Of a DNA stretch of 64,000 nt, positions 1 through 64,000 are shown one piece after another (within the stretch, counting starts at the first letter, position 1; the number at the start of each line of letters is the position of its first letter). Below the pieces are notes generated by a model. It made no database searches and was not told where the DNA came from. It worked only from the letters and a program-made list of their open reading frames with translations. This stretch comes from Bacteroidales bacterium (GTDB lineage Bacteria; Bacteroidota; Bacteroidia; Bacteroidales; DTGW01), in NCBI GenBank assembly GCA_049968755.1, contig JBMFQE010000004.1:140264-204263 (forward strand). The letters run 5' to 3'. The translations under genes were made by a program, and so were the position numbers.

Positions 1-543
1 CATAATGCAGAATATAGCAGTGTACCTGCTGGCAAGCATAAACTTCGTTATATAACCAATCACGACGAATATGCGTGGACTGCCTCGCCGGTTTCCCAAT
101 ACGGTGGTAAGGAAGGTTCGCTGGCAGCTTTTGTTATAACAGCTTTTATGAGCAAAGTCCCACTTATCTATGCGGGTCAGGAGTTAGCAGTACCCAATAC
201 TATTTCTTTCTTTTCGGTTTATCCGCTCCCATGGGATATGAACTATGGTATTAAAAGTCAATATCGGCAGATAATGCAAATACGCAAAAACATGCATGTG
301 TACGAGAAAAACATGGTGCCTTTGACTGCCAACGCTAATATTGTGGCTTTTAAACTTGTTGATCCGGCCAATGTTAAGGATTCGAGCTTGCTCGTTTTTG
401 TAAACTGCCGAAATACTCAGGTAAATTATTCATTATCGTCGGATGTGCCTCGCACGGTTAAAAATTTGATTACAGGCACAGCCGAGGAACTTCCGGATCA
501 GCTGTCGTTAAAACCTTTTGAATATAAACTTTATGCCTATTGA
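1..543 (+). CDS. Alpha-amylase family (GH13) protein, C-terminal part; gene starts before the window
   Basis: Frame +1 is open from base 1: RYITNHDE (GH13 region IV NHD), then VPLIYAGQE; lies directly upstream of a GH97 gene. Confidence 0.8.
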   Translation, partial: HNAEYSSVPAGKHKLRYITNHDEYAWTASPVSQYGGKEGSLAAFVITAFMSKVPLIYAGQELAVPNTISFFSVYPLPWDMNYGIKSQYRQIMQIRKNMHVYEKNMVPLTANANIVAFKLVDPANVKDSSLLVFVNCRNTQVNYSLSSDVPRTVKNLITGTAEELPDQLSLKPFEYKLYAY

Positions 544-601
544 GTATGAAGAAACGTAACTAGCTGCATATTTTTTCATTAAATCACTAAAAATTAGGTA
601 T

Positions 602-2605
602 ATGAAAGCATTACTTTGTGTCATCATGGGGATAGTATTGTCTTTTTCAAACATCCCTATATTTTCCCAAAATTCAGATAATCTGTCAGTTGCATCGCCC
701 AATCATTCGGTGTTGGTAAGAGTGCAGTTACAACAAGGAAAAGTGTATTATCAAATATCGAAAAATGGCCAAACGGTAGTTGCTCCGTCGATGGTAGGGC
801 TAAAATTTAAAAATATTCCCGACCTGACTGGCAATTTTGTCCTCGAAAAATCCAGTACGTCATCATTCGATAATACATGGGAACAGCCCTGGGGCGAACA
901 GCGTTGGGTGCGTGACCATTACAACGAGTTAGTACTCGATTTAAAGGATGATGCAAAAAGAAGGCTGCAGCTAATTTTCAGAGTGTTTAACGATGGGGTG
1001 GGGCTGCGTTATCATATTCCAGCTCAGCCGGGCGTCGATAGTCTCATTATCATGGACGAACTTACCGAGTTTAATTTTGAGCGCGACGAGCAAGCCTGGT
1101 GGATACCCGTACATCGTGAAAATAGTTACTACGAGAGCCTTTACCGGCTTACCCCGATCAGCCAGATCGATACGGCTAACACTCCTATTACTTTTGAATT
1201 AAACAATGGATTATTTCTGGCTATTCATGAGGCCAATTTAACCGATTATGCTTCTATGACGTTGCAAAAAAAATCCGGGAATGGTTTTGTATCCTGTCTT
1301 GTTCCCTGGTCAAATGGGGTGAAAGTTTACGCTAAGGCTCCGATGAGCACGCCCTGGCGAATTTTTATCATTGGTGATACCCCCGGCGATCTGGTTACCT
1401 CCACGCTCATGCTTAATCTCAACGAACCCTGTGCACTTAACGATGTTTCCTGGATTAAGCCAGCCAAGTATATTGGTATCTGGTGGGGTATGCATATGGG
1501 AACCTACACCTGGTCGCAGGGACCCAATCATGGGGCAACCACTGCGAATACTGTTCGATATATCGATTTTGCTGCACAGCATGGGTTTCAAGGGGTGCTC
1601 GTGGAAGGCTGGAATTACGGCTGGGATGGTAATTGGTTCGAAAACGGCAATACCTTCAGTTTTACCAAACCCTATCCCGATTTTGACCTGGAATATCTGG
1701 CACAGTATGCCCGGTCGAAAAATATCCAGCTTATCGGTCATCACGAGACGGGTGGCGCGGTATCGAACTATGAACGCCAGATGGAGGAAGCTTTTCAGCT
1801 ATACCATCGATTGGGTATTCATTATGTAAAAACGGGCTATGTCAACAAGTATCTCGATGGCAAGGAATGGCACGACGGGCAGTATGGGGTTCGTCATTAC
1901 CGCAAGGTAGTGGAGTTGGCCGCTAAGTATCGGATAAACATTGATAATCACGAACCCGTTAAACCCACAGGCCTCTGCCGAACCTATCCCAACCTGATGA
2001 CCCAGGAAGGAGCTCGTGGACAGGAATATGATGCATGGTCGCCCGATGGCGGTAATCCTCCTTCGCACACTACCATATTGCCCTTTACTCGCATGCTTGC
2101 AGGACCTTTCGATTTTACGCCGGGTACCTTTAATTTTAGCAATCCCGGCCATCCCAACACACGCGTACAAACTACGCTGGCCAAACAACTCGCTCTTTTC
2201 GTCGTCATTTATAGTCCCCTCCAGATGGCATCCGACCTGCCCGAAAATTACGAGGGTAAACCAGCTTTTGAATTTGTTAAGCGGGTACCTTGCGACTGGG
2301 AAAAGACATTGGTTCCTCAAGCTAAAATAGGCGAATATGTAGTGATGGTTCGCAAGGACCGAAATTTCGACCGCTGGTATATCGGGGCCATTACCAACGA
2401 AAACAGCCGAGAGCTAATGCTCAAACTCGATTTTCTTGAACCCAATGTCCAATACACAGCCAACATATATGCCGATGGGGATAGAGCCGACTGGAAAACC
2501 AATCCCTACGATATTAAAATTTATAGTATTCCGGTAAGGTCAACCGACGAAATTCCTCTTAAGCTGGCCGCTGGAGGTGGTGTGGCTATCGAAATTGTAA
2601 AATAA
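602..2605 (+). CDS. GH97 alpha-glucosidase (SusB-like), signal peptide
   Basis: YIGIWWGMH, GVLVEGWN, GHHET, TQEGARGQEY, PFTRMLAGPFDFTPG, SPLQMASDLPENY motifs. Confidence 0.93.
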   Translation: MKALLCVIMGIVLSFSNIPIFSQNSDNLSVASPNHSVLVRVQLQQGKVYYQISKNGQTVVAPSMVGLKFKNIPDLTGNFVLEKSSTSSFDNTWEQPWGEQRWVRDHYNELVLDLKDDAKRRLQLIFRVFNDGVGLRYHIPAQPGVDSLIIMDELTEFNFERDEQAWWIPVHRENSYYESLYRLTPISQIDTANTPITFELNNGLFLAIHEANLTDYASMTLQKKSGNGFVSCLVPWSNGVKVYAKAPMSTPWRIFIIGDTPGDLVTSTLMLNLNEPCALNDVSWIKPAKYIGIWWGMHMGTYTWSQGPNHGATTANTVRYIDFAAQHGFQGVLVEGWNYGWDGNWFENGNTFSFTKPYPDFDLEYLAQYARSKNIQLIGHHETGGAVSNYERQMEEAFQLYHRLGIHYVKTGYVNKYLDGKEWHDGQYGVRHYRKVVELAAKYRINIDNHEPVKPTGLCRTYPNLMTQEGARGQEYDAWSPDGGNPPSHTTILPFTRMLAGPFDFTPGTFNFSNPGHPNTRVQTTLAKQLALFVVIYSPLQMASDLPENYEGKPAFEFVKRVPCDWEKTLVPQAKIGEYVVMVRKDRNFDRWYIGAITNENSRELMLKLDFLEPNVQYTANIYADGDRADWKTNPYDIKIYSIPVRSTDEIPLKLAAGGGVAIEIVK

Positions 2606-2630
2606 CCCCCCCCTCACACAAATGCATTTT

Positions 2631-2668
2631 TCCCCTGCCCCATTGTGGGGTAGGGGATTTTGTTTTTT
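2631..2668 (+). terminator. Intrinsic terminator after GH97
   Basis: TCCCCTGCCCCA-ttg-TGGGGTAGGGGA stem followed by a T-rich tail. Confidence 0.75.
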
Positions 2669-2766
2669 GCTATATCGCTTCGTTTGGGTTGCGTCGGAAT
2701 AATTAAGGGGATAGGTTTAAATCCGATCCTTCAGGGATGAATAGTTGTTGTTGTTCTATTCTGGAA

Positions 2767-4725
2767 TTATTGGACAATAACTTTGTATGCTGATTTTTCG
2801 GTAGCATTTTTGATGGTCAAAATATATAATCCACTTTTGACTTTATTTTTCAGGGAAATTTCCAATAAATTACTGGTACCTGCATTCCAGCTTCGACTCA
2901 TAATTACACGTCCGGTTGGGTCTTGTAGCGTTAAAGAGTACACGCCTGCAGTAGCTGAGCTTGTGCTAACATATAACCTGTCTGTAACCGGGTTAGGAAA
3001 TATTGTAAAAGTGGATAATTCTGGCACAGCAATTTTTGATATTGGCGGAATGTATTGCGAAGTGTCGCTGATGGTAAGGGTATCCTGATTAGTAACGAAG
3101 ATCTGGTCGAGCCACACGATCATTCCATTGCCGGCTGCATGTTCCGACACAAATTCCAGCCTGTCAATATCGTGCCAGTCGAACTTGCCCTCGGGGTTAT
3201 ACCAGCCATTGTCCCATGATCCTTGTTCGGTTAAGCTTTGCAAGGGTATACATACTTTGTGCCAATAACCATTCCAGGGTGTCATGGAAGGGGTAATGGT
3301 GAACCGATTGCGCCAGGGATGATCGGCAGCATTTTGCTTGCTATCCAGAAATCGAACATCGAACGAGAAACTGGCATTGCCATAGCCACGTACCAGAAAG
3401 CATAGTGCATAGCCCGAGTCCTCCAACAACGATAGGTCCTTGTTGGGAACAAAGTCGAGTCCTATACCTGTATATTGTTCCCCCACTTTCCATTCAATGC
3501 AGTACTGTCCTTTATCAGGTTTTTTATCGCTGTAATAATCAATGGTTCCATTATTGCCGGTGTAACTATTTTCGTATATACCGCTGCTGAGATAATCCTG
3601 GTAAACAGCAAATCCTGTAGAATCGGGACTAATAATTAGTTCTGTTTGTTCAGGAATATTCAGTCCCAGTGATTCAAGCAGGGGGATATTCAGGTCGTGC
3701 TCAAAGAGTTCGTTTGAACCTTTTTTGAAAATCCCAAAAGTCCCTTTATAGTCCCAGATGGTCCAGGGAATATTGTTTTGCTCAAGATATTGACGGACTG
3801 TTCTGTACCAGTACACCCTGTCGCTGTCGGAAGCAAATGCATTGTACACCCCAAACTCACCACAATAGATCTTAACCTGCCGACTATTACGAAAGGCAAT
3901 GGCAATATCGAGCAATTTTTTTACGGCCGAATCGGTTCCGTTCTTTTTATAATTGCTATTCAGCTCAGTTTCGATCCACGTACCCTTGTATGCTGTAGGA
4001 CAAGCGGGCATACGGTTTGCATCGTAGGGGTAGGGGACACCCTGCAGATCGGTGAGTCCTGCCCACGAAGCACCCTGATGCGTGAAAATAAAGGGATCGT
4101 AAAAGTGAAAGGTATAAATCAGATTGGTATCAGCATAGTTGGGAAGATTTTTTAACGAACTGTATGAATTCCAGTTAGCAGCGCCCACGATTATAGTATG
4201 TTTGGTGTCCACTCTGCGGATGGTATCTATTACCCGTTGCTGTATTGTACCCCACAAATTGTCGGAAATGCCATGGGGCTCATTTAGTACTTCGTAATAA
4301 ATATAGTTAGAACGGTCCTTATAATGATTGGCTATTTGATACCAGATGCGTGTGAGGGGTTCGCCAATGTTCGATGGTGTATTGGCCGACGGATCGAAGG
4401 TATGATTGTCTATGATTAGATGTATTTGCAAGGCTTCGCACCAATGTACTACTGAGTCGAGAAAGCTCAGAAATAACGGATCGACCCTATAATCGGGTGC
4501 CCCCGAGGTCATAGCGTGCAGATTAATAGGTAGTCGTACTACATCGCATCCCAAACTTTTTATTTGTTGAAAATCCTTGTAGGTAAATTTCGAAAACTGT
4601 ATTTGACGGGGATTAGAAACCTGAAACCACCCAGTCAGATTGACCCCCCTTGAAAACTGTGCCTGCATGGTATAGCTCACAGCAATTAGCATGTATATGA
4701 CAGCACATTTCTGAATAGCCTTCAT
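2767..4725 (-). CDS. GH5 (cellulase family) glycoside hydrolase with CBM-like domain and T9SS C-terminal sorting domain
   Basis: VVRLPI, YEVLNEP (acid/base), YTFHFYDP, YCGEFG (nucleophile); IFPNPV...SGLYIL CTD; signal peptide. Confidence 0.9.
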   Translation of the reverse strand: MKAIQKCAVIYMLIAVSYTMQAQFSRGVNLTGWFQVSNPRQIQFSKFTYKDFQQIKSLGCDVVRLPINLHAMTSGAPDYRVDPLFLSFLDSVVHWCEALQIHLIIDNHTFDPSANTPSNIGEPLTRIWYQIANHYKDRSNYIYYEVLNEPHGISDNLWGTIQQRVIDTIRRVDTKHTIIVGAANWNSYSSLKNLPNYADTNLIYTFHFYDPFIFTHQGASWAGLTDLQGVPYPYDANRMPACPTAYKGTWIETELNSNYKKNGTDSAVKKLLDIAIAFRNSRQVKIYCGEFGVYNAFASDSDRVYWYRTVRQYLEQNNIPWTIWDYKGTFGIFKKGSNELFEHDLNIPLLESLGLNIPEQTELIISPDSTGFAVYQDYLSSGIYENSYTGNNGTIDYYSDKKPDKGQYCIEWKVGEQYTGIGLDFVPNKDLSLLEDSGYALCFLVRGYGNASFSFDVRFLDSKQNAADHPWRNRFTITPSMTPWNGYWHKVCIPLQSLTEQGSWDNGWYNPEGKFDWHDIDRLEFVSEHAAGNGMIVWLDQIFVTNQDTLTISDTSQYIPPISKIAVPELSTFTIFPNPVTDRLYVSTSSATAGVYSLTLQDPTGRVIMSRSWNAGTSNLLEISLKNKVKSGLYILTIKNATEKSAYKVIVQ

Positions 4726-4801
4726 GATTTTAATAGTTTAGTGGTGTTGTATAAAATTAGCTATTTTTTTTCAACTTTTAAGGAACACTAAATAAAAAAC
4801 T

Positions 4802-4902
4802 ATGAAACACCCATGTTCCTGCGAACGCAAACACAATAGTGATAAAATTGCGAACATGGGTGTTCCATTATACCTTTAAAAATTAATTTTATTATGATGA
4901 AA
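4802..4902 (+). mobile_element. 95-bp dispersed palindromic element, copy 1 (ATGAAA direct repeat at both ends)
   Basis: One substitution relative to the copy at 21951-22051; mobility inferred from dispersal and the flanking direct repeat. Confidence 0.8.
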
Positions 4903-5382
4903 TAATCACTACTAACCCATTGTAATTTTGATAAATAGGGCATCGTTCGATGATTTCGCTTAAAAGTTGAAGTTTTGGTTATACAACTACACTACTATAA
5001 ATGTGATTTGACCTTCTTTCTGGAAATTTTCTGTAAGAAAGTTTAGGACTCCTTGTCATTTTGCCCGAGTAAATAACCCACGCTGGCGAATTTGTTAAGG
5101 GTAAAACAATTGATGAAGTTGTTTGATTTTTCAAGGATATCATCGTCCTTGACAAATTATCCACTTTTGATTTTGGGTGGCTCAGGCAGGATGCCAAGGG
5201 AAAGCTGTATGCCAGAGTAGATACTACCAATATTAATTTATTAAATTTTGTCCAACTAATTAGGAGGTTAAGACAATTGGGATAAAAACGACTAATCTGG
5301 GTTAAAACAGTCAATACTATTTACCCAGAAAGCTGTAGAGGTTCTGCCTATCAGTTTGGTTGGATCGGATAGCAGACGGGAA

Positions 5383-5655
5383 TTAGTTGAGTTGGTTAGG
5401 TGTCAAAGATTGCCTATATGCTTGTAACAGCAATCTAAGAATAAGACTTTCCTCATGCTCAAGTAGCTGAGTACAATGTTGTTCAATGGCATTCAAATAT
5501 TCTTTATATTCTGCTGGGCAGCCACTATCGGATAAATTATGGTTTTTTAGTAAATATACATACCCCATAATGGCAAAGAGCATGTTGCGCGTCTGCTTAT
5601 GATGTTCAATCAGGTAGTTTTGATTCAGTTCGGGGGAAGGATAATTAAGAATCAT
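5383..5655 (-). CDS. Small protein resembling a stand-alone HisKA/DHp helical hairpin
   Basis: HHKQTRNMLFAIMGYVYLL resembles the H-box helix; second amphipathic helix EYLNAIEQHCTQLL. Confidence 0.45.
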   Translation of the reverse strand: MILNYPSPELNQNYLIEHHKQTRNMLFAIMGYVYLLKNHNLSDSGCPAEYKEYLNAIEQHCTQLLEHEESLILRLLLQAYRQSLTPNQLN

Positions 5656-5698
5656 AATCGTGAAATTGTAAGTAAAATAAAGCAGTAATCAAATTAAT

Positions 5699-5723
5699 AA
5701 GGCGGGGAATTACCCCGCCCTTT
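5699..5723 (-). terminator. Hairpin terminator after the T9SS protein gene
   Basis: GGCGGGG-aatta-CCCCGCC stem just past the stop at 5732. Confidence 0.6.
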
Positions 5724-5731
5724 AGAGATTA

Positions 5732-7240
5732 TTACTTTTTATAAATTTTCTGCATATCAGCAGCACCGTTTTGGTATTGAATTTTTAACAAATACAGTCC
5801 TGCGGGTAAAGCCTTAAAGTCGATCTGAGCCTGCAAATTGTTTATGTTGTACATCGATCGTATTTTTTTACCGGTTAAATCGAATACTTCCACATACAAA
5901 AGGTTAGAAGTACCATGAATGGTGAGCAGGTTGGAAACGGGATTGGGATAAATCTGCGACAGGTAGTTAACCTTAGCTACACCAACTTCATTTTTCACTA
6001 CCACATCAATGGTTGCCGATACGCCCGAGCCATCTTCAGCTACAGCTTTTACCGTTACGGTTCCGGCAGCTGTACCCGTCAGCATACCGGTTTCGCTGAT
6101 CGTAGCTTTATCTGCCCCCGATACGATCGACCATTTCACATCCTTATTGGCAGCATCGTTGGGCGAGATAGAAGCGGTTAACTGTATGCTTTCATTAATT
6201 TTGATGCTGTCTTCTGGCGTGGAAAGAGTGATGCTTGTCACGGGCTTGCCCCAATACGAACCTTTAGTTAGCAGGATAGAACCATTGCCAGGGAGGTACG
6301 ATGGAGCAGCATTGGTTACGTCAACAGGAAAGGCTAAATTAAGGGCAGCAAACGAAGTAGTATCGTTGTGTTTGCTGTTAGCCAGAAACCAATTGTACGG
6401 ACTGGTTAAAGGATTTGCCGTACCCTTGGTACCTACTGCTTTGGTACCATACCCTGCGAGTACCGAATACTGAATGGTTAGCGAGTCATCCTTTGCAGCA
6501 TTCTGGGTGGGGTCACCATCAATTACAAGACCTCCTTTTACATATTTAGTAGACACGAGGTTATAAATTTGCAAGCGCGTATTGCGGCGCAATAACAAGC
6601 CAACTTCATGTTTCTGGGTGGCCGAGTTATCCACACCTGGACCAATAAGCGTAATATTGCTGAATACTGCACTTGTATATGGTTTGTTGTAACTCGAGTT
6701 GGCATCGTTATCCGATTCAAAGCCACGTGCACCATCTGTATCGCAAATGTTTGGATTGCGAATAGCCAGCGCAAATTGCACATTACCCCTATAACCATAA
6801 TCGGTATCGAAGTCATCGTCTTCGGTAGCCAATGCAATCAAATAACGACAATTTACTGTGCCACCAAACCATTCGAAAGCATCGTCGCCGCTAAAGGAAA
6901 CCTGGACATATTCAATGGTGGTACCACTACCAACACTCCCCATTGTTAATCCGTTGATTTCATTGCCATTACCATCTATATCATACCCAGGAAACTCAAT
7001 TCGTACGTACCTCACCACGCCCGAATTATCATCCTCTATGGCTGGTCCATCGCCTATTCCATAGGTAGAACCAACTCCTCCTTCTATGGTTACATTGTTG
7101 CTCTTGTTATTGGTTGCTCGTCCCAACAAAATTAATCCTCCCCAATCACTAGGAGCACGTGAACCTTTGGGTTTTATCGATGTAAATATTGTGTTCTTTG
7201 CCCTGATTGCTAAGGTTGATGGTGGTGTAACGTGTTTCAT
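5732..7240 (-). CDS. T9SS-sorted beta-helix-like protein with Ig-like (Big_2) domain; N-terminus apparently missing, possible pseudogene
   Basis: IFTS..DWGGLILLG, DNSGVVRYVRIEFPG, NEINGLT, DDAFEWFGG, DDDFDTD; Big_2 segment (ASISPNDAANKDVKWS); IYPNPV CTD; no signal peptide. Confidence 0.75.
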   Translation of the reverse strand: MKHVTPPSTLAIRAKNTIFTSIKPKGSRAPSDWGGLILLGRATNNKSNNVTIEGGVGSTYGIGDGPAIEDDNSGVVRYVRIEFPGYDIDGNGNEINGLTMGSVGSGTTIEYVQVSFSGDDAFEWFGGTVNCRYLIALATEDDDFDTDYGYRGNVQFALAIRNPNICDTDGARGFESDNDANSSYNKPYTSAVFSNITLIGPGVDNSATQKHEVGLLLRRNTRLQIYNLVSTKYVKGGLVIDGDPTQNAAKDDSLTIQYSVLAGYGTKAVGTKGTANPLTSPYNWFLANSKHNDTTSFAALNLAFPVDVTNAAPSYLPGNGSILLTKGSYWGKPVTSITLSTPEDSIKINESIQLTASISPNDAANKDVKWSIVSGADKATISETGMLTGTAAGTVTVKAVAEDGSGVSATIDVVVKNEVGVAKVNYLSQIYPNPVSNLLTIHGTSNLLYVEVFDLTGKKIRSMYNINNLQAQIDFKALPAGLYLLKIQYQNGAADMQKIYKK

Positions 7241-7526
7241 ACGAAACGTATTCTATCTGCAGGATGTATTCACCCTCACCAATGTGTTCGAAAGAAAAGT
7301 TTCCATCAAAATCGGTATACACTTCCAGGTTACAATCTACCAGTTTTACCTTTGCCCCAACCAGCGGTTCGTGGGTAATCTTATCAACTACCTGGCCGGT
7401 TATCATCGTACCAGTACCGGATATACAGGCATTTTTAGTTACCTCAAAATTGGGTTTGTCGGAAGCTATCAATTGCAAACCCAAAAAACTTATGCAGGTA
7501 AGCAGAATCATTTTTTTCGTTTTCAT
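7149..7526 (-). CDS. Secreted carboxypeptidase-regulatory-like domain protein
   Basis: Signal peptide; ITGQVVDKITHEPLVGAKV...TDFDGNFSF...GEYILQIEYVSY. Confidence 0.8.
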   Translation of the reverse strand: MKTKKMILLTCISFLGLQLIASDKPNFEVTKNACISGTGTMITGQVVDKITHEPLVGAKVKLVDCNLEVYTDFDGNFSFEHIGEGEYILQIEYVSYETRYTTINLSNQGKEHNIYIDKTQRFTCS

Positions 7527-7772
7527 GGCCTTTATTATTTTTGATTTATAGCAAAAATATGGGTATTATATTAAGTGTTTGTAGTAAGTGGTTTAAATTA
7601 ACGTTATTAACATAAAATTAATATAAGGTGTTTTGGTATACTACTGAAATGAAATAAAGATTATGTAACATTAATAAGCATTATCAGCATGCGGAATGCA
7701 ATGTTAGCTTACAAGAATCGACGGTCAATTACAAAACCTTTGATGTACAAGTCGATTTTATCCAGCACCGCT

Positions 7773-7814
7773 ATAAAAATTAATCCCGACCAAAAAAAGC
7801 AGGTCGGGATTAAT
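7773..7814 (-). terminator. Intrinsic terminator after the MCP gene
   Basis: 13-bp inverted repeat ATTAATCCCGACC/GGTCGGGATTAAT with T-run on the minus strand. Confidence 0.75.
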
Positions 7815-7837
7815 ACCGTATAGTGCCAAATAGCATT

Positions 7838-9256
7838 TTAAAATCTTTCGTATTCGGCGTCCTTGCTATCGTCGTCGAACAGTCGTAGATTAAATCCTTT
7901 ATTTTTTACTTTAGTGGCGGCATCTGAAAGTGACTCTTTCTTTTCTGAAGCAGTATCAAGTTCTTTCCTGGTTCCAACCGGAGGCAAAGTAGCATTATCG
8001 TCTTTAATTTTTTCAGCAGATTTTGATTTTGCGCTGCTCACGCCAATTACTCTTTCTTCGAACCTGGCCTTGCGTTCTTCAGCCTTTTTATGGATAATAT
8101 CGGACAAAACAGAGGTATGATTGTCATTGCCATTGGTTTTGGCATCGAAGCGGAAAAATGCGGTGATTTCCCGTAGGGTTTCAGATTCTTTAGCCAGCTG
8201 AACAGCTGTTTGAGCAAGGCTATCCGACGATAAGGCATTTTGTTGAATAACCTGATTGAGCCGTTGCAAAGCATTGTTGATTTGTTCGGCACCAGCATTT
8301 TGTTCTACACTGGCTGCGCTTATATCCTGTACCAGCTTGGCTGTTCGTTCAATTTCGGGGGCAATGTGCTCAAGCTCGTGTGCTGCTGTTTCTGAAATGT
8401 TCACGCCTTTTGCCGAAAGTTCATTAATCTGGTCGGCAGCAATTTTACTACGTTCGGCCAGCTTGCGCACTTCGGCAGCAACCACCGCAAAACCCCGTCC
8501 GTGTTCACCTGCACGCGCAGCTTCAACAGCCGCATTTAAGGCAAGAATATTGGTTTGAAAGGCAATATCGCCAATAATCGAAATCTTTTCGGCAATGATT
8601 TTCATGGATTCGGCTGCGGTGGTAACCGATTCGTTCCCTTTCTTAATCCCTTTGGCTGCTTCGACAGCTATTCTTTCGGTTTGCTTCGAATTATCGGTAT
8701 TGGCCTGAATGTTAGCTACCATCTCTTCCATACTCGACGACACTTGCTGTGCCGAAGCTGCCTGATCGGCCGTACCCTGTGCCAATATGCTGGCTCCTTG
8801 ACTAATCTGCTCACTCAGCTTGACCAGGTTCTTCGAACTTTGCTGAATTTGCGTGGCTATCTCATTTAGTTTATTCACAAGCTGTTCCATCGAAACGGCC
8901 ATTTCGCCTATCTCATCGTGGCGATTTTTAACATTTGCATCGACCGTAGTTTTTAAGTTACCTTCTACCAACGAATCAATATTTGCCTTAATCGATCGTA
9001 GAGGTTTCTGTATCATACGAATGACCCATATATTGCTGGCAATCAACCATACACCCATCAACGGTACCAGCCAATAAGCATGCTTAATACCCAGGTATCC
9101 ATTGACAAATGCCAAAAAGGCAATGCCCAAGGAAATCAGAAAAATTAAATTGGATACATAAGTTACAATGGTCTGCTTAAAAAGTAATCGCACAACAAAC
9201 AAACCCACCGGAATGGCCAACACTAAAATCAGCAGAAAAATAAGCACATCATTCAT
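7838..9256 (-). CDS. Methyl-accepting chemotaxis protein (TM helices, HAMP, MCP signal domain)
   Basis: [40 protein letters not shown] hairpin tip; HAMP DEIGEMA; start placed at MNDVL. Confidence 0.93.
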
Positions 9257-9378
9257 AAGGTCGTATATTTTAAGTGACAAAAATACCAAAAAATATTTTT
9301 TAGGCTAATTTCTGATAAAGTTACTTTTTTTTACGAAAGAATTCTGGCTAAGTTGTAAAATTTAAAAAACTTTTGGTA

Positions 9379-10191
9379 TTAAAGGTTAAGAATATTTGTA
9401 ATAACCTGCAAGGAAATGGGTTCATCAGCGGGGACAATACGGTTTAATTTTCCTCTGATGCGTGTACCTACGCCCATAATACCACGCAGTCGTTGCTCAA
9501 TGTAGGGAAGACCTTGCTCAAGCACCAGAATCTCGTCGCAGGGATAGTAAATCGACTCTGCCAATTCACGTCCAAGTGGATAATGCTTAAGTTTAAGTAT
9601 AGGGTATGGTAACTGTGGGATTTGCTCTAATATATTTCCAATACTTCCGCAGGCAATGATGCCCAATGTTCTGTCGCTGCCATGTACAAGCGTATTAAAA
9701 GGCGAATGGGCTGAAAAAGTTTCCAGCGCTCTTATTCGATCAATGGGTGATAGCGACAAATAATTTTCAGGAAGTGGGATGTTTTCCGTATAATGCCCAA
9801 TAAAGGCCTGAGCTGCTGAAATGTTTGTCGGCTGCTGAAATTTAAAATCTTTAGGAATATGCACAATGATAGAAATGTTATGTTTTTCCGTAACAACGAG
9901 CGCTACTTGCAACATTAGGTAAAACTCTTCATCATTGGCAGGTTCCCAATAAGGCATTAAATACAGCTCAGCTACATAGCGCACGTCAATCCAGGGATGG
10001 TCGGAATGTACAAGGTATACCGTTGCAGCGTCTATCCTATTGCTGATTTCATTGGCAATATCTGTGGCAGTGCACATTACTACCCTTGCCGGTTCAGCCT
10101 GCGACGGCTGACTTTCCGGCATAAAATCAGGAAAATTTTTATGCCACTGGCTTGTGACGGTAACTGGTAAATTTTCTAACAATGTTTTCAT
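9379..10191 (-). CDS. Truncated, divergent indolepyruvate:ferredoxin oxidoreductase alpha-like protein
   Basis: LGIIACG, PILKLKHYPL, DEILVLEQGLPYIEQRLRG resemble the IorA middle domain; no C-terminal TPP-binding domain. Confidence 0.6.
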   Translation of the reverse strand: MKTLLENLPVTVTSQWHKNFPDFMPESQPSQAEPARVVMCTATDIANEISNRIDAATVYLVHSDHPWIDVRYVAELYLMPYWEPANDEEFYLMLQVALVVTEKHNISIIVHIPKDFKFQQPTNISAAQAFIGHYTENIPLPENYLSLSPIDRIRALETFSAHSPFNTLVHGSDRTLGIIACGSIGNILEQIPQLPYPILKLKHYPLGRELAESIYYPCDEILVLEQGLPYIEQRLRGIMGVGTRIRGKLNRIVPADEPISLQVITNILNL

Positions 10192-10391
10192 TCATGAGAG
10201 TATTACAGATCATATATTCTTTGCTATTTCAGCGCTACCGCAGGTTTTTTGATGAATTTTCATTTACAAATTCTTTCAATAATTGTTGCTGCAAATTTAA
10301 GTCACATTGGTTATAATCTTTCCTTTTTAGCAGGTTAATCTTCGTGCTTTTCTATAACAAAAAATATTTGCAATTTTGCAAAAACACACCG

Positions 10392-10682
10392 ATGCGAAGA
10401 AGCAACAGCGAAACCCTTGGAGAGGTTATCCAGCGTTTGCTCAAGGCTTACGGGCTGGAACAAAAACTCAATGAATCAAGAATTTATGAGGTGTGGCCAG
10501 ATGTGGTGGGCGAGGCTATTGCTAAACGTACCAAACGACTGGCTATTGTTAATCGGGTATTATTCGTATATCTCAACTCATCGGTAGGTAAAGCTGAATT
10601 ATTAAAAATAAAGGATTCGCTTCCACAGGCACTTAATCGGATGGCAGGTCTTGACATGGTGGACGAAGTAGTAATCAGGTAA
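10392..10682 (+). CDS. DUF721 / DciA-family protein
   Basis: MRRSNSETLGEVI...WPDVVGEAIAKRT...LFVYLNSS. Confidence 0.85.
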   Translation: MRRSNSETLGEVIQRLLKAYGLEQKLNESRIYEVWPDVVGEAIAKRTKRLAIVNRVLFVYLNSSVGKAELLKIKDSLPQALNRMAGLDMVDEVVIR

Positions 10683-10693
10683 TGTGAGTATTT

Positions 10694-13600
10694 ATGGATT
10701 TACAAAGGCTACTGGAGATTTTTTCTGCGCATCCTCAATACAATCAACTCAAGGAAAACCTAAATAACGACTCATTCACTCCTCGTATCCAGCTTGCGGG
10801 ATTAAAAGGTTCAGCACGATCGCTATTGATTGCATGGCTGGCAAGGCAGAGTGTTCGAACCCATCTGGTACTATTGCCCGATAAGGAGGAGGCTCAATAT
10901 TTTGCTGGTGACATGATTCAATGTCTCGATCCAGCTCATGTGTTTTTATTTCCCTCATCCTACAAACATCCCGGGCAAAGTACCCGTATCGATCCAATAT
11001 CGGTTCTTCAACGGGCAGAGATATTGAATTATTTTATCCGTCGCCCCGATCATGCAACCGTTGTGGTTACCTATACCGATGCCATTGCCGAAAAAGTTGT
11101 AGCTCACCGGGATATTGCCCAGCATACGCTGACTGTTCACAGGGGAGAAAAGATCGACATGGATTTTTTGAGGGAAACTCTCGATGCATATGGATTTCAA
11201 CGGGTCGATTTTGTTTACGAACCAGGCCAGTATGCTCTGCGGGGCAGCCTTGTTGATGTTTTTTCGTTTGCCGCCCGTCATCCTTTTCGCATCGACTTTT
11301 TCGATGATGTAGTCGACTCCATCCGGAGCTTCGACATCGAAAGCCAGCTTTCCTTTGAAAAACTGGACAAAATTCAGATATTACCCGATATTAAGCAAAT
11401 AGAGTTGAGCGGATCCAAAATTTCGATGATCGAGTACCTGCCTGCCGATACCTGCTGCTGGATCCCGGATCATCGACTGATTAGCGGGCAGTTGGACAGT
11501 TTACCTAATATGCGTTGGGAGATCTATACTGAGGATGGTAGCAACGAAGGACAGCATAAGCCCGATCTTATCGGTAGCGAACATTTTCATTCCCTTTTGC
11601 AGCAAAGGTGCGTAATTGAATTTTCGGGATTAGAAAAACAAAACCATAATAAAATCATTTTCAACACATCAACCCAACCGGCTTTTCATAAAAAGTTTGA
11701 TCTCCTGGCCGAACATCTGCTCGATAATATTACAAAAGGCTATCGTACTATCATTTGCAGTGAAAATGAGAAACAACTCCAACGTCTGAAGGATATTTTT
11801 CGTTCGACACATCCAGAAGACCTTTTTGAACCCCTTCGGGCAGGATTTCATGAAGGATTTACCGACCACGACCTTAAAGTTTGTCTATACACCGATCATC
11901 AGATTTTCGAACGTTATCAACGGAGCCAGTTCGAGCGGCCGGTCAAAATTTCGCCCAAACACGTAATTCAGGAACTTTCCGATTTGCATCCCGGCGACTA
12001 TGTGGTACATATCGACCATGGTATTGGTATTTTTGGGGGTATCGAAAAAGTAGAAATCAACGGCAAATGGCAGGAGGTAATTAAATTGGTTTACCGGGAC
12101 AATGATGTGCTGTATGTGGGGGTTAACTCCCTTCACCGTATTTCGAAATATCGGGGCAAAGATGACGAACCTCCAAAAATCTATAAGCTGGGGAGCAATA
12201 ACTGGCAGAAGCTAAAGCAAGCTACCAAAAAGAAGATTAAGGATATAAGCCGTGAGCTGATAGCCCTTTATGCCAAACGTATCGAGACAAAAGGTTTTAG
12301 CTTCAGCCCCGACACCTATTTGCAGCAAGAACTTGAAGCATCGTTTATTTATGAAGATACACCCGACCAGGAAAAGGCAACACGCCTGGTAAAGCAGGCT
12401 CTGGAAAGCGAACATCCGGCAGACGTGCTGGTGTGCGGAGATGTAGGCTTTGGCAAAACTGAGGTTGCCATCCGGGCAGCCTTTAAGGCAGCAACCGATG
12501 GCAAACAAACGGCAGTGCTGGTTCCAACCACCATACTTGCCTTACAACACTACAAGACATTTAGCGAACGACTCAAAGATTTTCCGGTTAACGTCGAATA
12601 CATTAGCCGTAACCGCAAGCCCACTGAAATCCGTGAAATATTGCGTAAAGTTGAAAAAGGCGAAATAGATATACTAATTGGCACCCATAAATTGTTGGGC
12701 GGTAGTGTAAAATTCAAAGATTTGGGACTGCTCATCATCGACGAAGAGCAAAAATTTGGGGTAGCTATGAAAGAAAAACTCAAGGCTATGAAAGTAAATA
12801 TCGACTGTATATCACTTTCGGCAACCCCCATTCCGCGAACCCTACAATTTTCGCTGATGGGAGCCCGCGACCTGGCAATCATCAATACGCCACCCCCCAA
12901 TCGTTTTCCGGTTACCACCGAGATTCATACCTTTAATGAGCAAATTATTCGTCAGGGAATATTGAATGAGCTATCCCGGGGAGGACAGGTATTTTTTATC
13001 AACAATAGGATACAAACCATTTACGAGCTGGAGAAAAAATTGCAACAGATCGTACCCGAAGCTCGTATTGCAGTTACCCATGGCCAGATGGATGGTGACA
13101 AACTTGAAAATACCCTTTTTGCTTTCATTAACGGCGATTATGATGTACTGCTCACCACAGCTATCATCGAGTCGGGAGTGGATATTCCCAATGTCAATAC
13201 CATTTTTATCATGGATGCCCATCATTTTGGGCTCAGCGATCTTCATCAGCTTCGGGGAAGGGTGGGTCGATCGAATCGGAAGGCATATTGCTACCTGCTT
13301 ATTCCTTCTTTTCAGGTACTTACCGCTCAGGCCAAACGACGGTTAAAGGCTATTGAGGAAAATTCTGAACTGGGTAGCGGTTTTCAAATTGCCATGCTCG
13401 ACCTCGACATTCGAGGGGCTGGAAATCTGCTCGGTGCCGAACAAAGCGGCTTTATCGCCGAAATGGGTTACGAAACCTACCTGAATATTCTTCAGGAGGC
13501 TATTCAGGAGGTCAAGGAAGAGGAATATCGTGATTTATTTTTCAAGAAAGAAGAGCCTTTGTCAGATACTCAGAATGAAACTGTCAATGTGCTGGAAACC

Positions 13601-14074
13601 CACAAATTTGTCCTCGATTGCCAGATTGATACCGATTTTGAAATCATGCTCCCCGAATCGTACATCGAAAACATTACGGAACGCATTCGGCTTTACCGCG
13701 AGCTCGATGATTTAAATTCGGAAGAAGAGCTTAAACTTTTTGAACATAAGCTGACCGACCGTTTTGGACCCATTCCCGAACCAGCACAACAGCTTATGGA
13801 TATTGTCCGTTTGCGTCGTATGGCTATGCAGTTAGGCTTTGAACGAATATCCATTAAAAATGAACGAATGACCCTGTACTTCGTTCAAAATCAGCAATCA
13901 CCCTATTATCAATCGGAGATATTCGGGCATATCCTGCAATTTGTACAAAAGCATCCACAGGTATTCCGATTCCGCGAGAGCTCTGAGAAACCCTCTATGT
14001 ATACTCAGGGCATAAAAAATGTCAAAATGGCATTAGAGTTGCTACAAAAGTTACAACCAACCAATAACCAATGA
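10694..14074 (+). CDS. mfd: Transcription-repair coupling factor
   Basis: UvrB-like N-terminus, CarD/RID (GDYVVHIDHGIG), CGDVGFGKTEVA, DEEQKFG, SATPIPRTL, QLRGRVGRS, TRCF C-terminus. Confidence 0.97.
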   Translation: MDLQRLLEIFSAHPQYNQLKENLNNDSFTPRIQLAGLKGSARSLLIAWLARQSVRTHLVLLPDKEEAQYFAGDMIQCLDPAHVFLFPSSYKHPGQSTRIDPISVLQRAEILNYFIRRPDHATVVVTYTDAIAEKVVAHRDIAQHTLTVHRGEKIDMDFLRETLDAYGFQRVDFVYEPGQYALRGSLVDVFSFAARHPFRIDFFDDVVDSIRSFDIESQLSFEKLDKIQILPDIKQIELSGSKISMIEYLPADTCCWIPDHRLISGQLDSLPNMRWEIYTEDGSNEGQHKPDLIGSEHFHSLLQQRCVIEFSGLEKQNHNKIIFNTSTQPAFHKKFDLLAEHLLDNITKGYRTIICSENEKQLQRLKDIFRSTHPEDLFEPLRAGFHEGFTDHDLKVCLYTDHQIFERYQRSQFERPVKISPKHVIQELSDLHPGDYVVHIDHGIGIFGGIEKVEINGKWQEVIKLVYRDNDVLYVGVNSLHRISKYRGKDDEPPKIYKLGSNNWQKLKQATKKKIKDISRELIALYAKRIETKGFSFSPDTYLQQELEASFIYEDTPDQEKATRLVKQALESEHPADVLVCGDVGFGKTEVAIRAAFKAATDGKQTAVLVPTTILALQHYKTFSERLKDFPVNVEYISRNRKPTEIREILRKVEKGEIDILIGTHKLLGGSVKFKDLGLLIIDEEQKFGVAMKEKLKAMKVNIDCISLSATPIPRTLQFSLMGARDLAIINTPPPNRFPVTTEIHTFNEQIIRQGILNELSRGGQVFFINNRIQTIYELEKKLQQIVPEARIAVTHGQMDGDKLENTLFAFINGDYDVLLTTAIIESGVDIPNVNTIFIMDAHHFGLSDLHQLRGRVGRSNRKAYCYLLIPSFQVLTAQAKRRLKAIEENSELGSGFQIAMLDLDIRGAGNLLGAEQSGFIAEMGYETYLNILQEAIQEVKEEEYRDLFFKKEEPLSDTQNETVNVLETHKFVLDCQIDTDFEIMLPESYIENITERIRLYRELDDLNSEEELKLFEHKLTDRFGPIPEPAQQLMDIVRLRRMAMQLGFERISIKNERMTLYFVQNQQSPYYQSEIFGHILQFVQKHPQVFRFRESSEKPSMYTQGIKNVKMALELLQKLQPTNNQ

Positions 14075-14171
14075 AACACCCATGTTCCTACGAACGCAAA
14101 CACAATAGTGATAAAATTGCGAACATGGGTGTTCCATCATACCTTTAAAAATTAATTTTATTATGATGAAA
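14071..14171 (+). mobile_element. 95-bp element, copy 2; its leading ATGA contains the mfd TGA stop
   Basis: One substitution relative to copy 3; ATGAAA at 14071 and 14166. Confidence 0.8.
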
Positions 14172-14565
14172 AATAGCTGCATTACCATAACTGTAATTGC
14201 TTTCCTGGGCATACATTTGCAGTCTCCCCCCTTAGTAGAGCAATCCATAGTTTTTGAACGCGAAAAACTTTCCTCACACAACTGTTGTCAAACGGAACCT
14301 CTATGGTTACACGCTGCTATTGCTACGATTGAAACACAAAGTGGTGCAACTGTTCAGAATAAAAAATGCTGGCTCTTTCGTACTTTATTTTCAACTTCCA
14401 TTTGTGTAGGTAGTATTTTTTGGGGTAATGATAATATTGTGGTTGGAATAGCCGAAGTCGATCATAGGGTAGCTGTACATATTCAGTCAAAAATTATTAT
14501 TGAATCAATTATAGCAAACATGATACAGATGTACTTTCGTTCAATTAACTTAAAACCAATATCTT

Positions 14566-15930
14566 ATGCATGATTTAACCCAGGGACACGTTGGTAGACA
14601 AATATTTCGTTTTACGGTTCCCATACTGCTGGGTAACGTTTTCCAGCAGCTGTATCAGATTATCGATAGCATTGTGGTGGGGCACTATCTTGGCAAAGAG
14701 GCATTGGCTGCAGTTGGAGCCTCGTTTCCGCTCATATTTCTGGTATTGTCTTTTACCATTGGCATAGCCATGGCGGGTACTGTTATTGTATCGCAGTATT
14801 TTGGGGCTAAAGACTATGGTGGCGTAAAGCGAAGCGTTGATACACTCAATATCTTCCTGGTTGTCGCTGCTGTAGTTATAGCAGCTATTTCCATCATTTT
14901 TAGTCAGAAAATATTCAGATTAATGCAATTGCCCGATGAAATTATTCCTCCTGCTGTAAGTTTTTTCAATGTGATGATGCTGGGAACGGTTTTTAGTTTT
15001 GGATTCAATGGTACTACAGCGGTTTTACGGGGTATGGGCGATTCTAAAACACCCCTTTACTTTTTGATAACCAGTACCGTGCTGAATATTTTGCTTGATC
15101 TGATTTTTATAGTAGGCTTTCGTTGGGGCATAAACTCTGTAGCCTGGGCTACGGTAATTTCACAAGGCTGTGCGCTGTGCGCACTGGTGTTTTATCTCAA
15201 CAAACGACATGCTATCATAAAATTCAATCCTTCCGACATTAGATTCGATACAGAAATTTTCACCAAAGCCTTGAAAATAGGTTTACCTATTGGCATGCAG
15301 CAATCATTTGTGGCTTTGGGCATGATGGCGTTGATGGTTATCGTAAACAGTTTTGGCACCAATGTTATTGCGGCATATTCCGTTGCCTGGCGAATCGATA
15401 GCTTTGCCTCCATGCCCGGGATGAATCTGGCTATTGCACTCTCGGCCTTTGTGGGTCAAAATATGGGTGCGCATCGTACCGAAAGGGTCGTGACGGGCCT
15501 TAAAGTCACCCTGCTCATGGCCAGTACAGTTGCTGTGGTGATGTCGATTGTAGCCTATGGTTGGGGCAACTACCTTATGCAGGTGTTTACCAGCGATACA
15601 GAGGTTATTGCTATCGGGCATCAGTACCTAAAAATTGTTGGAATGTTTTACCTTGCCTTCAACTCCATGTTTATTATTGGTGCTGTGATGCGGGGAGCCG
15701 GCGATACTTTCATTCCCATGTTACTTTCGCTGTTCTCCCTGTGGGTCGTTCGACTGCCTTTAGCCTATTTTCTTTCCCGACATTTTCACGAAATAGGCAT
15801 CTGGTGGTCGATCCCCATTGGCTGGACCCTTGGAACACTGCTTAGCTTTGCCTATTACAAGATGGGACGCTGGAAAAACAAGGTTATTGTTGATAATAAA
15901 GAAATAATTCCCGAATCAGGGTTAAATTAA
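14566..15930 (+). CDS. MATE family efflux transporter
   Basis: DLTQG...PILLGNVFQQLYQIIDSIVVG, LRGMGDSKTP, about 12 TM segments. Confidence 0.93.
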   Translation: MHDLTQGHVGRQIFRFTVPILLGNVFQQLYQIIDSIVVGHYLGKEALAAVGASFPLIFLVLSFTIGIAMAGTVIVSQYFGAKDYGGVKRSVDTLNIFLVVAAVVIAAISIIFSQKIFRLMQLPDEIIPPAVSFFNVMMLGTVFSFGFNGTTAVLRGMGDSKTPLYFLITSTVLNILLDLIFIVGFRWGINSVAWATVISQGCALCALVFYLNKRHAIIKFNPSDIRFDTEIFTKALKIGLPIGMQQSFVALGMMALMVIVNSFGTNVIAAYSVAWRIDSFASMPGMNLAIALSAFVGQNMGAHRTERVVTGLKVTLLMASTVAVVMSIVAYGWGNYLMQVFTSDTEVIAIGHQYLKIVGMFYLAFNSMFIIGAVMRGAGDTFIPMLLSLFSLWVVRLPLAYFLSRHFHEIGIWWSIPIGWTLGTLLSFAYYKMGRWKNKVIVDNKEIIPESGLN

Positions 15931-15978
15931 TGCGATTGGGAAAATGTTTTTTCGCATGCTTCTCTATCATCTTAAAAG

Positions 15979-17823
15979 CTATTCAATAATCAATTTTTTT
16001 TGCCGTGGATATTTAACCCTATAGCGCAGCTGAATATCTTTTTTACCAAGTGGTTCCAGCTGAAGGGTCCACCTGACCTCACCGTTCTCTCTATTGAGTA
16101 TACCTGCCGACAATTCTTCCACGTTAACCTCTATTTCGCTATTCGTCGAAACAGGAATCTGGTCGTACAAATTGAGCCGGATGGGCTGGTTACGGTTATT
16201 CTTAATCGTGATTAACCATGCCCGAGTTTCTTCTTGTTTAGTACCCAGAAACTGTTTTTTCGTAAAATCTTTGATTTTCTCCCGTTTTACCTGGACACGC
16301 TTATCGCGTCCCAGCGACAGGCTCAGTGTATCGGACAAATTACGTACATCGAGTATCGATCTGCCCACATAGGTATTTTCAAAAAATATATTCGCTTCAC
16401 CCTCAAGCAGATTGTATTTTTCCCAGTCCACCATTTTTGCTATCAAAAAAACATCCCGATCGATTTTGGGTACGCAATGATACTCATATTCGGCATCCAC
16501 CTGATAGGTTTCTATGTCGACGGTAATATTTTTGTTATCGGAATTTAGCGTGTAGGGGGTTTTAATCTCAAATTCTACGGAGGTGTTATTCTCTGTCTGC
16601 TCAATTGGTAAGGGCATGCTCAATGCCTTCATGGCCAGCGATTTTTTGTGAGGGGATTCAGCCAATTCATCGGCACCACTTCCAACAATCGCTACTTCTG
16701 CCATGTATGCTTCTTCGGGTTGCAGAAAGAAATTTATCGATGGTCGGTCGGCAAGCAGCACTTGCGATTGATAACCTACATAATTAGCTTCCAGTTCGGC
16801 ATTGTTTTCGGGAAGGGTTAGCGAATAGCTTCCGCTGGCGTCGGTAAGTGTTCGAATGGTGGTACCCTTGATCATTATTGAGACTCCGGGTAAGGGCTCA
16901 TGGGTAATTGCATCGAATACCTTACCCGACACCTGGCCACTAAAACTGGTATAGCGCGGTGGAACAAGATGGTAATCTAAATAATACGTCTGCAATCGGG
17001 GTGCTACGTTCCCTATTTTTGGGTCCGACGAGGAAAGTTTTAGCCGCACATTTTTCCATTCTTCACTGGTATTTTGACTGACATTGGCTTTGTACACAAT
17101 CTGCACGGGTTCGTCTATGCTATTTACCCGTATATCGTAGGTAGGATACCATCCCGCATTACCTACAAAATACGATAGAGTTATCTCGCCACGTATAACA
17201 GCCAATGTTCGTACTTTCACCAGTACTTCACCCACCGGTAGAGGTTTATTGGCACTGAGCTGTTTTATCTGCCTTTCGATATTTGCTTTTTCAATGCGTA
17301 GCTTATCTACTTTCCCATTGATTTCCAGCAATTTTTGTTTTGCTGCCGCTACTCTATCCCGGTAAAAGTCGACCGTTTGCTTAAAATTGTTCAGGCTTAG
17401 TTCTTGATTCTTTCCACCAATGTTTCTGTTTTCCCTTAAAAAGTCAAGCTCTTCGTTCACTGTCTCGATATTTACATTTTCAAGCTGAATCTTATTTTCA
17501 ACAGCTTTCAAGCGGCTGTTTAATGCTTCAAGCTCCTGTGAACGTTTGATGCTATCGATAAAATTGTACTGATAATTCACTGACAATATCATCACCTCTT
17601 TTGGCGCATTAACCTGAACGCTTTTGGCATCAAGGTAGGGCGATAATCCTGTAAACTTCAAAACTGAGGTACCCTGTGGAATATCCACCGTTTTTTGTCG
17701 GACTACCTGAGCACCATTGGTAAAAACGATAACCTCTCCAGCATCGGTTGTTATTGTTATCTCATTATCCTGTGCCCACAGATACATTTCGTTCAAAAAA
17801 AGAATTAACAGTAATATTCTCAT
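15979..17823 (-). CDS. DUF4140/DUF4139 (MuiA-like) protein with internal carboxypeptidase-regulatory-like domain
   Basis: VIVFTNGAQVVR, LSYFVGNAGWYPTYDIR, DQIPVSTNSEIEV. Confidence 0.85.
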   Translation of the reverse strand: MRILLLILFLNEMYLWAQDNEITITTDAGEVIVFTNGAQVVRQKTVDIPQGTSVLKFTGLSPYLDAKSVQVNAPKEVMILSVNYQYNFIDSIKRSQELEALNSRLKAVENKIQLENVNIETVNEELDFLRENRNIGGKNQELSLNNFKQTVDFYRDRVAAAKQKLLEINGKVDKLRIEKANIERQIKQLSANKPLPVGEVLVKVRTLAVIRGEITLSYFVGNAGWYPTYDIRVNSIDEPVQIVYKANVSQNTSEEWKNVRLKLSSSDPKIGNVAPRLQTYYLDYHLVPPRYTSFSGQVSGKVFDAITHEPLPGVSIMIKGTTIRTLTDASGSYSLTLPENNAELEANYVGYQSQVLLADRPSINFFLQPEEAYMAEVAIVGSGADELAESPHKKSLAMKALSMPLPIEQTENNTSVEFEIKTPYTLNSDNKNITVDIETYQVDAEYEYHCVPKIDRDVFLIAKMVDWEKYNLLEGEANIFFENTYVGRSILDVRNLSDTLSLSLGRDKRVQVKREKIKDFTKKQFLGTKQEETRAWLITIKNNRNQPIRLNLYDQIPVSTNSEIEVNVEELSAGILNRENGEVRWTLQLEPLGKKDIQLRYRVKYPRQKKLIIE

Positions 17824-17879
17824 AGCCTTGAATTATCGAGATTTATTATGATGCTCCAACACCTAAATGGTTGCTTATA

Positions 17880-18806
17880 TTAAAGTTCCGATGTTTCGTG
17901 CATGACTTTAAATCCCTCTCCGAGGATTTCGTTGGTATTGATAATGGTGATGAATGCCCGGGGGTCTATTTTTTTAATTTTTTCTTTTAACAGAAATGCT
18001 TCGCGGCGCGACATATTTGAAAAAATAAGTTTTTTTTCAGCATCAGAATACATTCCTTGCGCTTTAATAAGGGTTGCACCACGTCCAATATCAAAGAGTA
18101 TAACATTTTTCACCTCCTCGTACTGATCGGTTATAATCAGCAGGGTTTTGTTATAGTTAAGTCCTTCGAGTGTAGTGTCTATAACTTTTCCCGAAATATA
18201 GATGACCGTCCAGGAAAGCAGGGGTATTTTCCAGTCCTGGAAAGCAGCCAGACCAATAAGTACTATGGTAGAGTCGACCGCTATCATCAGCTGACCCAAA
18301 GGCAGATGGGTATATTTTTCGAGAATCATACCAATGATGTCGGAACCTCCCGAGGTAGCACGGGTTCTAAAAATCACGCCCAGACCCAGTCCTATCAATA
18401 CCCCTCCAAATATTGCCGAAAGCAAAGCTTCATCGGGTACCAGCGGTTGAGAACCCCACAAAAAGGTCAGCAAATCGATAAAAAAAGAGGACAGCACAAA
18501 ACCTACTACCGTTTTTACACCAAAACGAGGACCCAGAATTTTGATTCCCAGAATTGTTAGCGGAATATTCATGATCAGCCCCATGGTACCAATGGGCAGT
18601 CCATCAGGAGCAAACGAAAACACACCCCGCGTAAGGTAATGAATTACGATAGAAATACCATAGACCCCGCCCGGCACAATACGGTAAGGTGTAACAAAAA
18701 ATACGAAACCTGCAGCCAGAATTAGTGCTCCCAGCGTAATTTGAGCATATACCCTGAACCATTCGCGGGTAAACATTCGTTCGGTGTTGATAAAACTAAT
18801 TTTCAT
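17880..18806 (-). CDS. YitT family membrane protein (DUF161/DUF2179)
   Basis: PYRIVPGGVYGI, ATSGGSDI, IDPRAFI...EILGEGF. Confidence 0.9.
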   Translation of the reverse strand: MKISFINTERMFTREWFRVYAQITLGALILAAGFVFFVTPYRIVPGGVYGISIVIHYLTRGVFSFAPDGLPIGTMGLIMNIPLTILGIKILGPRFGVKTVVGFVLSSFFIDLLTFLWGSQPLVPDEALLSAIFGGVLIGLGLGVIFRTRATSGGSDIIGMILEKYTHLPLGQLMIAVDSTIVLIGLAAFQDWKIPLLSWTVIYISGKVIDTTLEGLNYNKTLLIITDQYEEVKNVILFDIGRGATLIKAQGMYSDAEKKLIFSNMSRREAFLLKEKIKKIDPRAFITIINTNEILGEGFKVMHETSEL

Positions 18807-18897
18807 GCCTGCTGCAATTTTGATAAACAGACGCTAAGGTAGTTAAATATTAGTCTCTTACCAAAATGTTTAATAGCAGCATACAATGAATATCACT

Positions 18898-19827
18898 TCA
18901 GAACTTTTTCTGGTAAAAATGACAATAAGGTGTGGTGCCCTTGTGCTGGTAATACTGCTGATGATAATCCTCGGCAGGATAAAATGTTGTAGCCGGCGAA
19001 ACTCTGGTAACTACAGCGTATCCTTTGGCTTTAAGCTGGTCAATCAGTTTTTGGGCAATATTTTTTTGTTTTTCGTCGAAATAAAAAATTTCGGACCGAT
19101 ACTGGTCGCCCACATCGGGGCCCTGTCGGTTGAGCTGTGTAGGATCGTGGATTTCGAAAAACAGGCGAGCAAGTGCTTCGTAGGTAGTTTTTTGCGGGTC
19201 AAAAGTTACCTCAACGGCTTCGGCATGACCCGTAGTATGCGTGCATACTTGTTCATAGGTAGGATTAGCCACATGGCCCCCGATATAACCGACGCGGGTG
19301 GAAATGACACCCGGTGCTTTTTGTAGGTAGTATTCGACACCCCAGAAACAACCACCTGCAAAAATTGCTTTTTCAGCCGTGGCAGGGGTGTCTTCAACAA
19401 ACTGTAAGCTAATAGAATTGACGCAATGACGGACATTTTTGGGGGTAAAACCTTCCCCTTCGAATACATGCCCCAGATGGGCACCACAACGGGCACAAAC
19501 AATTTCGGTGCGACGTCCATCGGCATCGGGCTGGCGTTTTACAGCGCCCGGTATCTCATCGTCAAAGCTCGGCCAGCCACAATGCGAGTCAAACTTATCC
19601 TCCGAACGATAGAGCGGTGCGTTGCATCGTTTACAAAGGTAGGTACCCTTACCATCAAAGTGTACATATTGGCCACTGAAGGGAGGTTCGGTACCCTTAT
19701 GCAGGATAACCCGTTCTTCCTCGGGAGTAAGCTTGTTGAATTGCATCATGGTATCGGACTTTTGTGAGTGACATCCAAAGTTAACGAAAAATACCAGAAA
19801 ATACGTAAGTTTTATACGGCTGGTCAT
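18898..19827 (-). CDS. msrAB: Bifunctional methionine sulfoxide reductase (MsrB-MsrA order), possible lipoprotein signal
   Basis: GTEPPF, GWPSF, HLGHVF, RHCVNS (MsrB); FAGGCFWG, GHAEAV, AEDYHQQY (MsrA). Confidence 0.93.
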   Translation of the reverse strand: MTSRIKLTYFLVFFVNFGCHSQKSDTMMQFNKLTPEEERVILHKGTEPPFSGQYVHFDGKGTYLCKRCNAPLYRSEDKFDSHCGWPSFDDEIPGAVKRQPDADGRRTEIVCARCGAHLGHVFEGEGFTPKNVRHCVNSISLQFVEDTPATAEKAIFAGGCFWGVEYYLQKAPGVISTRVGYIGGHVANPTYEQVCTHTTGHAEAVEVTFDPQKTTYEALARLFFEIHDPTQLNRQGPDVGDQYRSEIFYFDEKQKNIAQKLIDQLKAKGYAVVTRVSPATTFYPAEDYHQQYYQHKGTTPYCHFYQKKF

Positions 19828-19839
19828 TGCTACAAGATT

Positions 19840-20478
19840 TTAGGGTGCCAGACGGATAATTTGCCAGCCTTTGCTCGTGGCCTCATATAGAATACGGTCG
19901 TGAAGACGGTTGGGGCGTCCCTGCCAAAACTCAATGGAAGATGGGGTAAGTCGAAAACCACCCCAATTGTCGGGACGGGGAATGTTGCCACGGGAGAATT
20001 TTTCGCGAAATTCATAATGTTTTTTTTCGAGCCATGCTCTACTCTCGATAGGTTGACTCTGAGGCGATGCCCATGCACCCAGCCTTGACCCTACCGGTCT
20101 GCCTTCGAAATAGGCATCCGATTCTGCAGCTGAAATTTTTTCCACGCGACCATGGATACGCACTTGTCGCTCCAGCTCCGACCAGTAAAACACCATGGCG
20201 GCATGAGGATTTTGAGCCAAATGCCGGGCTTTCAGGCTATCGTAGTTGGTAAAAAAGGTAAAACTACCTTTTTCAAACGACTTAAGTAAAAGCATGCGTA
20301 CGCTGGGTATTGCCTGCAAATCAGCCGTAGCCAGTGCAAAAGCATTGGGCTCGAATATTTTTGCTTCGTATGCCTGTTCGTACCAACGCTTAAATAGCAC
20401 AAAAGGATCATCTGGAACACTATGTTCGTCAAGTTCCTGCTGGATTATATTCTCCCGTATGTCGAAGATGCTTGCCAT
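19840..20478 (-). CDS. pdxH: Pyridoxamine 5'-phosphate oxidase
   Basis: RMLLLK, FFTNYDS, RQVRIHG, EFWQGRPNRLHDR. Confidence 0.96.
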   Translation of the reverse strand: MASIFDIRENIIQQELDEHSVPDDPFVLFKRWYEQAYEAKIFEPNAFALATADLQAIPSVRMLLLKSFEKGSFTFFTNYDSLKARHLAQNPHAAMVFYWSELERQVRIHGRVEKISAAESDAYFEGRPVGSRLGAWASPQSQPIESRAWLEKKHYEFREKFSRGNIPRPDNWGGFRLTPSSIEFWQGRPNRLHDRILYEATSKGWQIIRLAP

Positions 20479-20584
20479 TTAGGCTATTTTGTCTATTTTG
20501 TCTATGTAAACAGTTTAACACCTTAAAAGTTTGGAATAAGGTAAATAAAAAAAAAGATCGGCACCGCGAGGCGCCGTTATGGTA

Positions 20585-21778
20585 TTACAATTCCAAATCA
20601 ACATCATGCATTTCGTGCCACGGGAGGCCATATTTATTGAGAGCTTCCATAAAGGGATCGGGGTCGAACTGTTCAACGTTATATACCCCTGACTTTTTCC
20701 ATAAACCTTTAAGATACATCATGGCGCCAATCATGGCCGGTACACCAGTAGTATAGCTAACAGCCTGCGTGCCAGTTTCTTTGTAGGCTTCTTCATGGCT
20801 GCAGTTGTTGTACACATAGTAAGTTTTTTCTTTCCCATCTTTTATGCCTCGAATCCGACAGCCTATGGATGTCCAACCCTTGTAGTTAGCTCCCAGCTCG
20901 CCAGGATTGGGCAACACTGCTTTCAAAAACTCTATGGGTATGATTTCTACCCCTTTGTAAATTACCGGATCGATGCGTGCCATGCCAATATTTTGAATTA
21001 CCCGCAAATGGGTTAGATATTCCTGGCTAAAGGTCATCCAGAAACGGGCACGTTTAATCGTAGGGAAATTTTTGACCAGCGATTCCAGCTCTTCGTGGTA
21101 AATAAGATAGCTTTCCTTTGGGCCGATACCCGGGTAGGTTAACGGTTTATGAATTTCGTGGGGTTCGGTCTCAACCCAACGGCCATTTTCCCAGTATTTT
21201 CCCTTCTGAGTAACCTCACGAATGTTGATTTCGGGATTAAAGTTGGTAGCAAATGGACGGCCATGGTCGCCCGCATTGCAATCCACTATATCAAGGTAGT
21301 GAATTTCGTCGAAGTGATGTTTGGCCGCATAAGCAGTAAATACGCTGGTTACGCCGGGATCAAAACCACAACCCAGGATGGCAGTTAAATTAGCCTCCTT
21401 GAACCGGTCGTGATAGGCCCACTGCCACTTGTACTCAAATTTTGCCTCGTCGCGGGGCTCATAGTTGGCTGTATCAAGGTAGGCTGTACCTGTTTTCAGG
21501 CAGGCTTCCATGATGGTCAAATCCTGATAGGGCAATGCAACATTGATGACAATGTCGGGTTTAAAATCGTTCATTAAGGCTACCAGTTCATCGACATTGT
21601 CAGCATCCACCTTGGCAGTCTGAATACGATTGCCTCCTATAGCTTTAGCTATGGCATCGCATTTCTCTTTGGTTCGACTGGCTAGCAAAATTTCCGAAAA
21701 TACCTCTTTTTCTTTAGCGACCTTATGGGCAACTACCGTGCCTACCCCTCCAGCACCAATTATCATTACTTTTCCCAT
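20585..21778 (-). CDS. Saccharopine dehydrogenase family protein, likely carboxy(nor)spermidine dehydrogenase
   Basis: IIGAGGVG, VALPYQDL, YLDTANYEP, GCGFDPG, ATNFNPEINIRE, QAVSYTTGVPA. Confidence 0.88.
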   Translation of the reverse strand: MGKVMIIGAGGVGTVVAHKVAKEKEVFSEILLASRTKEKCDAIAKAIGGNRIQTAKVDADNVDELVALMNDFKPDIVINVALPYQDLTIMEACLKTGTAYLDTANYEPRDEAKFEYKWQWAYHDRFKEANLTAILGCGFDPGVTSVFTAYAAKHHFDEIHYLDIVDCNAGDHGRPFATNFNPEINIREVTQKGKYWENGRWVETEPHEIHKPLTYPGIGPKESYLIYHEELESLVKNFPTIKRARFWMTFSQEYLTHLRVIQNIGMARIDPVIYKGVEIIPIEFLKAVLPNPGELGANYKGWTSIGCRIRGIKDGKEKTYYVYNNCSHEEAYKETGTQAVSYTTGVPAMIGAMMYLKGLWKKSGVYNVEQFDPDPFMEALNKYGLPWHEMHDVDLEL

Positions 21779-21950
21779 GTTCTTTGTTAGGTTTAATTTA
21801 AGTTACGCAAAGATAATACTTTAACCCAAATTGCAACTGAGAAAAAATATGATTCCACCCACTAATGCTAATTCTGTCATTTGAGCGTCTTAAAATTTCT
21901 GGTTTTTACACCCAGGATCATTAGCCTATCGAAAACCGGATTCTTTTTTT

Positions 21951-22051
21951 ATGAAACACCCATGTTCCTGCGAACGCAAACACAATAGTGATAAAATTGC
22001 GAACATGGGTGTTCCATCATACCTTTAAAAATTAATTTTATTATGATGAAA
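21951..22051 (+). mobile_element. 95-bp element, copy 3 (consensus)
   Basis: ATGAAA at 21951 and 22046; internal 17-bp inverted repeat with one mismatch. Confidence 0.8.
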
Positions 22052-22185
22052 CTGTAATTATAACCAGCATAAAGCTAACTTTCATGTCCAATTTTTTCGG
22101 TAATTTACTATTGGTTTCCTAAGAAAAGTGTAATTTCGTGAAAATATTATATTTTCGTTTATCAGCGCCAGGCGAGATATAGATC

Positions 22186-23253
22186 ATGAAACTAACTTTT
22201 AGAAAAAAACAGAATCAAACGCCAAGAATTATTTTAGCGCGGAAGGATTATAAGCTCCGCCAGAAAATTTTAAACTTTTTGTTTTTTCTGGTTCTTTCAA
22301 CTTTCTTTTGGCTACTCCGAGTGCTAGACAATGATTATACTACCCAGCTCAAGGTCCCAATAGAGTATATACCCTATCGCTCCGATATTGAAATGGTAGG
22401 CGATATACCCAGCACCCTTTCACTCAATGTTACCGGCCAGGGATACACACTGGTAAAAAAAATTTTCACCGCTTCTCAACATCCTGTGGTGTTGCATGTA
22501 CTGGCTTTAAATCTTCGCCCAGTTGATGCAAAAAACAATAGTTATTATGCACTTACCCACTATCTGAAGGAAAACGTTCAGCGACAGATTGGACCCGAGT
22601 TGAGGTTGAACTATATACTGCCCGATACCCTATGGTATACCTTTTCGCCGGTTGAGAAAAAAAGGGTAAAGGTGGTCCCTGCTATTCGAATCAAATTTGT
22701 TAAGCAATATATGCTTGAGGGTGATTATATTGTTCAGCCCGATTCGGTGGTGGTTACTGGACCCCATGTTATCCTCGATACCCTTTCGGCGGTTTATACC
22801 GAAAATGCTTCGTATATCGGGATTTTTCGCTCATTTACCCGCACACTTAAAATCCAACCAATAAACGACGTAAGTATAGAACCCAAAGAAGTAATGGTAA
22901 CTGTTCCCGTTGAAAAGTTTACCCAGGCTACCATCAAGGTACCCATTAAACCCATTAATGTCCCCGATAGCTTGCAGTTGCTCCTATTCCCATCGACAGT
23001 TACAGTTGACTATCTGGTATCGCTCAAAAATTTCAACAAGGTAAAAAGCACACAGTTCCTGATTACTGCCGATTATTACGATTGTTTTTCTGCGGTTAAT
23101 AAAATAAGTGTTCGCATCGAGAGATATCCTTACATGCTTAAGCTGATTAATTATTCTCCCAAAAGTGTAGAATTTTTGATAGAACACAAACCACTTGCCG
23201 GACAAAAAATAAAGCCAACTTTGAATGATACGCCAATAATTTCTGGAAAATAA
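22186..23253 (+). CDS. YbbR/CdaR-like protein
   Basis: N-terminal TM (FLFFLVLSTFFWLL), repeated beta domains (PDSVVVTGP, VPVEKFT); usual position before coaE in Bacteroidota. Confidence 0.8.
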   Translation: MKLTFRKKQNQTPRIILARKDYKLRQKILNFLFFLVLSTFFWLLRVLDNDYTTQLKVPIEYIPYRSDIEMVGDIPSTLSLNVTGQGYTLVKKIFTASQHPVVLHVLALNLRPVDAKNNSYYALTHYLKENVQRQIGPELRLNYILPDTLWYTFSPVEKKRVKVVPAIRIKFVKQYMLEGDYIVQPDSVVVTGPHVILDTLSAVYTENASYIGIFRSFTRTLKIQPINDVSIEPKEVMVTVPVEKFTQATIKVPIKPINVPDSLQLLLFPSTVTVDYLVSLKNFNKVKSTQFLITADYYDCFSAVNKISVRIERYPYMLKLINYSPKSVEFLIEHKPLAGQKIKPTLNDTPIISGK

Positions 23254-23277
23254 CGGATTAAAAAAAACCATGATATT

Positions 23278-23871
23278 ATGCTGAAAGTCGGCTTAACGGG
23301 TGGCATTGGGTCTGGTAAGAGTACCGTTGCAGAGATATTCAGAGTACTGGGGATACCTGTTTTTGTAGCAGATGAAGTAGCCAAGGAGCTGCTTAACCTA
23401 AACGAAGTGATAGAATTTTATCGTCGTACGCTGGGTGATGAAATTGTAACCAGCCAGGGTATCGATAAAAAAAGGACTGCCAATATACTTTTTCAGCATC
23501 CCGAATTGGTCGAAAAAATAAATTCCTTTATTCATCCCCTGGTTGATAAGAGATTTGAGACATGGTGTACACAAAATAGCCGCGCACCCTATGTAATTAA
23601 AGAGTCGGCCATACTATTTGAGACAGGTTTATATAAAAAACTGGATTATACTATTCTGGTTACTGCTCCCAGAGAGCTGCGTATTGAGCGGTTGAGGCTT
23701 AGCCGTAATATGCAGCTCGATGAGATTGAAAAGCGCATGCTTCATCAGTGGTCGGATGAACGAAAAGAAAAATTAGCTAACTGGATTATTTTTAACGACA
23801 ATCAGCACGCAGTTTTGCCCCAGGTAATGGCCATACATCAAAAATTAGCTAATTACGTAAGTATCACATAA
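23278..23871 (+). CDS. coaE: Dephospho-CoA kinase
   Basis: KVGLTGGIGSGKSTV, IHPLV, ESAILFE. Confidence 0.96.
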   Translation: MLKVGLTGGIGSGKSTVAEIFRVLGIPVFVADEVAKELLNLNEVIEFYRRTLGDEIVTSQGIDKKRTANILFQHPELVEKINSFIHPLVDKRFETWCTQNSRAPYVIKESAILFETGLYKKLDYTILVTAPRELRIERLRLSRNMQLDEIEKRMLHQWSDERKEKLANWIIFNDNQHAVLPQVMAIHQKLANYVSIT

Positions 23872-23884
23872 CTGTTAACTTAAA

Positions 23885-23915
23885 ACCTATAAAAATTAAT
23901 TTTATTATGATGAAA
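23885..23915 (+). repeat. 3' fragment of the 95-bp element, forming the initiation region and start codon of the 23907 gene
   Basis: ACCTATAAAAATTAATTTTATTATGATGAAA matches the element tail at 30/31 positions. Confidence 0.6.
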
Positions 23916-25376
23916 AAACAAATTTTAATGTTCGTGGCGGGATGGCTAATATGTCACTTCCCTTTGCATGCCCAACTGGTCCGTTTTGGATTCATTGGCA
24001 ACAGTATAACTATAGGTACAGGTCTTACCTCACCGCAAACAGAGTGTTATCCTGCACAGATTGGTGTGTTGCTTGCCAGTAAATATGGCGACACATGCGA
24101 GGTACGTAATTTTGCTGTATCGGGGCGTACCATGCTGCGAAAGGGCGACTTCCCCATTTGGAATGAACTCGATTTTCGGCGTGCCCTCAACTATGCTCCT
24201 GATATCCTTTTTGTTTTGCTGGGTACCAACGATTCAAAGCCGCAGAACTGGGACACCTACGGCAATGAGTTTCTTACCGACTACCGCGCTATGCTCGATA
24301 CTTTTCGCTGGCGTAATCCCCATGTGAAGTTTATCGTGTGTTTGCCTCCCCCTGCCTTTGATGTAGTGTGGGGTATCAGAGATTCTGTCATCAAAAATCA
24401 CATCATCCCACTGGTCGATAGTGTTGCCAGGTTGTACGATGCTTTATTGATAGACTTTTATACTCCGCTCCTCGATAGCGCAGCTTTATTCCCCGATAAA
24501 ATCCATCCCAATGCCCGGGGCGCCAGAGCCATGGCTGAAATTGCATTCGACCGGATTGTAGAGTCGGACATTGTCCATCGGGTCGATACGGGTTATACTT
24601 TTGTCACTGCTGTCGAAAAAAAACCTGTAGGTGATTTACGACGCGGGGATACGCTTACCCTATCGTACACCACACTTCGGGCCAATAAGGTGTACTTAAA
24701 CGGGCAGGAGGTAGCATTAACCGGTACCCTCAAGCTGGTACCGCTTTCCGATACCCGTTATGTTATTAAAGCCATCGGCCTTTTGAACGAAGATTCCATA
24801 GTTATTGACCAAAAGGTGTATGTGCCGATTTTGAGTCGCATCGTTGCTGTTGCTACGAAAAGTTCATTTTTTCCAGGCGATACCATTGTTATCATAGCAC
24901 GTTATTTTGACCAAAAAAGCGTCCGAATGAACGACACTACCTTTAATCTTACCTGGAGGATTAAACAGGGGAAAGGGCGATTGTTCGATGCGACCGATAA
25001 CCAGATTACTCTGGTTGCTGATAGCGTAGGAACCATGATTGTGAGCTGCGAGACCGACAATGGTCTTAGCTATGATTTAAAACTTACCGTTCGAACTCCG
25101 TTAGCTGTGGCTACCCCTAACGAAAAAGGATTGAAATTATATCCAAATCCAGCCTCTGATCGCTTATACATAAATTTTAAAACTACTGATAATCAGACGA
25201 TTAAAGTAAGCATTTTTTCACTGGATGGCAAATTGCAGCAACAGACGATACACCCCATCGGTGTTAACCAGCATACCCTCAGCCTGGATGTGAGTCGACT
25301 CGCTGCCGGAGTGTATTTATGTAAAGTCATCACAAATGATCGGATCCGCGTGCAAAAATTTTATGTTAATCGGTAA
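23907..25376 (+). CDS. SGNH/GDSL esterase with T9SS C-terminal domain
   Basis: GNSIT, LGTNDSK, DKIHP; LYPNPA...AGVYL CTD. Confidence 0.88.
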   Translation: MMKKQILMFVAGWLICHFPLHAQLVRFGFIGNSITIGTGLTSPQTECYPAQIGVLLASKYGDTCEVRNFAVSGRTMLRKGDFPIWNELDFRRALNYAPDILFVLLGTNDSKPQNWDTYGNEFLTDYRAMLDTFRWRNPHVKFIVCLPPPAFDVVWGIRDSVIKNHIIPLVDSVARLYDALLIDFYTPLLDSAALFPDKIHPNARGARAMAEIAFDRIVESDIVHRVDTGYTFVTAVEKKPVGDLRRGDTLTLSYTTLRANKVYLNGQEVALTGTLKLVPLSDTRYVIKAIGLLNEDSIVIDQKVYVPILSRIVAVATKSSFFPGDTIVIIARYFDQKSVRMNDTTFNLTWRIKQGKGRLFDATDNQITLVADSVGTMIVSCETDNGLSYDLKLTVRTPLAVATPNEKGLKLYPNPASDRLYINFKTTDNQTIKVSIFSLDGKLQQQTIHPIGVNQHTLSLDVSRLAAGVYLCKVITNDRIRVQKFYVNR

Positions 25377-25478
25377 GTGCTGCTATTATGGACAGTTTTA
25401 GCTAAACCCCATAAGTGCTAAAACTTTCTGTTATTCCGCTTGTTTATTAAATACACAGACCTCAAAAAAAAAAAATTT

Positions 25479-26204
25479 ATGAACAAGCGGGAATTTTTAA
25501 AATCAGGATTACTGGGCATAGGTGCAGCACTGTTATCCAAATCATTGCTTTCGTCCAGTACGGTTGGTGTAGCAACGAAAAGCTCAATCTTAGGGGGCGG
25601 GCTTTTTGAACAACCTCCTCTTGGCTATGCTTATGATGCGCTGGAACCATACATTGATGCACGTACGATGGAAATCCATTACACCAAGCATCATGCAGCC
25701 TATACGAGAAATCTTAACGACCAGCTGGCCAAACTGTCAACCTATCCAAACAGTTTGATTGAAATTTTTAAGCATATTTCGCAGTACCCAGTGGCTGTCA
25801 GAAATAATGGCGGGGGGTATTACAATCACAATCTTTTCTGGAAAATAATTGCTCCTGGCGGTTCAAAGGAACCATCCGCTGAAATAAAACGTGAGATGGA
25901 AAATGCATTTGGCAGCGTTGACAATTTTAAAAAAGTCTTTACCGATAAAGCTATGGGAGTATTTGGCTCGGGATGGGCATGGCTGATAAAAACTCCGGCT
26001 GGACTAAAAATAACCACTACTGCTAATCAGGATAATCCGTTGATGGAAACAGAACAGGAACGTGGTATACCTATCCTGATGGTGGATGTTTGGGAACACG
26101 CATACTATCTTAAATACCAGAACCGACGCCGCGAATACCTCGACGCCTTCTGGCAGGTGGTTAACTGGGACCAGGTGCAAGCTTTCTATCAATCGGCAAT
26201 ATAA
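25479..26204 (+). CDS. sodA: Fe/Mn superoxide dismutase (Mn-type residues) with Tat-like signal peptide
   Basis: HYTKHH, NNGGGYYNH, FGSGWAWL, NQD, DVWEHAYY; N-terminal MNKREFLK plus hydrophobic stretch. Confidence 0.88.
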   Translation: MNKREFLKSGLLGIGAALLSKSLLSSSTVGVATKSSILGGGLFEQPPLGYAYDALEPYIDARTMEIHYTKHHAAYTRNLNDQLAKLSTYPNSLIEIFKHISQYPVAVRNNGGGYYNHNLFWKIIAPGGSKEPSAEIKREMENAFGSVDNFKKVFTDKAMGVFGSGWAWLIKTPAGLKITTTANQDNPLMETEQERGIPILMVDVWEHAYYLKYQNRRREYLDAFWQVVNWDQVQAFYQSAI

Positions 26205-26243
26205 ATGCTTTTGTATACATTGAAGTAAAGCATTTAATAAAAC

Positions 26244-27272
26244 CTATAGGGGCATGTTTTTCCTATTCGAGCTCTCCCGGATCAGCAGGCAAGGGCTGAG
26301 AACGATCTTTTCCGATTGCCTGGATTGCTGAGGATGTTTAATGGTGTTGATTAGCAGTCGAGCTGCATGCTCGCCCATTTCATCGGCTCGCTGGTCAATA
26401 GAAGTCATGCTTGGACTGATTAGCGCAGTAAATGGCTCATTGGCAAAGCCCACAATCGACAGCTGTTGGGGAATGTTAATGCCTGCTTGTCGTGCTGCCA
26501 GCATTACTCCAAGGGCCGAATAGTCACTGGCTGCCAATATACCATCTGGCCTGTTCTTCGTTGATTCAAACAGTTGACCTGCCACTTCCAACCCTTTTTC
26601 TCGTGTGATAGCTGGTCCGATGATAGCATGGGTAATGTCCGGGTGCTGCCCAATTGCATCCAAAAATCCCTGTTGCCGCTCGTGATAAATGTTGATAAAA
26701 TCGGGCCCAGCCAGATGGACAATATATTTGCAGCCCTGCTCTATCAAATGCATCGTGGCCTCGTAAGCGGCCTTGTAGTTGTCGTTTACCACACAGTGCG
26801 TCGGTAGATCGGGCCTGATACGGTCGAACTGCACCAATGGGATTCCCTCTTTGAGGATGGCTTCCAGATGGGCTCCCGTATTCGTTTGGGACGATATTGA
26901 AATCATTATACCCGAAACCCTACTCTGAAGAAGGGTACGTATGGCTTCTTGCTCCCTTTCAAATTCCTCCTCGCTCTGGCATATTACCAGACTATACCCT
27001 TCGCGTCGACAGATCCGTTCGGCCCCAGCTATCACAGTGGATATAAAGTCTCTGTTAATGCGCGGCACAACCATGCCCAGCGTTTTCCCCCTGCCAGTTC
27101 GCAGGCTGCTGGCAATAGGGTTGGGCCTGTAGCCAACCTCCTCTGCTTTCTTTCGCACAAGCGCCTTGGTCGACTCACTGATTTTGGGATGATCGCTTAA
27201 CGCACGTGATACCGTCGATGCTGTTAGATTGAGCATCCGCGCTATGTCGTGTATGGTAACCCTTTTACTCAT
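26244..27272 (-). CDS. LacI family regulator of the divergent hexuronate genes
   Basis: VTIHDIARMLNLTASTVSRAL HTH; YRPNPIASSL; SIVGF. Confidence 0.93.
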   Translation of the reverse strand: MSKRVTIHDIARMLNLTASTVSRALSDHPKISESTKALVRKKAEEVGYRPNPIASSLRTGRGKTLGMVVPRINRDFISTVIAGAERICRREGYSLVICQSEEEFEREQEAIRTLLQSRVSGIMISISSQTNTGAHLEAILKEGIPLVQFDRIRPDLPTHCVVNDNYKAAYEATMHLIEQGCKYIVHLAGPDFINIYHERQQGFLDAIGQHPDITHAIIGPAITREKGLEVAGQLFESTKNRPDGILAASDYSALGVMLAARQAGINIPQQLSIVGFANEPFTALISPSMTSIDQRADEMGEHAARLLINTIKHPQQSRQSEKIVLSPCLLIRESSNRKNMPL

Positions 27273-27319
27273 TCATTTCTTTCAGATTCTGTATAATGTA
27301 TGCAAAAATAAAAAAAATG

Positions 27320-27335
27320 ATGCAATCGATTGCAT
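27320..27335. promoter_or_regulatory. LacI-type operator
   Basis: Perfect 16-bp palindrome ATGCAATCGATTGCAT with central CG, between the divergent LacI gene and kdgK. Confidence 0.85.
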
Positions 27336-27375
27336 TAAGTAAAAAAATGTTTTTATTTTGCAAAAAATAAGATGT

Positions 27376-28410
27376 ATGCCAAAGGTTGTAACGTTTGGAG
27401 AAATCATGTTACGATTGGCCACGCCGGGCTATCAGCGTTTTGTTCAGGCTCGTTCGCTCGAGGTAAGTTTTGGTGGCGGTGAGGCGAATGTGGCTGTGGC
27501 ACTGGCCAATCTTGGTGAGCCTGTAAGCTATGTTACCTGTTTACCTCCCAACGATTGGGGAAAGGCAGCTGCCATGGAGCTTAAAAAGTACAATGTGGAT
27601 GTAAGCTATATCCAGTGGTCGGGCGATCGAATGGGTATCTATTTTCTTGAAACAGGTGCCATCATGCGCCCTTCAAAGGTAATATACGACCGTGCAGGTT
27701 CGGCTATTGCTCAGGTTAAGCCTGGTTCTATCCCCTGGCATGAAATTTTGAAGGATGCCGACTGGTTTCACTGGACCGGTATAACCCCTGCCATATCCGA
27801 AAATGCTGCAAAGGTTTGTAAGGAAGCTATTGAAACAGCAGCACAAAGGGGAATTACGATTTCTGTCGATCTTAACTTTCGTAAAAATCTATGGAAATAC
27901 GGTAAAAAAGCATCTGAGGTGATGCCCGACCTTGTGAAACATTGCGATATTATACTGGGCAATGAGGAGGATGCCGAGATGGTTTTTGGCATTAAAACCG
28001 AGGGTGTTGAGGTAGGGCAGGGTAGGGTCGATGCTGCAGCATACCAGCATACAGCCAGCCAGCTGATGCAGCGTTTCCCGAAGGCCAGGAAAGTAGTTGT
28101 TACCTTACGGGGTTCGCTCAGTGCCAATCATAATACATGGTCGGGCGTACTTTGGAATGGCAGAGAGTTTCTACAAGCACCTACCTATCAGATAACCCAC
28201 ATTGTTGATAGGGTAGGGGGAGGCGACTCTTTTATGGCGGGTTTGATTTATGCATTGCGTAACAGACCCGACGATGATGCCTTTGCGTTGAACTTTGCGG
28301 TAGCAGCTTCAGCACTAAAACACACTATTCCGGGCGACTTCAACCTGGTTACAATGGATGAGGTAATGAAACTTATGGCCGGCGATGCATCGGGACGTGT
28401 AATACGTTAA
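27376..28410 (+). CDS. kdgK: 2-keto-3-deoxygluconate kinase (PfkB family)
   Basis: FGEIMLRL, GGGEANVA, DLNFRKNLW, DRVGGGDSF. Confidence 0.92.
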   Translation: MPKVVTFGEIMLRLATPGYQRFVQARSLEVSFGGGEANVAVALANLGEPVSYVTCLPPNDWGKAAAMELKKYNVDVSYIQWSGDRMGIYFLETGAIMRPSKVIYDRAGSAIAQVKPGSIPWHEILKDADWFHWTGITPAISENAAKVCKEAIETAAQRGITISVDLNFRKNLWKYGKKASEVMPDLVKHCDIILGNEEDAEMVFGIKTEGVEVGQGRVDAAAYQHTASQLMQRFPKARKVVVTLRGSLSANHNTWSGVLWNGREFLQAPTYQITHIVDRVGGGDSFMAGLIYALRNRPDDDAFALNFAVAASALKHTIPGDFNLVTMDEVMKLMAGDASGRVIR

Positions 28411-28420
28411 TATTCTAAAT

Positions 28421-29113
28421 ATGGCAAAATATCAGCGACTCGAAGTGGCACAAACCATGCTCAACATGGGTATGGTACCCCTTTTTTATCATGCTCAACT
28501 TGAGGTCTGTAAAAATGTGCTCAAAGCTACTTACGAGGCAGGTGTTCGTGTCTTCGAATTTACTAACCGTGGCGATTTTGCCCATGAGGTTTTTTCCGAA
28601 CTCAATCGTTATGCTCTTGATCACTTGCCTGGCATGATGCTGGGGGTAGGATCGGTAGTAGATGCACCAACGGCTGCCCTCTATTTACAACTTGGAGCTA
28701 ATTTTATCGTTTCCCCCCTGCTGAATGAGGATGTAGCCCGTATTTGTAATCGCAGAAAAGTATTATGGATACCCGGTTGTGGCACGGTTTCGGAAATTTC
28801 AAAAGCCGAAGAGCTGGGGGCCGAAATCGTAAAAATATTTCCCGCCAAACAGCTGGGTGGTCCGGCATTCGTCAAAAGCGTCCTGGGACCCTGTCCCTGG
28901 TCACGGCTTATGCCATCGGGTGGGGTAGAGGTCGATGAAGAAAACTTGCGACACTGGTTCTCTGCTGGCGTAGCTTGCGTGGGAATGGGGTCAAATCTTT
29001 TCCCATCTTCCCTTATCCATGAAGAAAAATTTGATGAATTGAAAAGCAAACTCCAGCAGGCTTTTCAACTGGTTCAGAAAGTCAAAAACGAAACGGGTAA
29101 GAATAGTAAATGA
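28421..29113 (+). CDS. eda: KHG/KDPG aldolase
   Basis: FEFTNRG, GVGSVVD, PGCGTVSEI, VKIFP, MPSGGV. Confidence 0.92.
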   Translation: MAKYQRLEVAQTMLNMGMVPLFYHAQLEVCKNVLKATYEAGVRVFEFTNRGDFAHEVFSELNRYALDHLPGMMLGVGSVVDAPTAALYLQLGANFIVSPLLNEDVARICNRRKVLWIPGCGTVSEISKAEELGAEIVKIFPAKQLGGPAFVKSVLGPCPWSRLMPSGGVEVDEENLRHWFSAGVACVGMGSNLFPSSLIHEEKFDELKSKLQQAFQLVQKVKNETGKNSK

Positions 29114-29191
29114 TTGCATCGTATCTGTTGAGTAAAAAATTAATAATCCGCATAAACGATCATCAAAAATTATCAGGTAAGAACAAAAAAT

Positions 29192-30016
29192 ATGAGCTAC
29201 ATAGAAGAATTATTCGACGTTCGCAACCGGGTGTATATTTTAACCGGTGGGGGCGGTGTACTGGCAGGTGCCATTGGCGAGGGTTTAGCAAGAGCTGGCG
29301 CCCGGGTGGTACTGCTCGATATCAGGCTGCCTAATGCCCAGGCACGTGCAGAAAAAATTATGGCTGCAGGAGGAAAAGCGCTGGCGCTCGAATCGAATGT
29401 GCTGGATGTAAATGTGCTGCAACATACCAGAGATATTATCCTGCAGCATTTTGGACGTATCGATGGACTTATTAATCTGGCCGGAGGAAATATGCCGGGA
29501 GCTACCATCGCTCCCGACCAAACCATTTTTGATTTACAAATTCCCGATTTTGAAAAAGTATTAGCACTCAATTTAAATGGAACCGTTTACCCCTCGCTCG
29601 TTTTTGGTAAAGTAATGGCCGAAAACCGATCGGGGGTAATTATCAATATCTCATCCATGGCAGCCTTTAGGGCTATCACCCGTGTGGTAGGCTATTCAGC
29701 AGCAAAGGCTGCTGTGAGCAATTTTACCCGCTGGATGGCCATGGAAATGGCTTTTAAATATGGCGATGGCCTTCGGGTTAATGCTATTGCCCCGGGTTTC
29801 TTTATTGGCGACCAAAATCGTGCACTACTCATCAACCCCGATGGTACCTATACCGAACGCGGTAAAAAAGTCATTGCTCAAACCCCTATGGGACGTTTTG
29901 GCGAGCCTGAAGAGCTGATTGGGGCTGTAATCTACCTGTGTAGCGATGCCTCAAAGTTTGTTACCGGTGTGGTATTGCCCGTCGACGGTGGTTTCGAAGT
30001 CTACAGTGGTGTTTAA
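29192..30016 (+). CDS. uxuB: SDR oxidoreductase, likely D-mannonate oxidoreductase
   Basis: TGGGGVL, AGGNMPGAT, YSAAK, RVNAIAPGFF; adjacent to uxuA. Confidence 0.8.
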   Translation: MSYIEELFDVRNRVYILTGGGGVLAGAIGEGLARAGARVVLLDIRLPNAQARAEKIMAAGGKALALESNVLDVNVLQHTRDIILQHFGRIDGLINLAGGNMPGATIAPDQTIFDLQIPDFEKVLALNLNGTVYPSLVFGKVMAENRSGVIINISSMAAFRAITRVVGYSAAKAAVSNFTRWMAMEMAFKYGDGLRVNAIAPGFFIGDQNRALLINPDGTYTERGKKVIAQTPMGRFGEPEELIGAVIYLCSDASKFVTGVVLPVDGGFEVYSGV

Positions 30017-30034
30017 TATTTAAATTTTACAAAT

Positions 30035-31228
30035 ATGCCTTTTCTTCAGTCATGGCGCTGGTTTGGCCCCAACGATCCTATTACCCTGCAGCAAATTAAA
30101 GCAGTAGGTGTTGAAGGAATAGTAACCTCCCTCCATCACATACCTTATGGTGAATTGTGGACAGAGGATGAAATTATGCAGCGCAAAAGGATAGTGGAAC
30201 AAGCTGGCTTTACCTGGTGTGTGGTGGAAAGTGTGCCGGTTCACGAGGATATAAAAAAACGAACTGGAAATTATAAGCTGTATATCGAAAATTATAAGCA
30301 AACCCTGCGAAATCTTGGTAAATGTGGGATAAGCACGGTATGCTACAATTTTATGCCGGCTTTTGATTGGTTGCGTACTAACTTGCTGAAACCCCTCCCC
30401 GATGGCTCGTACGTGAGTGATTTTCAAATTATTGCTATTGCAGCATTCGACCTATTTGTGCTAAAGCATACCGATGCTGAGCAAAGCTATACGCCCGAAC
30501 AAATTCAGCAGGCACAGGCGTGGTATAAAAATCTTACCGAATCGGATCTGAATCAGCTCATGCAAACCCTGCTGCTAAGCCTGCCAGGAACCGATAAACC
30601 CCTTACGCTCGAATTCATTAGACAATCTATCGAAGAGTATCGACAGATTTCTACCCGTCAATTCAAGGAAAATCTGCTTCTTTTTATTAAAGAAATTGTA
30701 CCCGTTGCCGAAGAGGCTAATGTCAAGCTGGCTATTCATCCCGACGACCCCCCTCGGTCGGTTTTTGGTCTTCCCCGTGTGGTAAGCTCTATCGACGATT
30801 TGCGCGATATCATCAATGCCTATCCATCGATGCACAATGGCATTACCCTGTGTACGGGATCACTGGGTGCTGGATTTCATAACAACTGTACAACCATAGC
30901 CGAAGATCTTGCACCATACGTACATTTTGCTCACTTGCGCAACGTGATTCGTGATGCAGAGGGCAATTTTCAGGAAGTTTCCCTCTTTCATGGTGAGGTA
31001 GATATTCCCTCGGTGATGAAAGTTTTAATACTTGAAGAGGAAAAAAGAAAAGCCCAAGGCCGCAACGATTGGCAAATCCCCTTGCGTCCCGACCATGGCA
31101 ATTTGATGCTCGACGACGTTGGCCGAAAATACTACCCTGGCTATTCGCTATACGGTCGTATGAAGAATATCGCCGAACTCCGTGGCCTGGAAAAGGGCAT
31201 ACGTTATGCGCTTGGACTTGATAGCTGA
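30035..31228 (+). CDS. uxuA: Mannonate dehydratase
   Basis: WRWFGPND, VVESVPVHEDIK, CYNFMP, HPDDPP, RPDHG. Confidence 0.95.
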   Translation: MPFLQSWRWFGPNDPITLQQIKAVGVEGIVTSLHHIPYGELWTEDEIMQRKRIVEQAGFTWCVVESVPVHEDIKKRTGNYKLYIENYKQTLRNLGKCGISTVCYNFMPAFDWLRTNLLKPLPDGSYVSDFQIIAIAAFDLFVLKHTDAEQSYTPEQIQQAQAWYKNLTESDLNQLMQTLLLSLPGTDKPLTLEFIRQSIEEYRQISTRQFKENLLLFIKEIVPVAEEANVKLAIHPDDPPRSVFGLPRVVSSIDDLRDIINAYPSMHNGITLCTGSLGAGFHNNCTTIAEDLAPYVHFAHLRNVIRDAEGNFQEVSLFHGEVDIPSVMKVLILEEEKRKAQGRNDWQIPLRPDHGNLMLDDVGRKYYPGYSLYGRMKNIAELRGLEKGIRYALGLDS

Positions 31229-31398
31229 AAAACACTATTTGTCCCTGAATGGTAAGTATGTAGCATAATAGCTCATTTCGACACGAATTATGCGTACTAT
31301 AATATGTTCTAACAGGTTCAGGAACCATTCGGGTTTATTCTTCTTTCATTTTGCAACACGATACCTCGCGAAGAGTAGGCCGAAGAAATAATATTTAC

Positions 31399-31485
31399 CA
31401 AAAGAATAAGGGCTGCTATATGCAACCCCTACCTTTTCACGTAAGTGAAAAACTTAAACACCACCTATGAATCGAAACTTTTAGT
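31399..31485 (-). ncRNA. Candidate intergenic small RNA
   Basis: TATCTTTG -7 box at 31497-31490, no ORF, internal hairpin TTTTCAC-ttac-GTGAAAA, terminator GGGTTGC-atata-GCAGCCC with T-rich tail. Confidence 0.5.
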
Positions 31486-31660
31486 ACGACAAAGATAAAC
31501 TTTTTTTTAAAATAAGCATAGAAATTTCAATAAAAGTGTCAAAATGTCCATTAGTATAAGGGTACTTTTTGGTTCGATAGCGACCTTTACAAAAAATACT
31601 GTTTATATTTGCGAACCATTTATTAATGGGTGCAGTATTATTTAATTGCTAAGAATTTTC

Positions 31661-32224
31661 ATGAAAAATGTAGCTATATTCGCTTCGGGGTCGGGTAGTA
31701 ATGCTCAGGCTATTGTCGAATATTTTAGAAAACAGGGTAAGGAGCCGGTAAAGCTTATTTTGACCAATAACCCCAAAGCATACGTACTGGAAAGAACCAG
31801 GCGTCTGGGTATAGAAAGTGTGATTTTCTCGTACGATGATCTGTACCATAGCACCAAGGTTCTCGAAATTTTGCGGGAAAGACAAATAGACTTTATTGTT
31901 CTGGCAGGCTTTTTATGGCTCATTCCACCTTATTTACTCGAAGCATACAGGGGACGAATCGTTAATATTCATCCAGCACTGCTTCCCAAATATGGTGGAA
32001 AAGGCATGTATGGAATGAAGGTTCATCAGGCTGTGGTGGCCAATCGTGAGAAGGAAACGGGTATCACCATTCATTGGGTGGATGAGGAATACGATCATGG
32101 CGATATTATTTTGCAGGTAACCTGCCCCGTAAGCCCAACCGATTCCCCCGAACAGGTTGCAGCGAAGGTACATGAATTAGAACACTATTATTATCCCATG
32201 GAAATTGAAAAGCTTATCCGTTAA
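31661..32224 (+). CDS. purN: Phosphoribosylglycinamide formyltransferase
   Basis: IFASGSGSN, VLAGFL, NIHPALLP, GITIHWVDEEYDHG. Confidence 0.96.
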   Translation: MKNVAIFASGSGSNAQAIVEYFRKQGKEPVKLILTNNPKAYVLERTRRLGIESVIFSYDDLYHSTKVLEILRERQIDFIVLAGFLWLIPPYLLEAYRGRIVNIHPALLPKYGGKGMYGMKVHQAVVANREKETGITIHWVDEEYDHGDIILQVTCPVSPTDSPEQVAAKVHELEHYYYPMEIEKLIR

Positions 32225-32489
32225 TTTTCTCTTTAATCGCAAAATCGTTGGCAATTTGTTAGAAACGCTTGTTAATCCCATCGGGAAAGCTAAAAGCGTT
32301 TAGGTGAAAAGCTTTACCAATGCATAAGCAATTCGTATATACAGTCGTTTATTACTGAGTCTCATTAAACGAAGCTAACAAATACTTGCATTAATCTGTG
32401 CCAGAAACAGGAAAAAGGTTAATGAAATAGCTACATTGATGTCCGGTTACAAACACCACCCACTCATGTAAAATATTTACAGGAATTGT

Positions 32490-33023
32490 CTAATTGATCT
32501 GGTGTAGAAACTTGATTGCCTCGCTATGTTTTAGTTCAGCGGCTTTCTTCATGTCATCAAGAGCCTCGTTGGTATCTTGCTGATAAAGTCTTGCAATTCC
32601 TCGGTTATAATAGGCCTTGGCATATGCTGGATTAAGTTCGACCGACCGGTTAAAACACTCAATGGCTAAATCGAGCTCATTGCGGCACATATACACAATT
32701 CCCAGATGATTATATGCTTCATAGCAGGCCGAATCCAGCGTAATGGCTGCTTTAAAGTCACGGACAGCCTTTGAATATTTCTGCATTTTAGTGTAAACAA
32801 CACCCCGAAAATCCAATAGCTTACCATTTGTGCCCTGAGCTGCAATGGCCAGATTGCAATATGCCAGTGCCGAATCCAACAGGTTATCATTCAGAAATGT
32901 AGTAGCCTTACTCATCAGTAGCGTTACAGACGTGTCCGATATGTTGGGTTGTGAATAGGCAACGTTGACAGTCAGCGACCAAATAATGGTTGTTCCTATT
33001 ATGCCAGCTACTGCTGTTTTCAT
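32490..33023 (-). CDS. Secreted TPR protein
   Basis: Signal peptide; TPR repeats (AYNHLG, AYYNRG). Confidence 0.85.
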   Translation of the reverse strand: MKTAVAGIIGTTIIWSLTVNVAYSQPNISDTSVTLLMSKATTFLNDNLLDSALAYCNLAIAAQGTNGKLLDFRGVVYTKMQKYSKAVRDFKAAITLDSACYEAYNHLGIVYMCRNELDLAIECFNRSVELNPAYAKAYYNRGIARLYQQDTNEALDDMKKAAELKHSEAIKFLHQIN

Positions 33024-33280
33024 GTTGTGTTGATATGTTAGATATTTTTTTTATATCTGAAAACAAAGTTAATATGAAATTTTGCCCAATGAACTAGCAA
33101 ATAGATGATTTATCTTACCCACATACTTGATATTTGGCAGTAAACTATTTCAGCTAACCATTTTTCTTTGACATGATGATAATGGGTAGCTTCGGACATA
33201 ACCTCCAAATCTGTCATCAGCAAAATGGGGGAGCACTCTAATTTAGCAACATCCAGGGTATGTCGGGGGTGTCGAAACAG

Positions 33281-34051
33281 CTAAGTTAGTATAGATTGTA
33301 AAAAGTCCCGGATATTGTGTTCCATGTTTCCCTGCTTTTCAAGGGTTTGAATAAAGGCCGTACCAATAATACCTCCGCGGGCATAGCGACAGGCTGTCGA
33401 GAATGTGTCTCGATCGCGAATTCCAAACCCTACCATTACTGGGTGTTTTAAACGCATGGCTTCTAGACGTTTAAAATAAGCCTGTGATGCATCCAGCGGC
33501 TTGCTACCTCCCGTTGTCGAATAACTCGAGACTGCATATAGGAAGCCTTCGGTAATGCTATCGATGTAGCGAATACGTTCTTCAGACGTTTGAGGGGTTA
33601 CGAGCAAAACGTGATAAAGGCCGTACCGACGGGCAATAGTCATGTATTGTTGTCGGTATTCTTCGACGGGCAGGTCGGGGATGATAAACCCATCGACCCC
33701 AACCTTAGCACAGCTTTTGCAAAAGTTTTCAAATCCATACTGGTACACCGGATTAAAATACCCCATAAGCAAAACCGGGATATGGACGGTCGAACGCATA
33801 TCCTGTAGTTGTTCAAATAGCAGGGATAGCGACATTCCGTTCTTCAGGGCAACCGTACTGCTGTGCTGAATAATGGGGCCATCGGCCAGCGGATCCGAAA
33901 AGGGCATACCCAGCTCAACCATGTGGGCACCATATTGCTGAACCCATTGAAGGATTGGGATAGTATCGTTAAGACGGGGAAATCCTGCTGTAAAATAGAT
34001 AGAAAGTATTTTTTTATCGTTCTGTACAAAAACATTATCAATTCTGTTCAT
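33281..34051 (-). CDS. trpA: Tryptophan synthase alpha chain
   Basis: ELGMPFSDPLADGPIIQ, LMGYFNP, IPDLP, VGFGI. Confidence 0.96.
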   Translation of the reverse strand: MNRIDNVFVQNDKKILSIYFTAGFPRLNDTIPILQWVQQYGAHMVELGMPFSDPLADGPIIQHSSTVALKNGMSLSLLFEQLQDMRSTVHIPVLLMGYFNPVYQYGFENFCKSCAKVGVDGFIIPDLPVEEYRQQYMTIARRYGLYHVLLVTPQTSEERIRYIDSITEGFLYAVSSYSTTGGSKPLDASQAYFKRLEAMRLKHPVMVGFGIRDRDTFSTACRYARGGIIGTAFIQTLEKQGNMEHNIRDFLQSILT

Positions 34052-34087
34052 GATCAATCATTTAAATTACGCTACTACAATGCTTTT

Positions 34088-35278
34088 CTACATTGATTGC
34101 TGCATGTAACGGATGTAGGTATCCATATCCTTATCGCCGCGTCCCGAGATGTTAACCACCACGCAGTCGGAAGGTTTGAAATTGATTTTTTTGAGCGCGG
34201 CTAAGGCATGAGCCGATTCGAGGGCAGGGATTATTCCCTCAAGCCGGGTTAGTTCAAAGGCTGCCTGCAGGGCCTCTTCGTCGGTTGCACTCATGATACG
34301 GGTTCGTCCAATTGCATAAAGATGTGCATGTTGTGGCCCTATGCCGGGATAATCGAGGCCGGCTGATATGGAGTAGGGTTCAATTATTTGGCCATCGGAG
34401 GTTTGCAGCAGATAAGTTTTAGCTCCTTGAATAATACCAATGGTTCCGCGGGCAATTGAGGCTGCTGTTTCAGGGGTATCAATACCTTTGCCGGCTGCCT
34501 CCACTGCTATCAGCTGTACCTCAGTACGATCGAGGTAATGGAAGAAAGCGCCGATAGCGTTGCTGCCTCCACCAATGCAAGCCACAATATGGGTAGGATT
34601 TTCATTGCCAGTCAGTTCCTTGAGTTGCCACTGCATTTCTTCGCTAATGATGGCCTGTAATCGGGCTACCATGTCGGGGTAAGGATGGGGACCCACTACC
34701 GAGCCAATCAGATAGTAGGTATCCTCGGGGTTGCTTATCCAATCGCGCAGGGCCTCATTTCCGGCATCTTTCAGTGTTTTGTTGCCGCTTACTGCGGGTA
34801 TCACCTCGGCCCCCAGCATTTTCATCCGCAGCACATTGGGCATCTGACGTTGTACATCGGTCTCGCCCATGTATACCACACACTGCATACCCATGAGGGC
34901 GCACACCGTTGCCGTAGCTACTCCGTGCTGACCAGCTCCTGTCTCAGCAATGATACGCTTCTTGCCCATTATTTTTGCAATGAGAATTTGCCCGATAGTA
35001 TTGTTAATCTTATGCGACCCCGTATGGTTTAAGTCCTCACGCTTCAAAAAAATCTGCGTATTGTATACCTGCGAAAGTCGCTGCGCATGGTATAATGGCG
35101 AAGGCCGTCCTACATAATACTTTAGAAGTCGACGGTATTCAAGCTGAAACGACTCGCTGTCAAGTATTGACCGATAATGTTGTCGCAACTCCTCAATGTT
35201 GTGATGCAGCATCTCGGGAATGTAGGTTCCCCCAAACTGGCCAAAAAAGCCATTCTCATCGGCAAAATAGTTTGTCAT
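34088..35278 (-). CDS. trpB: Tryptophan synthase beta chain
   Basis: KREDLNHTGSHKINN, AETGAGQHG, SAGLDYPG, SGRGDKD. Confidence 0.97.
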   Translation of the reverse strand: MTNYFADENGFFGQFGGTYIPEMLHHNIEELRQHYRSILDSESFQLEYRRLLKYYVGRPSPLYHAQRLSQVYNTQIFLKREDLNHTGSHKINNTIGQILIAKIMGKKRIIAETGAGQHGVATATVCALMGMQCVVYMGETDVQRQMPNVLRMKMLGAEVIPAVSGNKTLKDAGNEALRDWISNPEDTYYLIGSVVGPHPYPDMVARLQAIISEEMQWQLKELTGNENPTHIVACIGGGSNAIGAFFHYLDRTEVQLIAVEAAGKGIDTPETAASIARGTIGIIQGAKTYLLQTSDGQIIEPYSISAGLDYPGIGPQHAHLYAIGRTRIMSATDEEALQAAFELTRLEGIIPALESAHALAALKKINFKPSDCVVVNISGRGDKDMDTYIRYMQQSM

Positions 35279-35898
35279 AACCGTTCAATAAATCTTTTTA
35301 TTAATCCTATATCTTTCATGCCGGGTTGAATCTCAAATCGGCTATTAATGTCGATAGCAAAAAATTGCGGATGGTTAAATTGCTGGATATCCTGTACATC
35401 ATCAGGTCCCAGCCCACCGCTAAGAAAAAACGGTAAGGGAACTTCAATACGTTGTAGCACTGACCAATCGAACTTTTTTCCGCTACCACCATACTGGCTG
35501 GTGGGAGTATCGAAAAGAAAATAGTCGCAAACGTGCTGATACGATGATGTCTGCGACAATGTAATATCCTTTGCTGCAAAAGATTTGACTACGGGGATAC
35601 CTTTATTTTTCAAGGTAAAGCAAAAATCGGGACTCTCGTAACCGTGTAGTTGTACCAGGTCGAGCCGATAACGATCATAAAATGTGATTACTTCGTCAAC
35701 AGATGCATTAACAAAAACGCCCACTTTTTTGATAGGTTGTGCTACCTGCAGTATAGTTCTAACAGGCATTTCACCAGCATATCGGGGTGATTTGGGGTAA
35801 AAAATGAATCCCATATAATGTATGGGCAATTGGCTGAGCTGACGAATATTTCCCTCGTCGCGCATGCCACATACCTTTATTTTAAATCTTTCGTTCAT
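35275..35898 (-). CDS. trpF: Phosphoribosylanthranilate isomerase
   Basis: IKVCGM, VGVFVN, VQLHG, GGSGKKFDW, LSGGL. Confidence 0.95.
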   Translation of the reverse strand: MNERFKIKVCGMRDEGNIRQLSQLPIHYMGFIFYPKSPRYAGEMPVRTILQVAQPIKKVGVFVNASVDEVITFYDRYRLDLVQLHGYESPDFCFTLKNKGIPVVKSFAAKDITLSQTSSYQHVCDYFLFDTPTSQYGGSGKKFDWSVLQRIEVPLPFFLSGGLGPDDVQDIQQFNHPQFFAIDINSRFEIQPGMKDIGLIKRFIERL

Positions 35899-36686
35899 AA
35901 TGCTTTATTCAATGCTTCCAGAAAATTCCTGCATGCCGTTTCTGGTGACTCTTGCTTCATAAAATACTCCCCAATAAGGAAAGCATCAAAACCTGCTGAT
36001 GAAAGAATATTAGCATCTTCGACCGAATGTATTCCGCTTTCGGCAATTTTTAAACAATTTCTTGGCAAGCTATTGCAAATTTGTTTCGAGTGGTTGAGGT
36101 CAACCTCAAAATTTTTGAGATTTCGGTTATTTACTCCTACCAATCGGGCTTCTTTGGGAAGTTTGTCGATTTCGTCGATGTCGTGGATTTCGAACAGGGT
36201 TTCAAGTCTCAGTGAAGTTGCAAGCTGTGACAATTCGAGCATTTCTGTCGCTGTAAGGCATGCAGCTATGAGAAGGATGACGTCGGCCCCCATAGCTTTT
36301 GCCTCATATACCTGATAGGGGTCTACGATGAAATCTTTGCGCAAAATGGGAATTCTAATCTGTGCGCGAACATTAATTAAATCTTTCGGACTTCCTCCAA
36401 AAAACTTTTCGTCTGTGAGTATCGATATTCCTGCTACACCTGCGTGCATGTAGCCTACCGTGGTTTGCACCACATCTGACAGATCGTTGATTATGCCTTT
36501 TGAAGGAGATTTTCGCTTATATTCAGCTATAACAGCTTTTCCCTTTTTACCCTCAATGCTTTCGGCAAGTGAAAAAGGAATACGCTGAAATAAACTTGAA
36601 TTGCACAGCACTTCAACCGGTGTTATCTGCTTTTTTTCTTTAACCTCTTGTCGTTTGTAGTGAATAATATCGTCGAGAATAGACAT
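35895..36686 (-). CDS. trpC: Indole-3-glycerol phosphate synthase
   Basis: IAEYKRKSPSKG, LRKDFI, GVNNRNL, AESGI. Confidence 0.96.
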   Translation of the reverse strand: MSILDDIIHYKRQEVKEKKQITPVEVLCNSSLFQRIPFSLAESIEGKKGKAVIAEYKRKSPSKGIINDLSDVVQTTVGYMHAGVAGISILTDEKFFGGSPKDLINVRAQIRIPILRKDFIVDPYQVYEAKAMGADVILLIAACLTATEMLELSQLATSLRLETLFEIHDIDEIDKLPKEARLVGVNNRNLKNFEVDLNHSKQICNSLPRNCLKIAESGIHSVEDANILSSAGFDAFLIGEYFMKQESPETACRNFLEALNKAL

Positions 36687-36699
36687 AGGACAATTTTTT

Positions 36700-37692
36700 T
36701 TACTGCATTTCCAACAATTTTTTTAGGGTAGCCAGTGCTTTACCGTTTAACAGGGAATCTCTGGCAATTTCGATACACTCCGCGAGCGGTTTTTCAGGCT
36801 CAAGGCAATGGATACCCACAGCACTATTCGCAATCACCACATTGGTTTGCTCGGGTGTGCCTTTACCCTCCAGAATCCGCATAAAAATATCCACCGATTC
36901 GTCAACGGTACTACCAGCAGCCAATTTATTTGGCTCGACGCGCTTAAATCCGAGTTCCTCTGGCTGATATATCTGTTCCCAGTTTCGCGAAGCCAGTTTA
37001 AATGGTCCAGTCAGCGATATTTCGTCATATCCGTCAAGGCTGTAGAGGATGATGTAATTTTTGTCGGACTGTTGATAGAGGTAGTTGTACATTCGCATCA
37101 GCTCAAGGCTAAATACACCCACCATCTGATTTTTGGGGAAGGTAGGATTGATAAGCGGTCCAAGTATATTGAAAAAAGTACGTACACCCAGATCTTTCCG
37201 GACGGGGGCTACATTTTTCATGGCAGGATTGAAAAATGGGGCATGCAGATAGCAGATACCTGCTTGTTCAATTTCTTTTTTTAGCTTGGCTTCATCGGCT
37301 AAAAACTTATAGCCAAGTTTTTCCATGATATTGGACGATCCACAACCTGATGATACGCCATAATTGCCATGCTTGGTAACCTTATATCCGGCGCCGGCCA
37401 CCACAAACGACGATAAGGTTGAAATGTTAAAGGTGTTTTTTTCGTCGCCGCCTGTACCACAAAGATCGATGGTTGCGTAACCATCGAAACGAACAGGGAT
37501 GCATAATTCTAACAGCGCATCCCGAAAGCCCGCTAATTCGTCGAGCGTTATATTGCGCATCAGATATACACTCAAAAAAGAGGCTATCTGCGAGTGATTG
37601 TACTCTCCCTTAGCCATGTTGGTTAATACCATTTTGGCTTCTTCCCGGCTAAGGGTTTTATGAGAATAGAGGTAGTTCAAAATATTTTTCAT
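36700..37692 (-). CDS. trpD: Anthranilate phosphoribosyltransferase
   Basis: DLCGTGGD, NISTLS, KHGN, DGYDEIS. Confidence 0.96.
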   Translation of the reverse strand: MKNILNYLYSHKTLSREEAKMVLTNMAKGEYNHSQIASFLSVYLMRNITLDELAGFRDALLELCIPVRFDGYATIDLCGTGGDEKNTFNISTLSSFVVAGAGYKVTKHGNYGVSSGCGSSNIMEKLGYKFLADEAKLKKEIEQAGICYLHAPFFNPAMKNVAPVRKDLGVRTFFNILGPLINPTFPKNQMVGVFSLELMRMYNYLYQQSDKNYIILYSLDGYDEISLTGPFKLASRNWEQIYQPEELGFKRVEPNKLAAGSTVDESVDIFMRILEGKGTPEQTNVVIANSAVGIHCLEPEKPLAECIEIARDSLLNGKALATLKKLLEMQ

Positions 37693-37753
37693 GGTTTGCT
37701 ATTTTTTAATCCATTGAGTTAATTTGCTCATTACGCATTTCCAATTTTAAAGT

Positions 37754-38338
37754 CTATTTTGGGGATGCATGATATATCCAGTTAGCAATTATTTTTTCAC
37801 CGAAGGGGGTAAGGATACTTTCGGGATGGAACTGAACTCCCCTTACATCGTAATTCACATGTCGGGCAGCCATTATTTGTCCCTGTTTATCGATGGCGGT
37901 CACTTCGAGGCAATTGGGCAATTGGTTGCGGCTCACTATCCACGAATGATAGCGTCCGGCCTCAAATATTTCGGGTACTCCGTCAAAAAGGGGCTCATCA
38001 TTTACCGTTTGAATGATAGTGGTGGCAACCCCATGATAAACCTGGTTTAAATTTTCAAGGCTGGCTCCAAATACTTCGCCAATAGCCTGTAAGCCCAAAC
38101 AAACCCCAAAGATGGATTTTTCTGAGGCCCAGCGTTGTATTACCGGTTTCAGGATGCCCGATTCGTCGGGTATACCGGGGCCAGGGGATAGCACAATTTT
38201 ATCGAAATCCTTGAAAAAATCGGGTTCCACCTCATCGTTGCGGACTACCACAATTTTTTGGCCAGCAATTTTTTCAATGGCATGCACCAGGTTGTAGGTA
38301 AACGAATCGTAATTATCGAGTACTGCAATTCTCATCAT
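37754..38338 (-). CDS. trpG: Anthranilate synthase component II
   Basis: DNYDSFTYNL, SPGPG, GVCLG, RYHS, QFHPES. Confidence 0.95.
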   Translation of the reverse strand: MMRIAVLDNYDSFTYNLVHAIEKIAGQKIVVVRNDEVEPDFFKDFDKIVLSPGPGIPDESGILKPVIQRWASEKSIFGVCLGLQAIGEVFGASLENLNQVYHGVATTIIQTVNDEPLFDGVPEIFEAGRYHSWIVSRNQLPNCLEVTAIDKQGQIMAARHVNYDVRGVQFHPESILTPFGEKIIANWIYHASPK

Positions 38339-38431
38339 AATAAAATATTAATTTTTAAAGGTATGATGGAACATCATGTTCGCAATTTTATCACTATTGT
38401 GTTTGCGTTCGCAGGAATATGGGTGTTTCAT
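38332..38431 (-). mobile_element. 95-bp element, copy 4, on the trpG start codon (ATGA direct repeat)
   Basis: Reverse-complement copy with two substitutions and two small indels; its terminal ATGATGA is the trpG start. Confidence 0.8.
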
Positions 38432-38479
38432 GATTAATTCATTTAAGTATTTCTTTCGCAATGAAAAACCTGTTGCCTA

Positions 38480-39877
38480 TTATATTTTTTCGGCCAGTAC
38501 GAGCGCTTGTTTAAGGGCTGCCAGTTTATTGTTTACTTCGGCCAGTTCACTTTCTTCTTTAGATTGTTGGACAACGCCTGCACCAGCCTGATAGTAAAGC
38601 GTATTGTTTTTACTTAAAAAGGAACGAATCATGATGGCATGATTGCAGTCGCCATTAAATCCCAGATAACCCAGGCAGCCACCATAGTAACCTCGGCGGC
38701 TACCTTCGTACCGGTCGATGAGCTCCATGGCTTTATATTTTGGAGCGCCTGAAAGGGTGCCTGCTGGAAATGAGTCGGCCAGTACTTTAACGGGGTTATA
38801 CCCTTCGGGGAGTATACCCGAAACTACCGAAACCATGTGCAGCACGTGGGAATAGTATTGAATTTCGCGGTAAGTTTCAACTGTTACGTTGGTTGCATTA
38901 CGACTCAGGTCGTTTCGGGCCAGATCCACCAGCATCACGTGCTCGGCATTTTCTTTTTTGTCCTGCGCAAGCTGCTCGGCCAGTTGCTGATCATACTTGT
39001 CGTTGCCGGTACGCTTAAAGGTGCCAGCTATGGGATGAATGTAGGCTTTCCCGTCTTTAATTTCTAGCTCGGCCTCGGGCGAGGAACCAAATATGCGAAA
39101 ATTACCATAATCGAAATAGAATAGGTAGGGCGAGGGATTGATCGAACGCAGAGCTCGGTACACATTGAAGTCGTCGCCTGTAAACGTTTGGGAAAAACGC
39201 CGTGAAAGAACAATTTGAAAAACATCACCCCGCATACAGCTTTCCTTACCTTTGCGAACCATTTCCATGTACTCTTCATCTGTTTTATTGGACACTTCGT
39301 TATGGTTGGCTTTAAAGGGATATACAGCAAAGGTTCGACTATTGAGCAGGGTTTCTATCTGTTCCATTTCTGAAACGCTGCCATCGGGTATGTTTTCGAT
39401 AATAACCAGCTGGTTGTGAAAATGATTGACGGCAATGATGTAGCGGTAAAATGTGTAGAAAATTTCGGGGATTCTTCGCGCCTCCTCAATGGATGAAGAA
39501 AGCTTGATATTTTCGAAATGTTCGATAGCATCGTAAGCCATGTATCCAAAAATTCCATTCACAGGCACCGGATCGCCTTCACATACAAACGCCTGACGAA
39601 AGGCGTTGAGCCGTTGTATAGCATTCGCCTCCTGGCTGATATGGGTGGTGGCTATGTTACCATTGGGAAATGTCTCAACGATTCGGTTCTGCTCGACCTT
39701 AAACGTGGCCAGGGGTTTGGCGCAGATAAACGACCAGCTGCCCTTTGCCCCATGATAGTCGGAGCTTTCCATCAGGGCAGAATTAGGAAATACATCCCGA
39801 AACTTCAGATATATACTCACCGGGGTGGAAGTATCGGCGAGTATCGTTTTTGAAATTGTGTGAATTCTGAACCGCAT
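38480..39877 (-). CDS. trpE: Anthranilate synthase component I
   Basis: GDVFQIVLS, NPSPY, SSPE, PIAGT, EHVMLVDLARND, FPAGTLSGAPK; start placed at MRFRI. Confidence 0.96.
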   Translation of the reverse strand: MRFRIHTISKTILADTSTPVSIYLKFRDVFPNSALMESSDYHGAKGSWSFICAKPLATFKVEQNRIVETFPNGNIATTHISQEANAIQRLNAFRQAFVCEGDPVPVNGIFGYMAYDAIEHFENIKLSSSIEEARRIPEIFYTFYRYIIAVNHFHNQLVIIENIPDGSVSEMEQIETLLNSRTFAVYPFKANHNEVSNKTDEEYMEMVRKGKESCMRGDVFQIVLSRRFSQTFTGDDFNVYRALRSINPSPYLFYFDYGNFRIFGSSPEAELEIKDGKAYIHPIAGTFKRTGNDKYDQQLAEQLAQDKKENAEHVMLVDLARNDLSRNATNVTVETYREIQYYSHVLHMVSVVSGILPEGYNPVKVLADSFPAGTLSGAPKYKAMELIDRYEGSRRGYYGGCLGYLGFNGDCNHAIMIRSFLSKNNTLYYQAGAGVVQQSKEESELAEVNNKLAALKQALVLAEKI

Positions 39878-39922
39878 ACCTTCAAATTTTTTATAATGTT
39901 TTTCTTTGCCAAAATCCAAACT

Positions 39923-39957
39923 AAAAAAGGCTTACCGTGATTTGGTAAGCCTTTTTT
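39923..39957 (-). terminator. trp attenuator terminator
   Basis: AAAAAAGGCTTACC/GGTAAGCCTTTTTT stem; ACCGTGA in the leader (39998-39992) can pair with TCACGGT in the hairpin as an antiterminator. Confidence 0.88.
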
Positions 39958-39981
39958 GTGCTTTTTAAGACAGCAGCAGGG

Positions 39982-40050
39982 CTATCCCTCCTCACGGTTG
40001 AGAAGAAAACCACGCCACCACCACCATATGTTATTCTGCTTGTATATCAT
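39982..40050 (-). CDS. trpL: trp leader peptide MIYKQNNIWWWWRGFLLNREEG (not in the ORF track)
   Basis: 22-aa ORF with four consecutive TGG codons directly upstream of the terminator and trpE. Confidence 0.9.
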   Translation of the reverse strand: MIYKQNNIWWWWRGFLLNREEG

Positions 40051-40132
40051 TTTTTGTTATCTTAGTCGCAAAGTAAATATAATTTTTGAAATATTTAAAA
40101 TTTTCAGCTAAAAATTTATTTCCGCACCCCGA

Positions 40133-40903
40133 CTAAATTCTTTCCACATCCGAGGTTTTTAGCCATCCATTATTTCCATCGGCAATGCGTATGCGCAGCC
40201 ATTCGCCTACCTGGTCAATAATCCATACCTTGGTGCCCTCGTGAACTACAAAAAGTTCGGTACCATTGTCGTCTGGTGAACTTTTGACCGTTACCGTCGA
40301 CGACATTACAATGGCTGTATTATGGGTGGTGCGTTCTTTTTTCAAGGATAAGCTATGGGATAGCGAAACTATGCTGACCAACAAAAGTAGTACAGCCCAA
40401 TAGAAACTTAATTTTTTTAGTCCCGGCAATGTAACAAAAAGATATATAGCAATTCCTATGAGCATAAGTACAAAGCTCGTCAGACTAATGAATGCCCAGA
40501 CGTCGGACGAAAATAAATGCGAAAATGTCCGCCACCAGCGCTTGAGAAAAAATTCGGGCAGTACATTAATTTTATCAACTACCATTGTTTGAGCTAGCTG
40601 CAGATTGAAATTTATTTCCTCATCATTGGGTTTCAGCAGCCGTGCACGTTCATAATTTAGAATGGCCTTCGGAATGTTCCTCATCTTGTAATAGGCATTG
40701 CCAAGGTTGAAATATAGGTCAGCCGACTCGTAATTTTTGCTCAGTATACTTTCATAAATTTTTGCTGCACTATCGTATTGAGCCGCTGTATACAATTGAT
40801 TGGCTCGAGCAAAATCCTTCATCAGTCCATTATTGGCCCTTACATTCCATGAATAAAGACTGCACAGTATCAAAAAGAACAACCATATATTTCGTCGGTT
40901 CAT
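40133..40903 (-). CDS. batE: BatE (TPR plus SH3)
   Basis: YFNLGNAYYK TPR; HEGTKV..W..I..GW SH3; last gene of the bat operon. Confidence 0.9.
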   Translation of the reverse strand: MNRRNIWLFFLILCSLYSWNVRANNGLMKDFARANQLYTAAQYDSAAKIYESILSKNYESADLYFNLGNAYYKMRNIPKAILNYERARLLKPNDEEINFNLQLAQTMVVDKINVLPEFFLKRWWRTFSHLFSSDVWAFISLTSFVLMLIGIAIYLFVTLPGLKKLSFYWAVLLLLVSIVSLSHSLSLKKERTTHNTAIVMSSTVTVKSSPDDNGTELFVVHEGTKVWIIDQVGEWLRIRIADGNNGWLKTSDVERI

Positions 40904-40908
40904 ATTTC

Positions 40909-42756
40909 CTATTTTTTAAAGTTCTGCTCAAATTTGCTAATTACCTGGATAGCATTTTGATAAACATCCTGCATATGCCCGCTTCCCTGAGCCGGAGCGT
41001 AACGGGCAAACTCGCAATGATCGAGTAATTTCATCAGTTCATCAACTATTTCGTTAGAGATATTATGCAGAGCAGCTAACTCGTATACTTTTTCACGGGA
41101 AAGGTCGGCTAGCGGAATATTAAATTTATCACTTACATAGCCCCATAGCGCTTTCAGTACATTTTCATAGAATTTTTCTTCGAGCTGTGCCTCGAGATTT
41201 TCCTTTGCAATTTGTAAGCGTCTGATAGCTATTTTATTGGCTTTTCGTAGCCTTACACCAGCCACATCGGCATTTGCCCTTATCTGGTTGCGCATAAACC
41301 ACACAAAAAGCCCAAAAAGCATAAGCGAAATGGCATACATCGCCCCAAACAAGGGTTGAGCTATCAAAAATTCGTCTTTTCTGTTAAGATTCAAATTTTT
41401 GGTTTTTATAAACTGGATGTCTTTCCCCAAAAATTTAACATCCTCCCTGTCTACTCCCTGGACAATGGTTGTTTTACCCTCGTCGGCGCTTTTTTCGACA
41501 TTTATTACTAACTCGCCGCTTGAGGCAGTCTTATATTGTTTGCTTTGCAGGTCGAACCAGGTAAATTCGATAGGCGCTATTTTAAAAGTGCCTGAATGAC
41601 GCGGAATAATAAGGTATTCGAACGACTTGCTACCCTCAATACCATTGAGTGTGGCCTTTGTGTTAACCGTAACCTTAGGATCATAAGTTTCGAAATCAGT
41701 GGGAAATTTGATATCGAAAGGTTGAATAATTTTCAGATTACCATTTCCAGAGATGGTAATTTTAAGGTTGATAGCGTCGTTGGTTTTTACGTTTTGCTTA
41801 TCAAGTGAAACATTAAAGGTATAATTACCCACCGCACCTTTAAAACTCTGGGGGGCATTGCCTGGCAGGGCTTTAACGGTGATTTTAACAGGCTTACTGC
41901 TAATTTTTTTGCGGATTTCCCGTACCTGAGGCCCCCAGAAATCGTCCCAGATGCTCCGGGGCCGGCGCGATACGGGAACTTGTACCACCGCCTGAAGTGA
42001 AAAAGGCTCGATGGTAACCTGTCCGGCATTTTGTGGAATAAGTACCATCCGCTGTAAAATGCCAGTACCATATACCTGACCGTTTATGACCTCGCGTTCG
42101 AGATGCTGCAAGGGGGGCGTCTCAATATCCTGACGGAAAAATCCGTTGAACGAAGGATAGTCAACCTTCTCAATACTTGAAATATTGAGTCGGGAATACA
42201 ATTTTATAGTCGCTATAATTTTTTCGCCTTGGTAAGCTGTAGTTTTATCGACCAGGATACGCACAAACAGATCGTCGTTGCCAGCTTCGGCTACAACCTC
42301 ATCCTGGTTACCAGCCGATGTTCCTTCATTGCCCGATTGCGTAGAGGCACTGCCTGGGATTCCTGCAGCAGCTTTACCCGATGCAACCACTTCGATAGTG
42401 AGACTGTTGGAAAGGTACGACTTACCATCAACAGTTGCCTTGGCAGGGTCGATGGTATAGGTGCCGGCTTTAGTGGCAGTAAAGTAATAGCTGTAGCTGA
42501 AGGTAACATTCTGTGTTACCCTGCCATTGATGTACTGGATACTGGTACTGCTCGACTGACTGGGACCACCAATCAGGCTAAACCCCTTAAACTCGGGTGG
42601 ACGAAAACCCGAGGGCTGGGCATTGATGGTAAAAGTAATCTCGAACTGTTCACCCACCTCAACTACCCGTGGTCCACTGGCTGTAAACTGAATATTATCA
42701 GCACGGAGAGTATTGAGGAAAATAAATATGCCAATGAGTGAAAAAATATATTTCAT
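40909..42756 (-). CDS. batD: BatD
   Basis: GPSQSSS, FKGAVG, FETYDPK, CEFARYAP. Confidence 0.9.
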   Translation of the reverse strand: MKYIFSLIGIFIFLNTLRADNIQFTASGPRVVEVGEQFEITFTINAQPSGFRPPEFKGFSLIGGPSQSSSTSIQYINGRVTQNVTFSYSYYFTATKAGTYTIDPAKATVDGKSYLSNSLTIEVVASGKAAAGIPGSASTQSGNEGTSAGNQDEVVAEAGNDDLFVRILVDKTTAYQGEKIIATIKLYSRLNISSIEKVDYPSFNGFFRQDIETPPLQHLEREVINGQVYGTGILQRMVLIPQNAGQVTIEPFSLQAVVQVPVSRRPRSIWDDFWGPQVREIRKKISSKPVKITVKALPGNAPQSFKGAVGNYTFNVSLDKQNVKTNDAINLKITISGNGNLKIIQPFDIKFPTDFETYDPKVTVNTKATLNGIEGSKSFEYLIIPRHSGTFKIAPIEFTWFDLQSKQYKTASSGELVINVEKSADEGKTTIVQGVDREDVKFLGKDIQFIKTKNLNLNRKDEFLIAQPLFGAMYAISLMLFGLFVWFMRNQIRANADVAGVRLRKANKIAIRRLQIAKENLEAQLEEKFYENVLKALWGYVSDKFNIPLADLSREKVYELAALHNISNEIVDELMKLLDHCEFARYAPAQGSGHMQDVYQNAIQVISKFEQNFKK

Positions 42757-42797
42757 GGATCTAATTTTTTTAACCCAAACACTACCCATCAAAATTT

Positions 42798-43628
42798 TTA
42801 CCAATCTTTATCTGGGCGAATCCTGGCCCCTTTGGCCTGTTCCTTTTTTACCTTATCCTGCGTATTATTCTCATCGTTCTGTATGGCTTCCAACAGCTGA
42901 TTGGCCTGATCCTTGCTCATGCGGGTTCCCTGTGGAGCATTATCCTGTTTGTCCTTGCTGGGGTTATTTTGCTGTTCATTATTCCCCTGATTATTCTTTT
43001 TCTGGTCTATGTTCTGATTTTGATTGTTCTGGTTATTTTGCTGGTTGTTCTGATTTTGCTGATTCTGTTGATTTTGTTGATTCTGTTGGTTTTGTTGATT
43101 CTGTTGGTTTTGCTGAGGTGGATTTTTAAGGAGTTTCTGAGCCAACGCCAGGTTGTACTTAGTTTCAAGGTCGCGCGGATTGAGTCGAAGAGCCTGCTTG
43201 TATGCTTCAATGCTTTCCGCTATTTTTTTCGACTGCAAAAGTGAGTTACCCATGTTGTGATAGGCTTTCGCCAGATCGGGCTTTGCTAAACCACCAGAGC
43301 CTATTGCCTTCTGGTAAGCACCTGAAGCTTCTTCAAACTTATTTTGACGGTACAGAGCATTGCCCAGGTTGTACTGAGCAGCTGCAAAATTGTCATGTTT
43401 TTCCAAGGCTTTTCGGTATAAAATTTCGGCCTCGTTATAATTCTTATGCTCATATGCAGAATTCCCTTTACGGACATATTTTTTTTCCGATTTTTGTCCC
43501 TGTGCAGGAAATGAAATGAGGGTTGACAGCATGATTATCGCGGATAGTAGCACAAAACTCCGGCAATCCTTACAAATGCCGGCAATTGTTTTGCATATTT
43601 GGCTATATTTCAAATTATTCAGCACCAT
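42798..43628 (-). CDS. batC: BatC (TPR with Q/N-rich linker)
   Basis: YNLGNALY, YKQALRLNP, QQN repeats, C-terminal KDW. Confidence 0.9.
   Translation of the reverse strand: MVLNNLKYSQICKTIAGICKDCRSFVLLSAIIMLSTLISFPAQGQKSEKKYVRKGNSAYEHKNYNEAEILYRKALEKHDNFAAAQYNLGNALYRQNKFEEASGAYQKAIGSGGLAKPDLAKAYHNMGNSLLQSKKIAESIEAYKQALRLNPRDLETKYNLALAQKLLKNPPQQNQQNQQNQQNQQNQQNQQNQNNQQNNQNNQNQNIDQKKNNQGNNEQQNNPSKDKQDNAPQGTRMSKDQANQLLEAIQNDENNTQDKVKKEQAKGARIRPDKDW
43000..43115 (-). repeat. Imperfect 9-bp coding tandem repeat (QQN)n in batC
   Basis: CAACAGAAT/CAACAAAAT-type units. Confidence 0.8.
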
Positions 43629-43630
43629 GT

Positions 43631-44695
43631 TTATTTCCTCCCTGCGCCCTTTTTGTTACTGTTAAGGGTAAACTCAAAAAGTCTGAAGTTAGCCCATCGT
43701 TGGCTTTTGCGTTCAAAGATTAATAATTCCGTAAACAAAAGCAGCAGAGCCATTGCAAAAAAATACATGAATTGATCATTGTAGTCGGAATATATTTTGG
43801 CTTCGTATTCTTTTCGGTCGATTTTCTTCAGTTTATCCAGCAGTCTGTTGATTCCTGCCTGTGCATTGTTGCCGGGGATGTACTCTCCTCCGCCTGCTGT
43901 TGCTATTTTAATAAGCGTTTCTTCATCGAGCTTGCTGATGATAGTATTTCCTTCCCGGTCTTTTTTAAAATCGTAGGGGTTAAGCGGATTGACAGGAATG
44001 GGACTTCCTTCTGGGGTTCCCATACCAATGGTGTAAATAAGAATACCCCGCTCGTCGTGTAGTTGCTGGGCCAGTGAAACAGGATCCCCTTCATGGTCTT
44101 CTCCGTCGGTAATTACTACAATTACTTTTTGAAGCTCTGAAGGGGTAAACGAAGCAGCAGCCATTTGAATGGCTTTGGTAATAGCTGTTCCCTGCACAGG
44201 TACTATATTGGTATTAATATGGGAAAGAAACATCTTGGCCGAAACATAATCGGCAGTAATGGGTACCTGAATATATGCCTCACCGGCAAACACAACCAGG
44301 CCAATTTTATCATCCTCCAGCCGATCGATCAACTTAGAAAGGACTTGCTTTGATCGTTCGAGGCGGGAGGGCTGAATGTCCATGGCATTCATGCTGTTCG
44401 ACACGTCGAGGGCAATCATAATTTCAATACCCTTGCGCTTCACCTCTTGAAGTTTTGCGCCAATTTGTGGCCTGGCCAACCCCAAAATTAAAAATGCCAA
44501 GGCTAACAGATACAGGTAAAATTTCCAGATGGGTTTCGATAAGGATACATCGGGGGCAAGTTGCTGAATCAGCTGTGGATCACCAAATTCGGTTAATTTT
44601 TTTTGTCGACGTAATCGGGAGTAATGAAACCACACCGCCAGCATCGGCAGTAGTATAAGCAAATAAAGTAAATATGGATAAGCAAATCGAAACAT
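43631..44695 (-). CDS. batB: BatB (VWA domain)
   Basis: LARPQ, DVSNSM MIDAS, ITDGEDH. Confidence 0.92.
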   Translation of the reverse strand: MFRFAYPYLLYLLILLPMLAVWFHYSRLRRQKKLTEFGDPQLIQQLAPDVSLSKPIWKFYLYLLALAFLILGLARPQIGAKLQEVKRKGIEIMIALDVSNSMNAMDIQPSRLERSKQVLSKLIDRLEDDKIGLVVFAGEAYIQVPITADYVSAKMFLSHINTNIVPVQGTAITKAIQMAAASFTPSELQKVIVVITDGEDHEGDPVSLAQQLHDERGILIYTIGMGTPEGSPIPVNPLNPYDFKKDREGNTIISKLDEETLIKIATAGGGEYIPGNNAQAGINRLLDKLKKIDRKEYEAKIYSDYNDQFMYFFAMALLLLFTELLIFERKSQRWANFRLFEFTLNSNKKGAGRK

Positions 44696-44705
44696 AGTGC
44701 TATAT

Positions 44706-45698
44706 TTAGGGTAATGAAATGGTATAACCCTGCCGGATTGCGAACAAAGCCAGCAGGAGAACTAAGGCAGCCAAGCCAAATCTAAAATATTCCTCCTCAC
44801 GTTTTTTGTACTCTTTGATCTCGACTCGCGTCTTTTCCATTCGGTCTATCTCCTTATAAATTTCACGTAGCTTCTGGTTGTTGGTGGCCCTGAAATATTT
44901 ACCACCCGTTAGTTGAGCAATTTGTTGCAAGAGAGGTTCATCTATTTCTACCTCCATGTCCTGGTACTGGGTACCAAAGGGGGTCTGTACGGGATAGGGT
45001 GCCATACCCCGAGTTCCGACCCCAATGGTATAAATCCGGATACCAAATGTTTTAGCTATTTCGGCGGCAGTCATAGGAGCAATGCTTCCTTGGTTATTAA
45101 CCCCGTCGGTAAGCAGAATGATAACCTTACTGGGTGACTTGCTGTTTCGAAGACGGTTGACAGCAGTTGCAAGTCCCATCCCAATGGCTGTCCCATCCTC
45201 GATCATACCTGTCTTAATGTTTTTCAACAGATTGAGCAGGGTGGCATGATCAGTAGTGAGCGGACACTGGGTAAAACTTTCGGCAGCAAATACTACCAGT
45301 CCAATCCGGTCGTTTGGGCGGCCGGCAATAAATTCAGCGCCTACATCCTTGGCCGCTTCCAGCCGATTAGGTTTAAAATCGGCTGCTAACATACTGCCTG
45401 AAATATCGAGGGTAATGACAATGTCGATACCCTCCGAGCTAATGTTCTTCCATCGATTAGTCGACTGTGGCCGTGCCAGTGCAGTAATTATCAAAGCGAT
45501 AGCCAGCATCTGCATGGCAAATGCCAGATGTCGCAACCATACCTTTCCACTGGTTGGAGCACCTGCTAATCTCCTGACATCTGATACCTGAATAGCAGCC
45601 GTTGTGCTTTGCCATTTTTTTATGTACCAGAATATCAGAGGTAATAGCAACAGTAGCAATAAAAAGGCTTTCGGATTATCGAATACTATTTGACTCAT
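44706..45698 (-). CDS. batA: BatA (VWA domain)
   Basis: DISGSM, DGTAIG, LLTDG, TGGKYFRAT. Confidence 0.93.
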   Translation of the reverse strand: MSQIVFDNPKAFLLLLLLLPLIFWYIKKWQSTTAAIQVSDVRRLAGAPTSGKVWLRHLAFAMQMLAIALIITALARPQSTNRWKNISSEGIDIVITLDISGSMLAADFKPNRLEAAKDVGAEFIAGRPNDRIGLVVFAAESFTQCPLTTDHATLLNLLKNIKTGMIEDGTAIGMGLATAVNRLRNSKSPSKVIILLTDGVNNQGSIAPMTAAEIAKTFGIRIYTIGVGTRGMAPYPVQTPFGTQYQDMEVEIDEPLLQQIAQLTGGKYFRATNNQKLREIYKEIDRMEKTRVEIKEYKKREEEYFRFGLAALVLLLALFAIRQGYTISLP

Positions 45699-46699
45699 GG
45701 TTGTTTTTCATCAGTGGTTTGACTTTCTGAATTAACATTTTCGGACACTGATTGTAAGGTCTTCGAAACAAACTGATACGCCACGTGCCAGGCATTATCG
45801 TTTTCATCAGGTAAGGGTTCTGCCTTAGCAAATTTAACCAGGTCGGACAGTTGCAACATCTGGTGAAGCTCGTCGATCAAATTTTTGGGGATAGATTCCA
45901 AACCGTTGAGAGTTTGATAAATTTCGGGGGTGGTACTTTCCAATGCAGGTACCCCAAAACGGGCTTCGATGTATGCTCTAACAATATCCGTTAAACGAGA
46001 ATAATACTCTTTAAAATTTCCCTGTTGCCATAATTTGGCTCCCTTAAGTTTTTCGAGTTCCCGGAAGGCTATAACATGTGCTGGCTCGGCAGGTTTTTCC
46101 ATAAATGGGAAGAGTGGTTTCTGCTGTTTCCAGCGCATATACGCATATATGGCTGCAGCCACAAGCAGCAAGAAAAGCAGGCTGATCCCCATAAAAGGTA
46201 ATAGTTCCCTGATGGTCAACGGAAGCTTAATTATCGTTTTAATATCGGCAATTTTGGTAAGGTCTTTAATCGGGATGGTATTTACCGTAAGTATGACAGG
46301 GTCAGAAATAATTGAATCGCTGGTTGCCTGGCAAACGTATGGGAATACAATGGGACCTACCTGATATGTTCCGCTATCGAACGAGGTTACCAGATAACGT
46401 TGTTGGATACGCAGGCGTCCATCGGCCAGCGGGGTAGTGTCAATGGGGAAGAACTTCAATATTTCTATTTTACCAGCCAGCGAATCCCTGAAATTGGGTA
46501 AGGTAACCCTGGCCTCACGGGGTTGTTCTACCGTAACCGTAAGGTAAATTTGATCGCCAATAAGTATCTGGGCAGAATCAAAACGGGCGTCAACCCGGAT
46601 GGAGGGCTCACCCATCAATACCTCCAGCGAAGAGGTAGTGATAACCAACAATAAGGTCAAAAGGTATCGCAGCATAAATAAAAATTTATCTTTTCTCAA
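45695..46699 (-). CDS. Bat-operon membrane protein (DUF4381-like)
   Basis: ILIGDQI, TSFDSG, single TM, SDLVKFAK; position between DUF58 and batA. Confidence 0.8.
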   Translation of the reverse strand: MRKDKFLFMLRYLLTLLLVITTSSLEVLMGEPSIRVDARFDSAQILIGDQIYLTVTVEQPREARVTLPNFRDSLAGKIEILKFFPIDTTPLADGRLRIQQRYLVTSFDSGTYQVGPIVFPYVCQATSDSIISDPVILTVNTIPIKDLTKIADIKTIIKLPLTIRELLPFMGISLLFLLLVAAAIYAYMRWKQQKPLFPFMEKPAEPAHVIAFRELEKLKGAKLWQQGNFKEYYSRLTDIVRAYIEARFGVPALESTTPEIYQTLNGLESIPKNLIDELHQMLQLSDLVKFAKAEPLPDENDNAWHVAYQFVSKTLQSVSENVNSESQTTDEKQP

Positions 46700-47570
46700 A
46701 AAGTTGCATCAACGGCCGCACATAATCTTTTCCTGTATAAAACTGAGCTGTGTCGACGCCTACCCGGGAAAAGGCATTATTCAGGTTTTCGACATGCTTG
46801 AGCCACCATTTGTGGTAATGATCCCTCACAGCAGGAACTGAGGTATCTATCCACAGCTCTTTGCCCGTTTCGGCATCCCTTATTTTTAATAACCCTACGT
46901 TGGGAAGCGTAATTTCGCGGTAATCGATAACCTGCAAAGCTGCTACATCGTGCTTGCGATTGGCAATTTTAAGCGCATCAACAAACTGCAGTTCGTTATT
47001 ATCGTTATAGTCAATGAAGTCGGAAATGACAAATGCGGTACAACGCTTTTTGATGGAATTAGTAAGGTAACGCAAAGCCTCGGCAAGATTGGTGGTATGA
47101 TGTTCAGGCTCAAAAGCCAGCAGCTCACGTATGATGTGCAGGGTATGCTGCCGACCTTTCTGGGGATGTATTACTTTTTCAACGCGGTCGGAAAAAAACA
47201 TGGCCCCAATCTTGTCGTTGTTTTGAATAGCAGAAAACGCAAGTACCGCCGCTATTTCAGCAATAAGGTCCTTCTTCATCTGACGCTGTGTACCAAATAC
47301 TCGCGATCCGCTCACATCAATCAGCAGCATCACGGTAAGCTCCCTTTCCTCCTCAAATATCTTTACAAAAGGATGGTTGAACCTTGCCGTAACATTCCAA
47401 TCGATATTACGAATATCATCACCCACCTGGTACTCTCGAACCTCGGCAAAAGCCATCCCCTTGCCCTTAAAAGCACTGTGATATTCTCCAGCAAAAATAT
47501 TTTTGGTTAGCTTACGCGAACGGATCTCGATTCGTCGAACTTTTTTAAGTATGTCGTTAACTTCTGCCAC
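46686..47570 (-). CDS. DUF58 protein
   Basis: FKGKGMAFAEVREY..GDDIRNIDWNVTAR, EEERE, DVSGS, ISDF. Confidence 0.93.
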   Translation of the reverse strand: MAEVNDILKKVRRIEIRSRKLTKNIFAGEYHSAFKGKGMAFAEVREYQVGDDIRNIDWNVTARFNHPFVKIFEEERELTVMLLIDVSGSRVFGTQRQMKKDLIAEIAAVLAFSAIQNNDKIGAMFFSDRVEKVIHPQKGRQHTLHIIRELLAFEPEHHTTNLAEALRYLTNSIKKRCTAFVISDFIDYNDNNELQFVDALKIANRKHDVAALQVIDYREITLPNVGLLKIRDAETGKELWIDTSVPAVRDHYHKWWLKHVENLNNAFSRVGVDTAQFYTGKDYVRPLMQLFEKR

Positions 47571-47573
47571 GGT

Positions 47574-47978
47574 CTATGTTTTTCGTTTCACCACGATGGT
47601 AAAAAACCATTCTTCTTTTTTCAGCTCAACCAGGAACACCTTGTTTTTGTCAACAAATACCCATTTATTCTCTCCAGCTTTCTTGTAATACTTGTTAAGC
47701 TCATCGGTACGCAATTTCAAATTCGAATAATCGCTCATCAGTTTGGTATGCGTACATACATTGCTTTCATCGAGAAAAAACAGGTACGTTTCTTCATTAT
47801 AGCGGTCGACAAATTTTATGTAGTTAAACGTTTTGTTTACAGCGCCTTCATCGAGGTCGAAGCTCGGATTGTTCTTTTGCATGGTTTTGATTATCTCCTG
47901 TTTGCTCATACCGATGAAATTGATTGGCTGTGCTTGTATTGTTGCTGCAAACAATAAACCTACTATCATTGCTTTCAT
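47574..47978 (-). CDS. Hypothetical secreted protein
   Basis: Signal-peptide-like N-terminus; co-oriented within the moxR-bat cluster. Confidence 0.75.
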   Translation of the reverse strand: MKAMIVGLLFAATIQAQPINFIGMSKQEIIKTMQKNNPSFDLDEGAVNKTFNYIKFVDRYNEETYLFFLDESNVCTHTKLMSDYSNLKLRTDELNKYYKKAGENKWVFVDKNKVFLVELKKEEWFFTIVVKRKT

Positions 47979-48041
47979 CTTTTTCGGGTATTAAAGATAT
48001 AGCCCGAAAGATAGTGAATTTTAGCAAAAAGAACGTATTTT

Positions 48042-49037
48042 TTAAGGAACTTCGATTGTGTTAAGTATTTCCGTAATAATATCCTCGGTTGTAATATTTT
48101 CGGCTTCGGCCTCATACGTAAGCCCAATACGATGCCTGAATACATCATGACATACGGCACGAACATCTTCGGGTATTACGTAACCGCGCCGCTTGATAAA
48201 TGCATAAGCCTTTGCAGCGGCGGCCAGATTGATACTGGCACGAGGCGAACCCCCATAGGCAATCATGGACACAAACTTTTCGAGCTTATATTCAGCAGGA
48301 TAACGGGTAGCAAATACAATATCGAGAATGTAACGCTCAATTTTTTCGTCCATGTAAACATCTTTCACCATCGACCTGGCCTTAACGATATCCTCGGGCT
48401 TTAGCACAGGCGAGGCTTTTGGGAAGGTATGCGACAAATTTTGCCGGATTATAAGGCGTTCTTCCTCTTTTCTGGGATAGGTAATGACCACCTTCAGCAT
48501 AAATCGGTCCATCTGGGCTTCGGGCAAGGGATAGGTCCCTTCCTGCTCAATGGGGTTCTGGGTGGCTAATACCAGAAAAGGCTGGGGAAGCTTATGTGTT
48601 TCCGAACCGATGGTTACCTGACGCTCCTGCATGGCCTCAAGCAAGGCACTTTGAACCTTGGCCGGTGAGCGGTTGATTTCGTCTGCCAGCACAAAATTCG
48701 CAAAGATGGGACCCTTGCGTACGATGAACTCTTCAGTTTTCTGACTATAAATCAGCGTACCTATCAGGTCGGCAGGAAGCAGGTCGGGTGTAAACTGAAT
48801 ACGACTAAATTTGGCATCAATGGCATTGGCCAGTGTGTTGATCGCCAACGTCTTTGCTAAGCCAGGCACCCCTTCCAACAGTATGTGACCATCGGACAAA
48901 AGCCCAATTAATAAGCTCTCTATCAAATGCTTCTGCCCAACTATGACCTTGTTAATCTCCATCGACAAAATGTCGACAAAGGCACTCTCCTGCTGGATGC
49001 GCTCGTTAAGTTCCTTAATGTTAATACTCGTTTGCAT
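48042..49037 (-). CDS. MoxR family AAA+ ATPase
   Basis: LEGVPGLAKT, RIQFTPDLLPAD, DEINR, ATQNPIEQEGTYPLPEAQMDRF. Confidence 0.95.
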   Translation of the reverse strand: MQTSINIKELNERIQQESAFVDILSMEINKVIVGQKHLIESLLIGLLSDGHILLEGVPGLAKTLAINTLANAIDAKFSRIQFTPDLLPADLIGTLIYSQKTEEFIVRKGPIFANFVLADEINRSPAKVQSALLEAMQERQVTIGSETHKLPQPFLVLATQNPIEQEGTYPLPEAQMDRFMLKVVITYPRKEEERLIIRQNLSHTFPKASPVLKPEDIVKARSMVKDVYMDEKIERYILDIVFATRYPAEYKLEKFVSMIAYGGSPRASINLAAAAKAYAFIKRRGYVIPEDVRAVCHDVFRHRIGLTYEAEAENITTEDIITEILNTIEVP

Positions 49038-49479
49038 AAATTTTAGCGTTTCTTTGCTTACAAAGTTCCATATTTTCAAACGTTAGCCAAAGCAAAAATT
49101 TCTTACCAGTTGTTAAAATTTCTTAATATTAAGGGGACGTACACTACCAAGGTATAGCAATTAAGCCAATTGTCATACGATGGATCTTGACAATACATTT
49201 TTACCGCTGGATTGTTTTCCAATAGCACCGTTGGCATAAGAAAGTATTTATTTATACCTACAATTCCTGAAAACAAATTGACGAATCCATATTTATTTCT
49301 CTTGAAAATAATATAATGCCTGGAATCCATGTTAAATTTATAAGCAGTATTAAAATCATCGCTATGCAAGCCATTTCCGCATTTTTCCACTTAAAAAATA
49401 AAAAATTACACTTTTGGTAATGGGTTATACCGTACCTTTGCCCAATGAAAATTTGGAAATATTGAAAACATAAAAGCAA

Positions 49480-51537
49480 ATGGACACAGGAATGACAAAA
49501 GATGTAACTACAAAGGCAGCGAACAACATTAGAATACTTTCGGCTGCAATGGTTGAGAAAGCAAAATCGGGGCACCCGGGCGGAGCCATGGGTGGAGCAG
49601 ATTTTATTCATGTACTGTATTCTGAATTTTTGCGCTACGATCCCAGCGACATGACCTGGCACATGCGCGATCGTTTTTTTCTGGATCCCGGTCATATGTC
49701 CCCCATGTTGTATTCAGTGTTAACTTTACTGGGTCACTATTCCATCGACGACATTAAGAATTTTCGTCAGTGGGGCAGTCCCACACCGGGTCATCCCGAA
49801 CGCGACGTAATGCGTGGAGTTGAGAATACTTCTGGACCCCTCGGACAGGGGCATGTGATGGCTGTTGGGGCGGCTATTGCTGAGCGTTTTCTTTGTGCAC
49901 GTTTTGGCGAATGGATGTCGCACAAAACTTATGCCTATATCTCCGATGGTGGCATTCAGGAAGAGGTCTCGCAGGGTGCCGGTCGTATTGCCGGATTTCT
50001 GGGACTAAGCAACCTTATCATGTTTTACGATTCCAACGATATTCAGCTATCCACCGAAACCAAAGCTGTTACCAATGAAGATACAGCCATGAAATATCGG
50101 GCATGGGGCTGGGAAGTAATAGAAATCGATGGTAACAATGTAGACCAAATAAGGGATGCCTTACGGAAGGCCAATGCACAAACCGAAAAGCCCACCCTCA
50201 TTATAGGCAAAACCATTATGGGTAAAGGCGCGGTTAATGCCGATGGTAGCAGTTTTGAACGTCAGTGTGCTACCCATGGTATGCCGCTTGGCGAGGCAGG
50301 TGCTTCTTTCGAGAAAACTATTGAAAACTTAGGAGGAGATCCGCAGAATCCATTTGCTATCTTCCCTGAGGTAGCCGAATACTATCGCCAGGTCAGGGAG
50401 CGAAAAATCAGGGAAGCAGCCGAGCGCAAAGCCATACAGGCCAAATGGGCGAAAGAAAATCCCGGGCTGGCAGCCAAACTCGAGCAGTTCCTCTCGGGTA
50501 AACTTCCCGAACTCAACTTTGCCGAAATAGCGCAAAAGGAAAATATTGCCACCCGTGCAGCTTCATCGGCAGTGCTTAGCTATCTGGCACAGAAAGTTGA
50601 AAATATGATTGTTTCATCGGCCGACCTGGCTAATAGCGATAAAACCGATGGTTTCTTAAAACATACTACGGCATTTACCAAGGGTAATTTTAAAGGAGCT
50701 TTTCTTCAGGCAGGTGTGAGCGAACTTACCATGGCTGCTATTTGCAATGGTATCGCCCTGCACGGCGGAGTTTGGGCAGCCTGTGCAACTTTCTTCGTTT
50801 TCAGCGACTTTATGAAGCCTGCTGTGCGACTGGCTGCGCTTCAGGAGTTACCCGTCAAATACATTTGGACACACGATGCTTTCAGGGTTGGCGAAGATGG
50901 TCCTACACATCAGCCCGTGGAACAGGAAGCCCAGATTCGTTTGCTTGAGCACCTTAAAAATCACAGCGGACACAATAGCATGTTGGTGCTTCGACCAGCC
51001 GATGCTTACGAAACTAATGTGGCCTGGAAAATGGCCATGGAAAATACTAAAACTCCTACCGCACTCATCCTTTCGCGTCAAAACATTAAGGACATCCCCG
51101 CAAAACCCGGTTCAACGCGCTATCAGGATGCTCTGGAAGCCCAAAAGGGAGCCTACATCGTACTCGACTGTGAGGGTCAACCCGACGTAATTCTTGTGGG
51201 TAGCGGTTCGGAAGTGTCGACGCTATACGAAGGAGCACTAAAACTTGTTGCCGATAAGAACCTAAAAGTGCGTGTTGTATCGGTAATTTCTGAAGGCTTG
51301 TTCCGTAATCAGCCCATGGAATATCAGAAATCGGTTATCCCCGACAATATCCCGGTTTTTGGACTCACAGCCGGCTTGCCCATTACTCTTGCCGGGTTGG
51401 TTGGACCGAAAGGACGTATATGGGGGCTCGATCATTTTGGATATTCAGCTCCCGCCAAAGTGCTTGATGAAAAATTCGGCTTTACGCCCGAAAACGTCTA
51501 TCAACAGGTGCTAAAATACCTTAGCGAATACAAATAA
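49480..51537 (+). CDS. tkt: Transketolase
   Basis: SGHPGG, DRFFLDPGH, SGPLGQG, SDGGIQE, GEDGPTHQPVE. Confidence 0.96.
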   Translation: MDTGMTKDVTTKAANNIRILSAAMVEKAKSGHPGGAMGGADFIHVLYSEFLRYDPSDMTWHMRDRFFLDPGHMSPMLYSVLTLLGHYSIDDIKNFRQWGSPTPGHPERDVMRGVENTSGPLGQGHVMAVGAAIAERFLCARFGEWMSHKTYAYISDGGIQEEVSQGAGRIAGFLGLSNLIMFYDSNDIQLSTETKAVTNEDTAMKYRAWGWEVIEIDGNNVDQIRDALRKANAQTEKPTLIIGKTIMGKGAVNADGSSFERQCATHGMPLGEAGASFEKTIENLGGDPQNPFAIFPEVAEYYRQVRERKIREAAERKAIQAKWAKENPGLAAKLEQFLSGKLPELNFAEIAQKENIATRAASSAVLSYLAQKVENMIVSSADLANSDKTDGFLKHTTAFTKGNFKGAFLQAGVSELTMAAICNGIALHGGVWAACATFFVFSDFMKPAVRLAALQELPVKYIWTHDAFRVGEDGPTHQPVEQEAQIRLLEHLKNHSGHNSMLVLRPADAYETNVAWKMAMENTKTPTALILSRQNIKDIPAKPGSTRYQDALEAQKGAYIVLDCEGQPDVILVGSGSEVSTLYEGALKLVADKNLKVRVVSVISEGLFRNQPMEYQKSVIPDNIPVFGLTAGLPITLAGLVGPKGRIWGLDHFGYSAPAKVLDEKFGFTPENVYQQVLKYLSEYK

Positions 51538-51555
51538 TCGATTTCCCTAATCAAT

Positions 51556-51592
51556 AAACGCTTTGCATCATAAGATGTAAAGCGTTTTTTTT
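51556..51592 (+). terminator. Intrinsic terminator after tkt
   Basis: AAACGCTTTGCATC-ataa-GATGTAAAGCGTTT plus T-run. Confidence 0.8.
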
Positions 51593-51658
51593 ATACATTT
51601 ACACTCATACGTTTAAAAAATGCTGCTATTTTTATGACATAAAAATACCTCAATAACT

Positions 51659-52585
51659 ATGGAACAGCCTCATCTGACACGACTCATACGATTGATGATG
51701 ATGTTGATAGGCAATCGGTTGACCACTTCTGAGTTAGCCCAAAAACTCGATTGTAACGTTCGTACCATCCAGCGTTGGATTGAAACCCTTAAGATGGCCG
51801 GAATAGTTGTAGAATACCACCAGAAGGGCATTCCCTATTTGAGCACCAACAAAGGGCAGCTTAAACAATTAAGCGACCTGGTACAGTTTTCTGAAGAAGA
51901 AGCCTTTATACTCCATAAGGCTATCGACAGTATCGACACCAGGAACAGCCTGAAGATGAATCTCAAGAAAAAACTTTACAACATTTACCACTATTACCCG
52001 TGGATGGCCGAGATGGTAGTAAAACCTGAAATAGGTAATAATGTTGAAAAACTTACCGAAGCTATACAGGCGGAACTGTGTGTTGAGCTGGTATCGTATC
52101 GTTCCTCAAACAGCAATCAGGTATCCAACCGGTTAGTCGAACCCTATGAGTTTACTGTCAATTATGAACAAGTATGGTGTTACGAGCACGAAAGCAGCAA
52201 ATGTAAGCTGTTTAATGTATCGCGCATCGGCGAAGTCAATGTGTTGCAGTTGCCATGGAAATTTAAGGAACGACATCAGCAGCGATTCATTGACATTTTT
52301 CGCATTTCTAATTTCGAATATGTTGGTGAAATTGAGCTAAATCTCAATGTCCGAGCCTATAATCTTCTTATTGAAGAATATCCCCTGGCCGAAAAATATC
52401 TCGCTCAGTGTTCTGAGAATTTTTGGCACTTAAAAGCTCCTGTGTGCAGTTACGAGGGGCCTGCTCGATTTGTGCTTGGGTTGTTTGAAAATATTCAGGT
52501 ACTGGGCGATAATAAATTCATTGCACAGATTAACGAAAAATTTTTTTCCTTTCAAAATGCATGGCGACACAACCTGTCGCTTTGA
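51659..52585 (+). CDS. HTH-WYL-WCX transcriptional regulator (PafBC/DriD-like architecture)
   Basis: N-terminal HTH (ELAQKLDCNVRTIQR); WYL core Y.S..S....R.VEP....WCY.....KLF...RI. Confidence 0.9.
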   Translation: MEQPHLTRLIRLMMMLIGNRLTTSELAQKLDCNVRTIQRWIETLKMAGIVVEYHQKGIPYLSTNKGQLKQLSDLVQFSEEEAFILHKAIDSIDTRNSLKMNLKKKLYNIYHYYPWMAEMVVKPEIGNNVEKLTEAIQAELCVELVSYRSSNSNQVSNRLVEPYEFTVNYEQVWCYEHESSKCKLFNVSRIGEVNVLQLPWKFKERHQQRFIDIFRISNFEYVGEIELNLNVRAYNLLIEEYPLAEKYLAQCSENFWHLKAPVCSYEGPARFVLGLFENIQVLGDNKFIAQINEKFFSFQNAWRHNLSL

Positions 52586-52598
52586 GAATATACCTTTG
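52564..52598 (+). promoter_or_regulatory. Palindromic GCGAC-N7-GTCGC box plus -7 element TACCTTTG
   Basis: GCGACA-caacc-TGTCGC at 52564-52580; TAnnTTTG match at 52591-52598. Confidence 0.6.
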
Positions 52599-52632
52599 CA
52601 AGCATGGGTGTTTAAAACTTTAAAGCCATTCG

Positions 52633-53595
52633 TTGAATATCGGTATTCCCTGTAGCTGTCACTTCACGAAAAAATCTAAGCATTTTTTTAGTTTCCAGCA
52701 TTTTGTCTGCTGCATCAATGGAAATGTTGTTGGAATAAAATTGCCCGAACAAATAAAAAGATACATACCATTATACTATTCGGCTTTAAATGAATTTAAC
52801 AATTGGTATTACAATAATTGCGAGCATTATGGACGGTTCCTGAAATTCGTTTCTTTCGAATATGCCCCAATTCAAATTATCTGCAATTCATAGCTACCCG
52901 CAAACAATTATCCCTGCTATACATGATCTTTGTCGATGGATTTAAAAGGAGCATGTATCTCGAAACCAAGTATATATACCCTACCATCAACTTGATGATT
53001 TGTTGGCTGAAATGGATTTTTGCGTGCAACGCATGAACAATCTTACCTTGCCCTGTATTTGTCGCATCGAACCCTTCGAGGTATGCCTTAACTATTTAAA
53101 CTACTATTTCAATTTGAAAAACAAATTCCCCAATTTATTTTTTCTGGGAGATACCGTTATGTTCTCTCTCATGGATGCTCACCTATTGTCCCCGTTTTTT
53201 TTCAACAATTATAAAATAGTTTTTGCTAAAGAATATTCCTTTAAATATACTGGTGAAAAGCTACTTTCTACCCGACATTTTGTTGTAGTTAAATCAAAAA
53301 AATTCCCCGAATGGATGCGTATTATCGATATTCCAACACGACGATTTATCGACATTCCTGCTAAAGCCAATTTATTTTCTACTTCAAATAATAGTAATGA
53401 AGAACTCACATGCATGAATTTAAGGTACAGCAGGCTCCCTATACCTTGGGTAACATTTTTAAAGACATGTTTGATGAGTTGCTCCCTATTATTGAGCAAG
53501 CTAAAAAAATCAGAAAACCGATTATTGGCATAGATGATAAAATTCACTTAAAAGGTAGTGGCGTAAATTCGTACGATGATGAGGAAATTGAATAG
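52633..53595 (+). pseudogene. Probable decayed gene of unknown family downstream of the WYL regulator
   Basis: Chain of overlapping + strand ORF fragments (52633-52893; 52862-53533 with internal TAA at about 52943; 53410-53595). Confidence 0.5.
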
Positions 53596-53925
53596 TGTAA
53601 ATATTGCAGGTTGTTCAGTTTTTTTATGACAAAATGACAGTATTAATCCCTTCCATCCTTCTGAACTAATCAAACCATGACTTGCTGGGATTTATCCCGA
53701 TTTACTAAAACATAATTAAGGTAAGTATTTCTGATTTGACTTTTAGTTTTTCTTTATGGAAATACTAATATAAAATATTAATTTTCAAGGAAAAACAAAC
53801 AAGTTTCCCAATTGCATCAAAGTTGAATTAGCAAAAAGGAACAATTGGGTTTAAGGAAATTTTGTCATAAAAATATTTCTGGACAAAAATTTGAGTATGT
53901 TCCTGAACAGAAAGGAGATAAAACT

Positions 53926-56535
53926 ATGAACCTGAATAATTTTACGCTTAAAGCACAGGAAGTCATTCAGCAAGCAGGCATAATTGCTGAAAATAAAAAT
54001 CATCAGGCTATTGAACCTGTGCATTTGATGAAAGGGTTGCAGGAAAAGGCCGATGATGTAACAAACTTTCTGTTAAAAAAATGTGGGGTGAATACCCATT
54101 ATTTTTATCTGGCACTCGATCGCGAGCTTGAGTCACTACCGAGAGTTAGTGGTGGTGAGCAATATTTGTCGTCCGACGCTAGCAAAGCGCTGCAGAAAGC
54201 ACTTGAGCATAGCAAACAGCTGGGCGACCAGTTTATTGCTGTAGAGTCAATTCTCTACGGGATTGCAACTACTTCGAACAAGGTGGCTACTATGCTGCGT
54301 GATGCAGGGCTTACGGAGAAAGACCTTAAGGCAGCAATAGCCGAAATGCGCAAGGGTAACCGAGTGACTTCACACACTTCCGACGATACTTACGATGCGC
54401 TTAACAAGTATGCTATCAACCTGAACGAACGTGCTCGTCAGGGGAAGCTCGACCCTGTTATTGGGCGGGATGAAGAGATACGGCGTGTGATACAAATTTT
54501 GCTACGCCGCACGAAAAATAACCCTATCCTCATTGGTGAACCGGGAGTGGGTAAAACGGCTATTGCCGAAGGGCTGGCTCATCGGATTGTCAACGGCGAT
54601 GTGCCTGAAAATCTGAAGACCAAGCAGATTTTCTCACTCGATATGGGGGCACTTATTGCTGGCGCAAGCTACAAAGGGCAGTTTGAGGAAAGGCTAAAAA
54701 GCGTGGTTAACGAGGTTATTTCGTCCGATGGCGAAATCATCCTGTTCATCGACGAAATTCATACACTTGTTGGTGCTGGAAAGACCGAAGGAGCCATGGA
54801 CGCCGCCAACATACTCAAACCTGCTCTGGCAAGGGGTGAATTACGGGCTATTGGGGCCACTACTTTCAACGAATATCAGAAATATTTCGAAAAAGACAAG
54901 GCTCTGGAACGTCGTTTCCAGACCGTGATTGTGGATGAGCCCGATAAGTTGAGCGCTATATCCATTTTACGGGGTTTGCGCGAACGGTACGAAAATCATC
55001 ACAAGGTTCGTATCAAGGACGAGGCCATCATTGCGGCCGTAGAGCTCTCGCATCGGTATATTACCAACCGTTATCTGCCCGACAAAGCCATTGACCTGAT
55101 TGATGAGGCAGCCTCGCGTCTGAAACTCGAAATGAACTCCGTTCCCCAGGAAATTGATGACCTGGAACGTAAGATAAAACAACTCGAGATAGAACGTGAG
55201 GCGCTTAAACGCGAGGGTGACGATGAAAAAGTAAAACAAATTGTGGCCGAGATAGCTAATCTTGACGAACAACGCAAACAGCTACGATCGAAATGGCAAC
55301 AGGAAAAAAATATCGTTGAAGCCATACAACGAAACAAACAGGCCATAGAAGAATATAAATTTGAAGCCGAACAGGCCGAACGCATGGGCGACTATGGTCG
55401 GGTGGCCGAGCTGCGGTATGGAAAAATTCAGGAAGCTCAACGCAATATTGAGCAATTGCAAAACGAGCTGAACCAGCTACAGGGTGACAAACCCCTTATT
55501 AAGGAGGAAGTCACGGCTGAAGATATTGCTGAAATTGTGGCCAAGTGGACAGGCATACCCGTCACACGTATGGTACAAAGCGAAAGAGAAAAACTATTGC
55601 ATCTCGAAGAAGAGTTGCACAAACGTGTTGTGGGTCAGGATGAAGCTATTGCTGCCGTGGCCGATGCTGTTCGTCGTAGTCGTGCCGGTTTGCAGGACAG
55701 CAAACGTCCCATTGGCTCGTTCATATTCCTGGGTACAACCGGCGTAGGTAAAACCGAGCTGGCCAAGGCTCTTGCCGAGTTCCTCTTCGACGATGAAAAC
55801 ATGATGACTCGAATCGATATGAGCGAATATCAGGAACGGCACTCGGTATCGAGACTGGTAGGCGCACCCCCAGGATATGTTGGCTACGAAGAAGGCGGTC
55901 AGCTTACTGAAGCGGTACGTCACAAACCCTATTCGGTCGTTTTGCTCGATGAAATAGAAAAAGCTCATCCCGACGTATTCAATATCCTGCTTCAGGTGCT
56001 CGACGATGGACGGTTGACCGACAACAAGGGCCGAGTGGTCAATTTCAAAAATACCATCATCATCATGACCTCAAACATTGGGTCGCATATTATCCAGGAT
56101 GGTATTAGTGAAATGAACGAAAGCAATCGCGAGCATGTGCTCGAACGCATACGTATCGACGTAATGAACCTGTTGCGTCAAACCATACGGCCCGAGTTTC
56201 TGAACCGTGTCGACGAAATTATCATGTTCAACCCGCTGTCGGCTAAGGATGTAAGGGATATTGTGCGCATGCAGTTCAACCTTATCAAAAAGCAGATGGC
56301 CGAACAGTCAATTACGCTCGATATTTCCGATGCTGCTATCGATTGGTTGGCCGAAAATGGTTACGACCCGCATTATGGGGCAAGACCCATCAAGCGACTC
56401 ATGCAAAAACATCTGCTCAATGAGCTGTCGCGGCAAATTATAGCCGATAAGATCAGTAAAAATGATCATGTACTGGTCGATAGCTTTGGAGAAGGACTGG
56501 TGCTGAGGAAGATCAACGCACCCGTAACCTCGTAA
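53926..56535 (+). CDS. clpB: ATP-dependent chaperone ClpB
   Basis: Two AAA+ modules ([16 protein letters not shown]), long coiled-coil M domain, GAPPGYVGY; start placed at MNLNNFT. Confidence 0.97.
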
Positions 56536-56564
56536 CCGCAAAAAACGCTGCTTATATGAAGCTC

Positions 56565-56599
56565 AAAAAAAGGGGGCATTGAAATGATGCCCCCTTTTT
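56565..56599. terminator. Bidirectional terminator between clpB and the DHOD-like gene
   Basis: A7-GGGGGCAT...ATGCCCCC-T5. Confidence 0.85.
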
Positions 56600-56632
56600 G
56601 ATTATAAATTTACACAAAACAAAGTATAACCA

Positions 56633-57646
56633 TCAGGGTAAGGTGACCCTTTTCAGCAAATGGTCGGAATTGATGAGCAAATCTATATACTGGGCTCGTT
56701 GGTATACAAATGGGTCGCGAATATTTTTGTTCGAAAGTTTACCCTTAAAATCATTGATGGTTTGAAACCCTTTTTCATCCATCCATTTCGTTATTTCCTC
56801 GAGCATGTGGCCAATGTGTTCAAACTTGTTCTGATATACCGTGCTTACCACTTCTACGGCGTCGGCACCCACCAGCAACATTTTTACTACATCAGTTCCC
56901 GAATGAATACCCCCGTTGGCACATATCGATGCAGCTATGTGTCCATGCAGCAAGCCTGCAAAACGTAAGGCCAGCCTATTTTCAGCGGAAGTGCTCAACT
57001 GGTGCGACGACACATGTTTTATCTGCTGTACATCTACATCGGGCTGATAAAAACGATTAAAGATAACTACCCCGTCAACCCCCGCCTTATCGAGCCGGGA
57101 GATAAAGTTTAAAGGATTGGTGTAAAAGCTACTTAATTTTACGCTCACGGGTATTTCAACGGCCTCTTTAACTGCTTTAAGTATTTCAACTTGCTGATTT
57201 TCTATTTCTTCGGCGGTAACATCAAAGCGTTTGGGGACCGCATAAAAATTAAGTTCCAGCGCGTCAACGCCTGCTTCGGCCAGCTGACGAGCATAATCCA
57301 CCCACGACTCGTGTAATATGGCATTTAAGCTACCAATCAGAGGAATAGATAGTACGCTACGTGCTTTTGCCAGTTTTGTTAAATGCTCACGGGCACCTGC
57401 GTGCTCGAGACGCGGAAACAGGGTAGTCATTTCGGCATGACGATAGTTATACTCTTCCAGTGCCTCTTCAAACTCGAGCTGTTCCAGCTGAATCTGCTCT
57501 TCAAACAGCGATTTATAAACCACCGCTGCTGCACCATTATCCTGCAATCGTTTTAGGTTGTCGGGATTATCAACTAAGTTACTCGCCCCAATAATAATGG
57601 GATTGCGAAGTGGGATTCCTAAGTAATTTGTTTGTAAGTTTGCCAT
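56633..57646 (-). CDS. Dihydroorotate dehydrogenase-like flavoprotein
   Basis: YLGIPLRNPII, KSLFEEQI, ALELN, PVSVKLS, FNRFYQPD. Confidence 0.88.
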   Translation of the reverse strand: MANLQTNYLGIPLRNPIIIGASNLVDNPDNLKRLQDNGAAAVVYKSLFEEQIQLEQLEFEEALEEYNYRHAEMTTLFPRLEHAGAREHLTKLAKARSVLSIPLIGSLNAILHESWVDYARQLAEAGVDALELNFYAVPKRFDVTAEEIENQQVEILKAVKEAVEIPVSVKLSSFYTNPLNFISRLDKAGVDGVVIFNRFYQPDVDVQQIKHVSSHQLSTSAENRLALRFAGLLHGHIAASICANGGIHSGTDVVKMLLVGADAVEVVSTVYQNKFEHIGHMLEEITKWMDEKGFQTINDFKGKLSNKNIRDPFVYQRAQYIDLLINSDHLLKRVTLP

Positions 57647-57735
57647 AACTTTATAGTTTAAGTGGTCTATTATTGTGAACAAATCGCACAGTGCAAAAGT
57701 TTAATAAAACAACAATTTAAATGTAAAAAAAAATA

Positions 57736-58551
57736 ATGGAAACTCCCCAGAAATTTCAGCAACTTTTGACGTACATTCGTCAATTTAATAGGGTAGCAGT
57801 AGCCTATTCCGGCGGGGTAGACAGTACCTTCCTGTTGGCTGCTGCTAAAGAAGCTATTGGGGCCGAAAACGTTGCAGGTATAACCGTCGATGCACCATCG
57901 TTGCCCCGCTACGAGCTGGAAGAAGCCCAAAATATTGCCCGACAATTAGGTGTACAGCATATAGTTCTTGTCAGCGACGAGATAGAAGAAAACATTCGTT
58001 ATAATCCCATCGACCGGTGTTATCATTGTAAAAAGGTGGAATTTGGTAATATCATTCAGGAAGCCCAGAAACTTGGGATTCCGATTGTATTCGATGGCAG
58101 TAATGCCGATGATAAGAACGACTATCGCCCTGGCCAGAAGGCTATTAATGAGCTGAAGGTGCTTAGCCCATTACTTTTTCTTAATATCACAAAAAAAGAA
58201 ATCAGGGAATTTTCCAGGCTTCTCGAACTACCCACGTGGAATAAACCTGCCTATGCCTGTCTTTATTCACGTTTCCCATACAACACAGAAATCAAGCGAG
58301 AAGACCTGATTAAGGTTGAAAAGGCCGAAAAGTTTTTGATCGAAAAAGGTTTTCGTACCATTCGTGTTCGCTGCCACAACGATCTGGCACGCATTGAAGT
58401 TCACCCCAGCCAGATACACGAAATAATTACCTTACCGCTGGCCGAAGAGATACATCAGGCTCTCGTGAGCTTTGGTTTTAAATACGTGACGGTAGATATC
58501 CTGGGCTATCGCATGGGCAGCTTTAACCGTACCTTTGGTCTTCAAAGTTAG
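57736..58551 (+). CDS. larE: LarE-family ATP-dependent sulfur transferase
   Basis: AYSGGVDS PP-loop, RCYHCK, DGSNADD..DYRPG, ACLYSRFP, RVRCH...ARIE. Confidence 0.88.
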   Translation: METPQKFQQLLTYIRQFNRVAVAYSGGVDSTFLLAAAKEAIGAENVAGITVDAPSLPRYELEEAQNIARQLGVQHIVLVSDEIEENIRYNPIDRCYHCKKVEFGNIIQEAQKLGIPIVFDGSNADDKNDYRPGQKAINELKVLSPLLFLNITKKEIREFSRLLELPTWNKPAYACLYSRFPYNTEIKREDLIKVEKAEKFLIEKGFRTIRVRCHNDLARIEVHPSQIHEIITLPLAEEIHQALVSFGFKYVTVDILGYRMGSFNRTFGLQS

Positions 58552-59060
58552 CGACCATTGAGCTGTCGTACAATCCGTAAGGCCTCTTCTATATGACGCT
58601 GAACGTCGGTTTGTGAGCTGAACACGTAGGCTATCTTTCCATCCTTGCCCACCACAAATGTTACACGTCCGGGAATAATACCCGAACCTGCACCAAACTG
58701 CTTTCGCACCTTTCCGTCTACATCAGCCAGCAAGGTAAAAGGCAAATTGTACTTTTTTGCAAAGGCCTTATGGCTGGCCACATCCTGGCTGCTTATCCCT
58801 ATCACTGTAGCTCCTGCTGAGGTAAAAGCCTCGTACTGATCGCGAAAATAGCAGGCTTGTTTGGTACAACCTGGCGTATCATCCTTGGGGTAAAAATATA
58901 TGACAAGAGTAGACTTACCCAGGTGATCACTCAATCGAAATTCTTTCCCATCTTGATCCTTTAGTACAAAATCGGGTACGCTTTCCCCAACTTTTAAGGG
59001 TTCTTCTCCAAAAATATAACTCCACAATGTCATCAATGGAAGTAGCATAAGATATTTCAT
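58548..59060 (-). CDS. bcp: Peroxiredoxin, BCP/PrxQ type
   Basis: YFYPKDDTPGCTKQAC. Confidence 0.9.
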   Translation of the reverse strand: MKYLMLLPLMTLWSYIFGEEPLKVGESVPDFVLKDQDGKEFRLSDHLGKSTLVIYFYPKDDTPGCTKQACYFRDQYEAFTSAGATVIGISSQDVASHKAFAKKYNLPFTLLADVDGKVRKQFGAGSGIIPGRVTFVVGKDGKIAYVFSSQTDVQRHIEEALRIVRQLNGR

Positions 59061-59582
59061 TGTCCTAAGTTTTAATATCCATCTAAATAAACAATGTACT
59101 TGTCGATTAGTTTTAGGAAAAATGAAAATCTAAATCCATTTTTAGCAATCCATGTTCTGATGACGCATTTAAAAAGTGCTTGAATTTGTTATGATGACTA
59201 AGCTACCCCTTGTGTGTTTGGCATAGACGATTTTTTTCACCCTGAAATTTAAGAACTCATGTTGCAGGGATTGTCTATTCTTTCCGGGTTATTTTAAAGT
59301 GGCATAATTTTAAGCTTTTATATGGGGTAGACTTCTGCTGAGGATAAATTTAATTATTCGATAAGATAAAATTTTGTTTTGCCAGAAATGTGTTGAACGG
59401 CTGACCTTGGCTGTCTAAAATGAGTAGGTAAAATAGGTATTGGGATGATAATAGCATGAGGGTAGCGATACTGCTGGCGAAAAACTACAAGTATCCTCTG
59501 TGGCTAAATTTTTATGATTATGGAACTGAAAGATACTATATGATGCACGTTTTTTCTATTGCTGAACTGGATAAAAAAAGTT

Positions 59583-59597
59583 TGGCACGATGTTTGT
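59583..59597 (+). promoter_or_regulatory. Sigma54-type -24/-12 promoter
   Basis: TGGCACG-atgt-TTGT with GG-N10-G spacing. Confidence 0.65.
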
Positions 59598-59608
59598 CTT
59601 AAACTTAA

Positions 59609-59707
59609 ACAGTAGTGAGTAGTTTTGTTTTCATAGTTAGTGGTTAGTTGTAGTTAGTGAGTAGTTTGTAAAAATGATGGGAATCGAAAGATTTTCCATC
59701 TTTTTTT
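59609..59707 (+). ncRNA. Candidate sigma54-dependent small RNA with repeated UAGU motifs
   Basis: No sense ORF; eight TAGT motifs; ends in a GATGGGAATC-gaaa-GATTTTCCATC-T7 terminator. Confidence 0.55.
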
Positions 59708-59823
59708 ACAAACTTTTTAATTTTTAACCTTTTCTGTTACATATATCCTTCAACTTCTATTCATTTTTCTACCATTACGGGGAGGGGAGTAGGTATCTTT
59801 GCCGTATCCTTTAATATTAATCA

Positions 59824-61812
59824 TTGATGAGAAAAATATACTTAATTTCGTGTTTGTTGTTCATTGGCATGGAAATATCGTTATCGCAAAGTCTCAAGAG
59901 TGCCAACGTAGGAGGATATGATACTACCCGTCTGTATAATGTATTTATAAAGGCATTGAGGGGCGATACGGTTACCCTTGTTTATTTGGGGGGGTCTATC
60001 ACGCAGGGTTATGCAGCGTCGGCGGAGGCCAATCGATGGGCCAACCGTGTTACGGCCTGGTGGCAGTCAAAATTTCCTTCTGCTCATTTCAGCATGATCA
60101 ATGCTGGAATAGGCGGTACAGGTTCTGATATTGGGATGTTTCGTCTTCGTCGCGATGTGCTGAAATATAATCCCGATCTGGTGATTGTAGAGTTTTCGGT
60201 AAATGATGCCCAAGGTACATGGGCTACCACCAGTATGGAAGGACTAATACGCCAATTGCTCATGGCTTCGGGGCATCCTGCTGTGATGATGTTGATGCTT
60301 AAGCAATCGAACGGAACTACAGCTAAAGCTTCACACGAAATTGTTGGAAACTATTATAAAGTTCCAATGATTAGTTTTGCCGACCTTATCGATGCGGCCG
60401 TGAGCCAGGATGGTATAAGCCTTGAAAGCATTTTTGTGGATGGACTTCACCCCAATGACGTGGGTATGCAATATATTGCAACCTTTATAACCGATGAGTT
60501 GGAAAAGGTATATGCTAATGTACCCGACACCAATCAACTACTTACGGTTGACACCGTGCTTCCTGCTCCTTATATTTCAAACACATACGACCATACTTAC
60601 ATGTATACCAATACTACGATTGTTCCTGAGATGTCAAACGGTTGGACCAACTCGGGCACCGGCTGGGTGGCTATAAATCCAGGCGATGAAATGATATTTG
60701 AGGTGGAAGGTAATAGCATTGCTGTTTTGTACTCAAAACATAACAACACGCAGTGGGGTAGGGCCGAGATGTGGGTGGATGGCTATCCCCACAAAGTGTT
60801 TGATGCCTACTGGACGCAAACGTGGGGACCTGCCACAGTGTTTGGTTTGGTACAGGATCAACTCCCTGATGGCAAACACAAATTGCATATTAAAATTTCT
60901 GATGTCTCCCCTGATGGCAGTTCGGGACATACCTTTTATTTACTAAACGTCCTGAAGGCCGGGAATATTGGAAGAACGGCACCCATAGTTGTACCCAATG
61001 CCGACAAGTTTAAGCTCATTAAAAATATGTCTGCAATTATTGAGGCTTCAAAAAGCTACGATCCCGACGGCGATAGCTTGGTTCATTATTATTGGAGTAT
61101 AGTAAGCCAGCCAGCAAATGGTCAGCTTAACCTAAATGTAATTACAGCCGATTCGGTATCGGTAAACCCTACGGTGTCGGGTAGCTATCAGTTGGGCGTG
61201 CAGGTTTGCGATGCTTACGATACCAGTGTAATGAGGAAAGTTACTGTCGAGGTACGGGATGAAAATCACAAACCCGTTGCCATTGCTGGTAATGATACCG
61301 TGGTAAAAATTAACACTTCGTTCTTTTTGAACGCCTATCGAAGTTGGGATGCCGATAGTGATAAACTTTCTTATACCTGGCGTATTATTCAGCAGCCAGC
61401 TAATAGTAAAGTTCTTCTGGGAAAACCCAATGGTTCCCGTATCCCTGCTAAGGTTGATTTAGAGGGAAACTATTTGTTTGGAGTTGTGGTAAATGATGGT
61501 TTTGAAAATAGTCAGGAAGATACGGTACTGGTTGTAGCTTCGCTTACGGCACTGCCTCGTGGCACAATGGGAGACCTTTCGGTATTTCCTAATCCCGCCC
61601 GGGATTACCTTATGATAACAGGTGCCAACAATTTGGGCCCGGAAATTATTCTTGAACTAAATGCAATGGATGGGAAAAATTACCTGCTTCGGAAATTAAT
61701 ATCCGAACCAGAGCTTTATATTTCTCTCCCTTCCATGCCATCTGGATTATATGGGCTTAAAATTTACAACAATATGAAAAGCTTCCAAAAAACGATTTTA
61801 ATAGAACAATAA
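59824..61812 (+). CDS. SGNH/GDSL hydrolase with PKD/Ig-like repeats and T9SS C-terminal domain
   Basis: GGSITQG, NAGIGGTGS, EFSVND, DGLHP; SYDPDGD and SWDADSD repeats; VFPNPA CTD; TATCTTTG box upstream. Confidence 0.87.
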   Translation: MMRKIYLISCLLFIGMEISLSQSLKSANVGGYDTTRLYNVFIKALRGDTVTLVYLGGSITQGYAASAEANRWANRVTAWWQSKFPSAHFSMINAGIGGTGSDIGMFRLRRDVLKYNPDLVIVEFSVNDAQGTWATTSMEGLIRQLLMASGHPAVMMLMLKQSNGTTAKASHEIVGNYYKVPMISFADLIDAAVSQDGISLESIFVDGLHPNDVGMQYIATFITDELEKVYANVPDTNQLLTVDTVLPAPYISNTYDHTYMYTNTTIVPEMSNGWTNSGTGWVAINPGDEMIFEVEGNSIAVLYSKHNNTQWGRAEMWVDGYPHKVFDAYWTQTWGPATVFGLVQDQLPDGKHKLHIKISDVSPDGSSGHTFYLLNVLKAGNIGRTAPIVVPNADKFKLIKNMSAIIEASKSYDPDGDSLVHYYWSIVSQPANGQLNLNVITADSVSVNPTVSGSYQLGVQVCDAYDTSVMRKVTVEVRDENHKPVAIAGNDTVVKINTSFFLNAYRSWDADSDKLSYTWRIIQQPANSKVLLGKPNGSRIPAKVDLEGNYLFGVVVNDGFENSQEDTVLVVASLTALPRGTMGDLSVFPNPARDYLMITGANNLGPEIILELNAMDGKNYLLRKLISEPELYISLPSMPSGLYGLKIYNNMKSFQKTILIEQ

Positions 61813-61988
61813 TAAAATTTGGCTCGTTTTGAGAGCTTTTTAAATAACATTATTTGAATCGAATAAATGAATAGTGCTTACGGTAGCAAAAAATCATGGA
61901 TTTCATCTTGTAGGTAGTATGTGGTAACTTATTCATTTTGTTATTAGATCGGATTAAAAGGATTGAATGTACAAAAATTCATTTGGGT

Positions 61989-63551
61989 ATGAAAACAAGA
62001 TTTGTCATCAGCGGGATAGCGACAATCATTTTTACCTGTACTTGTATTGCTCAACATTATTATAATATTATTGATTTTGGAGCCATTCCGGATGATAGTA
62101 CGGTCAATACCGTATTTATTCAGCGCGCCATTGATTCCTGTGCAGCATCTGGCGGAGGTACTGTTTATGTACCAGCCGGTATTTTTGTTACAGGTACCAT
62201 CGAGTTGAAGTCAAATGTTAATTTATACCTTGAATCTGGTGCAGAACTGAAGGGTAGTGCGCGTATGGCTGACTATAAGCCCTATCAGTCGCCACTTTTT
62301 AATACTGCTGCAACCTATGGGATAATATATGCCCATAGGGCACAAAATGTATCAATTACTGGACAAGGGGCGATTAATGGAAATGATCAAGCATTTTTTT
62401 ATTGGGATCAGATTAAAACCATCGAATGGGGAGAGCTTGAAAATACCCGGCAAAAAGCAAACTTTAGAAGGGTAGAAAGCGGTATTGGTGATGGTCCTGT
62501 AGTACCTAAGGCTGCTCGTCCCCGGCAAATGGTTATTTTCTCCGAATGCAAAAATGTTTTGGTTAGGGATATTCAACTTAACCGATCTCCTTTCTGGACA
62601 TTGCATTTTGCCGATTGTGATGGCGTAATAGCTTCGGGTTTGAAAGTTTGGGCAAGCATGGAAACACCTAATAGCGATGGCATTGACATTACCTCGTGCC
62701 GGAATGTTATGGTATCGGATTGTGATATCCGTACCGGCGATGATGCAATTGCTATTACGGGTTATGCCCATCATTTTGAACTACCGGGCTTCCACAACTT
62801 ACGCCACAATTCTTATAATATTACCATTACCAATTGTAATTTGCAATCTCGTTCAAGTGGTATCAGAATTGGATGGATTGACCAAAATTCCGTAAAAAAC
62901 GTCCTTATTAGCAATGTAAACATTACAAATTCAAACCGTGGTATTGGTATTTTTGTCCGTGATACTGGGTCTATTGAGAATATTACCATTGCACAGGTGG
63001 TAATAAGTACCCGTTTGCATACAGGCGACTGGTGGGGAAATGGGGAGCCCATTCATATCTCAGCTGTTAGGGGAAATAACAATGTTAAAATGGGTAGCAT
63101 TAGAAATGTTACTTTTCGCGATGTTACCTGTGAGGGTGAATCGGGAATTATTCTTTATGGTTCTGAAGAAAGCAGAATAAAAGATGTATCGTTTTTTAAT
63201 GTGAAATTTACCCTGCGCAATAGCAAGCTCAATGAGGTGGCTGGTGGAAATATTGATCTACGAGGTGCTTATGGAACATCCCTATTTGCAGCTGACATCT
63301 CTGCATTTTATGCTCAATATGTCGATAACCTCTTGCTTAATCAGGTTGACATTGCCTGGGATAACGTCACTGAAAATTATTTCAAGCATGGCATCCACGT
63401 AAAGGAGTTTACCAATCTGCAATTGAATCATATTAAGGCTTCACCGGCACCTTCCAATAAGCATTTGCCCCCCATTTTTCTGGAGAATGGAAAAGGATAT
63501 AAAGGGGATGTTGATCGAAAATATGTTGGCAAAAAAAATGTCCGCAAATAA
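61989..63551 (+). CDS. GH28-family (pectin lyase fold) glycoside hydrolase
   Basis: IQRAIDSC...GGGTVYVPAG, PNSDGID, TGDDAIAI. Confidence 0.88.
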   Translation: MKTRFVISGIATIIFTCTCIAQHYYNIIDFGAIPDDSTVNTVFIQRAIDSCAASGGGTVYVPAGIFVTGTIELKSNVNLYLESGAELKGSARMADYKPYQSPLFNTAATYGIIYAHRAQNVSITGQGAINGNDQAFFYWDQIKTIEWGELENTRQKANFRRVESGIGDGPVVPKAARPRQMVIFSECKNVLVRDIQLNRSPFWTLHFADCDGVIASGLKVWASMETPNSDGIDITSCRNVMVSDCDIRTGDDAIAITGYAHHFELPGFHNLRHNSYNITITNCNLQSRSSGIRIGWIDQNSVKNVLISNVNITNSNRGIGIFVRDTGSIENITIAQVVISTRLHTGDWWGNGEPIHISAVRGNNNVKMGSIRNVTFRDVTCEGESGIILYGSEESRIKDVSFFNVKFTLRNSKLNEVAGGNIDLRGAYGTSLFAADISAFYAQYVDNLLLNQVDIAWDNVTENYFKHGIHVKEFTNLQLNHIKASPAPSNKHLPPIFLENGKGYKGDVDRKYVGKKNVRK

Positions 63552-63638
63552 ATACGAATTTCTGTAGACGAAGCATGTAAATCCTATCAGCTCGGTAACA
63601 AATGAATTTCTTTTTTTGTCCGAACCCTGGTATGCCGG

Positions 63639-63848
63639 TTAGCAATAGCATTCCCTTTGTCCCTGCTGTTTTGAGGGGCACTTAACACTGCCATAAGAAC
63701 AAAATACGCAACAATCGCCCTCACGGGGCCGGAGAATCTGCTTGCATTGGCTACATTCATAAAAAAATACGCAGGTATCTACCGGCATAGTCTCAAGGCT
63801 ACTAAAACCGCAGTGTGGACACGTGATAAGTGACTGAAAATGAATCAT
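63639..63848 (-). CDS. GDCCVxC-domain small Cys-rich protein
   Basis: ITCPHCG...MP...C..FYEC..C...LRP..GDCCVFCSYGSVKCP. Confidence 0.88.
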   Translation of the reverse strand: MIHFQSLITCPHCGFSSLETMPVDTCVFFYECSQCKQILRPREGDCCVFCSYGSVKCPSKQQGQRECYC

Positions 63849-63941
63849 GTTGAAATTTTATTGTCCAAAGTTATTTAAAAATATCGCTAATTAAATTCTG
63901 CCAGGAACTTTTTTACACTTTTTGCAAAAAAGCTGCATACT

Positions 63942-63990
63942 TACAAAAGAGATCAACCACAGAGAATTTCCTGTGGTGATCTCTTTTGTA
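63942..63990. terminator. Long hairpin, probable terminator of a gene beyond the window
   Basis: TACAAAAGAGATCA.CCACAG / CTGTGG.TGATCTCTTTTGTA arms. Confidence 0.6.
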
Positions 63991-64000
63991 TCTCAACAAT

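Follow-up and report, generated by a model that had tools for sequence, protein, structure and literature searches.

A probable family of small non-autonomous mobile elements bounded by ATGAAA and often placed at gene starts in Bacteroidales

Introduction

Among the repeats closest to the one described here, the Correia elements of Neisseria end in inverted repeats and duplicate a TA, Rickettsia palindromic elements are translated in frame, and IStrons splice from RNA. IS200/IS605 ends carry similar hairpins, and IS608-type elements do show an orientation bias. REP sequences carry a GTAG or CGTC head (PMC3733652), and PMC2775950 describes IS605 stem-loops near Borrelia lipoprotein genes, which is a different phenomenon. 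For the Y1 HUH proteins of subclass 1.2, the defining paper, around its Table 1 and in its section 18, lists no cognate REP (PMC6006769).

Here we analyze a repeated element from a 64-kb stretch of Bacteroidales DNA (64,000 nucleotides, referred to below as the window). It very probably represents a family of small non-autonomous mobile elements lying between ATGAAA hexamers, whose landings on start codons are tolerated and whose landings within genes are selected out. Literature searches returned no description of a start-codon-regenerating repeat, and to our knowledge no other mobile element restores, with its own ends, the start codon that it interrupts.

Copies in the window and in the genome

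A sequence-only reading of the window had placed four copies of the repeat among unrelated flanks. All four were found in those places, and their flanks are indeed unrelated.

4802-4902, plus strand: element copy 1, both ATGAAA hexamers included; intergenic, flanked by ORFs 2767-4725 (minus) and 4979-5314 (minus)
14071-14171, plus strand: element copy 2; its left hexamer contains the TGA at which the mfd-like ORF 10694-14074 stops, and the right hexamer is the start of ORF 14163-14573
21951-22051, plus strand: element copy 3, same sequence as the query unit; intergenic, with ORF 22186-23253 beginning 135 bp downstream
21951-22028, plus strand: 25-codon upstream ORF in copy 3, made by the insertion, MKHPCSCERKHNSDKIANMGVPSYL and then a stop
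38330-38431, minus strand: element copy 4; ATGAAA on the left (38431-38426) and ATGAGA on the right (38335-38330), the latter being the start of a trpG-like gene
23885-23915, plus strand: fragment with the 3' tail only, consisting of the region of hairpin H2 (see below) plus ATGATGAAA, immediately 5' of an ORF starting MKKQILMFVAGW

Copy 4, which differs from the other window copies by small indels, had been located correctly but given an end at 38332; it runs to 38330 once ATGAGA is counted. A 68-nt core was matched with at most one mismatch by 3 of the 4 window copies, with 0 matches expected from 100 shuffles.

Whole-genome BLASTN of the unit, which the same reading had suggested, found 101 copies in the 3.0 Mb genome (G000; at least 80 nt of the unit covered) plus 2 partial matches. 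Most copies are 95-100% identical. These counts and identities, with the precise empty sites described below, uphold the expectation of a recently active, non-autonomous element with many more copies genome-wide. The sequence-only reading had noted no transposase in the window, and none lies within or adjoining any copy.

ATGAAA forms the left end of 92 of the 101 copies and the right end of 87, with 79 carrying it at both ends, and 69 have T at position -1. The shared word is thus ATGAAA with T preferred at -1, rather than ATGA as first proposed. Beyond the hexamer the flanks are unrelated except for this T and an A at +1. The flanking repeat is one fixed sequence and not a target-site duplication of fixed length and variable sequence. 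The 5' end, ATGAAACACCC, does not match the reverse complement of the 3' end, TTTCATCATAAT, and the element is therefore without terminal inverted repeats. Three hexamers are constant across the family: the 5' ATGAAA, an internal TTCCAT and the 3' ATGAAA.

Against Rfam, the window had 0 matches at the gathering score, and six loci holding diverse members had 0 at E <= 1; the family, unrecognized from the letters, matched no Rfam family. The unit had no match among plasmids and phages, head-plus-arm scans of viral contigs gave 0 matches, and neither the mfd flank (31 nt) nor the element head (33 nt) was matched in metagenome contigs.

Empty sites and tandem arrays

Orthologous empty sites with a single word, a prediction of the sequence-only reading, were found and are precise, with one ATGAAA. 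The trpG start, one of the two empty sites it had reconstructed, has a single ATGAAA and no element in the relatives G001, G004, G007 and G008. The other, at mfd, did not hold up as a clean site, with about 420 extra bp in G000 there. At four other G000 sites G001 and/or G002 are cleanly empty, and those at C3:294235, C3:311096/311612, C7:55966 and C1:348389 are not clean or not syntenic in these two genomes. Subfamily and site both differ between sister species.

Copies stacked head to tail share one ATGAAA. G001 has 11 tandem pairs, each overlapping by exactly 6 nt, and composite arrays occur at loci L057, L077, L106 and L115. We suggest that one ATGAAA of an inserted copy would come from the target, the other being either borne by the element or duplicated upon insertion. 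Because the element is flanked by ATGAAA on both sides, an insertion at a gene start rebuilds the start codon.

The same 6-7 bp word on both sides is also what core-type recombination leaves behind, and target regeneration accounts for tandem stacking. A site-specific recombinase, for example a Xer-like tyrosine recombinase, could therefore be imagined to join a folded or circular element to a chromosomal ATGAAA through a 6-7 bp crossover core, as at attL/attR. G000 does encode two Phage_integrase-family (Xer-like) proteins of 317 and 295 aa, but there are just these two, and their number and size suggest housekeeping XerC/D. Moreover, the targets have no recombinase-binding arms, their flanks being unrelated beyond the T and the A, and the more than 3,700 free ATGAAA words exceed the site number of any known tyrosine recombinase. 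We regard this explanation as very improbable.

Gene starts and selection

The right-hand ATGAAA is the start of an ORF of at least 100 aa in 59 of the 101 copies. The six of these 59 ORFs that were checked (trxB, pdxA, fabD, thiC, rimO and rfbA) are full-length housekeeping genes whose products align from profile position 1-2. The downstream genes share no common function. With the element copies deleted from G000 in silico, the 101 sites fall at 53 predicted starts, 36 intergenic positions, 2 gene edges and 10 nominally intragenic positions, several of which are miscalled starts. Free ATGAAA words number 326 at starts, 513 intergenic, 2890 intragenic and 40 at edges.

Genes in G000 very commonly open with ATGAAA (Met-Lys), and the element occupies about 14% of such starts (53/379), rising to 25% (26/105) in the preferred context, T at -1 plus A at +1. 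Since occupancy at starts is only 2.3-fold higher than at intergenic sites (p = 2.5e-4), start-codon targeting beyond the hexamer itself is not shown. The excess of copies at gene starts is due in part to selection, since copies within genes are nearly absent. The start- and stop-codon targeting proposed earlier holds only in part, the target being the word ATGAAA itself and purifying selection clearing the genic copies.

A copy landing on a start codon would leave the old ATGAAA upstream, where it would open a short ORF, and would set a fresh ATGAAA with an AT-rich leader before an intact gene. Insertions of this kind would be tolerated, and those at an ATGAAA inside a gene would be purged by selection. 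A peptide function for the upstream ORF is rejected, as the ORF is not conserved across subfamilies; it has 2 codons in one G004 copy and uses other frames elsewhere.

Two conserved hairpins

The sequence-only reading was right that terminal inverted repeats are missing but overlooked two hairpins, H1 of 12-16 bp and H2 of 6-7 bp. In copy 3 they are arranged as follows.

21955-22013, plus strand: hairpin H1, arms 21955-21966 and 22002-22013 with a 35-nt loop
22012-22017, plus strand: internal constant hexamer TTCCAT, a near-complement of ATGAAA whose CAT is able to pair with either terminal ATG
22015-22048, plus strand: hairpin H2, CATCATA (22015-22021) with TATGATG (22042-22048)

H1 of this copy can be extended by pairing of the 5' ATG (21951-21953) with CAT (22015-22017) across a conserved A.C mismatch, and H2 pairs the internal CAT with the regenerated start ATG (22046-22048). 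The two hairpins differ in sequence, length and loop. Fold z-scores of the element are -4.9 (RNA) and -4.6 (DNA), and H1 is 90% paired over an alignment of 15 family sequences. The H1 stem varies among subfamilies, 5 of 6 stem types pairing fully or with one mismatch, and the variable triplet of H2 is found as ATG, ATA, CGT, CAG, CTG, CGG and CAC, in each case fully complementary. Compensatory changes across subfamilies thus maintain pairing in both stems. The conservation of two hairpins points to a single-stranded intermediate.

Inverted repeats bound by a single protein would co-vary too, and ATGAAACACCCATGTT and AACATGGGTGTTCCAT make an inverted repeat of 16 bp that has a single mismatch. 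One could thus read the H1 arms as transposase-bound repeats of a classical DDE MITE with a strictly sequence-specific target-site duplication of 6 bp (or of 3 bp, ATG), particularly as G000 contains DDE_Tnp_1 fragments. The repeat is not terminal, however: it stops 34 nt short of the 3' end of the element, the conserved 34-nt tail with H2 travels along in all subfamilies, and H2 co-varies independently. The DDE copies are degenerate and have no common ends, and in G000 and 80 loci from a head scan (see below) no element has a gene between the arms. We consider this explanation very improbable. As a possible parent, the IS4/IS5-like DDE fragments were rejected, being degenerate with unrelated ends.

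The hairpins also bear on another reading, in which the unit serves chiefly as a functional 5' leader cassette: a short upstream ORF and a start-hiding hairpin would act, for instance, as a translational or thermosensing switch, kept by selection and only secondarily mobile. The gene ATG is always paired in H2, in seven stem variants. On the sense strand, the 15-sequence alignment has 6 G.T wobbles and 0 A.C mismatches outside position 4 (p = 0.03), consistent with the sense strand being the one that folds; this is the strand of the mRNA as well. Among relatives, 32 of 41 members examined adjoin ORFs of at least 100 aa (three tandem pairs and one locus being counted twice). New stem mutations within G000, in contrast, show no strand bias (9 vs 13). 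The leader explanation also has to accommodate downstream genes of no common function, the 36 of 101 copies that are intergenic and away from starts, an upstream ORF that is not conserved, and sister species that differ in subfamily and site. We find it improbable as the main account, and return to a mobile element bounded by ATGAAA as the favored one.

One way in which such an element might move is by transposition of a folded single strand, with TTCCAT, placed between the two hairpins, pairing to the terminal ATGAAA hexamers and presenting both to a Y1 HUH enzyme acting in trans; we put this forward tentatively, as a possibility somewhat short of even. The IS200-like enzyme would cut and rejoin at ATGAAA, and the candidates would be orphan Y1 genes resembling subclass 1.2.

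Distribution and candidate mobilizers

A covariance model detected the family in 19 of 41 related genomes, and the records with exact-word matches carry the names Bacteroidales, Rikenella, Marinilabiliaceae, Chitinophaga and Cloacibacterium in their titles. In G021 there are 57 copies, which share about 82% identity with the G000 copies, and the element of G001 belongs to a different subfamily from that of G000.

Longer elements with both ends around an enzyme gene, for which the sequence-only reading had suggested a search, did not turn up in the loci searched: no autonomous copy with the element's ends was found in G000, in 80 loci from a 16-mer head scan or in 29 Y1 loci, and no gene lies between the H1 arms in G000 or the 80 head-scan loci. 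G000 has no match to TnpB, RT, IS110 or serine recombinases. A Y2 search gave 0 matches, its control likewise matching nowhere. The sole intact transposase-like genes found were Y1 genes.

G000 contig C1, 434033-434464: candidate Y1 HUH (IS200-like) gene, orphan, subclass-1.2-like

Its protein keeps the HUH and Tyr motifs and aligns end to end with IS608 TnpA. The gene lies between a ybaK-like gene and recQ in G000, G001 and G002, and a Y1 gene adjoins the ybaK-like gene in G007 and G008. No hairpins or repeats flank it in G000, where the intergenic gaps are 7 bp and 0 bp. Across 41 Y1 loci, the head or arm motif was found beside tnpA in none, except for REP-like look-alikes in L150 and L156. 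In these two loci, both from element-bearing genomes, small hairpins that lead into (T)CCATC border the Y1 genes, matching the H1-TTCCATC foot-plus-motif of the element. This arrangement is confined to 2 of the 41 loci, which hold all of the 8 cases among 340 hairpins, vs 3 of 314 in control contigs, and is only a lead.

The element co-occurs only weakly with PF01797, being present in 18 of 34 relatives with a match vs 1 of 7 without (Fisher p = 0.10, the genomes not being independent). The exception among the latter is G040, which has 8 copies, with a decayed 5' hexamer in 3 of the 5 viewed. Similarity of Y1 and element is out of step, in that the best Y1 of G021 is 24% identical despite copies about 82% identical, and the G001 Y1 is 78% identical to that of G000, yet the element subfamily differs. 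A subclass-2.4-like gene on contig C42 does not track with the element across genomes. Orientation relative to local GC skew was unbiased (36 vs 41) in what is a crude test on a draft assembly. The IS200-like Y1 HUH genes are the best mobilizer candidate, though an unproven one.

A more far-reaching and rather doubtful proposal is that the orphan subclass 1.2 Y1 HUH proteins of Bacteroidota have their missing substrate in this family, in a single-strand transposition system with a single guide, TTCCAT, serving two identical ATGAAA cleavage words, and that the family homes to, rebuilds and stacks on gene starts, amounting to a genome-wide rewiring of translation initiation. Elements would then home to start codons because ATGAAA is the commonest gene start, and an upstream ORF plus a start-hiding hairpin would stand before 2-3% of all genes.

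Significance

The affected genes include fabD and trxB. The phylum Bacteroidota is not known to use Shine-Dalgarno-led initiation, and the element offers a natural experiment on its translation initiation behind a structured leader. For annotation, miscalling is easy for starts beside these repeats, and a 25-codon upstream ORF can pass for a gene. The family also supplies a concrete candidate substrate for a Y1 HUH class of no known function, and a short, word-specific, scar-tolerant insertion system is of possible practical interest.

Comparison with known systems

The PATEs of the IS200/IS605 family resemble the element in lacking terminal inverted repeats and a variable duplication, in having hairpins near both ends, and in insertion tied to one specific short word with seamless empty or excision sites; in addition, the intact transposase-like genes found in the host are all Y1 genes. 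Set against PATEs, the element has a hexamer as its word and has it at both ends, its two hairpins are dissimilar, its guide-like TTCCAT comes 3' of H1 on the sense strand, and its orientation shows no bias with GC skew. A parent IS with the same ends was likewise absent from G000 and the 80 head-scan loci, in collections searched in part. REP/REPIN sequences with their RAYTs are similar in being hairpin repeats of high copy number on which a single-copy, vertically inherited Y1 possibly acts in trans. The element, however, has no GTAG or CGTC head of the kind borne by the 20-40 nt REP palindromes, its copies sit on start codons within a fixed bounding word, and the Y1 gene here is not flanked by repeats.

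From a classical MITE the element differs in having no terminal inverted repeats and in a flanking word that is fixed, not variable. Correia elements are comparable in size (about 100-150 bp) and number (about 100 or more copies), adjoin genes and likely alter their expression, but this element has neither their terminal inverted repeats nor their TA duplication. With Rickettsia palindromic elements and IStrons it shares a selfish nature and a design that limits harm to the interrupted gene; unlike them, it rebuilds the start codon at the level of DNA.

Copy number and the bounding words

We are highly confident that the repeat is a family of non-autonomous mobile elements, specific for one word and bearing hairpins, and that it is built in such a way as to restore the start codon that it interrupts. 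The four copies reported by the sequence-only reading are correctly placed in the window. A 68-nt core is matched by 3 of the 4 with at most 1 mismatch and by nothing in 100 shuffles, while the minus-strand copy carries small indels and spans 38431 down to 38330, including its right hexamer. The expectation of many more copies genome-wide was borne out by blastn with the unit, which recovered 101 copies (at least 80 nt of the unit) and two partial matches in G000, the Bacteroidales genome under study (a 3.0-Mb draft in 50 contigs, 42% G+C, 98.9% complete), in which the window occupies C4:140264–204263. Most copies are 95–100% identical, and 57 of the 101 are exactly 101 nt long. One partial match is a tail-only fragment at window positions 23885–23915, with an ORF directly 3' of it. 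Further low-copy subfamilies occur at C20:7771, C27:2129, and C3:146912 (e.g., CGGATGGAACCCAC... on the opposite strand), so G000 holds more than one element lineage. Separately, the small contigs C30, C34, C37, and C46 are made of a regularly spaced repeat whose translations repeat FNSTMVRLK and FQFHYGSIKR; by their sequence, they resemble CRISPR arrays that became separated during assembly.

ATGAAA stands at the left end of 92, the right end of 87, and both ends of 79 of the 101 copies. T is found at -1 in 69 and A at +1 in 68, and A+T makes up about 76% of the 10 nt upstream, against 66% at free sites. Right-hexamer variants fall mostly at positions 4–6 (CAC, ACA, AGA, CAA, AAT) and left-hexamer variants mostly at positions 1–3 (GTG, TTG, ATA), which means that the exact crossover point cannot be fixed within ATGAAA.

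Anatomy and folding

With both hexamers, the unit reads ATGAAA - H1 - CCAT - H2 - AAA, with two hairpins:

H1: arms AACACCCATGTTC / GAACATGGGTGTT, loop of about 33 nt
H2: arms CATCATA / TATGATG, AT-rich 20-nt loop

The element does lack terminal inverted repeats, as had been noted, but it is strongly structured nonetheless: it folds far better than shuffled sequence does (z = -4.9 for RNA, -4.6 for DNA). The CAT 3' of H1 is able to pair with the 5' ATG, extending H1 across an A.C mismatch that 14 of the 15 family sequences retain; alternatively, it can pair with the 3' ATG within H2. The left ATGAAA opens an ORF of 25 codons, which ends 17 nt short of the right ATGAAA and is intact in 73 of the 101 G000 copies. 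This upstream ORF and the masked start codon may plausibly affect translation. In the 15-sequence alignment, the sense strand of H1 has 6 G.T wobbles versus 0 A.C mismatches outside position 4 (p = 0.03); the same comparison in young G000 copies gives 9 versus 13. This hints, weakly, that sense-strand folding may have been kept over long times. The folded strand could act as single-stranded DNA or as an mRNA leader.

A family with constant words and changing stems

Of 41 related genomes, 12 contain the unit itself by blastn. With a covariance model based on 15 diverse members, the family extends to 19 of the 41, including all 9 others of the same family-level group.

Covariance-model matches in the study genome (G000) and relatives
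G000: 99
G001: 60 (72 in a separate scan)
G021: 57
G007: 44
G013: 37
G009: 32
G006: 28

When 185,579 species genomes were scanned for an exact 16-mer, at least 96 stretches were returned; among the matches listed, true members lie in records titled Bacteroidales, Bacteroidota, Rikenella, Rikenellaceae, Marinilabiliaceae, Chitinophaga, and Cloacibacterium, alongside chance matches.

Three hexamers are constant across subfamilies: the 5' ATGAAA, an internal TTCCAT, and the 3' ATGAAA. The H1 stem differs from subfamily to subfamily.

H1 stems by genome
G000: AACACCCATG / CATGGGTGTT
G004: AATAGCCATG / CATGGCTATT
G003: AACCCACATG / CGTGTGGGTT
G040: AATACCCATG / CATGGGTATT and AATACTCATG / CATGAGTATT
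G001, G002, G010: AACGAGCATG / CATGCGAGTT, with a tandem G.A/A.G mismatch

In H2, CAT-NNN is always paired with NNN-ATG, and ATG, ATA, CGT, CAG, CTG, CGG, and CAC occur as fully complementary triplets. Extra hairpin modules are present in some subfamilies, either between the two hairpins or within the H1 loop. G001 has 11 pairs of matches whose overlap is exactly 6 nt, and two subfamilies in one genome are joined through a common ATGAAA before a gene, as at locus L057, where the ORF behind the copies looks like phosphoglycerate kinase. Since copies stack on a common ATGAAA, the regenerated word is a target again.

Empty and occupied orthologous sites

The trpG start had been proposed as an empty site once the unit was removed, and in G001, G004, G007, and G008 the place of the G000 element is indeed taken by a short spacer with a single ATGAAA. 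Comparison with relatives added four more G000 sites with clean single-ATGAAA counterparts:

C3:300963: empty in G001 and G002
C1:343309, C7:57709, C1:351531: empty in G002

The other G000 sites compared with relatives were not clean or not syntenic. The mfd junction, also put forward as an empty site, did not hold up: G000 has about 420 bp extra beside the copy (window 14172–14565, including a 136-aa ORF at 14163–14573) that the orthologous spacers of G001 and G002 lack. At the site orthologous to C7:46832, a different subfamily lies on the start codon in G002 and the G000 copy lies 30 bp upstream; judged from the two sequences, one spacer received two independent insertions.

Other differences from G001 and G002 were seen. 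About 590 bp beside a copy at C3:293600–294250 is absent from their spacers, and at C1:337000–340000 (L137 1–2857) the blocks flanking the copy C1:338283–338383 are mutually inverted relative to both; this inversion may be an element-associated rearrangement. Short stretches of window 5017–5280 match several G001 contigs at 76–88% identity, as would be expected of multi-copy genes such as tRNAs.

Copies at gene starts: choice of target or selection

An ORF of 100 aa or more begins at the right ATGAAA in 59 of the 101 copies, compared with 23% of all 1976 plus-strand ATGAAA words (odds ratio 4.7). In relatives, this is true of 32 of 41 members examined, a count in which three tandem pairs and one duplicated locus each appear twice. 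We assigned sites to classes after removing the copies in silico and calling genes crudely as greedy longest ORFs (2341 genes, 89% coding).

Element sites and free ATGAAA words by site class
Predicted start: 53 element sites, 326 free words
Intergenic: 36 element sites, 513 free words
"Intragenic": 10 element sites, 2890 free words (several of the 10 are true starts with an in-frame ATG upstream)
Gene edge: 2 element sites, 40 free words

Occupancy is thus 14% at starts, 6.6% at intergenic words, and 0.3% at intragenic words. It is raised further by T at -1; with A at +1 as well, 26/105 starts, 11/78 intergenic words, and 5/264 intragenic words are occupied. The near-absence of copies within genes is best read as selection. 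Starts are occupied 2.3-fold more than intergenic words (p = 2.5e-4), an excess that could stem from an added preference for context, from better retention, or from mistakes of the crude gene caller. Six downstream proteins (TrxB, PdxA, FabD, ThiC, RimO, and RfbA) are full-length equivalogs aligned from profile position 1–2, which indicates that the regenerated ATG is the working start and that insertions are compatible with housekeeping-gene expression.

Candidate mobilisers

The sequence-only reading saw no transposase in the window. No mobiliser gene lies inside or adjoining any copy, and a search for longer elements with both ends, covering G000, 80 loci from the 16-mer scan, and 29 Y1 loci, found none. 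TnpB Zn-ribbon, RVT_1, IS110 DEDD, and resolvase had no match in G000; neither had Y2, a result of little weight since its control also matched nowhere. G000 has two Phage_integrase genes, and a core-type recombinase could possibly move the element. DDE_Tnp_1 is present as degenerate fragments; a DDE transposase using the H1 arms is another possibility, as is some other enzyme. Contig C41 (936 bp) has an ORF that we take to resemble a eukaryote-type mariner/Tc1 transposase (...WPPRSCDLTPLDYFLW...) and that may be bin contamination or a horizontal fragment.

IS200-like Y1 HUH transposases (PF01797) are of two kinds in G000:

C1:434033–434464: canonical Y1 HUH gene, 144 aa, HUH motif EHVHLL, Tyr motif YIRQQQQVH
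C42 (754 bp), C9:61725–62267, C9:118697–119176, C22:72–514: RAYT-like genes or fragments (NHIH...YIVDNP)

The C1 protein aligns with IS608 TnpA end to end but weakly. Its gene is bordered by a ybaK-like gene and recQ in G000, G001, and G002 and lies beside the ybaK-like gene in G007 and G008, and it has no flanking repeats. It is evolving more rapidly than the genes around it, with identities of 78% and 54% versus 84% and 81% for the ybaK-like gene. The Tyr motif of the C1 protein is similar to Y---Q--HH, the signature of "subclass 1.2", whose genes are described in PMC6006769 as low in copy number and lacking cognate repeats, with a range confined to Cyanobacteria and Bacteroidetes. The RAYT-like genes have GC-rich palindromes inserted within their coding sequence, fitting the description of "subclass 2.4" in the same paper, and do not track the element across relatives.

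The mechanism that we favour, tentatively and at less than even confidence, is a single-stranded HUH reaction, in which a Y1 enzyme would act on the single-stranded element and TTCCAT would present the ATGAAA words. In favour of a Y1 mobiliser are the elimination of the other enzyme classes and the absence of the element from 6 of 7 genomes without PF01797; the seventh, G040, has 8 copies, with the 5' hexamer decayed in 3 of 5 viewed. In two element-bearing genomes, moreover, small-hairpin arrays followed by (T)CCATC flank a subclass-1.2-type Y1 gene, the same foot-plus-motif as H1-TTCCATC. Against a Y1 mobiliser, the association is weak (p = 0.10, among related genomes), Y1 similarity does not track element similarity, the hairpin motif is confined to 2 of 41 Y1 loci, no parent element was found, and orientation relative to GC skew is unbiased (36 versus 41).

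At locus L150 of G043 (900–2450), REP-like hairpin arrays (GAACCGC-NNN-GCGGTTC then CATCAAT) flank each side of a Y1 gene of 157 aa that carries a YILNQEEHH motif, and a second partial gene copy follows. According to PMC6006769, "subclass 1.2" genes are generally without structures of this kind.

Comparison with known systems

Neither the window nor six loci with diverse members have a match in Rfam, the unit has none among plasmids and phages, and we found no description of such an element in the literature. It fails defining tests of both IS200/IS605-derived non-autonomous elements and REPINs, which are nonetheless the known systems most like it in working.
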